DNA from: Octopus sinensis
Lineage: Eukaryota
Assembly (NCBI RefSeq): GCF_006345805.1
Contig: NW_021835380.1
Location: forward strand, 1-58,475
DNA length: 58,475 nucleotides
Direction: 5' to 3'
Shown here: positions 1 to 58,475 of the stretch, piece after piece
Numbering within the stretch: position 1 is the first letter of the stretch
Layout of the letters: each line of letters opens with the position of its first letter
The notes under the pieces: generated by a model
The model's database searches: none
Told to the model about the DNA's origin: nothing
The model's input: only the letters and a program-made list of their open reading frames with translations
Program-made: the position numbers and the translations under genes

Positions 1-149
1 TTTGTACATTTACAAACAAAGCATATTATTTAGGGACAAAGGTTTATGCTCACCCTTAAATGGTGAACATCCCACGCATTACATAGCTATCGGGTGCTAC
101 ACACAGATACACCAAAGACGGATATTCGCATGTATACCTTCATTCAGTA

Positions 150-159
150 TATGTGTATA

Positions 160-228
<69 letters not shown>

Positions 229-326
229 GTTTGAGGAGGTGTTTATGTGTAAGTGCATTTAATGGATAAAAGACAGCCAGACAGACAGACGCAGACAGAC
301 AGACAGACAGACAGACAGATAGATAG

Positions 327-385
<59 letters not shown>

Positions 386-495
386 CGCTGATAGATAGGT
401 AGATAGATAGAAAGGTAATATAATATAAATATATGTGTGTATGTGTACGTGTGTGCGTTTGTGCAGGCATGTATGTGTGTATATGTGTATATATG

Positions 496-544
<49 letters not shown>

Positions 545-572
545 CTGTGTGTGTGTATGTGTGTATGTGTGT
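150..572. repeat. Compound microsatellite (TA)n/(GA)n/(GACA)n/(GATA)n/(GT)n
   Basis: Directly visible tandem 2-4 nt repeats; representative of dozens of similar tracts across the window. Confidence 0.95.
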
Positions 573-747
573 AGGCAGGAATAGTATCTGTCCATTGAAA
601 ATCTATTCCAAAGAATTTCGTCTTGATCCATCCAAGCATGGAAATTAGAACGTTCAGAAGTTGGTGATCTTGTCGGTAATATGATGGTTAGGTATTTACT
701 CATATACTGTACATATATAAGTATACATATCTATATAAGCATAATAT

Positions 748-778
<31 letters not shown>

Positions 779-1454
779 ATATATATATATATATATTATT
801 ATATATTATATATATAATATATATATATATATATTATATATATACCATATATATATATATATATATAATGTATTGTATTGTGGTGTGTGTGTGTGTTGTG
901 GCTCACACCCTCGCAGGAAACATCAATCTACCAACTGCTACAAAAGTCAAAGCAAGACGGACGGATGGGACGGACCTGAAATCGAAGATTGTAAATTAAC
1001 GGAGACATCACTTGAAAATCACCTGAGGAAAGACAACTGAATCTCACTATGCAAACAAACAGTTGCATAATCAAATATCTGTATTTTTCGAGAACCATGT
1101 TGGGTGGAAACAAGTGTAGTGTCCAATCGTACTCCTTCTTGTTGACTCCAATTTCTTCAATTTTTTTATATATGTATTTATGTGCGCGTGAGTGTGTGTA
1201 CGAGGATGTTCTCAAACGCAGGATAATGATAATAATATAGCCTGAACAGGATAAGCTACCCCAATTTTGCAGAAAAAAGTGTTGGCGGTCGGCCGGCTAT
1301 ATATATACATACATATGCATTTACATATGCATATACATACGCATATACATATTACATATATATATTATTGTCTATATATATCTAATATAGGATAAAACTT
1401 TTCGAAAGAAATTTTTGTCAATGGCCACCATATTAAAAAATATCTTTAAAACGG

Positions 1455-1523
<69 letters not shown>

Positions 1524-2025
1524 CACTATGAGGATATTTAGACTTCTTATAGGGGATACTTTGTCCAAGATACACTGGTTAATATATTGTATTTTGAAGA
1601 GATATTTCTACAATTAATCTATTATGTAAAATATAATAGATTCATACTATACATATATCTTTAAACTTTCATCTTTAACTTTTTGCAACCATTGGACTCC
1701 GATCCTGCTCAGGCACCGCTTTCGCGCATTTTTTGTTGGACACCAATACTAAAAAGATATTAATTTGGGCTATGTTCTCTCAATAAAAACAAGAGATTTT
1801 TCGAACTCCAGTTAGAAGCAAACATATGCGGTATAGCCCTGCATCTTCATGTCTCACTTAACTTTTGAAAATCAGAAACACCTATCAAACCGGTGAAGCC
1901 TTATCTATCTTTCTCTCTTACTCTCTTATTCTTTGTCTGTCTTATTCTCTCTCTCTTACTCTCTCTCTCTTTTTCTTATACACTGTGTGTGTGTCTCTTC
2001 TCTCTCTCTTTCTCTACTCTCTTTC

Positions 2026-2122
<97 letters not shown>

Positions 2123-2247
2123 TGAGTGTATTTTTACCTTGTTAACAATTAACACGGAATAAATAAATAAATAGTTACCAGAATTTTCGAGACATGTGTC
2201 GAAAGTAAAAATATTTGATTACACCTGCGTTAACTCCATTTTTTATT

Positions 2248-2314
<67 letters not shown>

Positions 2315-2349
2315 GATAGATAGATAGATAGATAGATAGAATTTTAGAT

Positions 2350-3250
2350 TAGATTATTCAGTGAAATGCTCTAACAAAACGTAAGCTAAAAGCATTTCGT
2401 AACATGAAAACATTACGTAACGCGCCATGGAGCATACATCTGAACTAATTCGTTTGTTCTACATAAGAATGTTATATTTAGTCTTGTTTTGAAGTAATTT
2501 TGGGCGTTATAACCAAACGTTGGTTTCTTGCCAAAACAACACCATCGAATGGTTTTATCTGGAATTTAGCTAATGTAAAGTATAAACACTTTAACTGGGA
2601 GAATACGTGTGGTTCTGACAAAACTGGAGTTGATTGTATCGCATCTCGATCGAAATCGGGATTGTTCCGTGGTTGGATTCGTGTGATATCTCACATGGGT
2701 TTTTATCACATATGTATTTTCGAGTAGACTAAAAATACAGCTCTTTTTTAGAAATACCTTCATAAGCTGTGTGGGAATAACTATTCGTAATTCAATTCGT
2801 AGATTAATACTGGTGTTCGTCTATACTGGATATCGACTGGCAGTGAGAACCCCTTCTAGGGAGAGTTGAACAGAAGAAAATCTTCAGAGAAGCCCCCTGC
2901 CTCAAGTAAACATTTCAGCTCCTAAATCCTTAAAATCCGAGGGACCAGGTCGGGGCGGGCTATACCGGGCCGCATCCAACCCATGGCCCCTAGATGCACT
3001 TCTGATTTTCCATTCTGTACTGCTATGTGCATTGCATCTGAACATTCCTGAGTGGTCAAGGTATCTCAGAATTAAGGTACCTTGGATGTTGTGAACAGTT
3101 TGCTTTGAGATACCAGTCGAATGTAGTATACATTATGCGTTCTGACTGATATATAACCTGAAAAATCGTCCACAATTTCCGTATATAAGAAAAATCTAAA
3201 CTATGGTTCTTGGGTCTGTATATTTTCGCAACGAACTGTCGTCTTCAGAA
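2350..3250 (-). mobile_element. Highly decayed Penelope-like element RT remnant
   Basis: Minus-strand translation across stops and frameshifts gives ordered PLE-like fragments: LRKYTDPRTIV, GAMG..APT..LGF, YPTQLM, PRNNPDF..IQSTPVL, TLAKF. Similarity is weak and judged by eye. Confidence 0.4.
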
Positions 3251-3344
3251 GCTTTTAGAAGAGAAATACATACATGCAGGCATACATACGCACACACACA
3301 CACACACACATACACGCACACACACAAACACACAAATATATATG

Positions 3345-3647
3345 AAATTAATAGAGGTCACAAAGCGACAGAGGGTAGTGACTAGCACCAATTTTGCTAA
3401 GGATAAGAATTAAACTCAAAGCCACAAACGCACTGATTTAAGTGACTGACAAAGGGAGGCGTTAAGAGCCGCTGATGGTCTACATCGCAATCCGAAACCG
3501 CGATCCGGTTATGTACGCTGGGGACTTACCTCCCTTTGTCAATCACTTAATAGAGTGCACATGTGGCTTTGAGTTAGTTTAACTCTTGTCTTTAGCAAAA
3601 GCGGTGCTAGTAAGTACCCTTTGTCACTTTTGGTCTCTATTAATTTT
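3345..3647. repeat. Fold-back element: ~115 bp inverted arms (3345-3459 / 3529-3647) with a degenerate hammerhead-like spacer
   Basis: AAATTAATAGAG...GACAAAGGGAGG pairs with CCTCCCTTTGTC...CTCTATTAATTT; spacer has CTGATGG...GAAACCG..CGGT; flanked by CA/TA microsatellites. Confidence 0.85.
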
Positions 3648-3712
3648 GTTTTTACGTTCTAATTGCTAATTTTTAATTTGTGGCATATATATGTGTATGT
3701 ATATATATATAT

Positions 3713-3900
3713 ATCCTTTCTACTATAGGCACAAGGTCTGGATTTTGGAGGGAGGATAAGTCGATTACATTGACCCCAGTACTCAACTGGTATTTATTTT
3801 ATCAACCCCGAAAGGATGAAAGGCAAAGTCGACCTCGGTGACATTTGAACTCAGAACGTGAAGACTGCCGAAACTCCGCTAAGCCTTTCACCCGACGTGC
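3713..3900 (-). mobile_element. SINE family A (tail variant 2), 5'-truncated
   Basis: Shared core GTTCAAAT..GAGGTCGACTTTGCCTTTCATCCTTTCGGGG on the minus strand; tail CCTTGTGCCTATAGTAGAAAGG. Confidence 0.85.
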
Positions 3901-4077
3901 GTACTACGATTATATATATATATAATATATATAATATATATATATATATAAATATAGAAATATTAATTAGTGTATATAACCATGTTTATTAGCTATATAA
4001 CCAAGTTTTACATTAGATGATATCCTCGATGTAAATATTAGTAAGCCCTTCTTGTTTTATATATATATATATCGATT

Positions 4078-4149
<72 letters not shown>

Positions 4150-4152
<3 letters not shown>

Positions 4153-5040
4153 ATTATAAAAACGCAAACACATCCATTCAATGTTTTCAAGGAGCGGAAA
4201 AATTGGATTAGACTCCAGACAGATCGTTTGACAGGTTGTTGACCACTCCACGTAGAAGACGTACACCATTTCCTGCTCCAATGAGCAGTATAAAGCAGTC
4301 TGTAATTAACTCATTATTGTAATTTGGTCCTCTCACTTAGAAATTCGTGCTTTGCATGGCTAATTAAGCAATGTGTATTTTTATGCACAACACAACGTGA
4401 ATTGGTAGGACAGAATTAAAGCCGTTATCGTGATAAAAATGCGTAAAAAAAAGTGAACATATCGCTTCGATGATTTCAGTATGTTGCAAAAGAAGAACTC
4501 CTAGCAGCCTCTTTTGCAGTTTATCAACAAATCATTACCATTCTAACACTTTTTTGATTGTAAGATGTCGGTTTTTCGATGTTTGGTTCTTAACAACTTA
4601 GGCGACGTGCTTTTGTTCATTTTTGTGCAGCTAGAGCTAAACTTAGTTTTGTTCCTTTTTAATAGGTTATTTTATTTACAGTTGCCGAAAAGCATTTGGT
4701 GATTAATGTTAGAAAGCATTTTTTTGTCATTTCCTCTGGCGGTTGCAGAGTGGGTTAAACCAGGTGATGTTTCCTTATTAGCTTTTACTTATGTACCTTT
4801 GGTACGTATTCAAATTTTCTTTTCTTTTACACCACTTGATTTTTAAGACCAAAATAGAAGAACTTAAATTGTTTTCTAGAATATTTACGGAAACTTTTCG
4901 GATCATGTTACAGATTTGTTTGTTAGTTTTTGAAGGAGTGTGATCGAAATGCTTGCTTTCAGTGGTTATATTTAGCAGAATGTCGAGGAAATTATATTTT
5001 GTATAAGTTGCTGTAAAGTTGAATACGTTGAATATCAATA
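4150..5040 (-). mobile_element. Penelope-like (Neptune-type) element remnant: RT thumb/linker plus probable 3' pseudo-LTR
   Basis: Minus-strand peptides NFLDILLNITT..HTPS..KQICNMI and NITWFNP...CFLTLITKCF...RNKTKFSSSC match the PLE pattern RNIIWFNPP..FL.LI.KHF..NRNT.K.SYSC; ends in a (TA)n tract. Confidence 0.7.
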
Positions 5041-5100
5041 TTACATTACATATTTACATTATTTACATTCGACGGATATTTGTCATCTTGTTTGTTATTA

Positions 5101-5144
5101 ACACAACGTTTCGGTTGATATACCTTCTAGCCTTCTTCAGGTGT
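5101..5144 (-). ncRNA. Minimal type I hammerhead ribozyme motif
   Basis: Minus strand reads ACAC-CTGAAGA-(AGGCT..AACC)-GAAA-CG-TT-GTGT; stem I ACAC/GTGT; palindromic ACGT stem III. Confidence 0.65.
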
Positions 5145-5162
5145 CTTGGGGAAATTTCCCAC

Positions 5163-5277
5163 GGGCATATGGTGTAGTGGTTAAGAGCGCGGGCTACTAA
5201 CCCCAAGATTCCGAGTTCGATTCCAAGCAGTGACTTGAACAACAACAACAACATCAACAATAATAATAATAATAATA
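5163..5277 (+). mobile_element. Short tRNA-derived SINE/retropseudogene with (AAC)/(AAT)n tail
   Basis: A box TGGTGTAGTGG, B box GAGTTCGATTCC, simple-repeat tail, no intact acceptor stem. Confidence 0.75.
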
Positions 5278-5739
5278 GCTTATAAAACTTTAAAACTTTA
5301 TGGTTGAAGCCTGCGAATTCTTTCGATATTCTTTCGGAATTATTGAGATTTTCTGAATTGTTTTAGAAAAATTTTCTTCGAAGGGTTTTTGAAATTTGTG
5401 AAATTCACTAAACGCTAAAAATGTTTACATTAAGCAATTTTTCTTTTTCCTTTAAGCAATTGTTTCTTTATCCCATTGCTTGCCATGAGCCCTATTCGGT
5501 GATCTGCTAAAAACAGACTCTCTGCCGGTTGTTCATTATATTTTAAATGAATTGCTTATGTACAGTGCATTTGCAGAGGTGCATTTGCAGAGGTGCATTT
5601 AACAATATTTAGTAGTTAAAATTGTCATTATTAGCTCTGGATAATTCTAGAGAACATTCTAAGTCATAAATCGCAATTTTTGAACTACAAAAATATTGAC
5701 TGTTTTGAAGACTTTTTTATTTCATTCCCCATCTATATC

Positions 5740-5964
5740 TTATTTCTTTATTGCCCACAAGGGGTTAAACATAGAGGGGACAAACAAGGACAGCCAAAAG
5801 GATTAAGTCGATTACATTGACCCCAGTGCGTTACTGGTACAAAATTTATCGACCGTGAAAAGTAAAGTCGCCCTGGCGGAATTTGAACTCAGAACATGAA
5901 GACAGATGAAAAACTGCTAAGTATTTCGTCCGGTGTGCTAACGTTTCTGCCAGCTCACCACCTT
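5740..5964 (-). mobile_element. SINE family A, full length, with TSD
   Basis: Family-A head and core; flanked by ATTCCCCATC(T/C)ATATC direct repeats. Confidence 0.9.
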
Positions 5965-6484
5965 ATTCCCCCATCCATATCATTCACTGATATTTCATAC
6001 ACATTTGCATTTGATACTATAGTTTCAAAAAAAGCTAAGATGTTTTTTTTATTGTAATTGAATAGAAAAGGATACATATACTTCTGTTTTTTCAGCGATC
6101 CCCATTTGGGACTTCTCGAAAAAATTCATCATAATTTCCAAAATAATTCACATATGAAGAAAATTTAAATACTATATATTATTTTAACTCGTAAGACACG
6201 TGGCAAAGCCAAAAAACATGAATAAAATAAATTTGGCTGCTAATGTATTAAGCAGTTCTTTTTATTTTGTTTTTTTTTTTGTTCTTTTGTGAGATTTCTT
6301 TAAAAACAAAATTTTCATTAAAAATATTATTCACCTTTTCTTGTCTTGTTCTTAATTGCTTTTAACTTCTTTTGAACTGCGAGCAGAAAGAGTAAAAATA
6401 CCGCAAGGTCATTTCTCCGACAGGCCTAAAATTTGACCAGTTGAATGCTTTATGCATATCTGCAAAGAATATACATACACAACA

Positions 6485-6819
6485 CACTGCATAGTGCCGA
6501 AGATCCCAACAACGCCATCACGCTTCAGGACCAGTTACTGCAACAGCCTGGGTTTCAAGGGCTCACAGCTTTTTTTAATATTCTTTCAAAGAGCCTGAGG
6601 AACCTGCACAAAGTAGATGTAGGCGTTTTTAAATCAAAGCTGGACCTCTTCCTGTCAAGAGTCCCAGATGAACCTACATCACGGCAAGAGGGGCAAATGA
6701 GGGTAGCTATATCAAACTCCATTCTTCACCAAGTGCCAAGGCTCTTAGTAATAACAGTGTAGCAAAACGGCGGTGCATCAGCATGGCCGCAGCTCTGAGC
6801 TGAAACTACAGAAAAAAAA
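6485..6819 (+). mobile_element. CR1/L2-like LINE 3' fragment (ORF2 C-terminus plus 3' UTR)
   Basis: HCIVPKIP..SRFRTSYCNSLGFKGSQLF/NILSKSLRNLH..FKSKLDLFLSRVPDEP..SNSILHQ with one frameshift, then a 3' stem-loop and A-rich tail. Confidence 0.8.
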
Positions 6820-6867
6820 TTCATACAGTCATATGTACGTGTCTATATATATGTGTGTGTATGTATA

Positions 6868-6926
<59 letters not shown>

Positions 6927-7653
6927 TAAGAACAAACTTACTTAGAAATGGATGCGTGCGTTCTGTCGTGTAATAACAAATTAATAAATAAAACATATGC
7001 ATATATACATACATAAATGTACATACATATAATTATATATATATCCAGATTTACATATGCACATATGTATATATGCGTACTCACGCAAACTCGTACACAT
7101 ATATAAATATAAATATATATACACTTTATTTGTGAGTTAACAAGGCTGCCAGGGGTATCTCTTGACAATTTTCAAACCTGCTACACGGGAACTTTGGTAC
7201 CCGATATCACCGTATACATGTATGTGTGTGTGTATGTATGTGTGTCTGTGTGTGCATGTGCACAAACATATATTCATACACACACACACACACACATACA
7301 CACACATATATATACATATATTTATATGGGGTTAGCAATAAACACATACATTCATCCATCCCTACTTGTTTACACATACATGGATGTATACATATATATA
7401 TATAATAATAACAAACACACATATACACATATAAATTGACAATAGTAACTATCTGGAAGGAATTGGTTTAAGTAAGTCTGTGCATGCGTGTGCGCTTGTA
7501 TTGTTAAATGGCTATATAACACCTATATCCCGTCAGGTATAAAACTATGTTGATGTAAGTATAACATCGCGCTAAGGTAAACATTTAAACAATGTATTCG
7601 GTTATTTAGTAACTTAACACCCACTGTTATACTTGTATATCTAATCCTCTGTA

Positions 7654-7720
<67 letters not shown>

Positions 7721-7777
7721 AGTAGTACAAACAGAACAGATAGAACTCAAAACATGATTATATATACACGCACATAA

Positions 7778-8008
7778 GGCGGCGAGCTGGCAGAAACGTT
7801 AGCACACCGGGCGAAAAGCGTAGCCGTATTTCGTCTGCCATTACGTTCTGAGTTCAAATTCCACCGAGGTCGACTTTGCCTTTCATCCTTTCGGGGTCGA
7901 TAAATTAAGTACCAGTTACGCACTGGGGTCGATGTAATCGACTTAATCCGTTTGTCTGTCCTTGTTCGTCCCCTCTGTCTTTAGCCCCTTGTGGGTAGTA
8001 AAGAAATA
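7778..8008 (+). mobile_element. SINE family A, full length
   Basis: GGCGGCGAGCTGGCAGAAACGTTAGC head, B box GAGTTCAAATTCC, tail GTGGGTAGTAAAGAAATA. Confidence 0.92.
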
Positions 8009-8014
8009 TATATA

Positions 8015-8056
<42 letters not shown>

Positions 8057-9155
8057 CGTACACGCACACACGCACGCACACAAACCCACCTACGCACAAA
8101 CCCACGCACGCATTGGCATAAGCCGCAACCTGACTTAAGAGTCGAGAGTTTTGTGCATGTCACACACACACATATGCACAATGTAGATATTTGCACGTGA
8201 GAGCATGTTCATGGGAGTGTGTATGCGCGTGCGTATTTATGTGCCTATGTGTATGAAGATGTATATACATATATTGAAGGTGAACAAAAGCCCTGTAATT
8301 AATACTCACTAGCAAACAAATGAGGTCATTTAAGGTCAGTTGAAGACAGTTGAGCTTCTTATTGTACATCATGTGGTATTCCCTCTTTACTCCGGCTGCT
8401 CACCCCTTCATTTCTCACCACAGCGCCCACCCGCCTCTTCTATTCATTTCTGACCACACAACTTTGTATCGCCGTTGATTGCCACGGCTCAAGAATTCCA
8501 GTAAAGATTGTCTACTGCTTGCAGTTCATACAACCACAGAATCCTGAAAAATTCGTTTTACCCGGAGTGGTGATGGTGGGGGGGGGGGGTTAAACTCCAG
8601 GAAAGAAGTGTCTAGTCAATGCCCGCATCAGAGGCGTTTCCTGTTAAAAACTTGGAATTTTCCATTTGCCGAATTGGAGCACGCCTCCAGCTTCGTGAAA
8701 CGTCATGGCTGGGACCAATGTAAGGGAGGATAACCCCGTTCCGCTTGAAACCCTACATGCAAGTTTCGTTCCGGACATATTTTTTTTATTACAAAAGTAA
8801 CTGACCATGACGTCTTCCTCTCTCCAATCATCGAGAGGTTATGTGTTTCCAGCCATTTGAGTCTCACGAGTCGCCTATACAGTTAAACGCTTTATAGGCG
8901 CGAAGCCAATGGTCACTCTCTGAACGCCCATATGGAAATGCTGCAAAGTCAACCATGTCATTCATTTAGTATTGATGGTTAAAGTTTCTTGGATTTATAG
9001 ACAGTGATCTTTCATTGCAGTGGTTGGAGTATCACACACATTATCCACCCCAAGATATTTTGATACACCCGGGTCCCCTCGGGGTGCACGCTTGTCTGTA
9101 AACTAATGAATGAAATGTCGTAGCTTCTGTTGTTTCGTCATTCAGTCATATGTGC

Positions 9156-9390
9156 GTAGCAGGCATCTGTCGGTCGTGAGAGGCCATGGATCTACGCCCA
9201 AAGAAATCATGTCAACTGCTGATGGTGGTGCAGCGTCTGTTGTGGCTGCACAGGCCACACAGGAGTGGCAGTCACGCAAACAGCGACTGCATTTGAAGGA
9301 GTTCTGCCGGTACTGATGATTTTTCCTTCCGTCGAGGGCGCTTTTCTTTGATGGCGAGTACCTGTTTGTCTTCCGCTCTCTTCTTTCTCA
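9156..9390 (-). mobile_element. RTE-clade LINE 3' fragment
   Basis: Minus strand encodes KEKRPRRKE..FKCSRCLRDCHSCV/GLCSHNRRC (RTE C-terminal zinc finger, one frameshift), followed by the short 3' UTR TCCATGGCCTCTCACGACCGACAGATGCC. Confidence 0.8.
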
Positions 9391-9779
9391 CCTAGATTGT
9401 TCGTTTCTAACATAGATATCTATTACTACATGCATAAACGACAAAAGCTAGTCTCTGCTAGCTTGGCGTGATTTTCTTTTGAAGAAATCGTGCTGTTTCC
9501 TCTTCTTTTCTCTTACTATCTAGATACCTATAACTTCCAACTTGCTTCCGTTAGAAGTCATATCCGCCTCTCAAATGTGTGCCTGTACATGCAAGTTAAT
9601 ATGTATGCATGTGTGTGTGTGTGTGTATGTGTGTGTATGCGTGTGTGTTGTGTGTGTGCATCATTCAATATCTAAAACAATAGGAAGTGCGTTGTGACTA
9701 GCGATGTATAACAACATCTAATAGCCTGATACCATGATACCTGTCTAACTATCTGTGTGTCTGTATGCATATATGCATG

Positions 9780-9846
<67 letters not shown>

Positions 9847-9888
9847 GTATGTTATGTGTGTATGCAAGTATGTGTGTATATATATATA

Positions 9889-9937
<49 letters not shown>

Positions 9938-9961
9938 ATTTGTGTATGTATATGAATGTAC

Positions 9962-10150
9962 GTAGGACGAGATTCCGCACAGTTTCCGTCTACCAGATTC
10001 CCCTCACAAGGCATTGGCCAGCCTGTCAGGAGGCGGTGGCAATGGGGGAGGACTAAAGTAGAGGACATTTGGCCAAAGTGTCATGCAGCTGGACTGAACC
10101 CGAAACCACGTGTTTACAACGTGAGCATCTTAAACCACACGACTACACTT
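9962..10150 (-). mobile_element. SINE family B, diverged 5' half
   Basis: Similar to family-B head GGGTTCAGTCC...CTTTGGCCAAATGTCCTCTAC...TGGTAGACGGAAACTG. Confidence 0.7.
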
Positions 10151-10486
10151 ATTAATTACAAAATAAACAAAAAATTAATTAAAATTAAAATAATATATAT
10201 TTATCAATTTGCAAAACAAATGATTTTTCTCAGGGCAGATGCACCCACCACAGGCAGGTGCTTATGTACTTGCATCCACCCTAAACCCCCATCATTCCCG
10301 GCCCCTTATATTGCAGAAAAGCGGTTTCCCACCCACGCTTCCGTGAGGATGTATATTGTATTTCAGAGATGTCTCTCCAAACATATGTACAAACGCGAAT
10401 ATATACTGTTTCGCTTATTATGTAATGATATATCACATTGTTGTAGCTTTTTTACAACAACGCTATGTAAAAACGATGTTCGTGCT

Positions 10487-10529
10487 GCTGTTGTTGTTGT
10501 TGCTGTTGTAGTTGGTGGTGGTGGTGGTG

Positions 10530-10579
<50 letters not shown>

Positions 10580-10658
10580 GGTGGTGGTGGTGGTGGTGGG
10601 GTTGTGGTGGTGTTTGGGGTGTGGTGATTAGTAGTGTAGTAGTAGTGTGGTGGTGGTG

Positions 10659-10705
<47 letters not shown>

Positions 10706-10915
10706 GGTGGTGGTGGTGGTGGGGTTGTGGTGGTGTTTGTGGTGGTGGTGGTGGTGGTGATGATAGTAGTAGTAGTAGTAGTGGTGGTGGTGGTGGTGGT
10801 AGTAGTAGTAGTAGTAGTGGTGGGGGGGTACTGGTGGCGGCGGCAGTGGTGGTGGTGGTGGTGGTGTTGGTGGTGGTAGTGGTGGTAGTGGTGATGCTGC
10901 TGGTGCTGCTGGTGG
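10487..10915. repeat. (GGT)n/(AGT)n compound trinucleotide tract with an internal block duplication
   Basis: Visible; the block (GGT)n(AGT)n(GGT)nGGGGTTGTGGTGGTGTTTG occurs twice. Confidence 0.9.
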
Positions 10916-11037
10916 TATTCGGTTGACGATCGCAAGGTCATAAGTTTGATTCCTGACGGTGCATCGTGTCCTTCAGCGAGACACTCCATTTCCTTTTGCT
11001 CTAGTCCATTCAGCTGGCAAAAATGGAATTGTACTCG
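10915..11037 (+). mobile_element. SINE family C fragment, diverged
   Basis: GTTTGATTCC B box, then GTGTCCTTCAGCGAGACACT..GCTCTAGTCCATTCAGCTGGCAAAAATG, matching the monomer at 48705-48957. Confidence 0.65.
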
Positions 11038-11344
11038 GTGGTGACGGTGGTGGTGGTGAAGTTCTATCCCTTATCAACTGGATCACAAACGCTTCAGCCA
11101 TGACTAGCTCCTATTTCTCGCGGGTTGTCACTTATCTAACACTACATTATCCAATTCATTTTTCTTCTTTTTTTTGCGAAACAATAAGAAGTGATTTCAT
11201 TATTGCTTAGCTCTACTCGGGGGCTGTTCTACTTTCATTTCTATATATGTTTGGTTTTAAAAATTACATAATTTTATAAATTATGTAAAAAAAAATTACA
11301 TAATTTTATATGCTTTTAACATTTTATTGTTAGTTTCTAGATAA

Positions 11345-11517
11345 ATGTGTTCCGGTTCTTTAGGTTCTGAGTTCAAATGCAGCCAAGGTCGACTTTACCT
11401 TTCACCCTTTCCAGGTCGAATAACTAAGCACCTGAGAAGGACAGTTTTCCATGCAATCAAGAAGCCTTCTCCCCACAAATTTCAGGCCTTATGCAAATAT
11501 AGTAGAAAGAATTATTA
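11345..11517 (+). mobile_element. SINE family A (tail variant 2), diverged
   Basis: GTTCTGAGTTCAAAT..GGTCGACTTTACCTTTCACC core; AAATTTCAGGCCTT..GTAGAAAGAATTATTA tail. Confidence 0.75.
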
Positions 11518-12096
11518 ATTTCCTGAGAAAATAAATGCTATTTTTGCCATCGACATATAAAACTACTTCAGTGTAGACAATTTGTAAAACTTCAAATAGA
11601 TGGAAAGTTTGAAATGATCCCCCAGTGTATCTGGGATTATATTCTGCAAAGTTCCTTTCGTTTTTTAAGACATGCATGTGAGTTAAGAGGGATATAGCTG
11701 TTATTTCAAGCAGGTCAAGCGAACGTGTTGAGCCTTCCCCTTTGACATGTGGGTATGTTCTGTTATGTAGTATAGTTATGTAATATAATATAGTTATATA
11801 ACATAATATTTATATAATATAGTTGTATAACATAATATTTATGTAATATAGTTATACAATATTATAGTTATATAATATAATAGTTATATAGTATAATACA
11901 ATATATGTGATATTTTGTGCTGCATACAGTACAGTATAATTATGTACAGAAATTTTTATGCAGTGTTTTATGTACAGACATTGTATTTAGATCCATTTCA
12001 TCATATTACACACACACACACACACAGAGGGAGAGAGACAGAGAGAGACGGAGAGAGACACCACTCCATTAGTTGGAATTTACAAAAAAAAAGACA

Positions 12097-13164
12097 AAGA
12101 CACGTGTGTAAGCAACAAACAGGTGTGTTAGTTTAACACTCGGGAAGGTGAGAGTTCTACGTTTCGAGCCTACGCTCTTTAACAGAAAGGAACACAAGAA
12201 AATAAACAGAGAGGGAATAAAAATATATATATACATCTCCATTTTATGAATTTTAATTTATATATATATATATATAAAATACAAAATGGGACAAGACCGC
12301 TAAACATCCAAATAGACGATACAAAAAACAAGGACGGGTCATTCGAAGCCTTTAATCTTTAGTCAAGAACCGGATAATCCTCGCAATTTCGGCTGATAAA
12401 TCTTGAGATTGTTCCAATCTGGTCAGCCCCAAAGAAAAACTAAGCTAAGAGCATTAGATTCCTTGGAAAAAGTATCGAATGTGTACGAAACAAGGACAGA
12501 AAAACGGACGATGTTACACGAATATAAATGCAAAAAAAAAAATACGAATACATACATATATATATATATACATACATAGACACTCACATTTATATCATCC
12601 ACTCTTACCGTGCTCTCTACATATTCTGATTGAGTCTTCCGTGTATTAACATGTTCCTCTTTGCTTCAATGTAAACTTACATTTAATCAAGATTCCCTTG
12701 GCTTGACGAATAGTTTGAGATATACTCTTCGCTTGGATATTTACCATTTGCACGGTTCCCCTAGCTATGAAACATACATGGCCTGGGTCTTATCTATTCC
12801 ATTCCTCAACTCTTATATTCTTATTCGCATACCAGGTAACCCTGGTTGTCTACCGTGAAATATAAAATTAAAATTTTTGGCTTATCATACATCGATACGA
12901 AAAAATATGCAATCTTCCTCTTCAAAAAACCACCACTGTTCCTGGAAATTGTTTTTTACATTCACTACGGATTGCTTGAAGCTAACTTTCTTTCTACACC
13001 TCACTCCTTGGATCTTACATTTATATATATATTTTTATTCTCTCCCTATTTTTATTTTCTCGTGTTTCTTTTTGTTGAAGAACATAGGCTCGAAACGTAA
13101 AAGACTTTCTCACCTTCCAGTGCATTAAACTAACGCACCTGTTTGTTGTCTACACACATGTCTT
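12097..13164. repeat. Inverted pair of pseudo-LTR-like segments (12097-12232 / 13022-13164) with a degenerate hammerhead-like motif
   Basis: Arms are reverse complements; both carry (C/T)TGTT(G/A)AAGA.C.TAGGCTCGAAACGTA; a third partial copy is at 32224-32320. Confidence 0.75.
12278..12520. repeat. Dispersed ~245 bp repeat, copy 1 (unclassified, starts at a TA tract)
   Basis: Direct diverged match to 13655-13898 (AAACATCC..ATAGACGATACAAA..CCTCGCAATTTCGGCTGAT..AAGCTAAGAGCATTAGATT). Confidence 0.85.
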
Positions 13165-13654
13165 CGAGAGCAAAGTGTACGTACGCCGTTATATATATAT
13201 ATATATATATATATACAAATTAGTAAATAAATGGCACAACTAAGTACCGATATTTACTGGAAATAGCGAACGACGTAAATACGACGCTAATGTGTAGCTT
13301 CACCGCGTATGTATTAGCAAAAATGCGTGTGTGCAACAAAATAGAGAAAAAAAATCGTCTTACCTCCAGGGAGAACATCTGAAAGATGAAACACCCGGAA
13401 AATGGATATGTGGTACCACCTGCAGGTTTTGGTTTTGCAATATCTGTCTCTCACCCCTATTTGCTTTACCTTCTTCAGCCAAACATATACCAAGACGAAA
13501 TCTACGATGTTACCACATTAATACTAACACACTCGACTGAAATACGGAACGCTAACAGTACGAGAAACGGTGAAGAAGTTTCAAAATATCAGTAATGCAA
13601 TACAAAGTATTGCCTTCCAGTAAAAAGTAGCCCGTATATATATATATATATACA

Positions 13655-13898
13655 AAATACAAAAAGGAACAACAAAACATCCAGATAGACGATACAAAGA
13701 AAACAAGGACGGGTCGTTCGAAGTTTTCTTTCTTCAGTCAAGCACCAGATTATCCTCGCAATTTCGGCTGATTATTCTTGAGATTGCTCCAATCTGGCCA
13801 GCCCCAAGGAAAAATCTAAGCTAAGAGCATTAGATTTCTTGGAAGAAAGCAGTGAATGTATACGAAACCAAGGACGGAAAAACGGACAAAGTTACACC
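13655..13898. repeat. Dispersed ~245 bp repeat, copy 2
   Basis: Direct diverged match to 12278-12520; also begins right after a (TA)n run. Confidence 0.85.
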
Positions 13899-13903
13899 TT
13901 CCA

Positions 13904-13947
<44 letters not shown>

Positions 13948-13966
13948 TCGTGATGTGCAAACACAA

Positions 13967-14129
13967 GGCCCAGGCGCGGCTGTATGGTAAGAAGCTTGCT
14001 TCCCAAACATGGTTGCGAGTTCAGTCCTACTGCGTGAAACCTTGGGCAAGTATCTTCTGCTATAGACTCGAGCTGACCAAAAACTTGTGAGTAGATTTGG
14101 TAGACGGAAACTGAAAGAAGCCCGTAGTG

Positions 14130-14163
<34 letters not shown>

Positions 14164-14462
14164 TGTATGTGTGTGTGTGTGCGTGTGTGTATGTGTGTAT
14201 GCGTGTGTCTGTGTGTAAATAATATATATATATGTGTATATATGTATATGTTTGTATGATTGTGTTCATCTCCCCAACATCGTTTGACAACCGATGTTGA
14301 TGTGTTTAAATCCCCGTAACCTAGCGGTTCGGCAAAAGAGACCGATAGAATAACTACTAAACTTACAAAGAATAAGTCCTGAGGTCGATTTTCTTCGACT
14401 AAAGGCGGTGCTCCAGCATGGCCGCAGTCAAATGACTGAAGAACATAAAAGAATAAGAGAAT
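13967..14462 (+). mobile_element. SINE family B (CORE-like, internal microsatellite), full length
   Basis: tRNA-like head, CORE-like ACCTTGGGCAAG, internal (TG)/(TA)n, tail GGCGGTGCTCCAGCATGGCCGCAGTCAAATGACTGAA. Confidence 0.9.
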
Positions 14463-14748
14463 AGAAGAATACAAAAACAAGATGTCAAATACAAACACAA
14501 CACAGTACGTCACATACACCTCCCCCACACACACATGTTACCCAAGCCGTTTCTGGTGATAGGACTGTCCTTTCGAAATTTGTAATTAATCCGTATTTAC
14601 ACTCTAGTTAAATATTTCACAATGCGAAAGAAACCCTTCTCCCCTGAAACACAATACTGACATATTTCCACACCCTTTTTAGGGGGTCTTTATTTTTGGT
14701 ATTGTTTTCTTTCAGTCGTATGCATGTCTGTCTATGTATACACACATA

Positions 14749-14814
<66 letters not shown>

Positions 14815-14903
14815 ACAGTTATATGCGTGTATATGCGTATATGTACACAGACGCAAACAGAAACAGGCATGAGGATATATATATGTGTGTGTATGTATGT
14901 ATG

Positions 14904-14941
<38 letters not shown>

Positions 14942-15505
14942 GCATGTATGTATGTATGTAGATATGTATGTATATATGTATATGTATTTATATATATACA
15001 TCTATATTTTAAAGACATACATACCTAATTATGCATATGCATGTGTATGCATGCAAATGGGTGTATATGGATACGTATATGTGTATATATATATATATAC
15101 ATATATATGTATGTATCTATGTGTGCATATGTATATATATATATGTATATATATAATATATATATGTGTGTGTGTGTATGTAAACACACATGCTTGTATG
15201 TTTGTATAGAAATATGTTTAGAGAATCATATGTCGGCAGGAATAGAAACCGAAATAGAAGTGTGTATACAATTCATATACATTCATACATACATACGTAT
15301 AGATATATATATATATATACATATACAAACTAGCATGTGGACGAATATATGTGCAAGCATGCATGTTCATACCAAATATAGAGAAAATTACACATATACG
15401 CACACATATGTATATGTGCATTTATACACATATATGTATGTATGTTTGTATCTATCTATATATACATATAATATATAATATATATATTATTATATATATA
15501 TATAT

Positions 15506-15569
<64 letters not shown>

Positions 15570-15580
15570 ATATATATGTA

Positions 15581-15630
<50 letters not shown>

Positions 15631-15927
15631 TATATATATGTATATGTATGTATATGTATGTATATGTATATTTACTACTCATATACACAGCTTATGCATA
15701 TAAGTACGCACGTGGTTTGCGCGCGTGTTTGCGTTTGTGTGTTTGTGCGTGTGCGCGCATACCTGCGTGGGAGTTGGCCGAGGTTGTATACATATGCGTG
15801 ACTGCGCAGAGAGAGAGAGAAAAAAATATGTATACGCGTGCATTTACTTAGCAAAATATATAAAGCAAGTAAAAACGACATGAGTAAACAAAGGCAATCA
15901 CGATTTCCTGTTAGTACACATCCTTAG

Positions 15928-15959
<32 letters not shown>

Positions 15960-16216
15960 CACACACACACAAACACACATACACACGCACAGTTCATCTG
16001 AAATTTCCCATTCATAACTGGACGCCCACGCATTGTTTTCATGCATTTTCATCTTTAAGACGTGGCTTTCTTTTTTTTTATAGCTTTCTTGTTGCTTTTA
16101 CATGTATCGAATTGAGCGAGCGATAGGCCGGGGGTCGCAAATGCGTACAAACGAAACAGCTACATGTGCACTTGTACGCGTATGCTTGTGTGTGTATATA
16201 TGTGTGTGCATACAAA

Positions 16217-16259
<43 letters not shown>

Positions 16260-16761
16260 CAAAAGAAAAACAGGATGCAAAGGATTTAGCGGTACATATG
16301 TTTCTGCTTATTGACAATTTATATCATGCATAATTGATGTAACATGTATGTCAATAGCCTTCTTCAGCCGCGCACAATTACCACACCAAGACATGTATTA
16401 CATTATAGCAGTTTGAGAAGAAGTTTTGGAAAAAGACGAGTTTCGTTGGGGATGCAAATCCTCATAGTCGTATATAGCAAAGCGAGATACCAAAACAAAA
16501 CGTCCATATCGTCCATAACGTCCATAATTATTCCAAATTAATTAATTTCACCCTTCATTATTACGGATAACCATATTTTATTTCATAGATGACCACAGCA
16601 TCTTGTTTTGGCTACACGCGGGTGGGAAGGGACTGGTGACACAATCTTTTCATTCACACTTTGAATTTAGTGATACTAGTTGCGGATTCTGCTCGCTCTG
16701 ATACTGAGTTGAGTGGTGCCTTCTAGTATCTCAAAATCAATATATAATCATTTATGATTAT

Positions 16762-16870
16762 AGTATTCTACGCTGAAGAGAAAAGAAGTTTTGGTAAGGT
16801 AGAATTATTTAATATTTAATTCTTATGCTTTCCTAAAAACTTGATTTCGAAACGTGCGTCCGTAGATACT
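16762..16870 (+). ncRNA. Type I hammerhead ribozyme, canonical core
   Basis: CTACG-CTGAAGA-[long stem II: GAAA/TTTC, AAGTTTT/AAAACTT, AGAATTA/TAATTCT]-GAAA-C-GTGC-G-TC-CGTAG; GUC cleavage triplet at 16858-16860. Confidence 0.85.
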
Positions 16871-17050
16871 TAAAATTGTATGATAGATTGCCGTCAATTC
16901 ATTCTCTCTTACCTGTTTGTGTCTGCCTTCCAATTGCTGTTTTTACTGAGATCTCCCTTTTTAGTAGAAGAAATGGCTATAACTCTTTGACTGCTATTTC
17001 TAAATTCGGTATGTGGTAAGGCAATTCGTTGCTAAACCCTTTATTGCTTA

Positions 17051-17087
<37 letters not shown>

Positions 17088-17160
17088 GGGAGTATAACTC
17101 CAAACTTACAGTGAAAAATTCCAATTAGTATTAAATCAATTTTACAATATGAATATGTAA

Positions 17161-17476
17161 AATATAAATAGAGATAAAACCACTATTATGCAACTCAAAC
17201 ATGGTAGACATAAACCAATACATAAATAACAATATTATATATTTCTATAAAACATAACATAACTAGATCTCAGATCATATATATTTTTATAAAACATACA
17301 ACTTATAACTAGCTCTCAGATCTAGTTATAAGTTATATGTTTTATAAAAATATATATGATCTGAGATCTAGTTATGTTATGTTTTATAGAAATATATAAT
17401 ATTTGTTATTTATGTATTGGTTTATGTCTACCAATGTTTGAGTTGCATAATAGTGGTGTTATCTCTAATTTATATT
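17161..17476. repeat. Near-perfect ~315 bp palindrome (arms ~150 bp, loop ~9 nt)
   Basis: 17161-17312 is the reverse complement of 17322-17476 with few mismatches; lies between (TA)n tracts. Confidence 0.95.
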
Positions 17477-17497
17477 ATATATATATATTTGCATATG

Positions 17498-17765
17498 CGT
17501 TTCAATCCAAAGGTTGTGTCCATGCGGCAACACCAGTATTATTACCTTTTCGATGTCCATTCTCATGTGATTGGCTGCTGTGCTTTGATGTTCATCTGGG
17601 GTCTTGGACAACAGAAGGTGAAGTTGTTTCTTGAAGATCTCTACTCCAACTTCATGTAGATCTCCCAGCTATATTGTTCAAAATATTAGATCACTCTGGG
17701 CCTTTTGATCCCAAGCTATTGCTGTACCTGGTCTTTACTAACGAAGACATGGGTAGAACCAACAT
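17498..17765 (-). mobile_element. CR1/L2-like LINE 3' fragment, older copy of the 6485 family
   Basis: Minus strand reads KTRYSNSLGSKGP..LHEVGVEIFKKQLHLLLSKTPDE, then tail GCATGGACACAACCTTTGGATTGAAAC. Confidence 0.7.
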
Positions 17766-17814
17766 TTTTTTCTGCAAATCACTTCTTTAACTTTCTAAGA
17801 CATCTGAATGCTTC

Positions 17815-18046
17815 TTATTTCTTTATTTCCCCCAGGGGGGCTAAACATAGAGAGAACAAACAAGGACAGACAAAGGTTTAAGTCGATTACATCGACCCCA
17901 GTGCGTAACTGGTATTTCATTTATCGCCCCCGAAAGGATGAAAGGCAAAGTCGACCTCGGCAGAATTTGAACCCAGAACGTAACGGCCGACGAAATGCCG
18001 CTAAGCATTTCACCCGGCGCGCTAACGTTTCTGCCAGCTCGCCGCC
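17815..18046 (-). mobile_element. SINE family A, full length, with TSD
   Basis: Family-A sequence; TSD AAGACATCT(G/C)AATGCTTC at 17797 and 18053. Confidence 0.92.
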
Positions 18047-18411
18047 ATTGAGAAGACATCTCAATGCTTCTAAAGCAAACTTCGTTCGTTTGCTTATTTT
18101 CATCATAATTTGAATTACTTACGTATACAAATATTTATAAATATAAGTAAGTAAATGTGGTGTATGAGTATACAGAAGTATTTTTGTAGGAGATATTTCT
18201 TCACCAAATCAATTGCACTTCAAATTCGATTCTCCGCTGAAGCTATAAAGTGTTCTTTAGACACTTAACTATGAGACCGCTGCATCTTATAGCAGAAACA
18301 GTTGTAAGCTAAAGGAGTTCATAAGATAATCCTTCATTCCTTTGTCATTCCTCCTTTGTCATATTTCTTCGACCTGAGATCGTAGGGGGTTTCTGAAAAT
18401 TACATAACATA

Positions 18412-18618
18412 GGCGGTGAGCTGGCAGAAACGTTAGCACGCCGGGCGAAATGCGTAGCCGTATTTCGTCCGCCGAGGTCGAATTTGCCTTTCATCCTTTC
18501 GGGGTCGATAAATTAAGTACCAGTTACGCACTGGGGTCGATGCAATCGACCTAATCCCTTTGTCTGTTCTTGTTTGTCCCCTCTGTGTTTAGCCCCTTGT
18601 GGGCAATAATGAAATAAG
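18412..18618 (+). mobile_element. SINE family A with internal deletion of the B-box segment
   Basis: Head and tail match family A; TTTCGTCCGCCGAGGTCG joins across the missing GTTCTGAGTTCAAATT. Confidence 0.88.
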
Positions 18619-18913
18619 AATCGTTAGCACGCTGGACAAAATGTTTAGCGAGATTTCGTCCATATTTGCGGGTGTTTTTCTGGGACACGAATATATTGAC
18701 CCACTCCAGCCCAGACATCAACCCTATGGACTTCGTTATTTGTTCGATTCTAGAAAGTGTGTATGAGTATACAGAAGTATTTTCGTAGGAGATATTTTTT
18801 CCCAAAATAAATTTAATAAGATAATGATTCATTCTTTTGTCATTCTTCCTCGGAGATATTTCTTCGACCTGGGATCGTAGAGAGTTTCTTGTTTAGCGAC
18901 ATTTCGTCCTTAT

Positions 18914-19165
18914 TTGCGGGCGTGTTTCTGGGACAAGAATATGTTGCCCCACTCCAGCCAAGACACCAACCCTAAGGACTTCGTTATTCGTTCCATTCTA
19001 GAAAGTGACGTTTCAAGAGTTTCTTACAAAAACATAACCGCTCTGAAGAAAGCCGTCCCTGCGTCATGGGATCGTTTAAGTGAAGAAGTTGTCCAGTGTT
19101 CGTGTGACTCTACTCTCGGCCATCTTCGGGCGATTGTGAAGACCAAAGGCGGATATATTGAATGA
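18914..19165 (+). pseudogene. Tc1/mariner (DD37D/maT-like) transposase C-terminal remnant; partial duplicate at 18665-18757
   Basis: FWDKNMLPHSSQDTNPKDFVIRSILES..ALKKAV..SWDRL..LRAIVKTKGGYIE* matches the WPPSSPDLNPLDF..W..L.A.I.AKGG.IE pattern. Confidence 0.8.
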
Positions 19166-19220
19166 AACATATCTTAATATGTTATATGACTACATCTGAT
19201 TAAATTCTATATATGCCCCA

Positions 19221-19460
19221 CCGACTTTGTTTCCTCATAGGTTTCAGAAAAATGAACATTTTTAAACGAAATTTTATATAGATATGCTTCATATTGTCTA
19301 GATTCTGACCATATCAGAGTTTGTTTTGGTGCTAACCCACCAATTTTTATTTTCGTGTTAAATTCCGACATTATCGTAATCTACACACTCTGAAGGATGT
19401 TTGTCAGAATTTTCATTTAAAAATACCAATTTCTCAGAAACCTATGAGGAAACAAAGCCG
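19221..19460. mobile_element. MITE-like segment with ~30 bp inverted ends
   Basis: CGACTTTGTTTCCTCATAGGTTTC ... GAAACCTATGAGGAAACAAAGCCG. Confidence 0.65.
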
Positions 19461-21031
19461 ATCCAGGTGAATTTTCTGAATCTCCTCTTTCCTCTTCCTC
19501 GAAAATATTTTTTCATCTCAAATTCAGATATAATCGGAAGCAATTTCAGGCCTTGTTCCTATAGTAGAAAGGATTATTAAGAATTGTTTAATTAGTTTTT
19601 ACATTGCAGGAGTATAACCAGTTTATTGCGTATAACTTTTTGCAACAAAATCTTAAATGACCCAATCAAGCGCCATATGAACACCGCGAGGGCCATATTG
19701 ACCCCCAGTTGAGAAACACTGCTTTAATCCTTTAGGGGGCGATAAAATAAGTACCATTCAAGTAATGGGGTTGATGTATTCGTCTCTTCATTCCTAACAA
19801 TAAATAAATAAATGTGCTTGCATTGTGCTAAAATTGGGAAGAATTATTTTTATTGTTGTTGTTGTTGTTGCTGTTGTTGTTGTTTCATTGAGAGTTTGGT
19901 AAGAACGATAAGAGGAGTTAAACTTTTCTACATCCAGCCATAAACACTCAGCCCCCTAAAACAGCTAGCTCAGAACAAACCAACTGACAAACCAGCCAGC
20001 CATCCAGCCATCCATCCGTCCGTCGCCCGTCTCTTCTCGTTTACATCCAGCTAGACACACCCACGCTCGGCACCACCAAGACCGACCGACGCCACCACCA
20101 TCACCACCAACAACAAGAGCAGTACCACCACCACCACCACCACCACCACCACCACGAACACAGGCACAAGAACATAAAACGAGTGATAAATGGAGTCGCC
20201 ATTCATCAAAGGCTTTGGCATGTGGCCCTGGAAATATTTCTGTAACTGCAGCATCAAGTCTGCTACGCATGCTATGCAATGTATATGCGCACTTTAGCTA
20301 TTTCCGGTCGGAATTCTTTCATTTCTGTTATGAAGACAATGAGTACTACCCCGCCCCGTCCCGTCCCGACCCTGCCCTCCACGTCCTCGTCTTCCTTAAG
20401 CTGTGTTCATCGCCCACGTAAAGAGCAGCTTTACAATACGACATATAAGTGTATGTTAATATTTCTGTTATAAGTCTCCTGTAGGATTTCAATTTGGCAG
20501 CCTCGCTTTCTTTAACATTGTTTGACATGGATTTCAGTTGGCAAATCGTTGCGGTGTTTGTGTATGTGCGTGTGTATGTGTGTGAATATATATATATATA
20601 CATACATACAAGCATACATACATATATACAGAGAGAGAGAGATTTATGCATATATATATATATATATTATATATATTATATATATATATACATACATATA
20701 CACATACATATATTCATATATTCTATATATGTATATATAATAATATATATATAAAATATATACATATATATGCTTGTTAAGTCTGTGTGTGTTTAATAAG
20801 CATATGCGTATATGTTACGTGTAAATATTTGTGCATAAGCATGTATGAATGCATGCGTATGTATATGTATATATATATATGTATACATATATCTATATAT
20901 ATATACATATATATACAAATATATACATACATATATATATATATACATATGCATACATGCATACGTATATATATGTGTGTGTCAGTGTGAGTGTGTGTGT
21001 GTATGCATGTATATATACATATGCATGTATA

Positions 21032-21066
<35 letters not shown>

Positions 21067-21329
21067 CACACACATATATATCTATCTATATATACATATG
21101 AATGTGTGTGTGTGTGTGTACAGATATGTTTATATGTATGTAAGTAACTACACAAACACCCCGATTCAAATACCGAGAGAGCGTGAGTACGAATACATTG
21201 TAATGTTACATGCTTTTGTTTCATAAACATGCGTATATATAGATGTGTGTGAGTACATATGTGTACATTTATATATGGATAAACGTATATACATACATAT
21301 ATAAGTAATATACATACACTTACATACAC

Positions 21330-21365
<36 letters not shown>

Positions 21366-21471
21366 ACACACACACACACACACAACACACACACCCACAC
21401 ACATATATATATAATATATATATATATAATATATATATATATACATATACATATACATCATATAAATAATC

Positions 21472-21649
21472 TCAGGCGTGGCTGTGTGGTAAGTAGTTTG
21501 CTTCCTAACAATATGGTTTCGGGTTCAGTCCCACTGCGTGGCATCTTGGGCAAGTGTCTTCTACTATTTTAGCCTCGGGCCGACCAAAGCCTTGTGAGTG
21601 AATCTGGTAGAAGGAAACGGAGAGGAGGCCGTCGTATATATTTATGTAT

Positions 21650-21692
<43 letters not shown>

Positions 21693-21755
21693 CATGTGTG
21701 TGTGGTTGTCCCCCCGACACCGCTTGACAACCGGTGGTATGTTTACGTCCCCGTA
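21472..21755 (+). mobile_element. SINE family B, 3'-truncated
   Basis: Family-B head, CORE-like segment and internal (TG)n; stops at GTTTACGTCCCCGTAA. Confidence 0.88.
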
Positions 21756-21761
21756 AATATA

Positions 21762-22105
21762 TCCAAGCTTCTCTAGCGCTAGTTCCTCAACAGAGGGGAT
21801 TTTGTTCCAACAGGGTTGGCAGGACATCCTCGTCAAGCTCTACAGATCTTCCAGGACGCGGCTCGTCTTTTAGGCTGTAGTTTCCGGCTCGGAATTACTG
21901 GAACTGCCGTTCACATTGGCTTACACTTATTGTCCGATCCCCATACACTGCATTAATATTCCTCGCACTTTCGGTTGCATTGTTGCCTTTACTGAACTCA
22001 TAAAGCAAAAATATGTTAAATATGCTCCTTTGTCACTTCCATTATAGCTTTCAAAAAATAACTATTAAAATTGAACTGCACTCTTCAAACTTTCACTAAG
22101 AATAT
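21762..22105 (-). pseudogene. mariner (DD34D-type) transposase N-terminal HTH remnant with 5' flank
   Basis: ATG at 22042: MEVTKEHI*H..LYEFSKGNNATESARNINAVYGDRTISVSQCERQFQ*FRAGNYSLKDEPRPGRSVELDEDVL..EQNP. Confidence 0.88.
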
Positions 22106-22156
22106 TATATATATATATATATCTATATATATATATATATATATAGTATATAATAT

Positions 22157-22743
22157 TTGTTATATTTCGGATGGTCATATTGCCAGTTTAGCCATAAAAA
22201 CACACGCACTATATATTTGGTGTTATTTTGCTTCAGTGTTATTTATTTTTTACATTAATCTTAATCTTATTTCGGCCAGAGTTCTTTGCGTCACACTAGT
22301 ATTGTTGTTATACATACATACATACATACATACAAGCATATGTAATGATAATAATAAGTGGATGTAAACACTGAACAAAATAAGATAAACAAAACAACAA
22401 AATACAAATTACATGAACGTATATAACAGAAGATACAAATATTACAGCATCGCCCACATACACACTAAATAAACATAGACGCACATAGAGATAAAGAATG
22501 CGCAAATGAAGACATACGATAGAAATACAAAATGGCTGACGGTTAGTAAGGAGAGACACAAATAAGAAAGAAGAAACAAAGGACCACTGATGCGGTCACA
22601 GGAGTGTGACGAAAGAACTCTGGCCGAAATAAGATTAAGATTAATGTAGAAAATAAATACACTGAAGCAAGTAACACCAAATATATAGTGCGTGTGTTTT
22701 TTATTGGCTAAACTGGCAAAATGACCATTCCGAAATATAACAA
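22157..22743. repeat. Fold-back element (arms 22157-22297 / 22603-22743) overlapping a degenerate hammerhead at 22581-22625
   Basis: Arms ~140 bp and highly similar; motif CCA-CTGATGC-G-GTCACA(ggag)TGTGAC-GAAA-GAAC-TC-TGG. Confidence 0.88.
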
Positions 22744-22980
22744 TATCTGTTTCAACACACGACTTCACATAAAAAATCTTGCACAACAAATAATTAAACG
22801 TACTATATATATATATAAGATTTCTTGCCAATATGCATGGAATTTCAACATCAACAGGGTATTTTTGTATTTATATATGTATGTATGGATGTATGGATGG
22901 ATGGATGCATGCATGTATGTATGTATGCATGCATGTATGTATGTATGTATGTATATATGTATGTATGTATGTATGTATGT

Positions 22981-24382
22981 GCAGATTTGTATGTTTTATG
23001 TATGTATTCTCATGCATATAGTTGCATATCTAGACATGCTCATATATAGTTATATGATAAAGTTCTCGAAAGTTTTATAGATTTTTACAGTTCCAGTGAT
23101 GGATTGGATCTGTAGTCTTCGAATTAGCTTTCTCCTTTCTAGTTTTGAGAAGCCTAATTCCTCAAGATTGGTATTTAGGCAGTGTGTTACATATCTCAGG
23201 GCCACAATAGTTAAAGGTATAAACCTGAACTTGTAATCTGGATAGAGTAACTGCAGATTCCTCAATAGTTCAGCGTAGGTGCTCTCTTTTTCACTGATCT
23301 TCAGTTTTATGTTAACATCCGCTGTGCAGCTAATATCCACAACTGTACACAGTTTCTCTTCTCTATCTAAAATCATTTATCAGGTCTGTTGTGCTTACAT
23401 TTTATTGAGATCTTCATTGGGACATTCCATCAATATTCCTTATTATTATGAGTGACTATGACTTCTACCACATTGTAGGTTCATATTTCTTTGTCCCCGG
23501 GATTATCCTTCCGACGGATTTCATTATCGAGTACCCTAGCTACATCATGTCTCAATGGTAGATAATACCGTGATGAAATTTTCGGACAACTGCTTATGAT
23601 GTGGGTGATATCTTCAATGTGAACTCCACAAAGTCTGCGTCAGTTGTTACATTTTGTTGCTTTCCTGCATCTCTATTCCTTTTGTGCATCAGGTACTTGG
23701 TTGATATTTCCTGTTCCCGGATTGCAAACGCATACCCTTCAAAGTGGGAGGTAGTAATCCGGCTATTGGTCCGTCATAAACTGCTTTGATGACTGATGTT
23801 ACTAACTTCATGAGTTTTCTACTAACGTATCCATGCATAGTCTTCTGTTCATACAGGCTCATCCTTTCATCTGATGATACGTTGCGGTTAGAGTCGTGCG
23901 ACTTCTTTGGGCATGTATTCTAGGTTATCAGAGAAAGTGTGTTGCTCAAGGAGCTGCCTTCCACGTCTTATGATGCTATCAGCTTTGTGTATGCAAACTT
24001 GGTTAAGGGATGCACTTCGACGCTCGGTGGTTAAAAGATGAGGCCGAAGGGATATGATGCAACATTCAAAGGCATTTTGGATCGATGTTAAGCCTCTGTC
24101 GCCTTCTTTTCGTTTTATGTAGAAGCGGTCTAAGTCACTGTTTATGTGGAAATTATGTGTGCTTGTTAGTATTTATCGGGTTTTCACATCAATGGCTCGG
24201 ATCTCATCAAGTGTCCAATCAAGCAAACCAAATGTTGGTATGAGTACTGGCACTGCAAACACATGGTGGGCCACTGCTTAATTGAATGCAGAGATTTCTG
24301 ATGTACAAATTTTCTTTATTCGACTGTAATATTCTTTAGTGACACGGGTTTTGTTACAGGTGCCATTGTAAGATATGTTTTC

Positions 24383-24383
<1 letters not shown>
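22981..24383 (-). mobile_element. R4/Dong-clade non-LTR retrotransposon, 5'-truncated (RT C-terminus, CCHC knuckle, restriction-like endonuclease)
   Basis: Minus strand: ENISYNG..KEYYSRIKKI..FAVPVLIPTFGLLDWT..DLDRFYIKRKEGDRGL..EGYAFAIREQEISTKY..RLCGVHIEDITHIISSCP..RHD..KHNRPD/ILDREEKLCTVVDISC..EKESTY; several stops and frameshifts. The 3' UTR may extend to ~22817. Confidence 0.9.
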
Positions 24384-24445
<62 letters not shown>

Positions 24446-24989
24446 TGTATGTATGTATGTATGTATGTATGTATGTATGTATGTATGTATGTATGTATGT
24501 ATGCATGTATGTGTTTATGTATGTATGTTTGTATGTATGTATATATGTATGTATGCATTATGTATGTATGTATGTATTTATGTATGTATGCATGTATGTT
24601 TGTATTTATGTTTGTATGTATTTATGGATGGATGGATGTATGCATGCATGTATGTTTATATGTCTGTTTGTATGTACGTATGTATGTATGTTTGTATGTA
24701 TTTATGGAGGTATGTATGTATGTATATATGAATTTATATATATCTGTGTGTATGTATATATGTATGTATGTATGAATATATGCATACACGTACGTACGTA
24801 TATATGTATGTATGTATTTATGTATATATGTATATATGCACGTACGTGTGTACCTATGTATGTACGTACGTACGTATGTATGTATATCTGTATATATGTA
24901 CGTACATACGAGCTACCTGCGTATGTATGTATGCCTGTGCGTCTGTCTATATGTTTATATGTACATACCTATGTATGGATGTATGTATG

Positions 24990-25023
<34 letters not shown>

Positions 25024-25070
25024 TGTATGTATGTATGTATGTATGTATGTATGTATGTATGTATGTATGC
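24384..25070. repeat. (ATGT)n tetranucleotide array, partly degenerate
   Basis: Directly visible; abuts the truncated 5' end of the R4/Dong element. Confidence 0.95.
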
Positions 25071-25683
25071 ACTTATGTTTGTATGTTATATGGCAGTGTC
25101 TATACTGATACGTGTTAGATATATTATTATTATTATTGTTGTTGTTGTCGTTAATGAGGTGTAAACTATAGCAGATTTTATATCAATCCTCTCGATATTA
25201 ATATTACATAACTCTAATCACCTCATTGTTATCTTTGTTGCTGTTGTTGTTGTTGTTGTTGCTAATGCTAACGATGCCAAAAATATATTATTTTCCACCA
25301 ATAGCGAATAAAAGAAGAAAACAACAATCCTCTCACCACCACCACTACCACCACCACCACAACTACTACCACTACTACTACCACCACTACCACTACCACT
25401 ACCACTACCACCGGTTCCTTCTTGTACCAAAACTTATCATAAATATTACTGTTTTTAACCAAAGATATTTTGCGAAAATAGTCCGAAATGTACTGATTGC
25501 CCATTTCGTTGGCACCGCTCTGACTGGTCTCATTAGATCTTTCTTTCCTACGCTGCACCTTATACCCCACCTATCTTTCTTATACATATATGTGTGTGTA
25601 TATATATATATACACGCAAACATATATATATGCACACACAAACATATATATATATACATACATATATACATACATATACACAT

Positions 25684-25714
<31 letters not shown>

Positions 25715-25765
25715 CAAACATACACACTAACATATATATACATATATACGTACATATATACATAT

Positions 25766-25796
<31 letters not shown>

Positions 25797-25959
25797 CAAA
25801 CATACACACTAACATATATATACATATATACGTACATATATACATATACACACACACATATATATACACATATATTTACATACATATATACATATATACA
25901 CATATACATATATACATACATATATACATTGATATACACAAACATATACGCATACTTAT

Positions 25960-26007
<48 letters not shown>

Positions 26008-26158
26008 TCATACATATACATATATATGTATGCATACACATATATGTATATGTATAAATGTATATATTTATAAATATACATACATATATATATATATATA
26101 TACATACTTACATATACATATATATGTATGCATACAGATATACGTATATGTACAAATG

Positions 26159-26191
<33 letters not shown>

Positions 26192-26311
26192 ATGTGTGTG
26201 TGTGTGTGTGTGTGTGTTTGTGTGTGTGTATGTGTGTGTATATATATGTGTGCGCGTGTGTGTGCATGTATGTACGTATGTATGTATACATATTATACAC
26301 ACACACACACA

Positions 26312-26345
<34 letters not shown>

Positions 26346-26587
26346 GAAGGATGGATGGATGGATGGATGGATATATTTATGTCTTGATAATCTTGTCTCG
26401 ACACTCATTAGTTCCTAATGTAATTTCGACATCATTATCTTTCTTTCTCTCTCCAAACCATCTCACAAGACCAGGTTAATTTCTAATAATTCTTCTACCA
26501 TCTTTATATCTGTCTAAACGCATCCTTTTTTTTCCCTGTTTCTTTTTCTTTTCTTCTTTCTTTCTTCTTGCCTCTTGTCATATTTGG

Positions 26588-26592
26588 AGAGC

Positions 26593-26631
<39 letters not shown>

Positions 26632-26852
26632 AAAGAGAGAGAAGAGAGAGAGAGAAAGAGAGAGGGAGAGAGAGAAAAAGGAGAGAAAGAAGAGAGAGAA
26701 AAAGAGAGAGAAGAGAGAGAGAAGAGAGAGAGAAAAAGAGAGAAGAGAGAGAGAGAAAGAGAGAGGGAGAGAGAGAAAAAGAGAGAGAAAGAGAGAGAGA
26801 GAAAGAGAGAGGGAGAGAGAGAAAAAGAGAGAGAAAGAGAGAGAGAGAAAAA

Positions 26853-26884
<32 letters not shown>

Positions 26885-26956
26885 AAAAGAGAAAGAGAGA
26901 GAGAGAAAGAGAGAGGGAGAGAGAGAAAAAGAGAGAGAAAGAGAGAGAGAGAAAAA

Positions 26957-26988
<32 letters not shown>

Positions 26989-27520
26989 AAAAGAGAGAGA
27001 GAGAAAGAGAGAGAGAGAAAGAAAGAGAGAATGAGAGAGAAAGGGTGGTGGTGCAGGAGGAAGAGAAGGAAGAGAAGGAAAAGGAGGAGGAGGAAAAGGA
27101 AGAGGCAATAAAGACGAAGGTGATGATGATGATGATGATGATGATAATGATGATGACGATGGTGGTGATGGTGGTGGTGGCGGTTTCGGTGATAAACATA
27201 CAGAAGTGATGAGGAGGAGGAAGAGGAGGATTTAGAAGAAGGATATGGTGGTAATCATGATAGCAATGACGACGATGATGATAATAATGAAGACGATGAT
27301 GGTGATGACGATGACGACAACGAGGAGGAGGAGGAGGAAGAAAACTGAAAGAAAGGAAGAAAGGGATGAGTGAAGAAAAGGAAGGAAGGTCGGAGGAAGA
27401 ATGAAAGAAAGAGAGAAAGAAAGAAAAAGAAAGAAGGAAGGAAGGAAGAGGGAAAGAAAGAAGGATGGAAGGAAGGAAGGAAGGAAGGAAGGAAGAGAGA
27501 AGGAAGGAAGGAAGGCAAAG
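26588..27520. repeat. Polypurine block: (GA)n/GAAA array, (GAT)n/(GGT)n and (GGAA)n
   Basis: About 450 bp of almost pure purine at 26595-27040, followed by trinucleotide and GGAA tracts. Confidence 0.95.
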
Positions 27521-27639
27521 TAGCCGGTTCACTTAAGTTAAACGTAGGGTATAAATAATGGCCGACAATACAACGTAAAGCCTGTTGCAAGGGGAATATC
27601 GTTTCGATAATAACGTCTCACATAAACAGACACCTATAA

Positions 27640-28612
27640 ATTTTGGGTGTGGAGCGGGTGGGGGGAAGGATATTGCAATGGGTTATATCGACCTCGTACT
27701 TCATTGGTACTTTATTTCATCAACCCTGAAAGGACGAAGTGCAAAGTCGACCTCGGTGGGATTTTGAACTTGAAGCGTAAAGAGCCAACTAAATTCATGT
27801 TCCATAGTATATTCTTTTCTACTTCAACCACAAGGCCTGAAATTTTGGAAGAGGGAACCAGTCGATAAGATCGACCCCAGTACGCAACTGGTACTTAATT
27901 TATTGACACCCGAAAGGATGAAAGGCAAAGTCAACCTCAGCGGAATTTGAACTCAGAACGTAACGGAAGACGAAATATCGCTAAGCATTTCGTCTGGCGT
28001 ACTAACGTTTCTGCCAGCTCACCGCATTAATCTTTTCTGCGCTAGGCACAAAGTCCGAAATTTTGGGGTAGAGACCAGTCGATTAGATCGACCCCAGTGC
28101 GTAACTGGTACTTAATTTATTGACACCCGAAAGGATGAAAGGCAAAGTCGACCTCAGCAGAATTTGAACTCAGAACGTAGCAGCAGACGAAATACCTGTT
28201 TCTTTACTACCCACAAGAGGCTAAACACAGAGAGGACAAACTAGGACAGACAAACGGATTAAGTCAATTACATCGATCCCAGTGCGTAACTGGTACTTAT
28301 TTTATCGACCCCGAAAGGATGAAAGGCAAAGTCGATCTCAGCGAAATTTGAACTCAGAACGTAACGGCAGACGAAATACCTATTTCTTTATTACCCACAA
28401 GGGGCTAAACACAGAGGGGACAAACAAGGACAGACATAGGTATTAAGTCGATTACATCGACCCCAGTGCGTAACTGGTACTTAATTTATCGATCCCGAAA
28501 GGATGAAAGGCAAAGTCGACCTCGACGGAATTTGAACTCACAACGTAACGCAGACGAAATACCGTTAAGCATTTCGCCCGACGTGCTATCGATTCTGGCT
28601 GCTCGTCGCCTT
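27640..28612 (-). mobile_element. Head-to-tail cluster of five SINE-A units (mixed tail variants)
   Basis: The core CCCGAAAGGATGAAAGGCAAAGTCGACCTC recurs at ~27725, 27909, 28126, 28310 and 28494. Confidence 0.9.
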
Positions 28613-29061
28613 ATACTCTTTTGTGTATTGTCCGTAACTCTACGGATTCTAACAATTGACTGCCCACCTTTCCCTGTTTTTTTTGTTTTGTTTTTTTTCC
28701 TTTAGGTATAAATTTCATCATCTTCTGATAAATATGTTCTTATTGATTCTTACCATAGCCTTCACTCGCGAGCGAAAAATAATTTCGCTAGGAGCCTAGG
28801 TTGTTGCAAACTATATCCCATTGTGCGATAAAAGTGGGATGCACAATCTAGCTGTAAATAAAATTCTTCAACATCCCACTTAATCTTTGGCTTGACAGAT
28901 TATCACTTCCAGTTCAAATAAATGGGAGCAGTTATAGTGCTGTCAGAAACGAAAGGTCTAATTAATCCTTCCATAATTTACTTATATATTTACGCACCAT
29001 ACAGTCTCAAAGGAAAAATTATTAAAATTAATCACTACTAATTATGCCCCGCTTTAGACAT

Positions 29062-29481
29062 TACTCTTTTACTCTTTTACTTGTTTCAGTCATTTGACTG
29101 CGGCCATGCTGGAGCACCGCCTTTAGTCGAGCAACTCGACCCCGGGACTTATTCTTTTTGTAAGCCCAGTACTTATTCTATCGGTCTCTTTTTGCCGAAC
29201 CGCTAAGTGACGGGGACGTAAACACACCGGCATCGGTTGTCAAGCAATGCTAGGGGAACAAACACAGACACACAAACACACACACATACATACATACATA
29301 TACACATATACATATATACGACAGGCTTCTTTCAGTTTCCGTCTACCAAATCCACTCACAAGGCATTGGTCGGCCCGGGGCTATAGCAGAAGACACTTGA
29401 CCAAGATGCCACGCAGTGGGACTGAACCCGGAACCATGTGGTTGGTTAGCAAGCTACTTACCAGACAGCCACTCCTGCGCC
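29062..29481 (-). mobile_element. SINE family B, full length
   Basis: Complete from head GGCGCAGGAGTGGCTG to tail GAAACAAGTAAAAGAGTAAAAGAGT. Confidence 0.93.
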
Positions 29482-29928
29482 TATTATTTTTGAAAATTAA
29501 ACATAAGTGTGAGAAAAAATTTACTCCGTAATCCATCAGAGAAAAGAATATTAACTGTAAAAGACTAAAAATCATCTAGATATTTTATTAGCATAGCTTA
29601 ACTCCAGAGAATATGATATTCCTCCGTAATTTGCAGATTCTCAGGTGCCCAGAAGATGCATTTGTAACGAGTAATAGGGCTATTTAATTTCAATTGATCA
29701 CTCCACTCTTTCTTGTGGGACCAGTTATAGTGCTGTCAAAAAGGAATGGTCCCATTAATCCTTTTGGTGAGAAACCACATCATACTTTAACTCCAGAGAC
29801 TATGATATTCCTCCATAATATACGAATTCTCAGGTTCCCAGTAGATACAATTGTGACTAGTAATAGAGCCATTTAATTAAAATTCATCACTCCAAAGAAT
29901 CTTTGATAGAGAGTGTGCATCATCTACC

Positions 29929-30347
29929 TATTTCTTTACTACCCACAAGGGGCTAAACACAGAAAGAACAGACAAGGACAGACAAACGGATTAAGTCGAT
30001 TACCTCGACCCCAGTGCGTAACTGTTACTTATTTAATCGACGCCGAAAGGATGAAAGGCAAAGTCGACCTCAGCGGAATTTGAACTCAGAACGTAGCGGC
30101 AGACGAAATACCTATTTCTTTACTACCCACAAGGGGCTAAACACAGAGAGGACAAACAAGGACAGACAAACGGATTAAGTCGATTATATCGCCCCCAGTG
30201 CGTAACTGGTACTTATTTAATCGACCCCGAAAGGATGAAAGGTAAAGTCGACCTCAGCGGAATTTGAACTCAGAACGTAACGGCAGACGAAATACGGCTA
30301 GGCATTTCGCCCGGCGTGCTAACGTTTCTGCCAGCTCGCCGCTTTTA
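29929..30347 (-). mobile_element. SINE-A dimer with a single TSD
   Basis: One full unit plus one ~183 bp headless unit; TSD TGCATCATCTACC at 29916 and 30348. Confidence 0.93.
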
Positions 30348-30642
30348 TGCATCATCTACCACTCACAACACTCCTCTCATCCGTCCGGATCAACTTTCCA
30401 AAATGCGATGAACACTCAATTTTGAAATTCCTACCCCACATCTCGATTGGCTCAGAGATTTACTTCTGCTGTGGCAATACGTTTCTAGTACTCATTTGTA
30501 CTTAGTGAGGCTCGTCGACGACTACATTCTTGGAGAACGTCTCTTTCGCACATTCTGGACAGCTCCAGCTGCCTCAAACTTATCTTTAATTCGTTTTGAT
30601 GGTAAGTCGCGTAGGTGGTTGTCAGTGAAAGTCCCGCCTTAA

Positions 30643-31235
30643 GGCGGCGAGCTGGCAGAAACGTTAGCGCGCCGGGCGAAATGCGTAGCCGTATTTCGTC
30701 TGCCGCTACGTTCTGAGTTCAAATTCCGCCGAGGTTGACTTTCCCTTTCATCTTTTCGGGGTCGATTAAATAAGTACCAGTTACGCACTGAAGTCGATAT
30801 AATCGACTTAATCCGTTTATCTCTCCTTGTTTGTCCCCTCTGTGTTTAGCCTCTTGTGGGCAGTAAAGAAATAGGTATTTTGTCTGCCGTTACGTTCTGA
30901 GTTCAAATTCCGCCGAGGTCGACTTTCCCCTTTCATCCTTTCGGGGTTGATAAATTAAGTACCAGTTACGCACTGGGGTCGCTATAATCCGTTTATCTGT
31001 CCTTGTTTGTCCTCTCTGTGTTTAGCCCCTTGTGGGTAGTAAAGAAATAGGTTTTTCGTTTGCCGCTACGTTCTGAGTTCAAATTCCGCCGAGGTCGACT
31101 TTGCCTTTCATCCTTTCGGCGTCGATTAAATAAGTACCAGTTACGCACTGGTGTCGATCTAATCGACTTAATCTGTTTATCTGTTCCTTATTTGGCCTCT
31201 TTGTGTTTAGCTCCTTGTGGGTAGTAAAAAAAATA
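30643..31235 (+). mobile_element. SINE-A trimer with a single TSD
   Basis: One full unit plus two headless units; TSD GAAAGTCC(C/T)GC(C)TTAA at 30627 and 31236. Confidence 0.93.
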
Positions 31236-31637
31236 GAAAGTCCTGCTTAAATTGTCTTAGAACATCGACGGGGTTTTCAAATTTTCGACTGCACTTTACG
31301 ATGAATTTCTTTTGCCCGAGGTCAGTCTAGCTCCCTTTATTATTTCTGACAGATTAAATCCGAAACGAAATAGAAAATTGCGTTATCAGCTGTTAAAACC
31401 ATTTGAAATTATTACACTGCAAGTACTGCATCCAACTTTTGAACTGTTGCGCCATTTTTGGAAGTAAAAATTGGTCAACATTGTTGTTGTTGTTGTTGTT
31501 TTGTTGTTGTTGTTGTTGTTGTTTGGTGGTGTTGTTGTTCTTGTTCTTGTTGAGAGGGCTTGAAATGCAGTCAGGTGAAAGGTACTTTTTTCCAAGAAAT
31601 TTTGCCTCAACATTGACTATATTGCAATGAAATAAAT

Positions 31638-32022
31638 AAGCTTGCTTCCCAACCACATGGTTCCGGGTTCAGTCCCACTGTGCAGTACCTTGGCAAATTG
31701 TCTTCTACTATAGCCTCGGGCTGACCAAAGTTTTGTAAGTGGATTTGGTAGACGGAAACTGAAAGAAGCACGTCGTAAATGTATATATCTGCATACTTGT
31801 GTGCGCGTGTGTGTGTATTTGTGTCTGTGTTTGTCCCCCACCCCCACTATCATTTGACAACTGATGTTAGTGTTCTTACATGCCCGTAACTAGCAGTTCG
31901 AAAAATGCGACCGATAGAATAAGTACTAAGCTTACAAAGAATAAGTCCTTGGGTCACTTTGCCCGACTAAAGGCAGTGCTTCAGCATGGCCGCAGTCAAA
32001 TGACTGAAACAAGTAAAGAGAT
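31638..32022 (+). mobile_element. SINE family B, slightly 5'-truncated
   Basis: Family-B body and tail CAGCATGGCCGCAGTCAAATGACTGAAACAAGTAAA. Confidence 0.9.
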
Positions 32023-32363
32023 AAAAAAATATAAAAATACCTAACAAAATATCTGGATAATTTTTAGTCCTTTCCAATTAATATTTCTTTTCTCTGATGG
32101 ATTCCAAGTCAGTTTTTTTTCTCACACTAATGTCTAATTTGATAAACTTTCTATTTTCAAGAATAACGTCTAAAGCGGGGCAAAATGAGTAATAGTTAAT
32201 TTCACTAATTTGCATACTGTATCAAAAGACAAAGACAGGTGTTTGAACAACAAAGCAAGTGTATTAGTTTGACGCTCGGAAAAATCAAAAAGTCTTTTAC
32301 GTTTCGAGCCGATGCTCTCTCCCTCACGTACATACAGACAGACAAAGAGGCGTACAGGTAAAT

Positions 32364-32457
32364 AGATAGCTAGATAGATAGATGGATAGATAGATAGATA
32401 GATAGATAGATGGACAGATAGATAGATAGATAGATAGATAGATGAGTAGTAGTAGTA

Positions 32458-32493
<36 letters not shown>

Positions 32494-32652
32494 CAGCAAC
32501 AGCAGTGAAGGATGATGGGGTAGAAGAAGAAGAAGAAGAAGAAGAAGAAGAAGATGAAGAAGAAGATGAAGAAGAAAAAGATGAAGATGATGATGATGAA
32601 GAAGAAGAAGAAGAAGAAGAAGAAGAAGAAGAAGAAGAAAAGAAGAAGAAGA
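32364..32652. repeat. (GATA)n, (AGT)n and (GAA)n compound microsatellite
   Basis: Directly visible. Confidence 0.95.
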
Positions 32653-32992
32653 AAGCGGCAAGGGGTTGGGCGTGTTGGTGACGGCGGTGAAGGTGGGGGG
32701 AGGGGTGCGTAAGGCTGTTAAACGAGAGAGAGAGATATAGACCTAAGTGTGTAAAGTAATTACAAGGAGAGAATCTTAAGACAAAAATACCAAAAATTTA
32801 TAAAACAAAAGCAAAAAAACCCCGAAAAACGGTGATATATTATGGTGGAAGGATATTCCCAGCAGATGGCATGCATTGTGTTTCTGCTTTCATTTCATAT
32901 TTCCTGCCATAATACAACAGTCTTCTCGCTCTTCGTACAGGCAGCCATTTTTATTTTTCTTCCATTTTTATGATCTTAATGTTGTTGGTGTT

Positions 32993-33360
32993 TGTTTGTT
33001 TGTTTGTTGAGCGAAGCGGTCTTCGTCCCAGAGTGTAGTGGGAGAAGTCCGAAACGTGGTCCTTTTGCTATACGTAAGACCCGCAGAAGAGAACGCAGGT
33101 CAACCCCCGACACCGAGAGCATCGACGGATGGATGAATGCGCATCAAGGCTCAGCGGTTGCGTAGGAAGTCGGGACAAGAAACAAGAAGAAAGTTGGAGC
33201 GAAAGAGTACACCAGGTGTCGCCACCACCCCCTGCCGGAGCCACGTGGAGCTTTAGGTGTTTTCGCTCAATGAACACACACAACGCCCGATCTGGGAATC
33301 GAAACCACGATCCTCTGACCGCGAGTCCGCTGCCCTAACCACTGGGCCATTGCGCCTCCT
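32993..33360 (-). mobile_element. SINE family C (tRNA-Arg-like head) with an alternative tail and TSD
   Basis: Head GGAGGCGCAATGGCCCAGTGG..GGACTCGCGGTC..GGTTTCGATTCC; (AAAC)n tail; TSD TGTTGTTGGTGTT at 32980 and 33361. Confidence 0.88.
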
Positions 33361-33553
33361 TGTTGTTGGTGTTGGTGTTGTCGATGTTGTTGTTGTTTAG
33401 CCCCGGGTCGTAACAGATCCAATAGATTTATGATCAAAGCCATTCAAGTTATTCGAGCCATGATCCTCGTCCTATGCATTTTTTTTCTAATTATACTTTA
33501 CTAATTGCGCTTTTACTACTAATTATATTTTCCATTGTATGTATGTGTCTGTA

Positions 33554-34388
33554 TACTCTTACTCTTTTACTCTTTTACTTGTTTCAATCATTTGACTGTG
33601 ACCATGCTGGAGCACCGCCTTTTAGTCGAGCAAATTGACCTCATGACTCATTTTTTGTAAGACTTGTACTTATTCTATCGGTCTCTTTTGCCGAAACGCT
33701 AAGTTACGGGGACGTAAACACACCACAATCGGTTGTCAAGCGATGTTGACGGGGACAGACACAGACACACAAACATATACACACACACATACATACATAC
33801 ATACATACATACATACATACATACATACATACATACATACATACACACACACATTCACATATATATATATACCCTCGCAACGCGGAGTAGATGAAACAGG
33901 GACAACTGAAGAAAGGGAATATTTCTTGTGTTGTATGTCTTGTTTGTTTTTTTCGTTGTTTGAAAAAAGTTCGTTTGTACGTTTTTGCTTTTATGTTTTC
34001 GTTTCTCATTGTCTTCCACGTTTTTTTATGTCCTGTACCTATATATGCATGTAATATATACATATATATGTAGGTATGTACATATGTGTATGTATATATG
34101 CATATATTTGTATATTATTTATGTTATTACACACATACACACATACACACATACATACATTCATGCATGCATACATACATACATACATACATACATACAT
34201 ACATACATACATACATACATACATACATGCATGCATGCATGCATGCAAATATGCGACTGGCTTCCTCCAGTTTCCAACTACGAAATCCACTCACAAGTCT
34301 TCGGTCGGCCCGAGGCTATAGTAGAAGACACTTGCCCAAGGTGCCACATAATGGTACTGAACTTGGAACCATATGGTTGGGAAGCAAC
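33554..34388 (-). mobile_element. SINE family B whose internal microsatellite is expanded and interrupted by a ~180 bp insertion (33872-34050)
   Basis: 3' half at 33554-33775 and 5' half at 34253-34388 are collinear. Confidence 0.8.
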
Positions 34389-34393
34389 CTTCG

Positions 34394-34624
34394 TATTTCA
34401 TTATTGCCCACAAGGGCCTAAATATCGAAGGGGCAAACAAGGATAGACAAACGGATTAAGTCGATTATATCGACCACAGTGCGTAACTGGTACTTATTTA
34501 ATCGACCCCGAAAGGATGAAAGGCAAAGTCAACCTCGGCGGAATTTGAACTCAGAACGTAACGGCGGACGGAATACCACTAAGCATTTCGCCCGGCGTGC
34601 TAACGTTTCTGCCAGCTCGCCGCT
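34394..34624 (-). mobile_element. SINE family A, full length
   Basis: Family-A head, core and tail. Confidence 0.92.
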
Positions 34625-35444
34625 TTCTTATCACACAACTTGCGTCTGCTAGTCTTCTAAAATATCTTGGCCCAAGCCTAAACATTTATGGAGATGTATG
34701 GTCAGCGTTGACTGATGAAGTTCCTTAGATTGTGTTTCACTGATAGTTTTGTTTTATCGACTCTGAGACGAGATTTGAACTCTCAATGTTATGAGTCGCA
34801 AACAAAACCAATAAACCCTTTTCTAGGCGCGGGCGTGGCTATGTGAGAAGAAATTCGCTTCCCAAGCGCATGGTTCCAGGTTGGGTTCCACTGGATAACA
34901 CCTTGGGCAGGTATCTTCTACTGATAAAAGGGCTGATCAAAGTCGTGTGCGTGTGTGTGTGATGTGTGTGTCTGTGTGATGTGTGTGATGTGTGTGATGT
35001 GTGTTCGTGTGTGTGTAAATGTCCGTGCGTATGTGTATGTGTTCGTGCGTGTGTGTGTACTTGTGCATGTGTGCGTGTTCGTGCGTGTGTATGTGTTTCT
35101 GCACAGTTTGTCTACAGTTCATCAATTTGGCCAAAAGGCTTTGGTCAGCCTTAGTCTATAGAAGAAGACACTTGCCTAAGATGCTGTGCAGTGAATTGAA
35201 CTCGAAACCGATTGGCTGCCAAGCGAGGTCATAGCTGCGCCCATATAAAAAGAAAATCAAGAATATGTGAAAAATATTAATAAAGCAGTGTATGAGAAGG
35301 GAAAGTGTAATATTCGTTAATTTGTAATAACTTCTAAATCATAGTTCAATAGTCACAAGTAGATGCATATCCTTAAATATGATGAACGAGACCTGTTTGA
35401 GTGTGTGAAACGTGCGTAAGACGGGTTTAATTATTTGAATTAGA

Positions 35445-35617
35445 AGGCGATGAGCTGACGGAATCCTTAGAGTATTGGGAAAATCTGTTACGACATTTTT
35501 TCCGGTTCTTAACGTTCTGATTTCAAGTTTCGCAAAGGTTTCACTTTGCCTTTTATCCTTTCGGGGTCGATAAAATAAAAGTATTATTCGAGTACTGCCG
35601 TTGATGTAATCGACATA
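35445..35617 (+). mobile_element. SINE family A, diverged and 3'-truncated
   Basis: GGCGATGAGCTGACGGAATC head; CTTTGCCTTTTATCCTTTCGGGGTCGATAAAAT core. Confidence 0.8.
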
Positions 35618-35634
35618 ACGATGAATAAGACAAG

Positions 35635-35807
35635 GTCACGGGGTATAGCGGTTTGATGTCGGTATTTCAGCGACAACAGTTAGTTGGAAAATACCGCATG
35701 GCAAACAGGAAGAAATCGACCGCGTGGTGGACAAGAAATTGCATTTCTTGTTCACCAATCAAGTGTCATCGCTGAAATACCGACATCAAAGCGCTATACC
35801 CCGTGAC
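35635..35807. mobile_element. Small fold-back/MITE-like element with ~50 bp inverted ends and an internal hairpin
   Basis: GTCACGGGGTATAGCGGTTTGATGTCGGTATTTCAGCGA pairs with TCGCTGAAATACCGACATCAAAGCGCTATACCCCGTGAC; inner hairpin TGGTGGACAAGAAAT/ATTTCTTGTTCACCA. Confidence 0.8.
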
Positions 35808-35996
35808 TTTTCTCGACCAATTGCAGGGTAACGTTGAGTAATAAACATGAACTTTCTTCAATTGAACTTTCAATCAGACCCCAATGTCCGAAGACTAGCC
35901 ACACGCTTGATACTCAGAGTACCAAGGAGTCTGAATCAAACTGGTTTGATCTAATATATGTATGTGTGTGTGTGTGTGTGTGTTTATTTATTTACT

Positions 35997-36034
<38 letters not shown>

Positions 36035-36039
<5 letters not shown>

Positions 36040-36298
36040 TGTCCCAAAAGTTAATGATGGGTTTCAATTCTTAATAACTTCCTTAATTTTACAAATAATT
36101 GCATGGAATTTTGATACAATATAAAAGGCATAATGGAAATTAATATACACAAGTCAAATTTTGAAACACCAACACATCACATATGAAAAATGACATCTTT
36201 TAACTGGCAGCCGTTTTCGGCTTCGCACGCCCGTGCTCTTACCAAAACTTGCACCATAATACCTTCAAGAGTTTCAGACCCCATTTCTCCGATTTCTC
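36035..36298 (-). mobile_element. Tc1/mariner 3' end (transposase C-terminus plus TIR), copy 1
   Basis: Reverse complement of 38018-38281; TIR-like (C/T)AAG.TGTCCCAAAAG. Confidence 0.8.
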
Positions 36299-36369
36299 TA
36301 TTGATGTTCTCCTTGATATATTATTCTCTATTGATGTATTATTCGAGTACTGCCGTTGATGTAATCGAC

Positions 36370-37090
36370 TTACCCGAAAGGTAAAGCGAACTCCTGCGAA
36401 ATTTGAAATCAGAACTTAAAAACCCAGAATGAATGAAGCATCTTACGACTCTTTGACGATTCTGCCAGCTCTTGTCCAATTCATCGTTAATAATGATATT
36501 GGTTTCAAATTTTGGCATAGGGCAAGCGATTTCGAGGGAGGGGGCTAGTCGACTACATCGAATCCAGTGCTCGACTGGTACTTATTTTATCGACCCCCAA
36601 AAGGACGAAAGGCAAAGTCGACTTTGTCGAAATTTGAACTCAGAACGTAAAGATGAACAAAATACTTATTTCTTTACTACCCACAAGGGGCTACATACAG
36701 AGAGGACAAACAAGGACAGACAAAAGGATTAAGTCGATTATAACGACCCCGAAACAATGAAAGGCAAAGTCGACCTCGGCGGAATTTGAACTCAGAACGT
36801 AACGGCAGACGAAATACGGCTATTTTGCCCGGCATGCTTAACGATTCTGCCAGCTCGCCGCCTTTTCCAAAAGAATAATAATGATTTCAAATTTTAGCAC
36901 GAGGCCAGCAATTTCAAGGTAGCGGGTAAATCGAGTACATCGACCCCAGTGTTCAAATGGTACTTATTTTATCGACTCTAAAAATATGAAAGGCAAAGTC
37001 GACTTCGGCAGAATTTGAACTCAGGACTTGAAAAAAGAAGCAGAGGAAGTGCTAGTAAGTGCTAATGATTCCACCAGCTCGATGCCTTGA
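36370..37090 (-). mobile_element. Cluster of SINE-A copies (fragment, dimer, tail-variant-3 copy)
   Basis: Repeated AAAGGCAAAGTCGAC..GAATTTGAACTCAG core at ~36610, 36761 and 36990, plus a diverged head at 36375-36475. Confidence 0.85.
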
Positions 37091-37797
37091 TAAGGAGTGA
37101 ACTTATGTACTTAAAAACACGGATAGCGCCTTGTATCTCATCCATAGAAAACAGCTTGTATTTGAAACCGTGTCCTTGGTGTTGAATACACTACAAATTG
37201 TTCAGTCTACGAAATCAATTATAAATAAGTTACAGCTAATTGGCCTCATGAATTCTCCCCTCAGTCCCCTTATTGAAGTAACATCCTGGTTATTTTGAAA
37301 GAAATGATCTAATTACGCATAACCAGGTGTTAGTTGAACCAGAGTTCTCTTCAAGACTGCCGAAACACTTGGGTACCTCCTCTGGATCAGGTACCCTATG
37401 ACCTAAGGAAAGGTTAAGCGGCACTTATTAGTCGATTCAGCTAAAGAAGAGCTAAGTAAACATAACATTTGACCCTTTCTAGGGTTCCACCGGAAGACTT
37501 CCCTATTGGAAGTCATAGGGATTCTCTGTATCCAACATAGCAATAATGATCCTTGTTTTATGAATATTGCCAATTTAAATTCCACCTGAGTTTGATGGAA
37601 AATGAACTTTGAATCTGAAGATGCGGCTTCCATTAAATTCTCTGTTCGTATTTACCATCTTTCTCTTCTTTCATTTGATTATTACTATATGTACCCCCCC
37701 CCCTTTGTCTGTGTCTCTGTCTTCCTTTCTTCATCTCTTTTCATGTTAATCTCTCCCCTCCCTCTGTTTCCCACAATGTGTGTGTGTGTGTGTGTGT

Positions 37798-37833
<36 letters not shown>

Positions 37834-37869
37834 GTCTTTTGCTGGCTTCAGTCATTAGACTTTGCTGCT

Positions 37870-38017
37870 TTAGGCATAAGGCCCATAATTTTGAGGGAGG
37901 AGGTCAGTCGATTACATCGACGCCAGTACGCAATTGGTACTTAATTTATCGACCCCGAAAGAATGAAAGGTAAAGTCGACCTTAGTGGAATTTGAACTCA
38001 GAACTTAAAGACAGACG
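37870..38017 (-). mobile_element. SINE family A (tail variant 2), 5'-truncated
   Basis: Family-A core and GGCATAAGGCCCATAATTTT tail. Confidence 0.82.
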
Positions 38018-38281
38018 AGTTTCAGTGAAGTGGGGTCTGAAACTCTTGAGGGTGTTATGGTGCAAGTTTTGGAAAGAGCACGGGCGTCCGAAGCCGGAAA
38101 ATGGCTGCCAATTAAGCGATGTCATTTTTTTCTATATGATGTAGTGGTGTTGCAAAATTTGACTTGTGCATATAAATTTCAATTACGTCCTTTATATTGT
38201 ATCAAAATGTCATGCATTTATTTGTGAAGTTAAGGAAGTTATTAAAAATTGAAACCCATCAGTGACTTTTGGGACAGCTTG
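38018..38281 (+). mobile_element. Tc1/mariner 3' end (transposase C-terminus plus TIR), copy 2
   Basis: SEVGSETLEGVMVQVLERARASEA/NGCQLSDVIF resembles DD41D-type C-termini; ends CTTTTGGGACAGCTTG followed by TA. Confidence 0.8.
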
Positions 38282-38611
38282 TATATATATATATTGTACG
38301 ATGTAAATAATAATCTAATCAGTATTTTTGTTGATCTAACAGCAACTGCAGGGTGGGGGTGAAAATATCATTTTATTTGTATCGTACAATACACATTTCG
38401 ACGCTTCTACAAAGAAAAACAAATATTTGTTTGCTTGTATGTATGTTAGCTCTGAGGAAGATAGCTTTGGGCTAGTGGTTCCCTGTATCTTCAGTCGATC
38501 AATCGATTGATTGATAAGATTGAAACACAAACGCATACCTGAAACAGTTGTAAGCCTATAAAGGGAAAAATAAAGGTAGGTAATCCACTAGTTTTGTTTA
38601 TTATATATATA

Positions 38612-38645
<34 letters not shown>

Positions 38646-38659
38646 CATACATGCATATA

Positions 38660-39090
38660 TTACTCTTTACTCTTTTACTCTTTTACTTGTTTCAGTCATT
38701 TGACTGTGGCCATGCTGGAGCACCGCATCAAATCGACCCCAGGACTTATTCATTGTAAGCCTAGTACTTATTCTATCGGTCTCTTTTTCTGAACCGCTAA
38801 GTTACGGGGACGTAAACACACCAACATCGGTCATCAAGGGATGTTGGTGGGGAGGGGGACAAACACAGACAGACAAACATATACACACACACGTATATAT
38901 GTATATATACGACGGACTTCTTTCAGTTTCCGTCTACCAAATCCACTCACAAGGCTTTGGTCGACCCGAGGCTATAGTAGAAGACACTTGCCCAAGGTGC
39001 CACACAGAACCCAGAACCATGTGCATGGGACTGAACCCAGAACCATGTGGTTGGTAAGCAAGCTACTTACCACACAGCCACTCCTGCGCC
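38660..39090 (-). mobile_element. SINE family B, full length
   Basis: Complete head to (AAAAGAGT)n tail; small internal duplication AACCCAGAACCATGTG. Confidence 0.92.
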
Positions 39091-39618
39091 TATATATATA
39101 TTCGTCGAGTTACTTTCAGTTTCCATCTACCAAATCCACTCACGCGGTTTTGTCAACCCAAAAAGCCACGCACAGGGACTGAACCCGAAGCCCTATGAAT
39201 GGGAAGCAAAAGTTTCCACCACACACCCACGAAGAATAACGAACCTTATAAACTATCCTTCGCCAGTCAGACATTACCTAAACATTATCATAACATCTTA
39301 AATGAATAATAGCCATATATTCATTGAACATAAGCTATTTTTATGGCTTCAAAGCGGAAGCTCATGGCCCTTTCCAGAGCCTTTTAGATATGTCGGAGGA
39401 AAGGGGCTTTCCTGTTGTGTGTTGTCAATAAATGGCAGTATTTTAATCGCTCTGTTCAATATGGCGACAATGTCTGTGAATGAAATGACAGGGAGGGCGC
39501 ATGTCACATATTTTGGGTTTTTTTTACTCATTTATTCAAATATTCATGGATGTTATTTATGTAAAGATAACAGTTTTACATGTGTGTTTTGTCAAATTCA
39601 ACAAACATATATGTATGA

Positions 39619-39660
<42 letters not shown>

Positions 39661-39803
39661 GTATACACATATATAAGCATATGTGTGTGTGTGTGTGTAT
39701 AACTGAAAAAATTAGAGTCAACAAGAAGTACAGTTGCACGTGTATGTATATATATATATATATATATACATACATGCATACATACTTATCATGTTGATGT
39801 ACG

Positions 39804-39841
<38 letters not shown>

Positions 39842-39867
39842 GTATATGTGTGTATACATATGTATAT

Positions 39868-39908
<41 letters not shown>

Positions 39909-40859
39909 GCATGTGTGTATATATATATATACACATTATATATATGTATATATATATGTATGTGTATGTACATATGTGTGCGTGTTTATACATATATATA
40001 TATATATATGTATGTATATATGTATATATATGCCTGTATGTATGTGTATATGTATGTAAATATATATATATTCATGCATGTATATATGTGAACATATGTG
40101 TATCAATATAAGCATGACTACACATAAACACACACACACACACACAATCACACACAAACACACACATTCTTACCCACACCCACCCACACCCACACACCCC
40201 CACACACACATGGCAACGTGTCTATGTAAGTGTTTGTAAGAATCTATAAGGAAAGAGGAAATATTAATATTTTTTCACGTGTCGTTCATGTGTTTTCAAC
40301 ATTTCGTATGGCAATCTCTTCTCGTCTCCAACGGAATAAAATTACATTTTAAGATGACACAATGGGGAACAAAAGGATTTGAAAGTATGGTAATTGAGGA
40401 TAAAATTCCTGTAAAGTTCTGACTTAATTATTATCCCCGTTCATTGCCAAAATCTGCTGAATTCCTTCTTTTTCCCTGCTAAAATGTTTACCACATTTGC
40501 AGAGAACTGGGTTTTCAGGGACATATATCTTACAGTATAGACAGGTTTTATAGCAAATCATATACGCTAGTTAACAAGGGTATAGATTATGAGCTGGTAT
40601 AGTTTAAGAGAGATTTAGATTGAGACAAAAGCAGTGTCTTTTTGTTTGTTTTATATGACAGTGGTTTATTGCTATCTCGTAGCAGTGATCGACATTCACT
40701 TTGCCGTATTTAAAATACTTGACTTTAAGATAATTGTGTTAAGGTTTTCTGTGCTAATGTCCCGAACAAAAGGTATTAAACTACATCCGGTGGTGAGGCT
40801 ACAGCTCGATAACTCGGAAGTTTTTTTGGGGGGAAATTGCGTTATCCTTTAGCCATCTT

Positions 40860-41565
40860 TATTCCCAAACTTGCTCTGATTCGGAGTAGTGTTAGTGCCC
40901 CCCAGTTATAGGACAAATAGTACCCCAGTTATAGGACAAATAGTACCCCCTAGTTATAGGACAAATAGTACCCCCCAGTTATAGGACAAATAGTACCCCC
41001 AGTTATAGGACAAATAGTACACCCCCAGTAATAGGACAAATAGTACCCCCCAGTTATAGAACAAATAGCACCCACCCCCCAGTTATAGGACAAATAGCAA
41101 AGATTACTCTGTTACAAAAGCATGGAGGACATGGAAAAAAGCTGGCACCAGCTTGTGTGTGTATGCGTGTGTGTATGTGTGTGTGTGTGTGTGTGCGTAT
41201 TCCTAAGTCTACTGTGGCCGGTCGGTATTACTAGCAAAGCCCTAGTTACAGCAGTTTTACGATAAACAACAAAAGATTGTTCTATAACTAAGACATAAAG
41301 GACTCCGAGAAAGGCTGACATGAGTGTGCGTGTGGATTCCCAAGTTCGCTCTGGCCCAGATGGTATTATTGCCAAGGTCCCAGTTACAGCAGTTTCACGA
41401 TAAATAGCAAAATATGATCCTGGAATTTAGGTGTAGAGGGCTCCGAGAAAGGTTGACACCCGTATGCTTGTGTATTCCGAGTTCATTCTGGCTTGGATGA
41501 TATTACTGCCAAAACGTCAGTAATAGTAAAATAGTACAAGACTGGACTCGGAGGAAGGCTGACCC
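40860..41565. repeat. Diverged ~135-140 bp tandem repeat (about 4 units)
   Basis: TATTA(C/T)T..CAA..CCAGTTACAG..GGACTCCGAGAAAGGCTGAC..TATTCC recurs at ~41226, 41365 and 41501, with a related unit at 40890-41225. Confidence 0.7.
40898..41099. repeat. Minisatellite, 8 copies of C(4-6)AGTTATAGGACAAATAGTA (23-29 bp)
   Basis: Directly visible; units differ mainly in C-run length. Confidence 0.95.
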
Positions 41566-42665
41566 TGAACATGTGTCACACTGTTCCACCATGTGTGGGT
41601 GTGAACATGTCTTGATGTTACATGGACCAGTACCCTGCTTAAGAGCTACATAGACTTCCTGCCTCAAGAGCAAGCTCAGGAGAGTAGGAGACAAGAAGAG
41701 TAAGCTGTGAATAAATCAGTCGAAGGCAACGGGAAAATAAAGAAAACTCATGGCCCTTCAGGTTTTGGCATTGAGGCCTTGATTGCTGACTCCTGCAGAC
41801 ATCGTACATGGAGAAAGAGCGAGAACAGAGAGAGAATTAGTGTAAATGGGTGAGAGAGAGAGGGGGGAGGGAGAAAGAGAGAGAGTGAGAGAGAGGTTAC
41901 GATTTCCTGTAGTAATTAGAAATAACAGCCGCTTATTCTAAATACTTCATCACAACGAGCAAATTAAGAATCCACACCGTAGTCGCCAAACTCACTAGAC
42001 AGAGCAGCCATATCTCCCTAAATCACTCTTTACTGTCTTAAGAATTGACGACCATTCAATGTTGAAATCTCGACGTACTATATATATATATATAGTACTT
42101 CGTTGTTTGTTCTATGTATGGTGAATGTGTAAGACTCGGAGTATCTATGTTTGCTGTTTCGTCAGTTCAAATGAACTCAATGTTATTTTATTGTTCTCCT
42201 TGGTTGCCAAAATACACACCTGTGTGGCTGCAAGGTAAGAAGTTTGCTCTCCAACCACATGATTCCGGGTTCAGTCCCAGAATATTTAACAATTGTAAAA
42301 CTTAGAAATTGAACCCAGATTGCTATATCCGATAAAAAAGGAAAAAAAAACTAAAGAACACGATGGTAATTGGCTAAAATATCTCCAATGTTATCAAAAA
42401 CATGTGGCAATTCAAGACTTCGTGTGGATCAGGATCTAATACTAATTTCATATTTGAAACGATTTGTTTCCTTACCAACACCATCTCTATGTATTCAGCG
42501 CATTTTAGCCACTGACCAGAGGAGAGCAGGCGAAGACAACAGACAACAGTCAGCAGACGTTAACAGTAAACCTGCAGCAGACCAGAGCGCTGTCACAATA
42601 CAAAATGCAATGGACGACAACGGCAGCGACAAACCATAACCAGCTAACATCCAGAAACTCACTAC

Positions 42666-42899
42666 TATCTTTCTTTATTGCTCACAAGGGGGCTAAACAT
42701 AGAGGAGACAAACAAGGACAGAGAAAGGGATTAAGTCGATTACATCGATCCCAGTGCGTAACTGGTATTTTATTTATCGACTCCGAAAGGATGAAAAGCA
42801 AAGTCGACCTCGGCGGAGTTTGAACTCAGAACGTAATGGCAGACGAAATACCTCTAAGCATTTCGCCCGGCGCGCTAACGTGTCTGCCAGCTCGCCGCC
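42666..42899 (-). mobile_element. SINE family A, full length
   Basis: Family-A sequence; flanking direct repeat CAGAAACTCAC. Confidence 0.92.
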
Positions 42900-43075
42900 C
42901 TCAGAAACTCACGATAATGACTAATCTCATACGGTTATAGGACAATTTGCTGTAACCATTTTTACCATAAATAAATTTGCCGTAAGAAATTTCGTTCCAA
43001 ATGACCACATCACGTTTTTTTTTGTTTTTTTTTTTTAATGTTTGACGTTGAATAAAGACTTGTGTATTTAATGTT

Positions 43076-43353
43076 TTGGCATTCTTTCGATATAACTCGA
43101 CAAAATCAAAACATTACACTTCGGGTATTTCCGTGGAGGTAAATGACAGTTCGATTCTGTTTTCTGCTTGGAAATTTGCGGATTTTACCTGCACACATGA
43201 AACAGGTAAGAACAAATATGCAAGGCTTTTTTTCTTCAAGTTTAAAATGAGACATTGGCTGGCATAATTTCGTTATATCTATACTCCACAACCCACGGAT
43301 ATACCCGAAGTGAATTGTTTTGATTCTGTCGAGTTATATCGAAAGAATGCCAA
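43076..43353. mobile_element. MITE with ~60 bp terminal inverted repeats
   Basis: TTGGCATTCTTTCGATATAACTCGACA..CACTTCGGGTAT.TCCGTGG pairs with CCACGGATATACCCGAAGTG..TGTCGAGTTATATCGAAAGAATGCCAA. Confidence 0.85.
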
Positions 43354-43607
43354 CACTTTTATAGAACCTCTTATTGTTCCTTTTATTATTTTTTAAAATG
43401 CTGATACAATACACTTTATCGTTGTCCATATGGCGAATTTATCTCGGGCGAATTTTCCTATACGGCGAAATTTCCAAATATGCTCTCATACTCAGTCCAA
43501 CAAGAACAAGATTCGGATAGTCTTGGTGCTTGTCTTTTGTAGAAACGACAGCATTTTTGTTAAAGCTAAAAAGAAAATTTTTTTATCAAAAATCTCTAAG
43601 AGAGATA

Positions 43608-43777
43608 GGCGCAGGAGTGGCTGTGTGGTAAGTAGCTTGCTTACAAACCACATAGAAGCAGATCCAGTCGCATTGTGTGTCACCTTGGACAAGTATTTTC
43701 TTCTATAGCCTCGGGCCGACAAACCCTTGTGAGTGGATTTGGTAGACAGAAACTGAAAGAAGCCCGTCGTATATATG

Positions 43778-43830
<53 letters not shown>

Positions 43831-44045
43831 TTGTGTGTCTGTATTTGTCCCCCAACATCGCTTGCCAACCGATGCTGGTGTGTTTACGTCCCCGTAACTT
43901 AGCGGTTCGGCAAAAGAGATCGATTGAATAAGTACTAGGCTTACAAAGAATACGTCCTGGGGTCGATTTGATTCGACTAAAGGCAGTGCTCCAGTATCGC
44001 CACAGTCAAATGACTGAATCAAGTAAAAGAATAAAAGAATAAAAA
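43608..44045 (+). mobile_element. SINE family B, full length
   Basis: GGCGCAGGAGTGGCTGTGTGG head through CAGTCAAATGACTGAATCAAGTAAAAGA tail. Confidence 0.92.
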
Positions 44046-44864
44046 ATAAAAAATCTCAGATTCCTGTGTTCTTTATCGTAACATGATAGAGAGAGAGAGA
44101 GAGGGAGAGAGAGAGAGAGAGAGGGAGAGAGAGAGAGGGAGAGGGGGAGAGAGAGAGAGAGAGAGAGAGACTGTTACAGACAGACAGACAAACAGACAGC
44201 TCCTCTTGCTTCCTCGAAAGGCTGCACGTCGCTGTCTCTTGTTAACTCTTTAGTAATCCACTTCGTACCATTTCTGCTTTTTTGTGAGACATCGGTGATT
44301 ATGATTTGATGGTGATAATGATGACGACGACGACGTTGGTGATGATAACAACTGTGGTGTTGGTGGAGGAGGTTTTCGTGACGGTGATGATGATGATGAT
44401 GCTGATGAGGGTGGAGGAGGAGAAGGATCATTAGGATACCGAGGAAAAGGCGAGGTCAAGCAGTACAGTTCTTATTGTTGCTACAATTAATTAGGCGGTG
44501 TGAGAAGTTATCTTTTATACTCAAATCCGCAAGTGGCTGATTCGATACAGAGTTGGGGAGCTAACCCAAGGAAAGCTGGTTCGTATTGTGCACTTGGCAT
44601 CGATTCTGTCGGACCCATAAACAATGCAATTAACTTCGATAAATCCAATGTACAAACGAAATTGCGGAGTGGGGATAGATATTGGGGAAAAAAATAAACT
44701 TGGAAAGAAAATCTAGAATCCGTGAGTCAAAGAGTGGGTAGCGAGAGAACTGCCCACTCTCTGGTGGTTTAACGTGAGGGAGGTAACACACAAACCTCCC
44801 TCAAGCCCGAATTTTCTACCTTTACGCTTGTGAAGGTGAGAAGGAAAAAATATTTGCAGGAAGA

Positions 44865-45420
44865 GATGCAGGCTTGGCTGTGTGGTAAGAAGCTTGCTTC
44901 CCTATCACATGGTTCTGGGTTCAGTCCCACAGCGTGGCACCTTGAGTTATGGTCTTCTACAGTAGCCACTGTATCCTTGTAAGTGGATTTGGTGGACAGA
45001 AACTGAAAGGCGGCGAGCTGGCAGAAACGTTAGCACGCCGGACGAAATGCTTACCGGTATTTCGTCTGCCGTTATGTTCTGAGTTCAAATTCCGCCGAGG
45101 TCGACTATGCCTTTCATCCTTTTGGGGTCGATATATTAAGTACCAGTTACGCACTGGGTTCGATGTAATCTACTAAATCCCTTTGTCTGTCCTTGTTTGT
45201 CCCCTCTGTGTTTAGCTCCTTGTGGGCAATAAAGAAATACGAAACTGTTGGTCTGTTTACATACTCATAACTTAGAGGTTTGACAAAATAGATGGAAAGA
45301 ATAAGTACCAGGTTCCCCCCCCGCCAAAAAAAAGCACTGGGGTCGATGCGTTCGAACCAAAAGCTCTTCAAGACGGTACCCCAGCATGGCCGCAGGCTAA
45401 TGACTAGAACAAGCGAAGGA
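44865..45420 (+). mobile_element. Older SINE-B with a full SINE-A (45009-45239) nested inside
   Basis: B head 44865-45008 and B tail 45240-45420; GAAACTG repeated on both sides of the insert. Confidence 0.85.
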
Positions 45421-45451
45421 TATACATTTACATGGGTGTTCATTTTCGGCT

Positions 45452-45663
45452 TTACTCTTTTACTCTTTTACTTGTTTCAGTCATTTGACTGTGGCCATGC
45501 TGGAGCACCGCCTTTAGTCGAGCAAATCGAGCCCAGGACTTATTCTTTGTAAGCCTAGTACTTGTTCTATCGGTCTCTTTTGCCGAACCGCTAAGTTACA
45601 TGGACGTAAACATACCATCATCGGTTGTTAAGCGATGTTGGGGGGGACAAACACAGACACACA

Positions 45664-45718
<55 letters not shown>

Positions 45719-45843
45719 CATATATACGACGGGCTTCTTTCAGTTTCCGTCTACCAAATTCACTCACGAGGCTTTGGTGGAGCCGAGGCTGTAGTAGAAA
45801 ACACTTGTCCAAGGTGCCACGCAGTGGGACTGAACCCGGAACC
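45452..45843 (-). mobile_element. SINE family B, 5'-truncated
   Basis: Family-B body and tail on the minus strand. Confidence 0.9.
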
Positions 45844-46087
45844 GACACCTATGTACACACAAACGCTTTGGTATTAATAAATAAAAATTAAAAAAAACTG
45901 GATTAGCAATCACCGTGGATGTGATAGATGCGCATTTTGGGGATTAGTTGCCAGATGCCGATAGTTGGAGAACTGAAGGTGCCAGGGGAGAAGGTAATAG
46001 GGGTTAGGTTTAGATGTGAGCATAATGGGGGCAGTTCAATGATCCGAAACGTTCGTTATAATGTGTGTATGTAAGTGTGCGTGTGCG

Positions 46088-46127
<40 letters not shown>

Positions 46128-46554
46128 GGGGGGAGAAAGAGATAGGCGTATGACGGGGGGAAGGAGGTGTATAATATAGAGGTGAGGATGGGTGTGGATC
46201 TGTAAATGCTAATGTGGAATACGTACGGCATTGTCGTTATAAAGTCGCGGCCTGAACAAACAGGAAGTAGCTTTAGTGATGTTGCCATCTGGCAACAGCC
46301 GGACAACAACAGCGGCGGTGGAGGTGGTGGCGATGGAATTTCGCAGTGACAGCGGAGGCGGTGGCGGCGGTGGCGGCGATGATGGTGGTGTTGTTGTTGT
46401 TATCATTATTGTTGTTGTTGTTGGTGCTGGTGGCAGTGTGTATGGTGCGGCGTTGGTGGTGTTTGTTGTTAATAGTAAAGGTTCTATAATTTGGTTTCGC
46501 CATTATTACGACCAAGGACAGGCTGGAGCACTGCTTTCATGGCGGTATTCAATA

Positions 46555-46792
46555 GGACGGCGAGCTGGTAGAAACGTTAGCACGCCAGGCGAGATGCTTA
46601 GCGGTGTTTCGTCGGCCGTTACGTTCTGAGTTCAAATTCCGCCGAGGTCGGCTTTGCCTTTCATCCTTTCAGAGTCGATTAAATAAATACCAGTTACGCA
46701 CTGGGGTCGATATAATCGACTTAATCCGTTTGTCTGTCCTTGCTTGTCCTCTCTGTGTTTAGCCCCTTGTGGGTAGTAAAGAAATAGGTATT
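46555..46792 (+). mobile_element. SINE family A, full length
   Basis: Family-A sequence ending AAAGAAATAGGTATT, which includes the start of the multimer junction. Confidence 0.92.
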
Positions 46793-46887
46793 CAATATAT
46801 GTACATATATATATGTACTTATACATACACATACATAGATACTCATACATATACACACATACATACATACATACATATATACATACA

Positions 46888-46933
<46 letters not shown>

Positions 46934-46956
46934 TATATATCTGCGTGTTTGTATAC

Positions 46957-47118
46957 ATTCTTTTATTCTTTTACCTGTTTCAATCATTTGACTGCGGTCA
47001 TGCTGGAGCACCACTTTTAGTCGAGCAAATAAACCCCAGGATGTATTCTTTGTAAACCTAGTACTTATTCTATCGGTGCTTTTTGCCGAATCGCGAAGTA
47101 TATAAACACACCGTCGTA
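46957..47118 (-). mobile_element. SINE family B 3' fragment
   Basis: TCATTTGACTGCGGTCATGCTGGAGCACC..TAGTACTTATTCTATCGGT. Confidence 0.85.
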
Positions 47119-47187
47119 TATATACACAGACCCATATATATATATGTGGGTACACACATAGATTTGCACACGTACACACACACGTAC

Positions 47188-47247
<60 letters not shown>

Positions 47248-47365
47248 TCACCTAAGGTGTATTTCTGCAAAATCTGGTGAAAATCTGTTCAGCCGTTTTC
47301 CAGTAATTTTGCAAATACACAAAGGCGAGAGATCACAATACGCTGCTTTGCCATACGCGCGCTGG

Positions 47366-47433
<68 letters not shown>

Positions 47434-47451
47434 CGTATTAATAATCATAAT

Positions 47452-47992
47452 AAATGCCCTGATGCCGTACCAGGCAGTGGCTCTCATGGCTTCTAATCTT
47501 AACTGATTGTAAGTGTTATCATGTACATTGTTTTGTCTTGGTATAAAAGATGGGCTACAGCAAATATTCTGCTCAACACCACAGATTTGCTTGTCAGTTG
47601 TTTGACCTTAACCAGTTGAGCATGTCCCTTAGTGGCTGATGATATGTGCATCTCTGATCACGAGCAGAAGTAGTCGGGGAGCATCATAGCCATGTGTTGA
47701 GAGGGATTCTTTGGGGTTTGAATAATTCACCTCTGGAAACATTGGTGTTTCTTTCAACATCCTTAACCCTTATTCAGGGACCTTTTGAGTGTGATGGGCT
47801 ACTCAACCTGAAGAAAATTCTAACTGGGTCATGTGCTGTTTATCTTGATATGAGATCACCATGTCGCGCACATATGGTTGTGCTGCATGTGCCTAGTGTA
47901 CCCTTATCAGACGGGTAGTCATGATGGGTATACTGGGCTTCGTATATATTACCCCAGTGTCACTTTGATGGCATGCACTACTCTCTCACTCT
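47452..47992. mobile_element. ~540 bp non-coding element embedded in a (TAA)n array (unclassified)
   Basis: Complex sequence bounded sharply by (TAA)n at 47367-47451 and 47993-48040; no TIRs or intact ORF seen. Confidence 0.55.
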
Positions 47993-48007
47993 ATAATAAT
48001 AATAATA

Positions 48008-48039
<32 letters not shown>

Positions 48040-48040
<1 letters not shown>

Positions 48041-48392
48041 GAGCATTCAGAGAGTGCAAACCTCCGTCAAGGCAACACCAATGTCCTCTCAACGATTAGC
48101 CGGAGATGATTTTTAGAATGCAAATATCTAAAATAAACTCGACTGCTCTCACAAACGAGAATACTAAAAATGAACCCGTCCGCTCTCAAAAATTAAATTA
48201 AAATTTTTTAAAAAAACGGCAAATTAATCCAGAATCCTTGTCCGATCCCAAAATCTAATCAGTTTGTGCCAGTCACGAGCCTAAATTTCCTGAAAGTTTC
48301 ATTCGAATCCATCCAGCAGTTCTTGAGGTATCTCGTCCACGGACAAACAAACACGACTGAAACAATAGCTCCGCCTTCGCTAAGGCCGAGGT
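48040..48392 (+). mobile_element. Helentron-associated (HINE/DINE-like) non-autonomous element
   Basis: 5' AGAGCATTCAGAGAGTGCAAACCTCCGTCAAGG; body AAAGTTTCATTCGAATCC..ACAAACAAACAC; 3' hairpin CTCCGCCTT(cgct)AAGGC(C/G)GAGG complementary to the 5' subterminal motif. Confidence 0.65.
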
Positions 48393-48957
48393 TGTTTTTG
48401 TTGTTTCTTCCATCTCGACCATGCCTGGCTCATAAGGGCCGGTTTCCCGGTTTCCTTGGCGCATAGTTTCCCCACCTGGATGGGACGCCGGTCCGTCCCA
48501 GGTGAGCTGCAAGATGCAGGAGGGAAGAGTGAGAGAAAGTTGTGGCGAAAGAGTCAGCAGAGGTTCGCCATTACCTTCTGCCGGAGCCGCGTGGAGCTTA
48601 ATTATTTTCGCTCATAAACACACACATTCGGTCTGAGATTCGAACCCGCGATCCCTCGACCACGAGTCCGCTGCTCTAACCACTAGGCCATGTGCCTCCA
48701 CCAAAACTGTTCCTTCTCGAGCCATGCCAGGCTCATAAGGGCCGGTTTCCCGGTTTCAGTGGCGTAGAAATTCCCCACCTAGACGGGACGCCGGTCCGTC
48801 GCAGGATTACTCATTTTTGTCAGGTGAGTGGACTGGAGCAACGTGAAAATGAAGTGTTTTGCTCAAGAACACAACGCATCGCCCGGTCCAGGAATCGAAA
48901 CCACAACTTTACGATCATGAATTCAACACCCTAACCACTAAGCCACGCGCCTCCACA
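48393..48957 (-). mobile_element. Heterodimeric SINE-C (two different tRNA-like heads, shared 3' tail) with a single TSD
   Basis: Monomers at 48957-48705 and 48701-48393, each with A and B boxes and tail GAAACCGGGAAACCGGCCCTTATGAGCC; TSD TAAGGC(C/G)GAGGT at 48381 and 48958. Confidence 0.88.
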
Positions 48958-49152
48958 TAAGGCGGAGGTAATAATACTAAATTAGCCTTTTTCTGTGTCT
49001 AAGGAAAGAGAGAAGTAAAAGGAATCGTTCAAAGACACATTTTTTGATGGAATAAATTGTTTGAGAGGAGATTCATTTGGCAACGCTGTTTCTTACTATC
49101 CATCAAACGGGTGGCAAAGGGTAAAGCTTTTGTTTTATATTCTGATGGTAAG

Positions 49153-49780
49153 GGTGTGGTGGTCGTCGTCGTCGTAGTGGTGCTACTGCTGCTGATAGTA
49201 TGCGGTGGTGGTAGTGGTTTTGGGGGTTGTGGTAGTGGTGGTGCTGGTGGTGATGATGATGGTGGTGGTGGTGGTGGTGGTGGTGATGATGGTGGTGGTG
49301 GTGGTGGTGGTGGTGGTAGTGGTGGTGGTGGTGGTGTGGGGGTGTAGTGGTATTGTGATGATGGTGGTGGTGGTGGTGGTGGTGACGGAGGTGGTGGTGG
49401 TGTGGTGATGATGGCGGTGGTGGTGGTAGTGATGGTGATGGGGTGGTGTTGGCCGTGGTGGTGGTGGTGATGGTGGTGGTGGTGGCGGTGGTGGTAGCCG
49501 TCGTGGTGGTAGTGGTGGTGGTGCTGGTGGTGGTGATGATGGCGGTGGTGGTGGTGGTGGTGGTGGTGGTGGCGGTGGTGGCGGTGGTGGTAGCCGTCTT
49601 GGTGGTAGTGGTGGTGGTGCTGGTGGTGGTGATGATGGCGGTGGTGGTGGTGGTGGTGGTGGTTGTAGTGGTTGTGGTGGTAGTGGCGGTAGTGGTGTTG
49701 AATGTGGTGGTGTTGGCCATCGTGGTAGCGGTGGTGGTAGTCGTCGTCGTCGTCGTGAAGGCAATGGTGGTGGTAGTAGC
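49153..49780. repeat. (GGT)n-rich tract with an internal ~100 bp duplication
   Basis: Visible; GGCGGTGGTGGTAGCCGTC.TGGTGGTAGTGGTGGTGGTGCTGGTGGTGGTGATGATGGCGG occurs at ~49483 and ~49580. Confidence 0.92.
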
Positions 49781-51233
49781 CAAGCTAATTCCGACGACGG
49801 TGGCGGTCGATGTTGGAAAAACAAAGAGTATATACCTATATATATATGAATTGCCATTCTCACCTTGATAGAAAGAAAAACAAAACAACCCCCCTAAGAA
49901 CCCCCCATCCCACCCCCACCACGCTTTCAGTCTGCCATCTTTGTAAGGGAAAAATCTCTGTTTCACCTTGATGAAACTCTAGATCTCATTTGAATGGAAT
50001 CATAAATTGATTATTAATGAAACACACAACACCTACTCCAACCAAACATATACATACATACATACATACGTGTGTGTGTGTATGTATATATATATATTAG
50101 ATATCTATATATATATATATATATATATATAGATATATATATATGCACACACACGTATGTATAAGTGTGTGTACATGTGTGTATATATATATATTATATA
50201 TATATAAATTCATCTATATACATATGTGTATCGATATACGCATACATATATATCGATATAAGCATGCATAAATATATATATATATACACGTGTTTAAATG
50301 TGTATGTGTGTGTGCCTGTTTATATATATATATATGTATGTATTGCATATATCTATTTATCCATGTGTGAAGTGTGTGTGTATGTGTCTGTTCATATTTG
50401 TATATATATGTATTACATATATATCTATTCATCCATTTGTGTGTGTGTGTGGTGTGTGTGTGTGTGCGGGCGGGGCGGGCGCTCGGGTGTGTGTGTACCA
50501 ACTAATGTTACCCTCCCCCCTCCGTACCCTGTTTCTCTGAAAAAGGTATTGTTAAGACGCTATCTGCTTGAAATGTTGTACTTTAGGGGTGAATCCCAGG
50601 TAAAATTGTTTGTCTGAACGAATTCTGTAAATAGCTTTCTGGAAATTAGAAGAAGAAATATGAGTAAGAAATGACCGATTTTTTTGTTAACCAAAAAAAA
50701 AATAATAATAATAATAATAATAAAAACACTAGCAGTAAAAGAACACATTGCAGGAATTCCGTCCCATTCCAGACCATTCTGTTCTTTGAGTTTAGTTGGA
50801 TTCGTGTTCTTGTATCTTCGGTAAGGTACCAAGCTACAGGAGAAAGAATGAAAGGAAAGACATGCAGCTAGGGAGAGCGAGAGAGAGGGTGGCGGGGAGA
50901 GGAAAAAGCGATACAGAGAAACGGGAGAGATGGAATGGAGAGAGGAAGACAGAACTTAGAAAGGGAAAGAGGGAGAGAGAGAGAGGGGGAGAGAGAGGAA
51001 AGGGGAAAATTAATAAAGATCTCAAAAGCGTTTATGCTATATATAAGAGATAACCAACATGAATACCTTGTTTCTTGGAAATCTAAGACAAATGCGTGCT
51101 GTAGCGTTTGCATACACCTGTATACAATACCTTTATATTTACAGACGTAGAAGCATACACACGTGTACAATGCACATTTGTATATGAGCATGCGTGCTGT
51201 TGAGTTTGCATACACCTGTATACAATACCTTTA

Positions 51234-51582
51234 TATTTCTTTTTTTTATTGCCCACAAGGGGCTAAACATAGAGGGAACAAACAAGGACAGACAAAGGGA
51301 TTAAGTCGATTACATCAACCCAGTGCGAAACTGGTACTTTATTTAATCGACCCGTAAAGGATGAAAGGCAAAGTCGACCTCGGCAGAATTTGAACTCAGA
51401 AAGTAAAGACACACGAAATACCTATTTCTTTACTACCCACAAGGGGCTAAACATAGAGGGGACAGACTAGGACAGACAAAGGGATTAAGTCGATTATATC
51501 GACCCCAGTGCGTAACTGGTACTTAATTTACCGACCCCGAAAGGATGAAAGGCAAAATCGACCTCGGCGGAATTTGAACTCA
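51234..51582 (-). mobile_element. SINE-A dimer, 5'-truncated
   Basis: Two units with the GAAATACCTATTTC junction; flanked by ACACCTGTATACAATAC.TTTATATTT repeats inside a local ~97 bp duplication. Confidence 0.9.
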
Positions 51583-51735
51583 ACACCTGTATACAATACA
51601 TTTATATTTACAAACGTAGAAACATACACACGTGCACAATGTACATTTGTATATCAGCATGTGTGAGCACGTGCGTGTGTGTGGTGTGTGTGTGTGTGTG
51701 TGTTGTGTGTGTGTGTGTGTGTGTGTGTGTGATTA

Positions 51736-52240
51736 CAGGGTTGACCAAAAGTCACCTGACAGTAAATAAAAAAAAATTTAATTCCAACATTAAAACAAAA
51801 AATTATTTTATAAGAGACTTCTCTAATAGACAAGTGCTGAAAAAAAACGGCGATTTAATTCACAATATTTAATTATTAACATTTAATTATTAAAATTTAA
51901 TTCACAACATTTAATTATTAAGCATTCATAATTGGAATGAATAAATAAGGAGGTGAGCTGGCAGATGCGTTAGCACGCCGGACGAGATGCTTAACCGTAT
52001 TTCGTCCGTCTTTATGTTCTGAGTTCAAATTCCGCAGGGGACGACTTTGCTTCTCATCCTTCAGGGGTCGAAAAAATTAAGTACCAGTTATGCACTGGGA
52101 TCCGTCTAATCGAATATCCGCTTCCCACAAATTTCGGGCCTTGTGCCTAGAGTAGAAAAGAATTGGAATGTCTAAATATAATCGAATATTAAGTATTATG
52201 GAAATTTGGTTTACTGTCGAGTGACTTTTGGTCAACCCTG
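51736..52240. mobile_element. Tc1/mariner-type MITE with TA TSD, containing a nested SINE-A (51948-52160)
   Basis: TA|CAGGGTTGACCAAAAGTCAC...GTGACTTTTGGTCAACCCTG|TA. Confidence 0.9.
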
Positions 52241-52392
52241 TATATATTGAAGGAAATAAAAGTACTAGCCTCTATTTGATATGGAATTCTATGCATTTTT
52301 TAAACGCTTAGAATTCCATATCATCTAGGGGTTAGTACTGAAACATATATGTAGGCTTTTTCACATTTTTTTAGCTTTACAACTTATAATTT

Positions 52393-52590
52393 ATTACCTC
52401 AGCCTTAGAGAAGGCCGAGGTATTGTTTTCAGTCGTGCTTGTTTGTTTGTCCGTGGAAAAGATATCTCAAGAACTGCTGGATGGATTCGGATGAAACTTT
52501 CAGGGATGTTTGGCCTTGTGACTGGCACGGTCTCATTAGATTTCGGGATCGATCCGATACCGGACAAGGATCCTGGATTATTTTTCCAAT
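52393..52590 (-). mobile_element. Helentron-associated element 3' fragment (same family as 48040)
   Basis: Reverse complement of 48225-48392, including hairpin ACCTCAGCCTT..AAGGCCGAGGT. Confidence 0.7.
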
Positions 52591-53006
52591 TTTTTTTTTA
52601 CTTTACATGTATATGTAAAGTTTCACATAGTTCTCTTGTTCACGCACACACATACACACATATACCCACATAATTTCAGCATTGAACATTTACCATCCCA
52701 TTTCCATCGCACACACACACACACACACACACATACATACACGCAGCACGCAAACATACCTCTCTTTTAAACACACATGTACTCGCACTTCAAACGCCTT
52801 TTATCAGCTTTTTCACAGTTTCCTTCGTTATTCATCTCTCACCCCTTCCTTTCTCAATCATACGACGCTCTCTTTGCCACATCGTTTCGTTTTCCTCATT
52901 GTTATTACTTTCTCTCACTCCCTCTCAGTCATGGCTATTACCCTCACTACTTCTCCTTCACTGTATTAGCATTTCATCTCCCTTCCTTTCAAATCCCACT
53001 CTATAT

Positions 53007-53050
<44 letters not shown>

Positions 53051-53435
53051 AGTGAATGGAAGAAATGGAGTTGAACGAAGATTGTACAGATTCCTTTTAT
53101 TACATTCTACACATGTTTCAAAGGCCACAAATTTTTCTGCTGTGATTTTTGCTACCCAGGTATCGGTTAAACATTTGAATAATCTGTAACAAGAAAATTC
53201 ATCTTTCTATTTCAACAAATATATATATATTTTTTTTTTTAATAATATATTACTATTAAAATTAGGAAATCAATATCAAAACTCCTTAGAAAGATATACA
53301 CGTGTGAAAATAATTGTTGTATTAAAAATACATAAATAAACAAACATAAATATGTATAAAAATATATGTAATATGTATAAGTATAAATATATAATGTATA
53401 TGACAGTTTAAAAGTTTTGAATGAATCATTTAAAG

Positions 53436-53527
53436 CATCTTACGATCGTTTCACAGGAGAGTTGTCCCTATAATGAAATCCTATATTGATAAGCATTTAT
53501 AGACAACGCTTCTGCTCTTCAGAGATA
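53436..53527 (-). ncRNA. Type I hammerhead ribozyme, canonical core
   Basis: Minus strand reads TATCT-CTGAAGA-[GCAG..GTTGTC...GACAAC..CTGT]-GAAA-CGATCG-TA-AGATG; palindromic ACGATCGT stem III; GUA triplet. Confidence 0.82.
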
Positions 53528-53544
53528 TAAAATTTGAATTCATG

Positions 53545-53732
53545 TTGTCCCCCCAACATCGCTTGACAACCGATGGTGGTGCGTTTACGTCACCGTAACT
53601 TAGCGGTTCGGCAAAAGACACCGATAGAATAAGTACTAGGCTTACAAATAATAAGTCCTGGGGTCGATTTGCTCGATTAAGGGTGGTACTCCAGCATGGC
53701 CACAGTCAAATGACTAAACAAGTAAAAGAGTA
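53545..53732 (+). mobile_element. SINE family B 3' half
   Basis: TGTCCCCCAACATCGCTTGACAACCGAT..CAGCATGGCCACAGTCAAATGACT. Confidence 0.88.
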
Positions 53733-53751
53733 GACACATATATATATATAT

Positions 53752-53790
<39 letters not shown>

Positions 53791-53856
53791 GGTCCCGGGT
53801 TGATTCGGGGTTAACCACAGTAAATAAGGTACTCAATACATAGCAGAGTAAAATTA

Positions 53857-54115
53857 ATTTATTATATAGAAGGAGCTTCTACAGGACTAGAACTGTTTCA
53901 TTCAAGAGAAATCATCAGGAAGCTAGTTAACAAGAATTGTATTGGCATTTATACATTCAGGCAGGTTTAAAGGGGTGGTGGTGGGGGATTTTTTGGGGGT
54001 AGGCATAGCGCAAAAATATCATACTTGGGGAAGTGGTTTTTTTTGTGTGTATATGTATGTGTGGTCGTGTGTTTATATATGCATGTGTATGTGTATATGT
54101 ATATGCATATATATG

Positions 54116-54146
<31 letters not shown>

Positions 54147-54527
54147 GGTATGTATATATGTATATATATATGTATATATATATATGTGTGTGTGTGTGTA
54201 TGTGTTAGGTATATGTGTGTGTGTGTGTATATGTATACATATATGTTATATGTATAAGTGAGAATCTCCTTATTACCTAAACTCTATTCTTCTATATATT
54301 TTTATTCTTTTATTTATTCTTTTATCTAATTTACCACTGACTCCTTGACCACTCCCCCAAGTATGATATTTTTGCGCTATGCCTACCCCAAAAAGTCCCC
54401 CACCACCACCCCTTTAAACCTGCCTGAATGTATAAATGCCAATACAATTCTTGTTAACTAGCTTCCTGATGATTTCTCTTGAATGAAACAGTTCTAGTCC
54501 TGTAGAAGCTCCTTCTATATAATAAAT
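53857..54527. repeat. Fold-back element: ~180 bp near-identical inverted arms (53857-54037 / 54348-54527), each containing a hammerhead motif
   Basis: Arms are reverse complements with few differences; spacer is TA/TG microsatellite; (TA)n lies on both outer sides. Confidence 0.93.
54460..54510 (+). ncRNA. Hammerhead ribozyme motif (mirror copy on the minus strand at 53874-53924)
   Basis: AGCTTC-CTGATGA-T[TTC tctt GAA]T-GAAA-CAG(ttctagtc)CTG-TA-GAAGCT; stem II closes with a U.U mismatch. Confidence 0.75.
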
Positions 54528-54790
54528 ATATATATATATATATTAATATAAATAACATATAAATATATGCATATATACATACATATATGTATATACCTAC
54601 ATATATATGTATATATACACATATCAAAAAAACGTCAAACAAAATGAGAAACGAGAACATATATATAGTATATACAGACACACACATACAAACATGCGAG
54701 AAGTACACAGACGCCCTTATAATCATTAAAATTCATTTAAATCTGAAATTATACATTCAAATTATTTATTAATTGTTATAATGTGAATAT

Positions 54791-55777
54791 TTAACATTTA
54801 GTAGACATGCCCTTTGCATTTTTAATGCAAGGACCCTATTAGGCATGTTAATGATCAGATGACGAATATTCTCTTGAGGAACTTCTTACAAAGTTTCATG
54901 TAGTAATCTCAAAACATCTGGCTTTGAGGATGATTTCTTGTTCTTTTTATGAAGTATCCTGTCCATTATGTCTCAGATGTGTTCAAAAGGGTCCATATCT
55001 GGTGACTGGCTTTGGCCATGGAAGCTTTTTAATGCCATTCTCATCCAACAAATAATGGGTCCTTTTAGCTGCGTGACAAGGAGCCCCATCTTCTATAAAT
55101 GAAGAGTCTTCTTTAATCATTTCACCACTGGAGAAGATTGGAGGGAGGCCTTTCTGCAATATGGACACGTATTTATCTGAGTTTATGTTTCCCTCACACT
55201 CCACCAGCTCTGATCAACCAGCTGCTGTGATTCATTGTTGGCTGCAATCTTTTAACATCAAATTCTTCATCATAGAGTCTCCAGACTCACACTCGACCAC
55301 TGCCAGGAAATACAGCAAATCTGGACTCATCAGAGAATATGACAGTGTTCCAAAATGCTAGTGACCTCTCCACCATCTCATTGGCGCAGTTTTTTACGCT
55401 TGATGTTGACTAGTCGAAGAAGTGGCTTCCTTCTTGCTGCTCTGAAATAGTAACCAAGTTTCTGGAGATACCGGACAACCGTTCTGAGACTGACATCAAC
55501 TTTTTCTGCTATTTCACAGGCCTTGCAACGAGGATAATCCTGCACACTTCTCTTAGCAAAGAGAAGAGTCCTGTCAGAGGGCCCTAGTTGATCTGGGCGA
55601 GTGATGTGGCCTCTTTCTCCGCTCTTGTGAATTGTATAATCACTCTATTAACTGCAGAAAGCGGGATCCCAAAGTTTTCCGCGAGTTTAGGCGCTGACTA
55701 TGTCCACCTTTAGAATGAACCACAATATGGCGTCTTTGAAATTCAGACAGTTCCAAGGCTTCTTTTGTACATGGCAT
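54791..55777 (-). pseudogene. Tc1 (DD34E) transposase pseudogene
   Basis: ATG at 55777: MPCTKEALELSEFQRRHIV..GYYFRAARRKPLL..VIFSDESRF..ECEGNINSDKYVSIL..EDGAPCH..LPWP/QSPDMDPFEH; stops and frameshifts. Confidence 0.92.
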
Positions 55778-55934
55778 GACTAGACAGTCACATATAGAAC
55801 CTGAAGCATGTCAATTAATAAAAAATATATAAACCATTACCAGTTAAAATAAGCATAAAACGATGTTTTATGGTGTGTCTGTTTACTTCTGTCACACACA
55901 CATACATATACATATACATACACACACACATATA

Positions 55935-56315
55935 TCTTATATAAAATCCGTTCTGTCTGTGTGTGTGTGTGTGTGTGTGTGTTGTGTGTGTGTGTGTGTG
56001 TCTTCTAGGATCTCGGGCATCCTCCATCTGATTGCGCTCAAATTTGATATGTAGATACCGACGGTATCAGGGCGTGTATAAGCCTTGAAAAAATTACAAA
56101 AATCGGTTCCAAGTGAGAATGCGATCGATAAAGCCGTGGGAACGTGAATTTGTACGCGCAAGTACATCAGCTGTTGCGATCGATACTACGCGTACGCAAG
56201 CAAAATGCATGTGCAGTTTGCACAAAAAAAAAGCCGGCTGGCTTGAGAAAATTTGGTTTAAATGTTTGACAACTCAGTACCGTCCATTGGACGGGGGGTG
56301 GGGGCGTTTTGCTCG
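55935..56315 (+). mobile_element. Non-autonomous Helitron
   Basis: 5' A|TCTTATATAAAA followed by (TG)n; 3' hairpin CCGTCCA-T-TGGACGG, then CTCG|T (degenerate CTRR). Confidence 0.65.
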
Positions 56316-56504
56316 TGTGTATATATATATATATATATATAGTGAAAGTAATGATATGGTCTGCAGTTTCTTATTTGTAATGAAAAGTTTCGAAGCAGAA
56401 ATATTTTCATAATTTAATTCCGATTCGTATCGCGGGGAATAATTAGCATCTCCTCGTTACGAATTAAAGGCGATCGTCAACGTAGTCATTCAAACATTTT
56501 GTGA

Positions 56505-57583
56505 AATACTAATTTTGGATTCAAGGTGAACAATGTTTGTGGGAGGGGACTAAACTGGTTACATGGACCCTAATGCTCGACTAGTACTTTGCTTGATCGA
56601 TTTTAAAATGATGAAAGGAAAAGCCGACCTTGGCGGAATTTGAACTCAGACGTAAAGACTGAATAAATACTGCGAAGCATTTTGTCCGGCGTGCGAACGG
56701 TTCTGCCAGTAAGCTGCCTTTAAAAGGCTTTATATAATCCTTTGTATTATTTGGCACAAGGCCTGAAATTTTGAGGTAAGAGACTAGTCGATTACATTGA
56801 CCCCAATGCTCGACTGGTACTTAATTTATCGACCCCAATAGGATGAAAGGCAAAATCAACCTTGGCGGAATTTGAACTCAAAACGAAATGCCGCTAAGCA
56901 TTTTGCACAGCGTGCTAACGCTACTGCCTGGACGCCGTCTTCATAAAAATAATTATTTCAAATTTTAGCACAAGGCCAGCAATGTTGGGGGAGATGATAA
57001 GTCGATTACATGGACACCAGTGCTCAACTGGTACTTAATTTATCGACCTCGAAAGGATGAAAAGCAAAGTCGACCCCCAGTGGAATTTGAACTCAGAACA
57101 TAAAGACAGACGAAATACCGCTAAGCATAAAGATATACGAAATTCCACTCAGCATTTTGTCCGATGTGCTAACGATTATTATTTCTTTATTGCCCACAGG
57201 GGGCTAAACAGAGGGGATAAACAAGGAGATTAAGTCGATTACATCGACCCCAGTGCGTAACTGGTACTTAATTTATCGACCCCGAAAGGATGAAAGGCAA
57301 ACTCGACCTCGGCGGAATTTGAACTCAGAACGTAACGGCAGACGAAATACCTATTTCTTTACTACCCACAAGGGGCTAAATACAGAGAAGACAAACAAGG
57401 ACAGACAAACGGATTAGGTCGATTATATCGATCCCAGTGTGTAACTGGTACTTATTTAATCGACCCCAGAAGGATGAAAGGCAAAGTCGACCTCGGCGGA
57501 ATCTGAACTCAGAACGTAGTGGCAGACGAAACACTGCTAAGCATTTCGCCCGGCGTGCTAATGTTTCTGCCAGCTCACCACCC
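56505..57583 (-). mobile_element. Head-to-tail cluster of five SINE-A units (three tail variants, ending in a dimer at 57180-57583)
   Basis: Core recurs at ~56610, 56840, 57050, 57280 and 57465. Confidence 0.9.
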
Positions 57584-58117
57584 TTAAAGCTTTAAGTAAT
57601 ATCATATAGAATATATGTGTTTAAGACAAAACTCCTGCGCCTTATGTGCAATTTATTGCGCATAAATTTTAACAAAGAAATCTTATATGAGCCCTCCAAG
57701 GATCCTATGGACGCCCAAGAATCTTATGGGCCCTCAATGACCTTATGGACCCCAGTTGAGAACCATGAATCACATAAGTTCAATATATCTAAACATGTAG
57801 AGAACTATACTAGCCAAGGAGGCAACAGCTACAGGGGTCACAAGGTCTACTAGAAATAAAAGACAATCATTCTTCACACCATACCTCTAATATCTTAGAG
57901 AAAATGAAGAGGTAATGTGAGCCTTGATGGATCGTATCTGTATATAAGATAGAATATAGTTGTTACGGCCAAAACATCTTTAATTAAAAGTCAAAAGGAT
58001 GTGGGGCTAATCCTTAAGAGAAAATAATCAAGAAGGGCTATAGTTTTACGTCATACGATGATGACTAGCAGGAAAAAAAACTAGCTGAATAACCCTCAAA
58101 TTGCTTCCTAAAATATT

Positions 58118-58320
58118 GGTTTTAAATTTTGACACAACGCCAGAGATTTCAAGGTAGGGGGTAGTTGGTTACATCAACCCCAGTGCTGGACTGGTTCTTA
58201 CTTTAGCGACCTCGGAAGAATAAAAGGCAAAGTCGACGGAATTTGAACTCAGAATGAAAAGACAGACGATATGCCGCTATACATTTTGCCCGGGGTGCTA
58301 ACAGTTCGGCCATCTCATAG
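58118..58320 (-). mobile_element. SINE family A (tail variant 3), diverged
   Basis: AAAGGCAAAGTCGAC..GGAATTTGAACTCAGAA core; AAATTTTGACACAACGCCAG tail. Confidence 0.8.
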
Positions 58321-58475
58321 CAACTTTCAATATTGATAGATACATATTATATAATTCTCTTCTCTATGCTCTATGTTTGAATATAAGACAAGAAGATTAC
58401 AACTGTAACGGCTGTAAACATCCAGTCTAGTCTGACCTGTGGTTAAATAGCAACCATATCTAGAGTTTGTAAAGA

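What the first reader, a model, noticed from the sequence alone, without database searches (positions are those of the whole stretch)
3345..54527. Recurrent class of microsatellite-embedded fold-back elements carrying hammerhead ribozymes
Seen: at least five unrelated sequences share one architecture, two 115-180 bp inverted arms between (TA)/(CA) microsatellites (3345, 12097, 17161, 22157, 53857). Four of them contain or overlap a hammerhead-like motif, and stand-alone hammerheads occur at 5101, 16762 and 53436. Established: Penelope-like elements carry minimal type I hammerheads in their pseudo-LTRs and often leave inverted, truncated pLTR copies. Inference: these are many distinct PLE-derived, TA-microsatellite-targeting, ORF-less ribozyme elements at about one per 7 kb. 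They could be a large under-annotated self-cleaving RNA component of this genome, possibly mobilised in a retrozyme-like way. PLE RT remnants at 2350 and 4150 point to a plausible source of enzyme.
Basis: partly seen in the sequence, partly recalled or inferred. Interest (0 to 1): 0.8.

Follow-up and report, generated by a model that had tools for sequence, protein, structure and literature searches.

The report
Ribozyme-bearing Penelope retroelement stumps and arrays
The fold-backs are short stumps of several Penelope-like jumping genes whose mirror-image arm differs in length from copy to copy and is likely built anew at each landing, but one neighbouring family is a 593-base gene-less repeat with a hammerhead ribozyme motif that likely borrows the Penelope enzyme.

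Summary
The inverted arms and hammerhead (HHR) motifs are real: 5 intact motifs against 0.28 in shuffles. They are not one new element class.

The families at 53857, 22157 and 12097, and the 5101 motif, run elsewhere in the genome into PLE RT/GIY-YIG ORFs (Hydra-, Neptune-, Poseidon-type by motif). Fold points differ between copies and a 'tail' sits on one arm only: the published PLE insertion structure, which this scan also noted in other genomes. The 12097 pair is probably two insertions. The window's HHRs at 3345 and 12097 are broken, 17161 lacks one, and the RT remnants at 2350/4150 are not significant.

The unusual part is 16524-17054: a young 593-bp ORF-less HHR unit. It forms head-to-tail arrays of up to about 8 units with PLE signatures (two fixed 3' ends, inverted 5' copy, TA targets) and array-private substitutions. 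3345 belongs to a similar 336-bp unit. These look like PLE-mobilised retrozyme-like elements, a link proposed in print; my searches found no paper showing it.

Random sampling gives about one intact HHR per 20 kb, from about 40 sequence clusters seen so far. Cleavage, circular RNA and the partner enzyme are untested.

The parts
53784..54527 (.). Fold-back insertion of a Hydra-type PLE end: 69-bp tail (about 53788-53856) + inverted arm 53857-54037 + microsatellite-rich pLTR + arm 54348-54527
   Evidence: in L033 and L191 the same pLTR+tail runs straight into an RT/GIY-YIG ORF
53874..53924 (-). Type I HHR, intact core, helix I 6 bp, U.U-opened helix II, helix III 4 bp with 8-nt loop
   Evidence: found in 29 of 29 other family loci (L002-L030, some overlapping)
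54460..54510 (+). Same HHR in the other arm
22157..22800 (.). Fold-back insertion of a Neptune-type PLE end: inverted arm 22157-22297, forward pLTR about 22331-22743, tail 22744-22800
   Evidence: ORF-linked in L275, L364 (1120-codon open frame) and L365; weak RVT_1 hit E 2.4e-4 on L327
22581..22625 (+). HHR variant with C instead of A at core position 9, fixed in the family
12068..12236 (-). 3' end of a Neptune-type PLE family (HHR core CUGUUGA in the family, mutated here at 12154-12188)
   Evidence: (L137 has a YIDD RT and a GIY-YIG upstream)
13019..13164 (+). Second copy of the same family in opposite orientation, probably an independent insertion; HHR 13069-13104 mutated
   Evidence: arms 89% alike versus 92% among family copies; spacer holds another repeat
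17086..17489 (.). Fold-back of the last ~130 bp plus tail (17086-17160) of a family whose HHR-like motif lies just upstream of the part kept here; no HHR in this copy
   Evidence: ORF link not reached
3345..3671 (.). Fold-back copy of a 336-bp ORF-less tandem unit: inverted arm 3345-3459, forward part 3474-3671; HHR 3468-3509 damaged by a deletion
16524..17054 (+). Nearly one unit of a young 593-bp ORF-less HHR repeat (unit positions 374-590 + 1-316), ending at TA
16768..16865 (+). Type I HHR with long helix II and near-palindromic helix III; predicted cleavage after 16860
5051..5158 (-). 3' end of a Poseidon-type PLE with minimal HHR (5100-5145, helix II partly decayed)
5163..5234 (+). tRNA-like head (A- and B-box-like motifs) that belongs to the same element's 3' UTR, here inverted against the HHR part
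   Evidence: not called a tRNA by ARAGORN
53436..53527 (-). Intact type I HHR with palindromic helix III in a separate AT-rich family (element about 53215-53541); ORF link not reached

Best explanation
The fold-backs are 5'-truncated insertions of several Penelope-like retroelement (PLE) families whose inverted arm differs from copy to copy and is likely made during each insertion, and the 593-bp and 336-bp gene-less hammerhead repeats likely move by borrowing the same PLE enzyme. Shown by sequence: each family has two fixed 3' ends 55-105 bp apart (the tail); 5' ends and fold points vary; the tail is usually on one arm only; four families join an RT/GIY-YIG ORF elsewhere; two families join their own 5' part instead, giving direct tandem units with no ORF. 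Inferred from published PLE biochemistry: the GIY-YIG endonuclease nicks both strands of AT-rich DNA and the RT starts at either of two internal sites on the RNA. Extending both nicks would give two cDNAs, one with and one without the tail; joined head to head, they would give the fold-back. Inferred for the ORF-less units: a tandem or circular RNA presents the same two start sites to a PLE protein in trans, so copying runs round the unit and yields arrays. The HHRs would cleave as dimers through their palindromic helix III; this is untested.
For: ORF links: L033 = inverted pLTR+tail / pLTR / RT-linker-GIY-YIG / pLTR; L275, L364, L365; L137; L212. Tail on exactly one arm: 11 of 11 distinct 53857-family pairs; 14 of 14 22157-family pairs with both 3' ends in view (16 of 30 loci had both orientations); 14 of 16 17161-family loci (4 of those 16 were fetched because they were pairs). 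In the 53857 pairs the shorter arm measures 80, 113, 130, 141, 222, 236, 250, 285, 286 or at least 296 bp. 593-bp unit, 19 distinct insertions (L011 dropped as a duplicate of L279): 24 of 26 3' ends lie at unit position 312-325 (17) or 413-426 (7); 6 of 19 have an inverted 5' copy; 9 of 19 hold at least one full internal unit; all 19 abut a TA-type microsatellite on at least one side, 15 clearly on both. No ORF of 200 codons or more in five 8-10 kb stretches at or beside arrays. Units of one array share private substitutions, also in the inverted copy (L277: A228G, C332T, A479G, T522G; L280: G339A). Relatives at 70-80%, found by homology mostly outside the HHR, keep the core while helix I changes on both strands. 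Literature: PMC3846280, PMC8557442, PMC4209133, PMC11167929.
Against: No partner enzyme was identified for the ORF-less units. Their only match to an autonomous element is a nested fold-back cassette inside the Hydra-type 3' UTR. Array homogeneity could also come from local DNA duplication or from a uniform master array. No ORF was reached for the 17161 and 53436 families. Clade labels rest on motifs, not a tree, and Pfam recognised only one of the ORFs, below its cut-off. In 2 of 6 inverted 593-bp insertions and 1-2 of 16 17161 loci the one-arm tail rule fails. The 12097 pair does not fit a single event. In PMC11167929 the HHR was dispensable for insertion in vitro and needed protein to cleave.
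Confidence: 0.85

Rival explanations
1. The fold-backs are themselves ORF-less elements transcribed and mobilised as hairpin units.
For: Arms are long and sit in microsatellites. Some families are ORF-less.
Against: Fold points and arm lengths differ between copies in every family tabulated. Many copies have no inverted arm within the fetched flanks, and several families run into ORFs. The only repeated junction seen (L038/L039) is a local 739-bp duplication.
Confidence: 0.05
2. The 593-bp and 336-bp units are only the pLTR of an autonomous PLE whose ORF-bearing copies I did not sample; their tandem arrays are by-products of that element.
For: PLEs form partial tandems (PMC8557442). Only the best 40 of 804 and of 423 candidates were scored.
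Against: In autonomous families the tail continues into the 5' part of the element body (L033). Here it continues into the next HHR unit in all 9 arrays of the 593-bp family and in 8 of 12 loci examined for the 336-bp family. An older relative at 73% is also a tandem of about 590 bp (L280).
Confidence: 0.15
3. The 593-bp arrays spread at the DNA level (satellite-like duplication, or Helitron-like rolling), and the HHR is a passenger.
For: Arrays are homogeneous within a locus. The head-to-tail joint is also seen in contigs of a large run that is probably DNA.
Against: Arrays are dispersed on many chromosomes, 97-100% alike, with fixed 3' ends, variable 5' ends and inverted 5' copies: polarity typical of retrotransposition. 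HHR helices covary across relatives.
Confidence: 0.07

Closest known systems
EN+ Penelope-like element insertion unit: pLTR, adjacent inverted 5'-truncated copy, optional tail (Arkhipova 2013 PMC3846280; Craig 2021 PMC8557442)
   Same: [quoted passage not shown]
   Different: Tails here are 55-105 bp rather than 30-40 bp; at least six such families sit in one 58-kb window.
Minimal type I HHRs of metazoan PLEs (Cervera and de la Pena 2014, PMC4209133)
   Same: HHR in the pLTR, extra base after A9, palindromic helix III, many families per genome. That paper already reports dual HHRs 100-700 bp apart on opposite strands and ascribes single motifs to truncated PLEs.
   Different: Many motifs here have an 8-nt palindromic helix III and a helix II of 40-85 nt. 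Two families have fixed core changes (U at 6, C at 9). The extrapolated count (about 1e5) is far above the 2,000-9,000 per genome given there, with a different descriptor.
Hydra clade PLEs (Craig 2021)
   Same: RW[K/R], DKT, CxCX5C linker, no CCHH, CxxC and CxH around the conserved E/N, HHR, (TA)n insertion: all seen in the 53857 parent.
   Different: Long microsatellite-filled 3' UTR, so the unit exceeds 3 kb; no tree was built.
Non-autonomous Chlamys elements such as MRC1 (Craig 2021)
   Same: [quoted passage not shown]
   Different: Those are algal, belong to a clade mostly without HHRs, and share 3' ends with known autonomous partners. Here the units carry an HHR and no partner is yet matched.
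Metazoan non-LTR retrozymes (Cervera and de la Pena 2020, PMC7229834)
   Same: ORF-less tandem repeats with one type I HHR per unit; PLEs proposed as the mobilising enzyme.
   Different: Units there are about 170-400 nt and are shown to make circular RNA. The 593-bp unit is larger, its HHR is PLE-like, expression is unshown, and it displays PLE tail and inversion signatures, which the sections I read do not report.

Membership tests
EN+ Penelope-like elements | ORF with RT and C-terminal GIY-YIG endonuclease | tested here: met
   By motifs for the parents of 53857, 22157, 12097 and 5101; Pfam support is weak (RVT_1 E 2.4e-4 on L327 only)
EN+ Penelope-like elements | pLTRs flanking the ORF with an inverted 5' copy | tested here: met
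   L033, L275
EN+ Penelope-like elements | Optional tail on one end (two fixed 3' ends) | tested here: met
EN+ Penelope-like elements | Type I HHR in the pLTR | tested here: met
   weak helix I in the 17161 family (8 pattern matches in 28 loci)
EN+ Penelope-like elements | RT phylogeny with named PLEs | not tested
   No named reference PLE proteins were fetched; the 120 listed homologues carry no useful names
EN+ Penelope-like elements (17161 and 53436 families) | Link to an ORF | tested here: inconclusive
   Shared upstream sequence followed for about 750 bp and about 320-600 bp without reaching an ORF or a tandem junction
Hydra clade (53857 parent) | RWK, DKT, CxCX5C linker, no CCHH, CxxC/CxH | tested here: met
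   RWR, DKT, CNCPDKTTC, CDLC, CMH in L033/L193 against the definition; RW[KR] in 112, DKT in 108 and CxCx4-6C in 115 of 120 homologues
Hydra clade (53857 parent) | Short (<3 kb) element | tested here: not met
   The ORF is about 2.2 kb but the 3' UTR is swollen by microsatellites and a nested insertion; the paper says 'generally' short
Neptune clade (22157 and 12097 parents) | CX2-5CxxC linker before a CCHH-type GIY-YIG | tested here: met
   CTDKYCTVC in L275 and CPHCCTC in L137; Nematis not excluded without a tree
Non-autonomous PLE (593-bp and 336-bp units) | No ORF, PLE-type ends and tandem insertion | tested here: met
Non-autonomous PLE (593-bp and 336-bp units) | 3' end shared with an autonomous partner | tested here: inconclusive
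   No partner among fetched loci; only a nested cassette in the Hydra-type 3' UTR
Metazoan retrozyme | Tandem ORF-less repeats with one type I HHR per unit | tested here: met
   L277, L280, L281
Metazoan retrozyme | Unit of about 170-400 nt | tested here: not met
   593 bp for the main family; met by the 336-bp family
Metazoan retrozyme | Self-cleavage and abundant circular RNA | not testable with these tools
   Only assembled contigs of runs not on record as RNA were available
MITE / DNA transposon | Fixed-length TIRs identical among copies, fixed TSD | tested here: not met
   Arm lengths vary and many copies are one-armed in the fetched flanks; TSDs are unreadable in TA runs

The most novel reading that the evidence does not exclude
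The 593-bp unit is an active animal retrozyme driven by a Penelope-like enzyme: its RNA self-cleaves as a dimer, circularises, and is reverse-transcribed round and round by a PLE RT that starts at two fixed sites. That would explain arrays of up to 8 identical-haplotype units with a PLE tail and an inverted 5' copy. It would be genomic proof of the proposed PLE-retrozyme link, in a genome holding on the order of 100,000 hammerheads from dozens of families.
Probability: 0.35. Interest if true: 0.72.

Novelty: new variant of a known kind. Interest (0 to 1): 0.45.

Why it matters
The headline fold-back architecture is ordinary PLE biology and needs no new class. What would matter is the ORF-less units. 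Which enzyme moves animal retrozymes is stated as open, with PLEs as candidates (PMC7229834 discussion, PMC7761336 passages). Here a young, abundant ORF-less hammerhead repeat carries the tail and inversion signature described as unique to PLEs (PMC11167929). That gives a concrete substrate for cleavage, circularisation and trans-mobilisation tests. The measured density (about one intact motif per 20 kb) and fixed core variants in young families also offer natural material on whether PLE hammerheads must be catalytic.

Tried and rejected
Rfam scan of the window: swamped by microsatellite hits to miRNA models, no hammerhead in the 150 rows shown of 390; none in 3 loci. A first strict HHR descriptor found only the two 53857 motifs and was relaxed. 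Pfam and PDB sequence searches did not recognise the PLE ORFs, apart from one sub-threshold RVT_1 hit.

The RT remnants at 2350 and 4150 were tested by tblastn, HMM and Pfam without significant support. A DNA search with 2345-2960 found only 4 short weak matches elsewhere. The 5101 HHR is not joined to the 4150 remnant in any other copy scored.

Expression: no RNA holder listed. Contigs of three runs guessed to be RNA and of one large run cover the 593-bp unit and show the head-to-tail joint, but the joint exists in DNA, and contigs show no ends or strand. This is not used as evidence.

A partner search for the ORF-less units among about 330 fetched loci found none. Whether 5' ends avoid the HHR cleavage site cannot be judged, because the query spanned the HHR. 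Unconstrained MFE folding of one HHR formed helix II but not the monomer active fold, as expected for a dimer-type motif.

Lunse 2017 (PMC5785218) is not held, so whether the U6 and C9 core variants are in print is unchecked. Dfam/Repbase comparison was not possible. The Zenodo repeat library of PMC13282606 could not be seen and may already contain these families.


Full report
**Observation.** The window is a whole 58-kb contig of a 2.72-Gb animal genome. Its SINE content looks octopus-like to me from recall, which no call verified. All five inverted-arm structures exist. A type I HHR descriptor finds five intact motifs at +16773, +54466, -53918, -53522 and -5140, against 0.28 in 100 shuffles. 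Because the descriptor was relaxed after seeing the window, I tested it on 40 evenly picked 10-kb stretches of chromosomes. It gave 20 hits in 16 of 40 stretches, against a shuffle mean of 2.2 and a maximum of 6. That is one hit per 20 kb, or about 1e5 genome-wide by extrapolation from only 20 hits. Across all 323 loci then held (1.4 Mb, overlapping, enriched by my searches), 235 hits fell into 41 clusters, a few probably chance. Most have a palindromic helix III. The window copies at 3345 and 12097 are damaged, 22157 has a variant core, and 17161 has none. The RT remnants at 2350 and 4150 show suggestive words by eye but no significant match.

**53857 family** (1947 first-look candidates, 40 scored, 98% alike). 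In L033 the order is inverted pLTR with tail, pLTR, RT, linker, GIY-YIG, pLTR. The 69-bp tail of the window element is the start of the ORF region. The protein has RWR, DKT, a CxCX5C linker, no CCHH, and CxxC/CxH: the Hydra-clade definition (PMC8557442 section 11). Open frames of 650-690 codons exist. In 11 of 11 distinct fold-back pairs exactly one arm has the tail, and the shorter arm ranges from 80 to at least 296 bp.

**Other ORF-linked families.** The 22157 family runs into a Neptune-type ORF (L275, L364, L365), with 8748 first-look candidates for its C-terminal part. Sixteen of 30 loci show both orientations, the fold points vary, and the tail is on one arm in all 14 where both 3' ends are visible. 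The 12097 family runs into a YIDD RT and a GIY-YIG in L137, and a GIY-YIG remnant in L141. Its window arms are 89% alike, less than the 92% among family copies. The spacer holds another repeat, and only one of 29 other loci has an inverted partner, so two insertions are more likely. The 5101 motif belongs to the 3' UTR of a Poseidon-type element (L212, L209, L151). The 17161 family shows the same tail-and-fold pattern (14 of 16 loci) and an HHR-like motif upstream, but neither it nor the 53436 family was traced to an ORF.

**ORF-less units.** The 16762 HHR lies in a 593-bp unit (804 candidates, the best 40 at 99%). Its six frames have no stop-free stretch of 70 codons. It forms head-to-tail arrays, the longest seen about 8 units plus an inverted copy, with no ORF of 200 codons in five stretches of 8-10 kb at or beside arrays. 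Among 19 distinct insertions (20 rows, one duplicate dropped), 17 of 26 3' ends lie at unit position 312-325 and 7 at 413-426. The 5' ends are scattered, 6 have an inverted 5' copy (tail on one arm in 4), and all touch TA-type microsatellite. Units within an array, including the inverted copy, share private substitutions. That is expected from repeated copying of one template, but also from local duplication. Relatives at 70-80% identity keep the core while helix I and helix III change with pairing mostly kept, and one is itself a tandem. The 3345 family is a comparable, older 336-bp unit whose tail leads into the next unit in 8 of 12 loci examined, chosen for having several hits. No autonomous partner was found.

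**Mechanism.** Frangieh 2024 (PMC11167929, parts 1-2 of 4 read) showed that a Poseidon protein nicks and extends both strands of AT-rich DNA and starts reverse transcription at two internal RNA sites that bound the tail. In that system the HHR is protein-assisted and dispensable in vitro. Two cDNAs primed on opposite strands, one from each start site, both 5'-truncated and joined head to head, would explain one-arm tails and locus-specific folds. This last step is my inference. ORF-less units presenting the same two sites could be copied in trans, from a circle or a multimer.

**Comparison.** Inverted pLTR plus tail is in PMC3846280 (passages) and PMC8557442 (passages and section 11; one supplement search). 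Opposite-strand HHR pairs 100-700 bp apart and widespread solo motifs from truncated PLEs are in PMC4209133 (parts 1-2 of 4). Non-autonomous head-to-tail PLEs are described for Chlamydomonas. Animal retrozymes and the hypothesis that PLEs move them are in PMC7229834 (passages and sections 14, 17), PMC7761336 and PMC11722881 (passages). PMC13282606 (parts 1-2 of 3) counts 31 recently active PLE families in an octopus; hammerheads do not appear in the parts read. PMC6962438 (passages) lists 235 Rfam hammerheads in a squid. PMC3088659 (passages) reports low activity for an A6C change. Searches found no paper showing PLE insertion signatures on an ORF-less HHR tandem repeat in an animal. The library lacks most subscription journals, and Repbase/Dfam were not available. 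Earlier notes of this scan reached the same reading of fold-backs in other genomes; none exist for this genome.

**Verdict.** A sub-finding, young ORF-less HHR tandem units with PLE signatures, is a new variant worth testing. Interest 0.45.

Noticed in passing
window 5051-5234; L334-L363; L212, L151: The Poseidon-type 3' UTR holds a tRNA-like head right after the ORF. 26 of 30 copies with a full head start within -19..+15 of its first base (by eye 27), and one full copy checked has no T4 run. This could be a ~290-bp Pol III-transcribed, HHR-bearing SINE moved by a PLE, or an RT stop at the palindrome before the head. About 2,900 first-look candidates. Not TA-restricted.
   Followed up: partly
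window 22581-22625 and 12154-12188: Family-wide HHR core variants: C at position 9 (46 of 46 matches in a young ORF-encoding family) and U at position 6 (16 of 23 readable copies); activity unknown.
   Followed up: partly
L033 3443-3612 and other Hydra-type copies: A mini fold-back from the 593-bp lineage is nested in the Hydra-type element's 3' UTR and travels with it.
   Followed up: partly
L187, L190, L194: A second, very young Hydra-type family with open frames of about 727 codons and an HHR in both pLTRs; not represented in the window.
   Followed up: partly
L364 3764-7123: The 22157 parent ORF has a long asparagine-rich N-terminal part, recalling the N-rich inserts of rotifer Penelopes in PMC3846280.
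   Followed up: no
window 12283-12520 and 13636-13900: Another dispersed repeat with a decayed HHR-like core on the minus strand near 13737; present in several other loci.
   Followed up: no
window 28077-31232, 51241-51582, 57190-57585: A common SINE occurs as 184-bp tandem partial copies and as inverted pairs; it dominates the long inverted-repeat list.
   Followed up: no
window 8490-8660: Weak match (E about 0.004, 2 of 120 queries) to the C-terminus of Hydra-type proteins.
   Followed up: no
window 19222-19460, 35632-35810, 52261-52339, 51734-52242: Further imperfect palindromes or short terminal inverted repeats, probably DNA-transposon derived.
   Followed up: no
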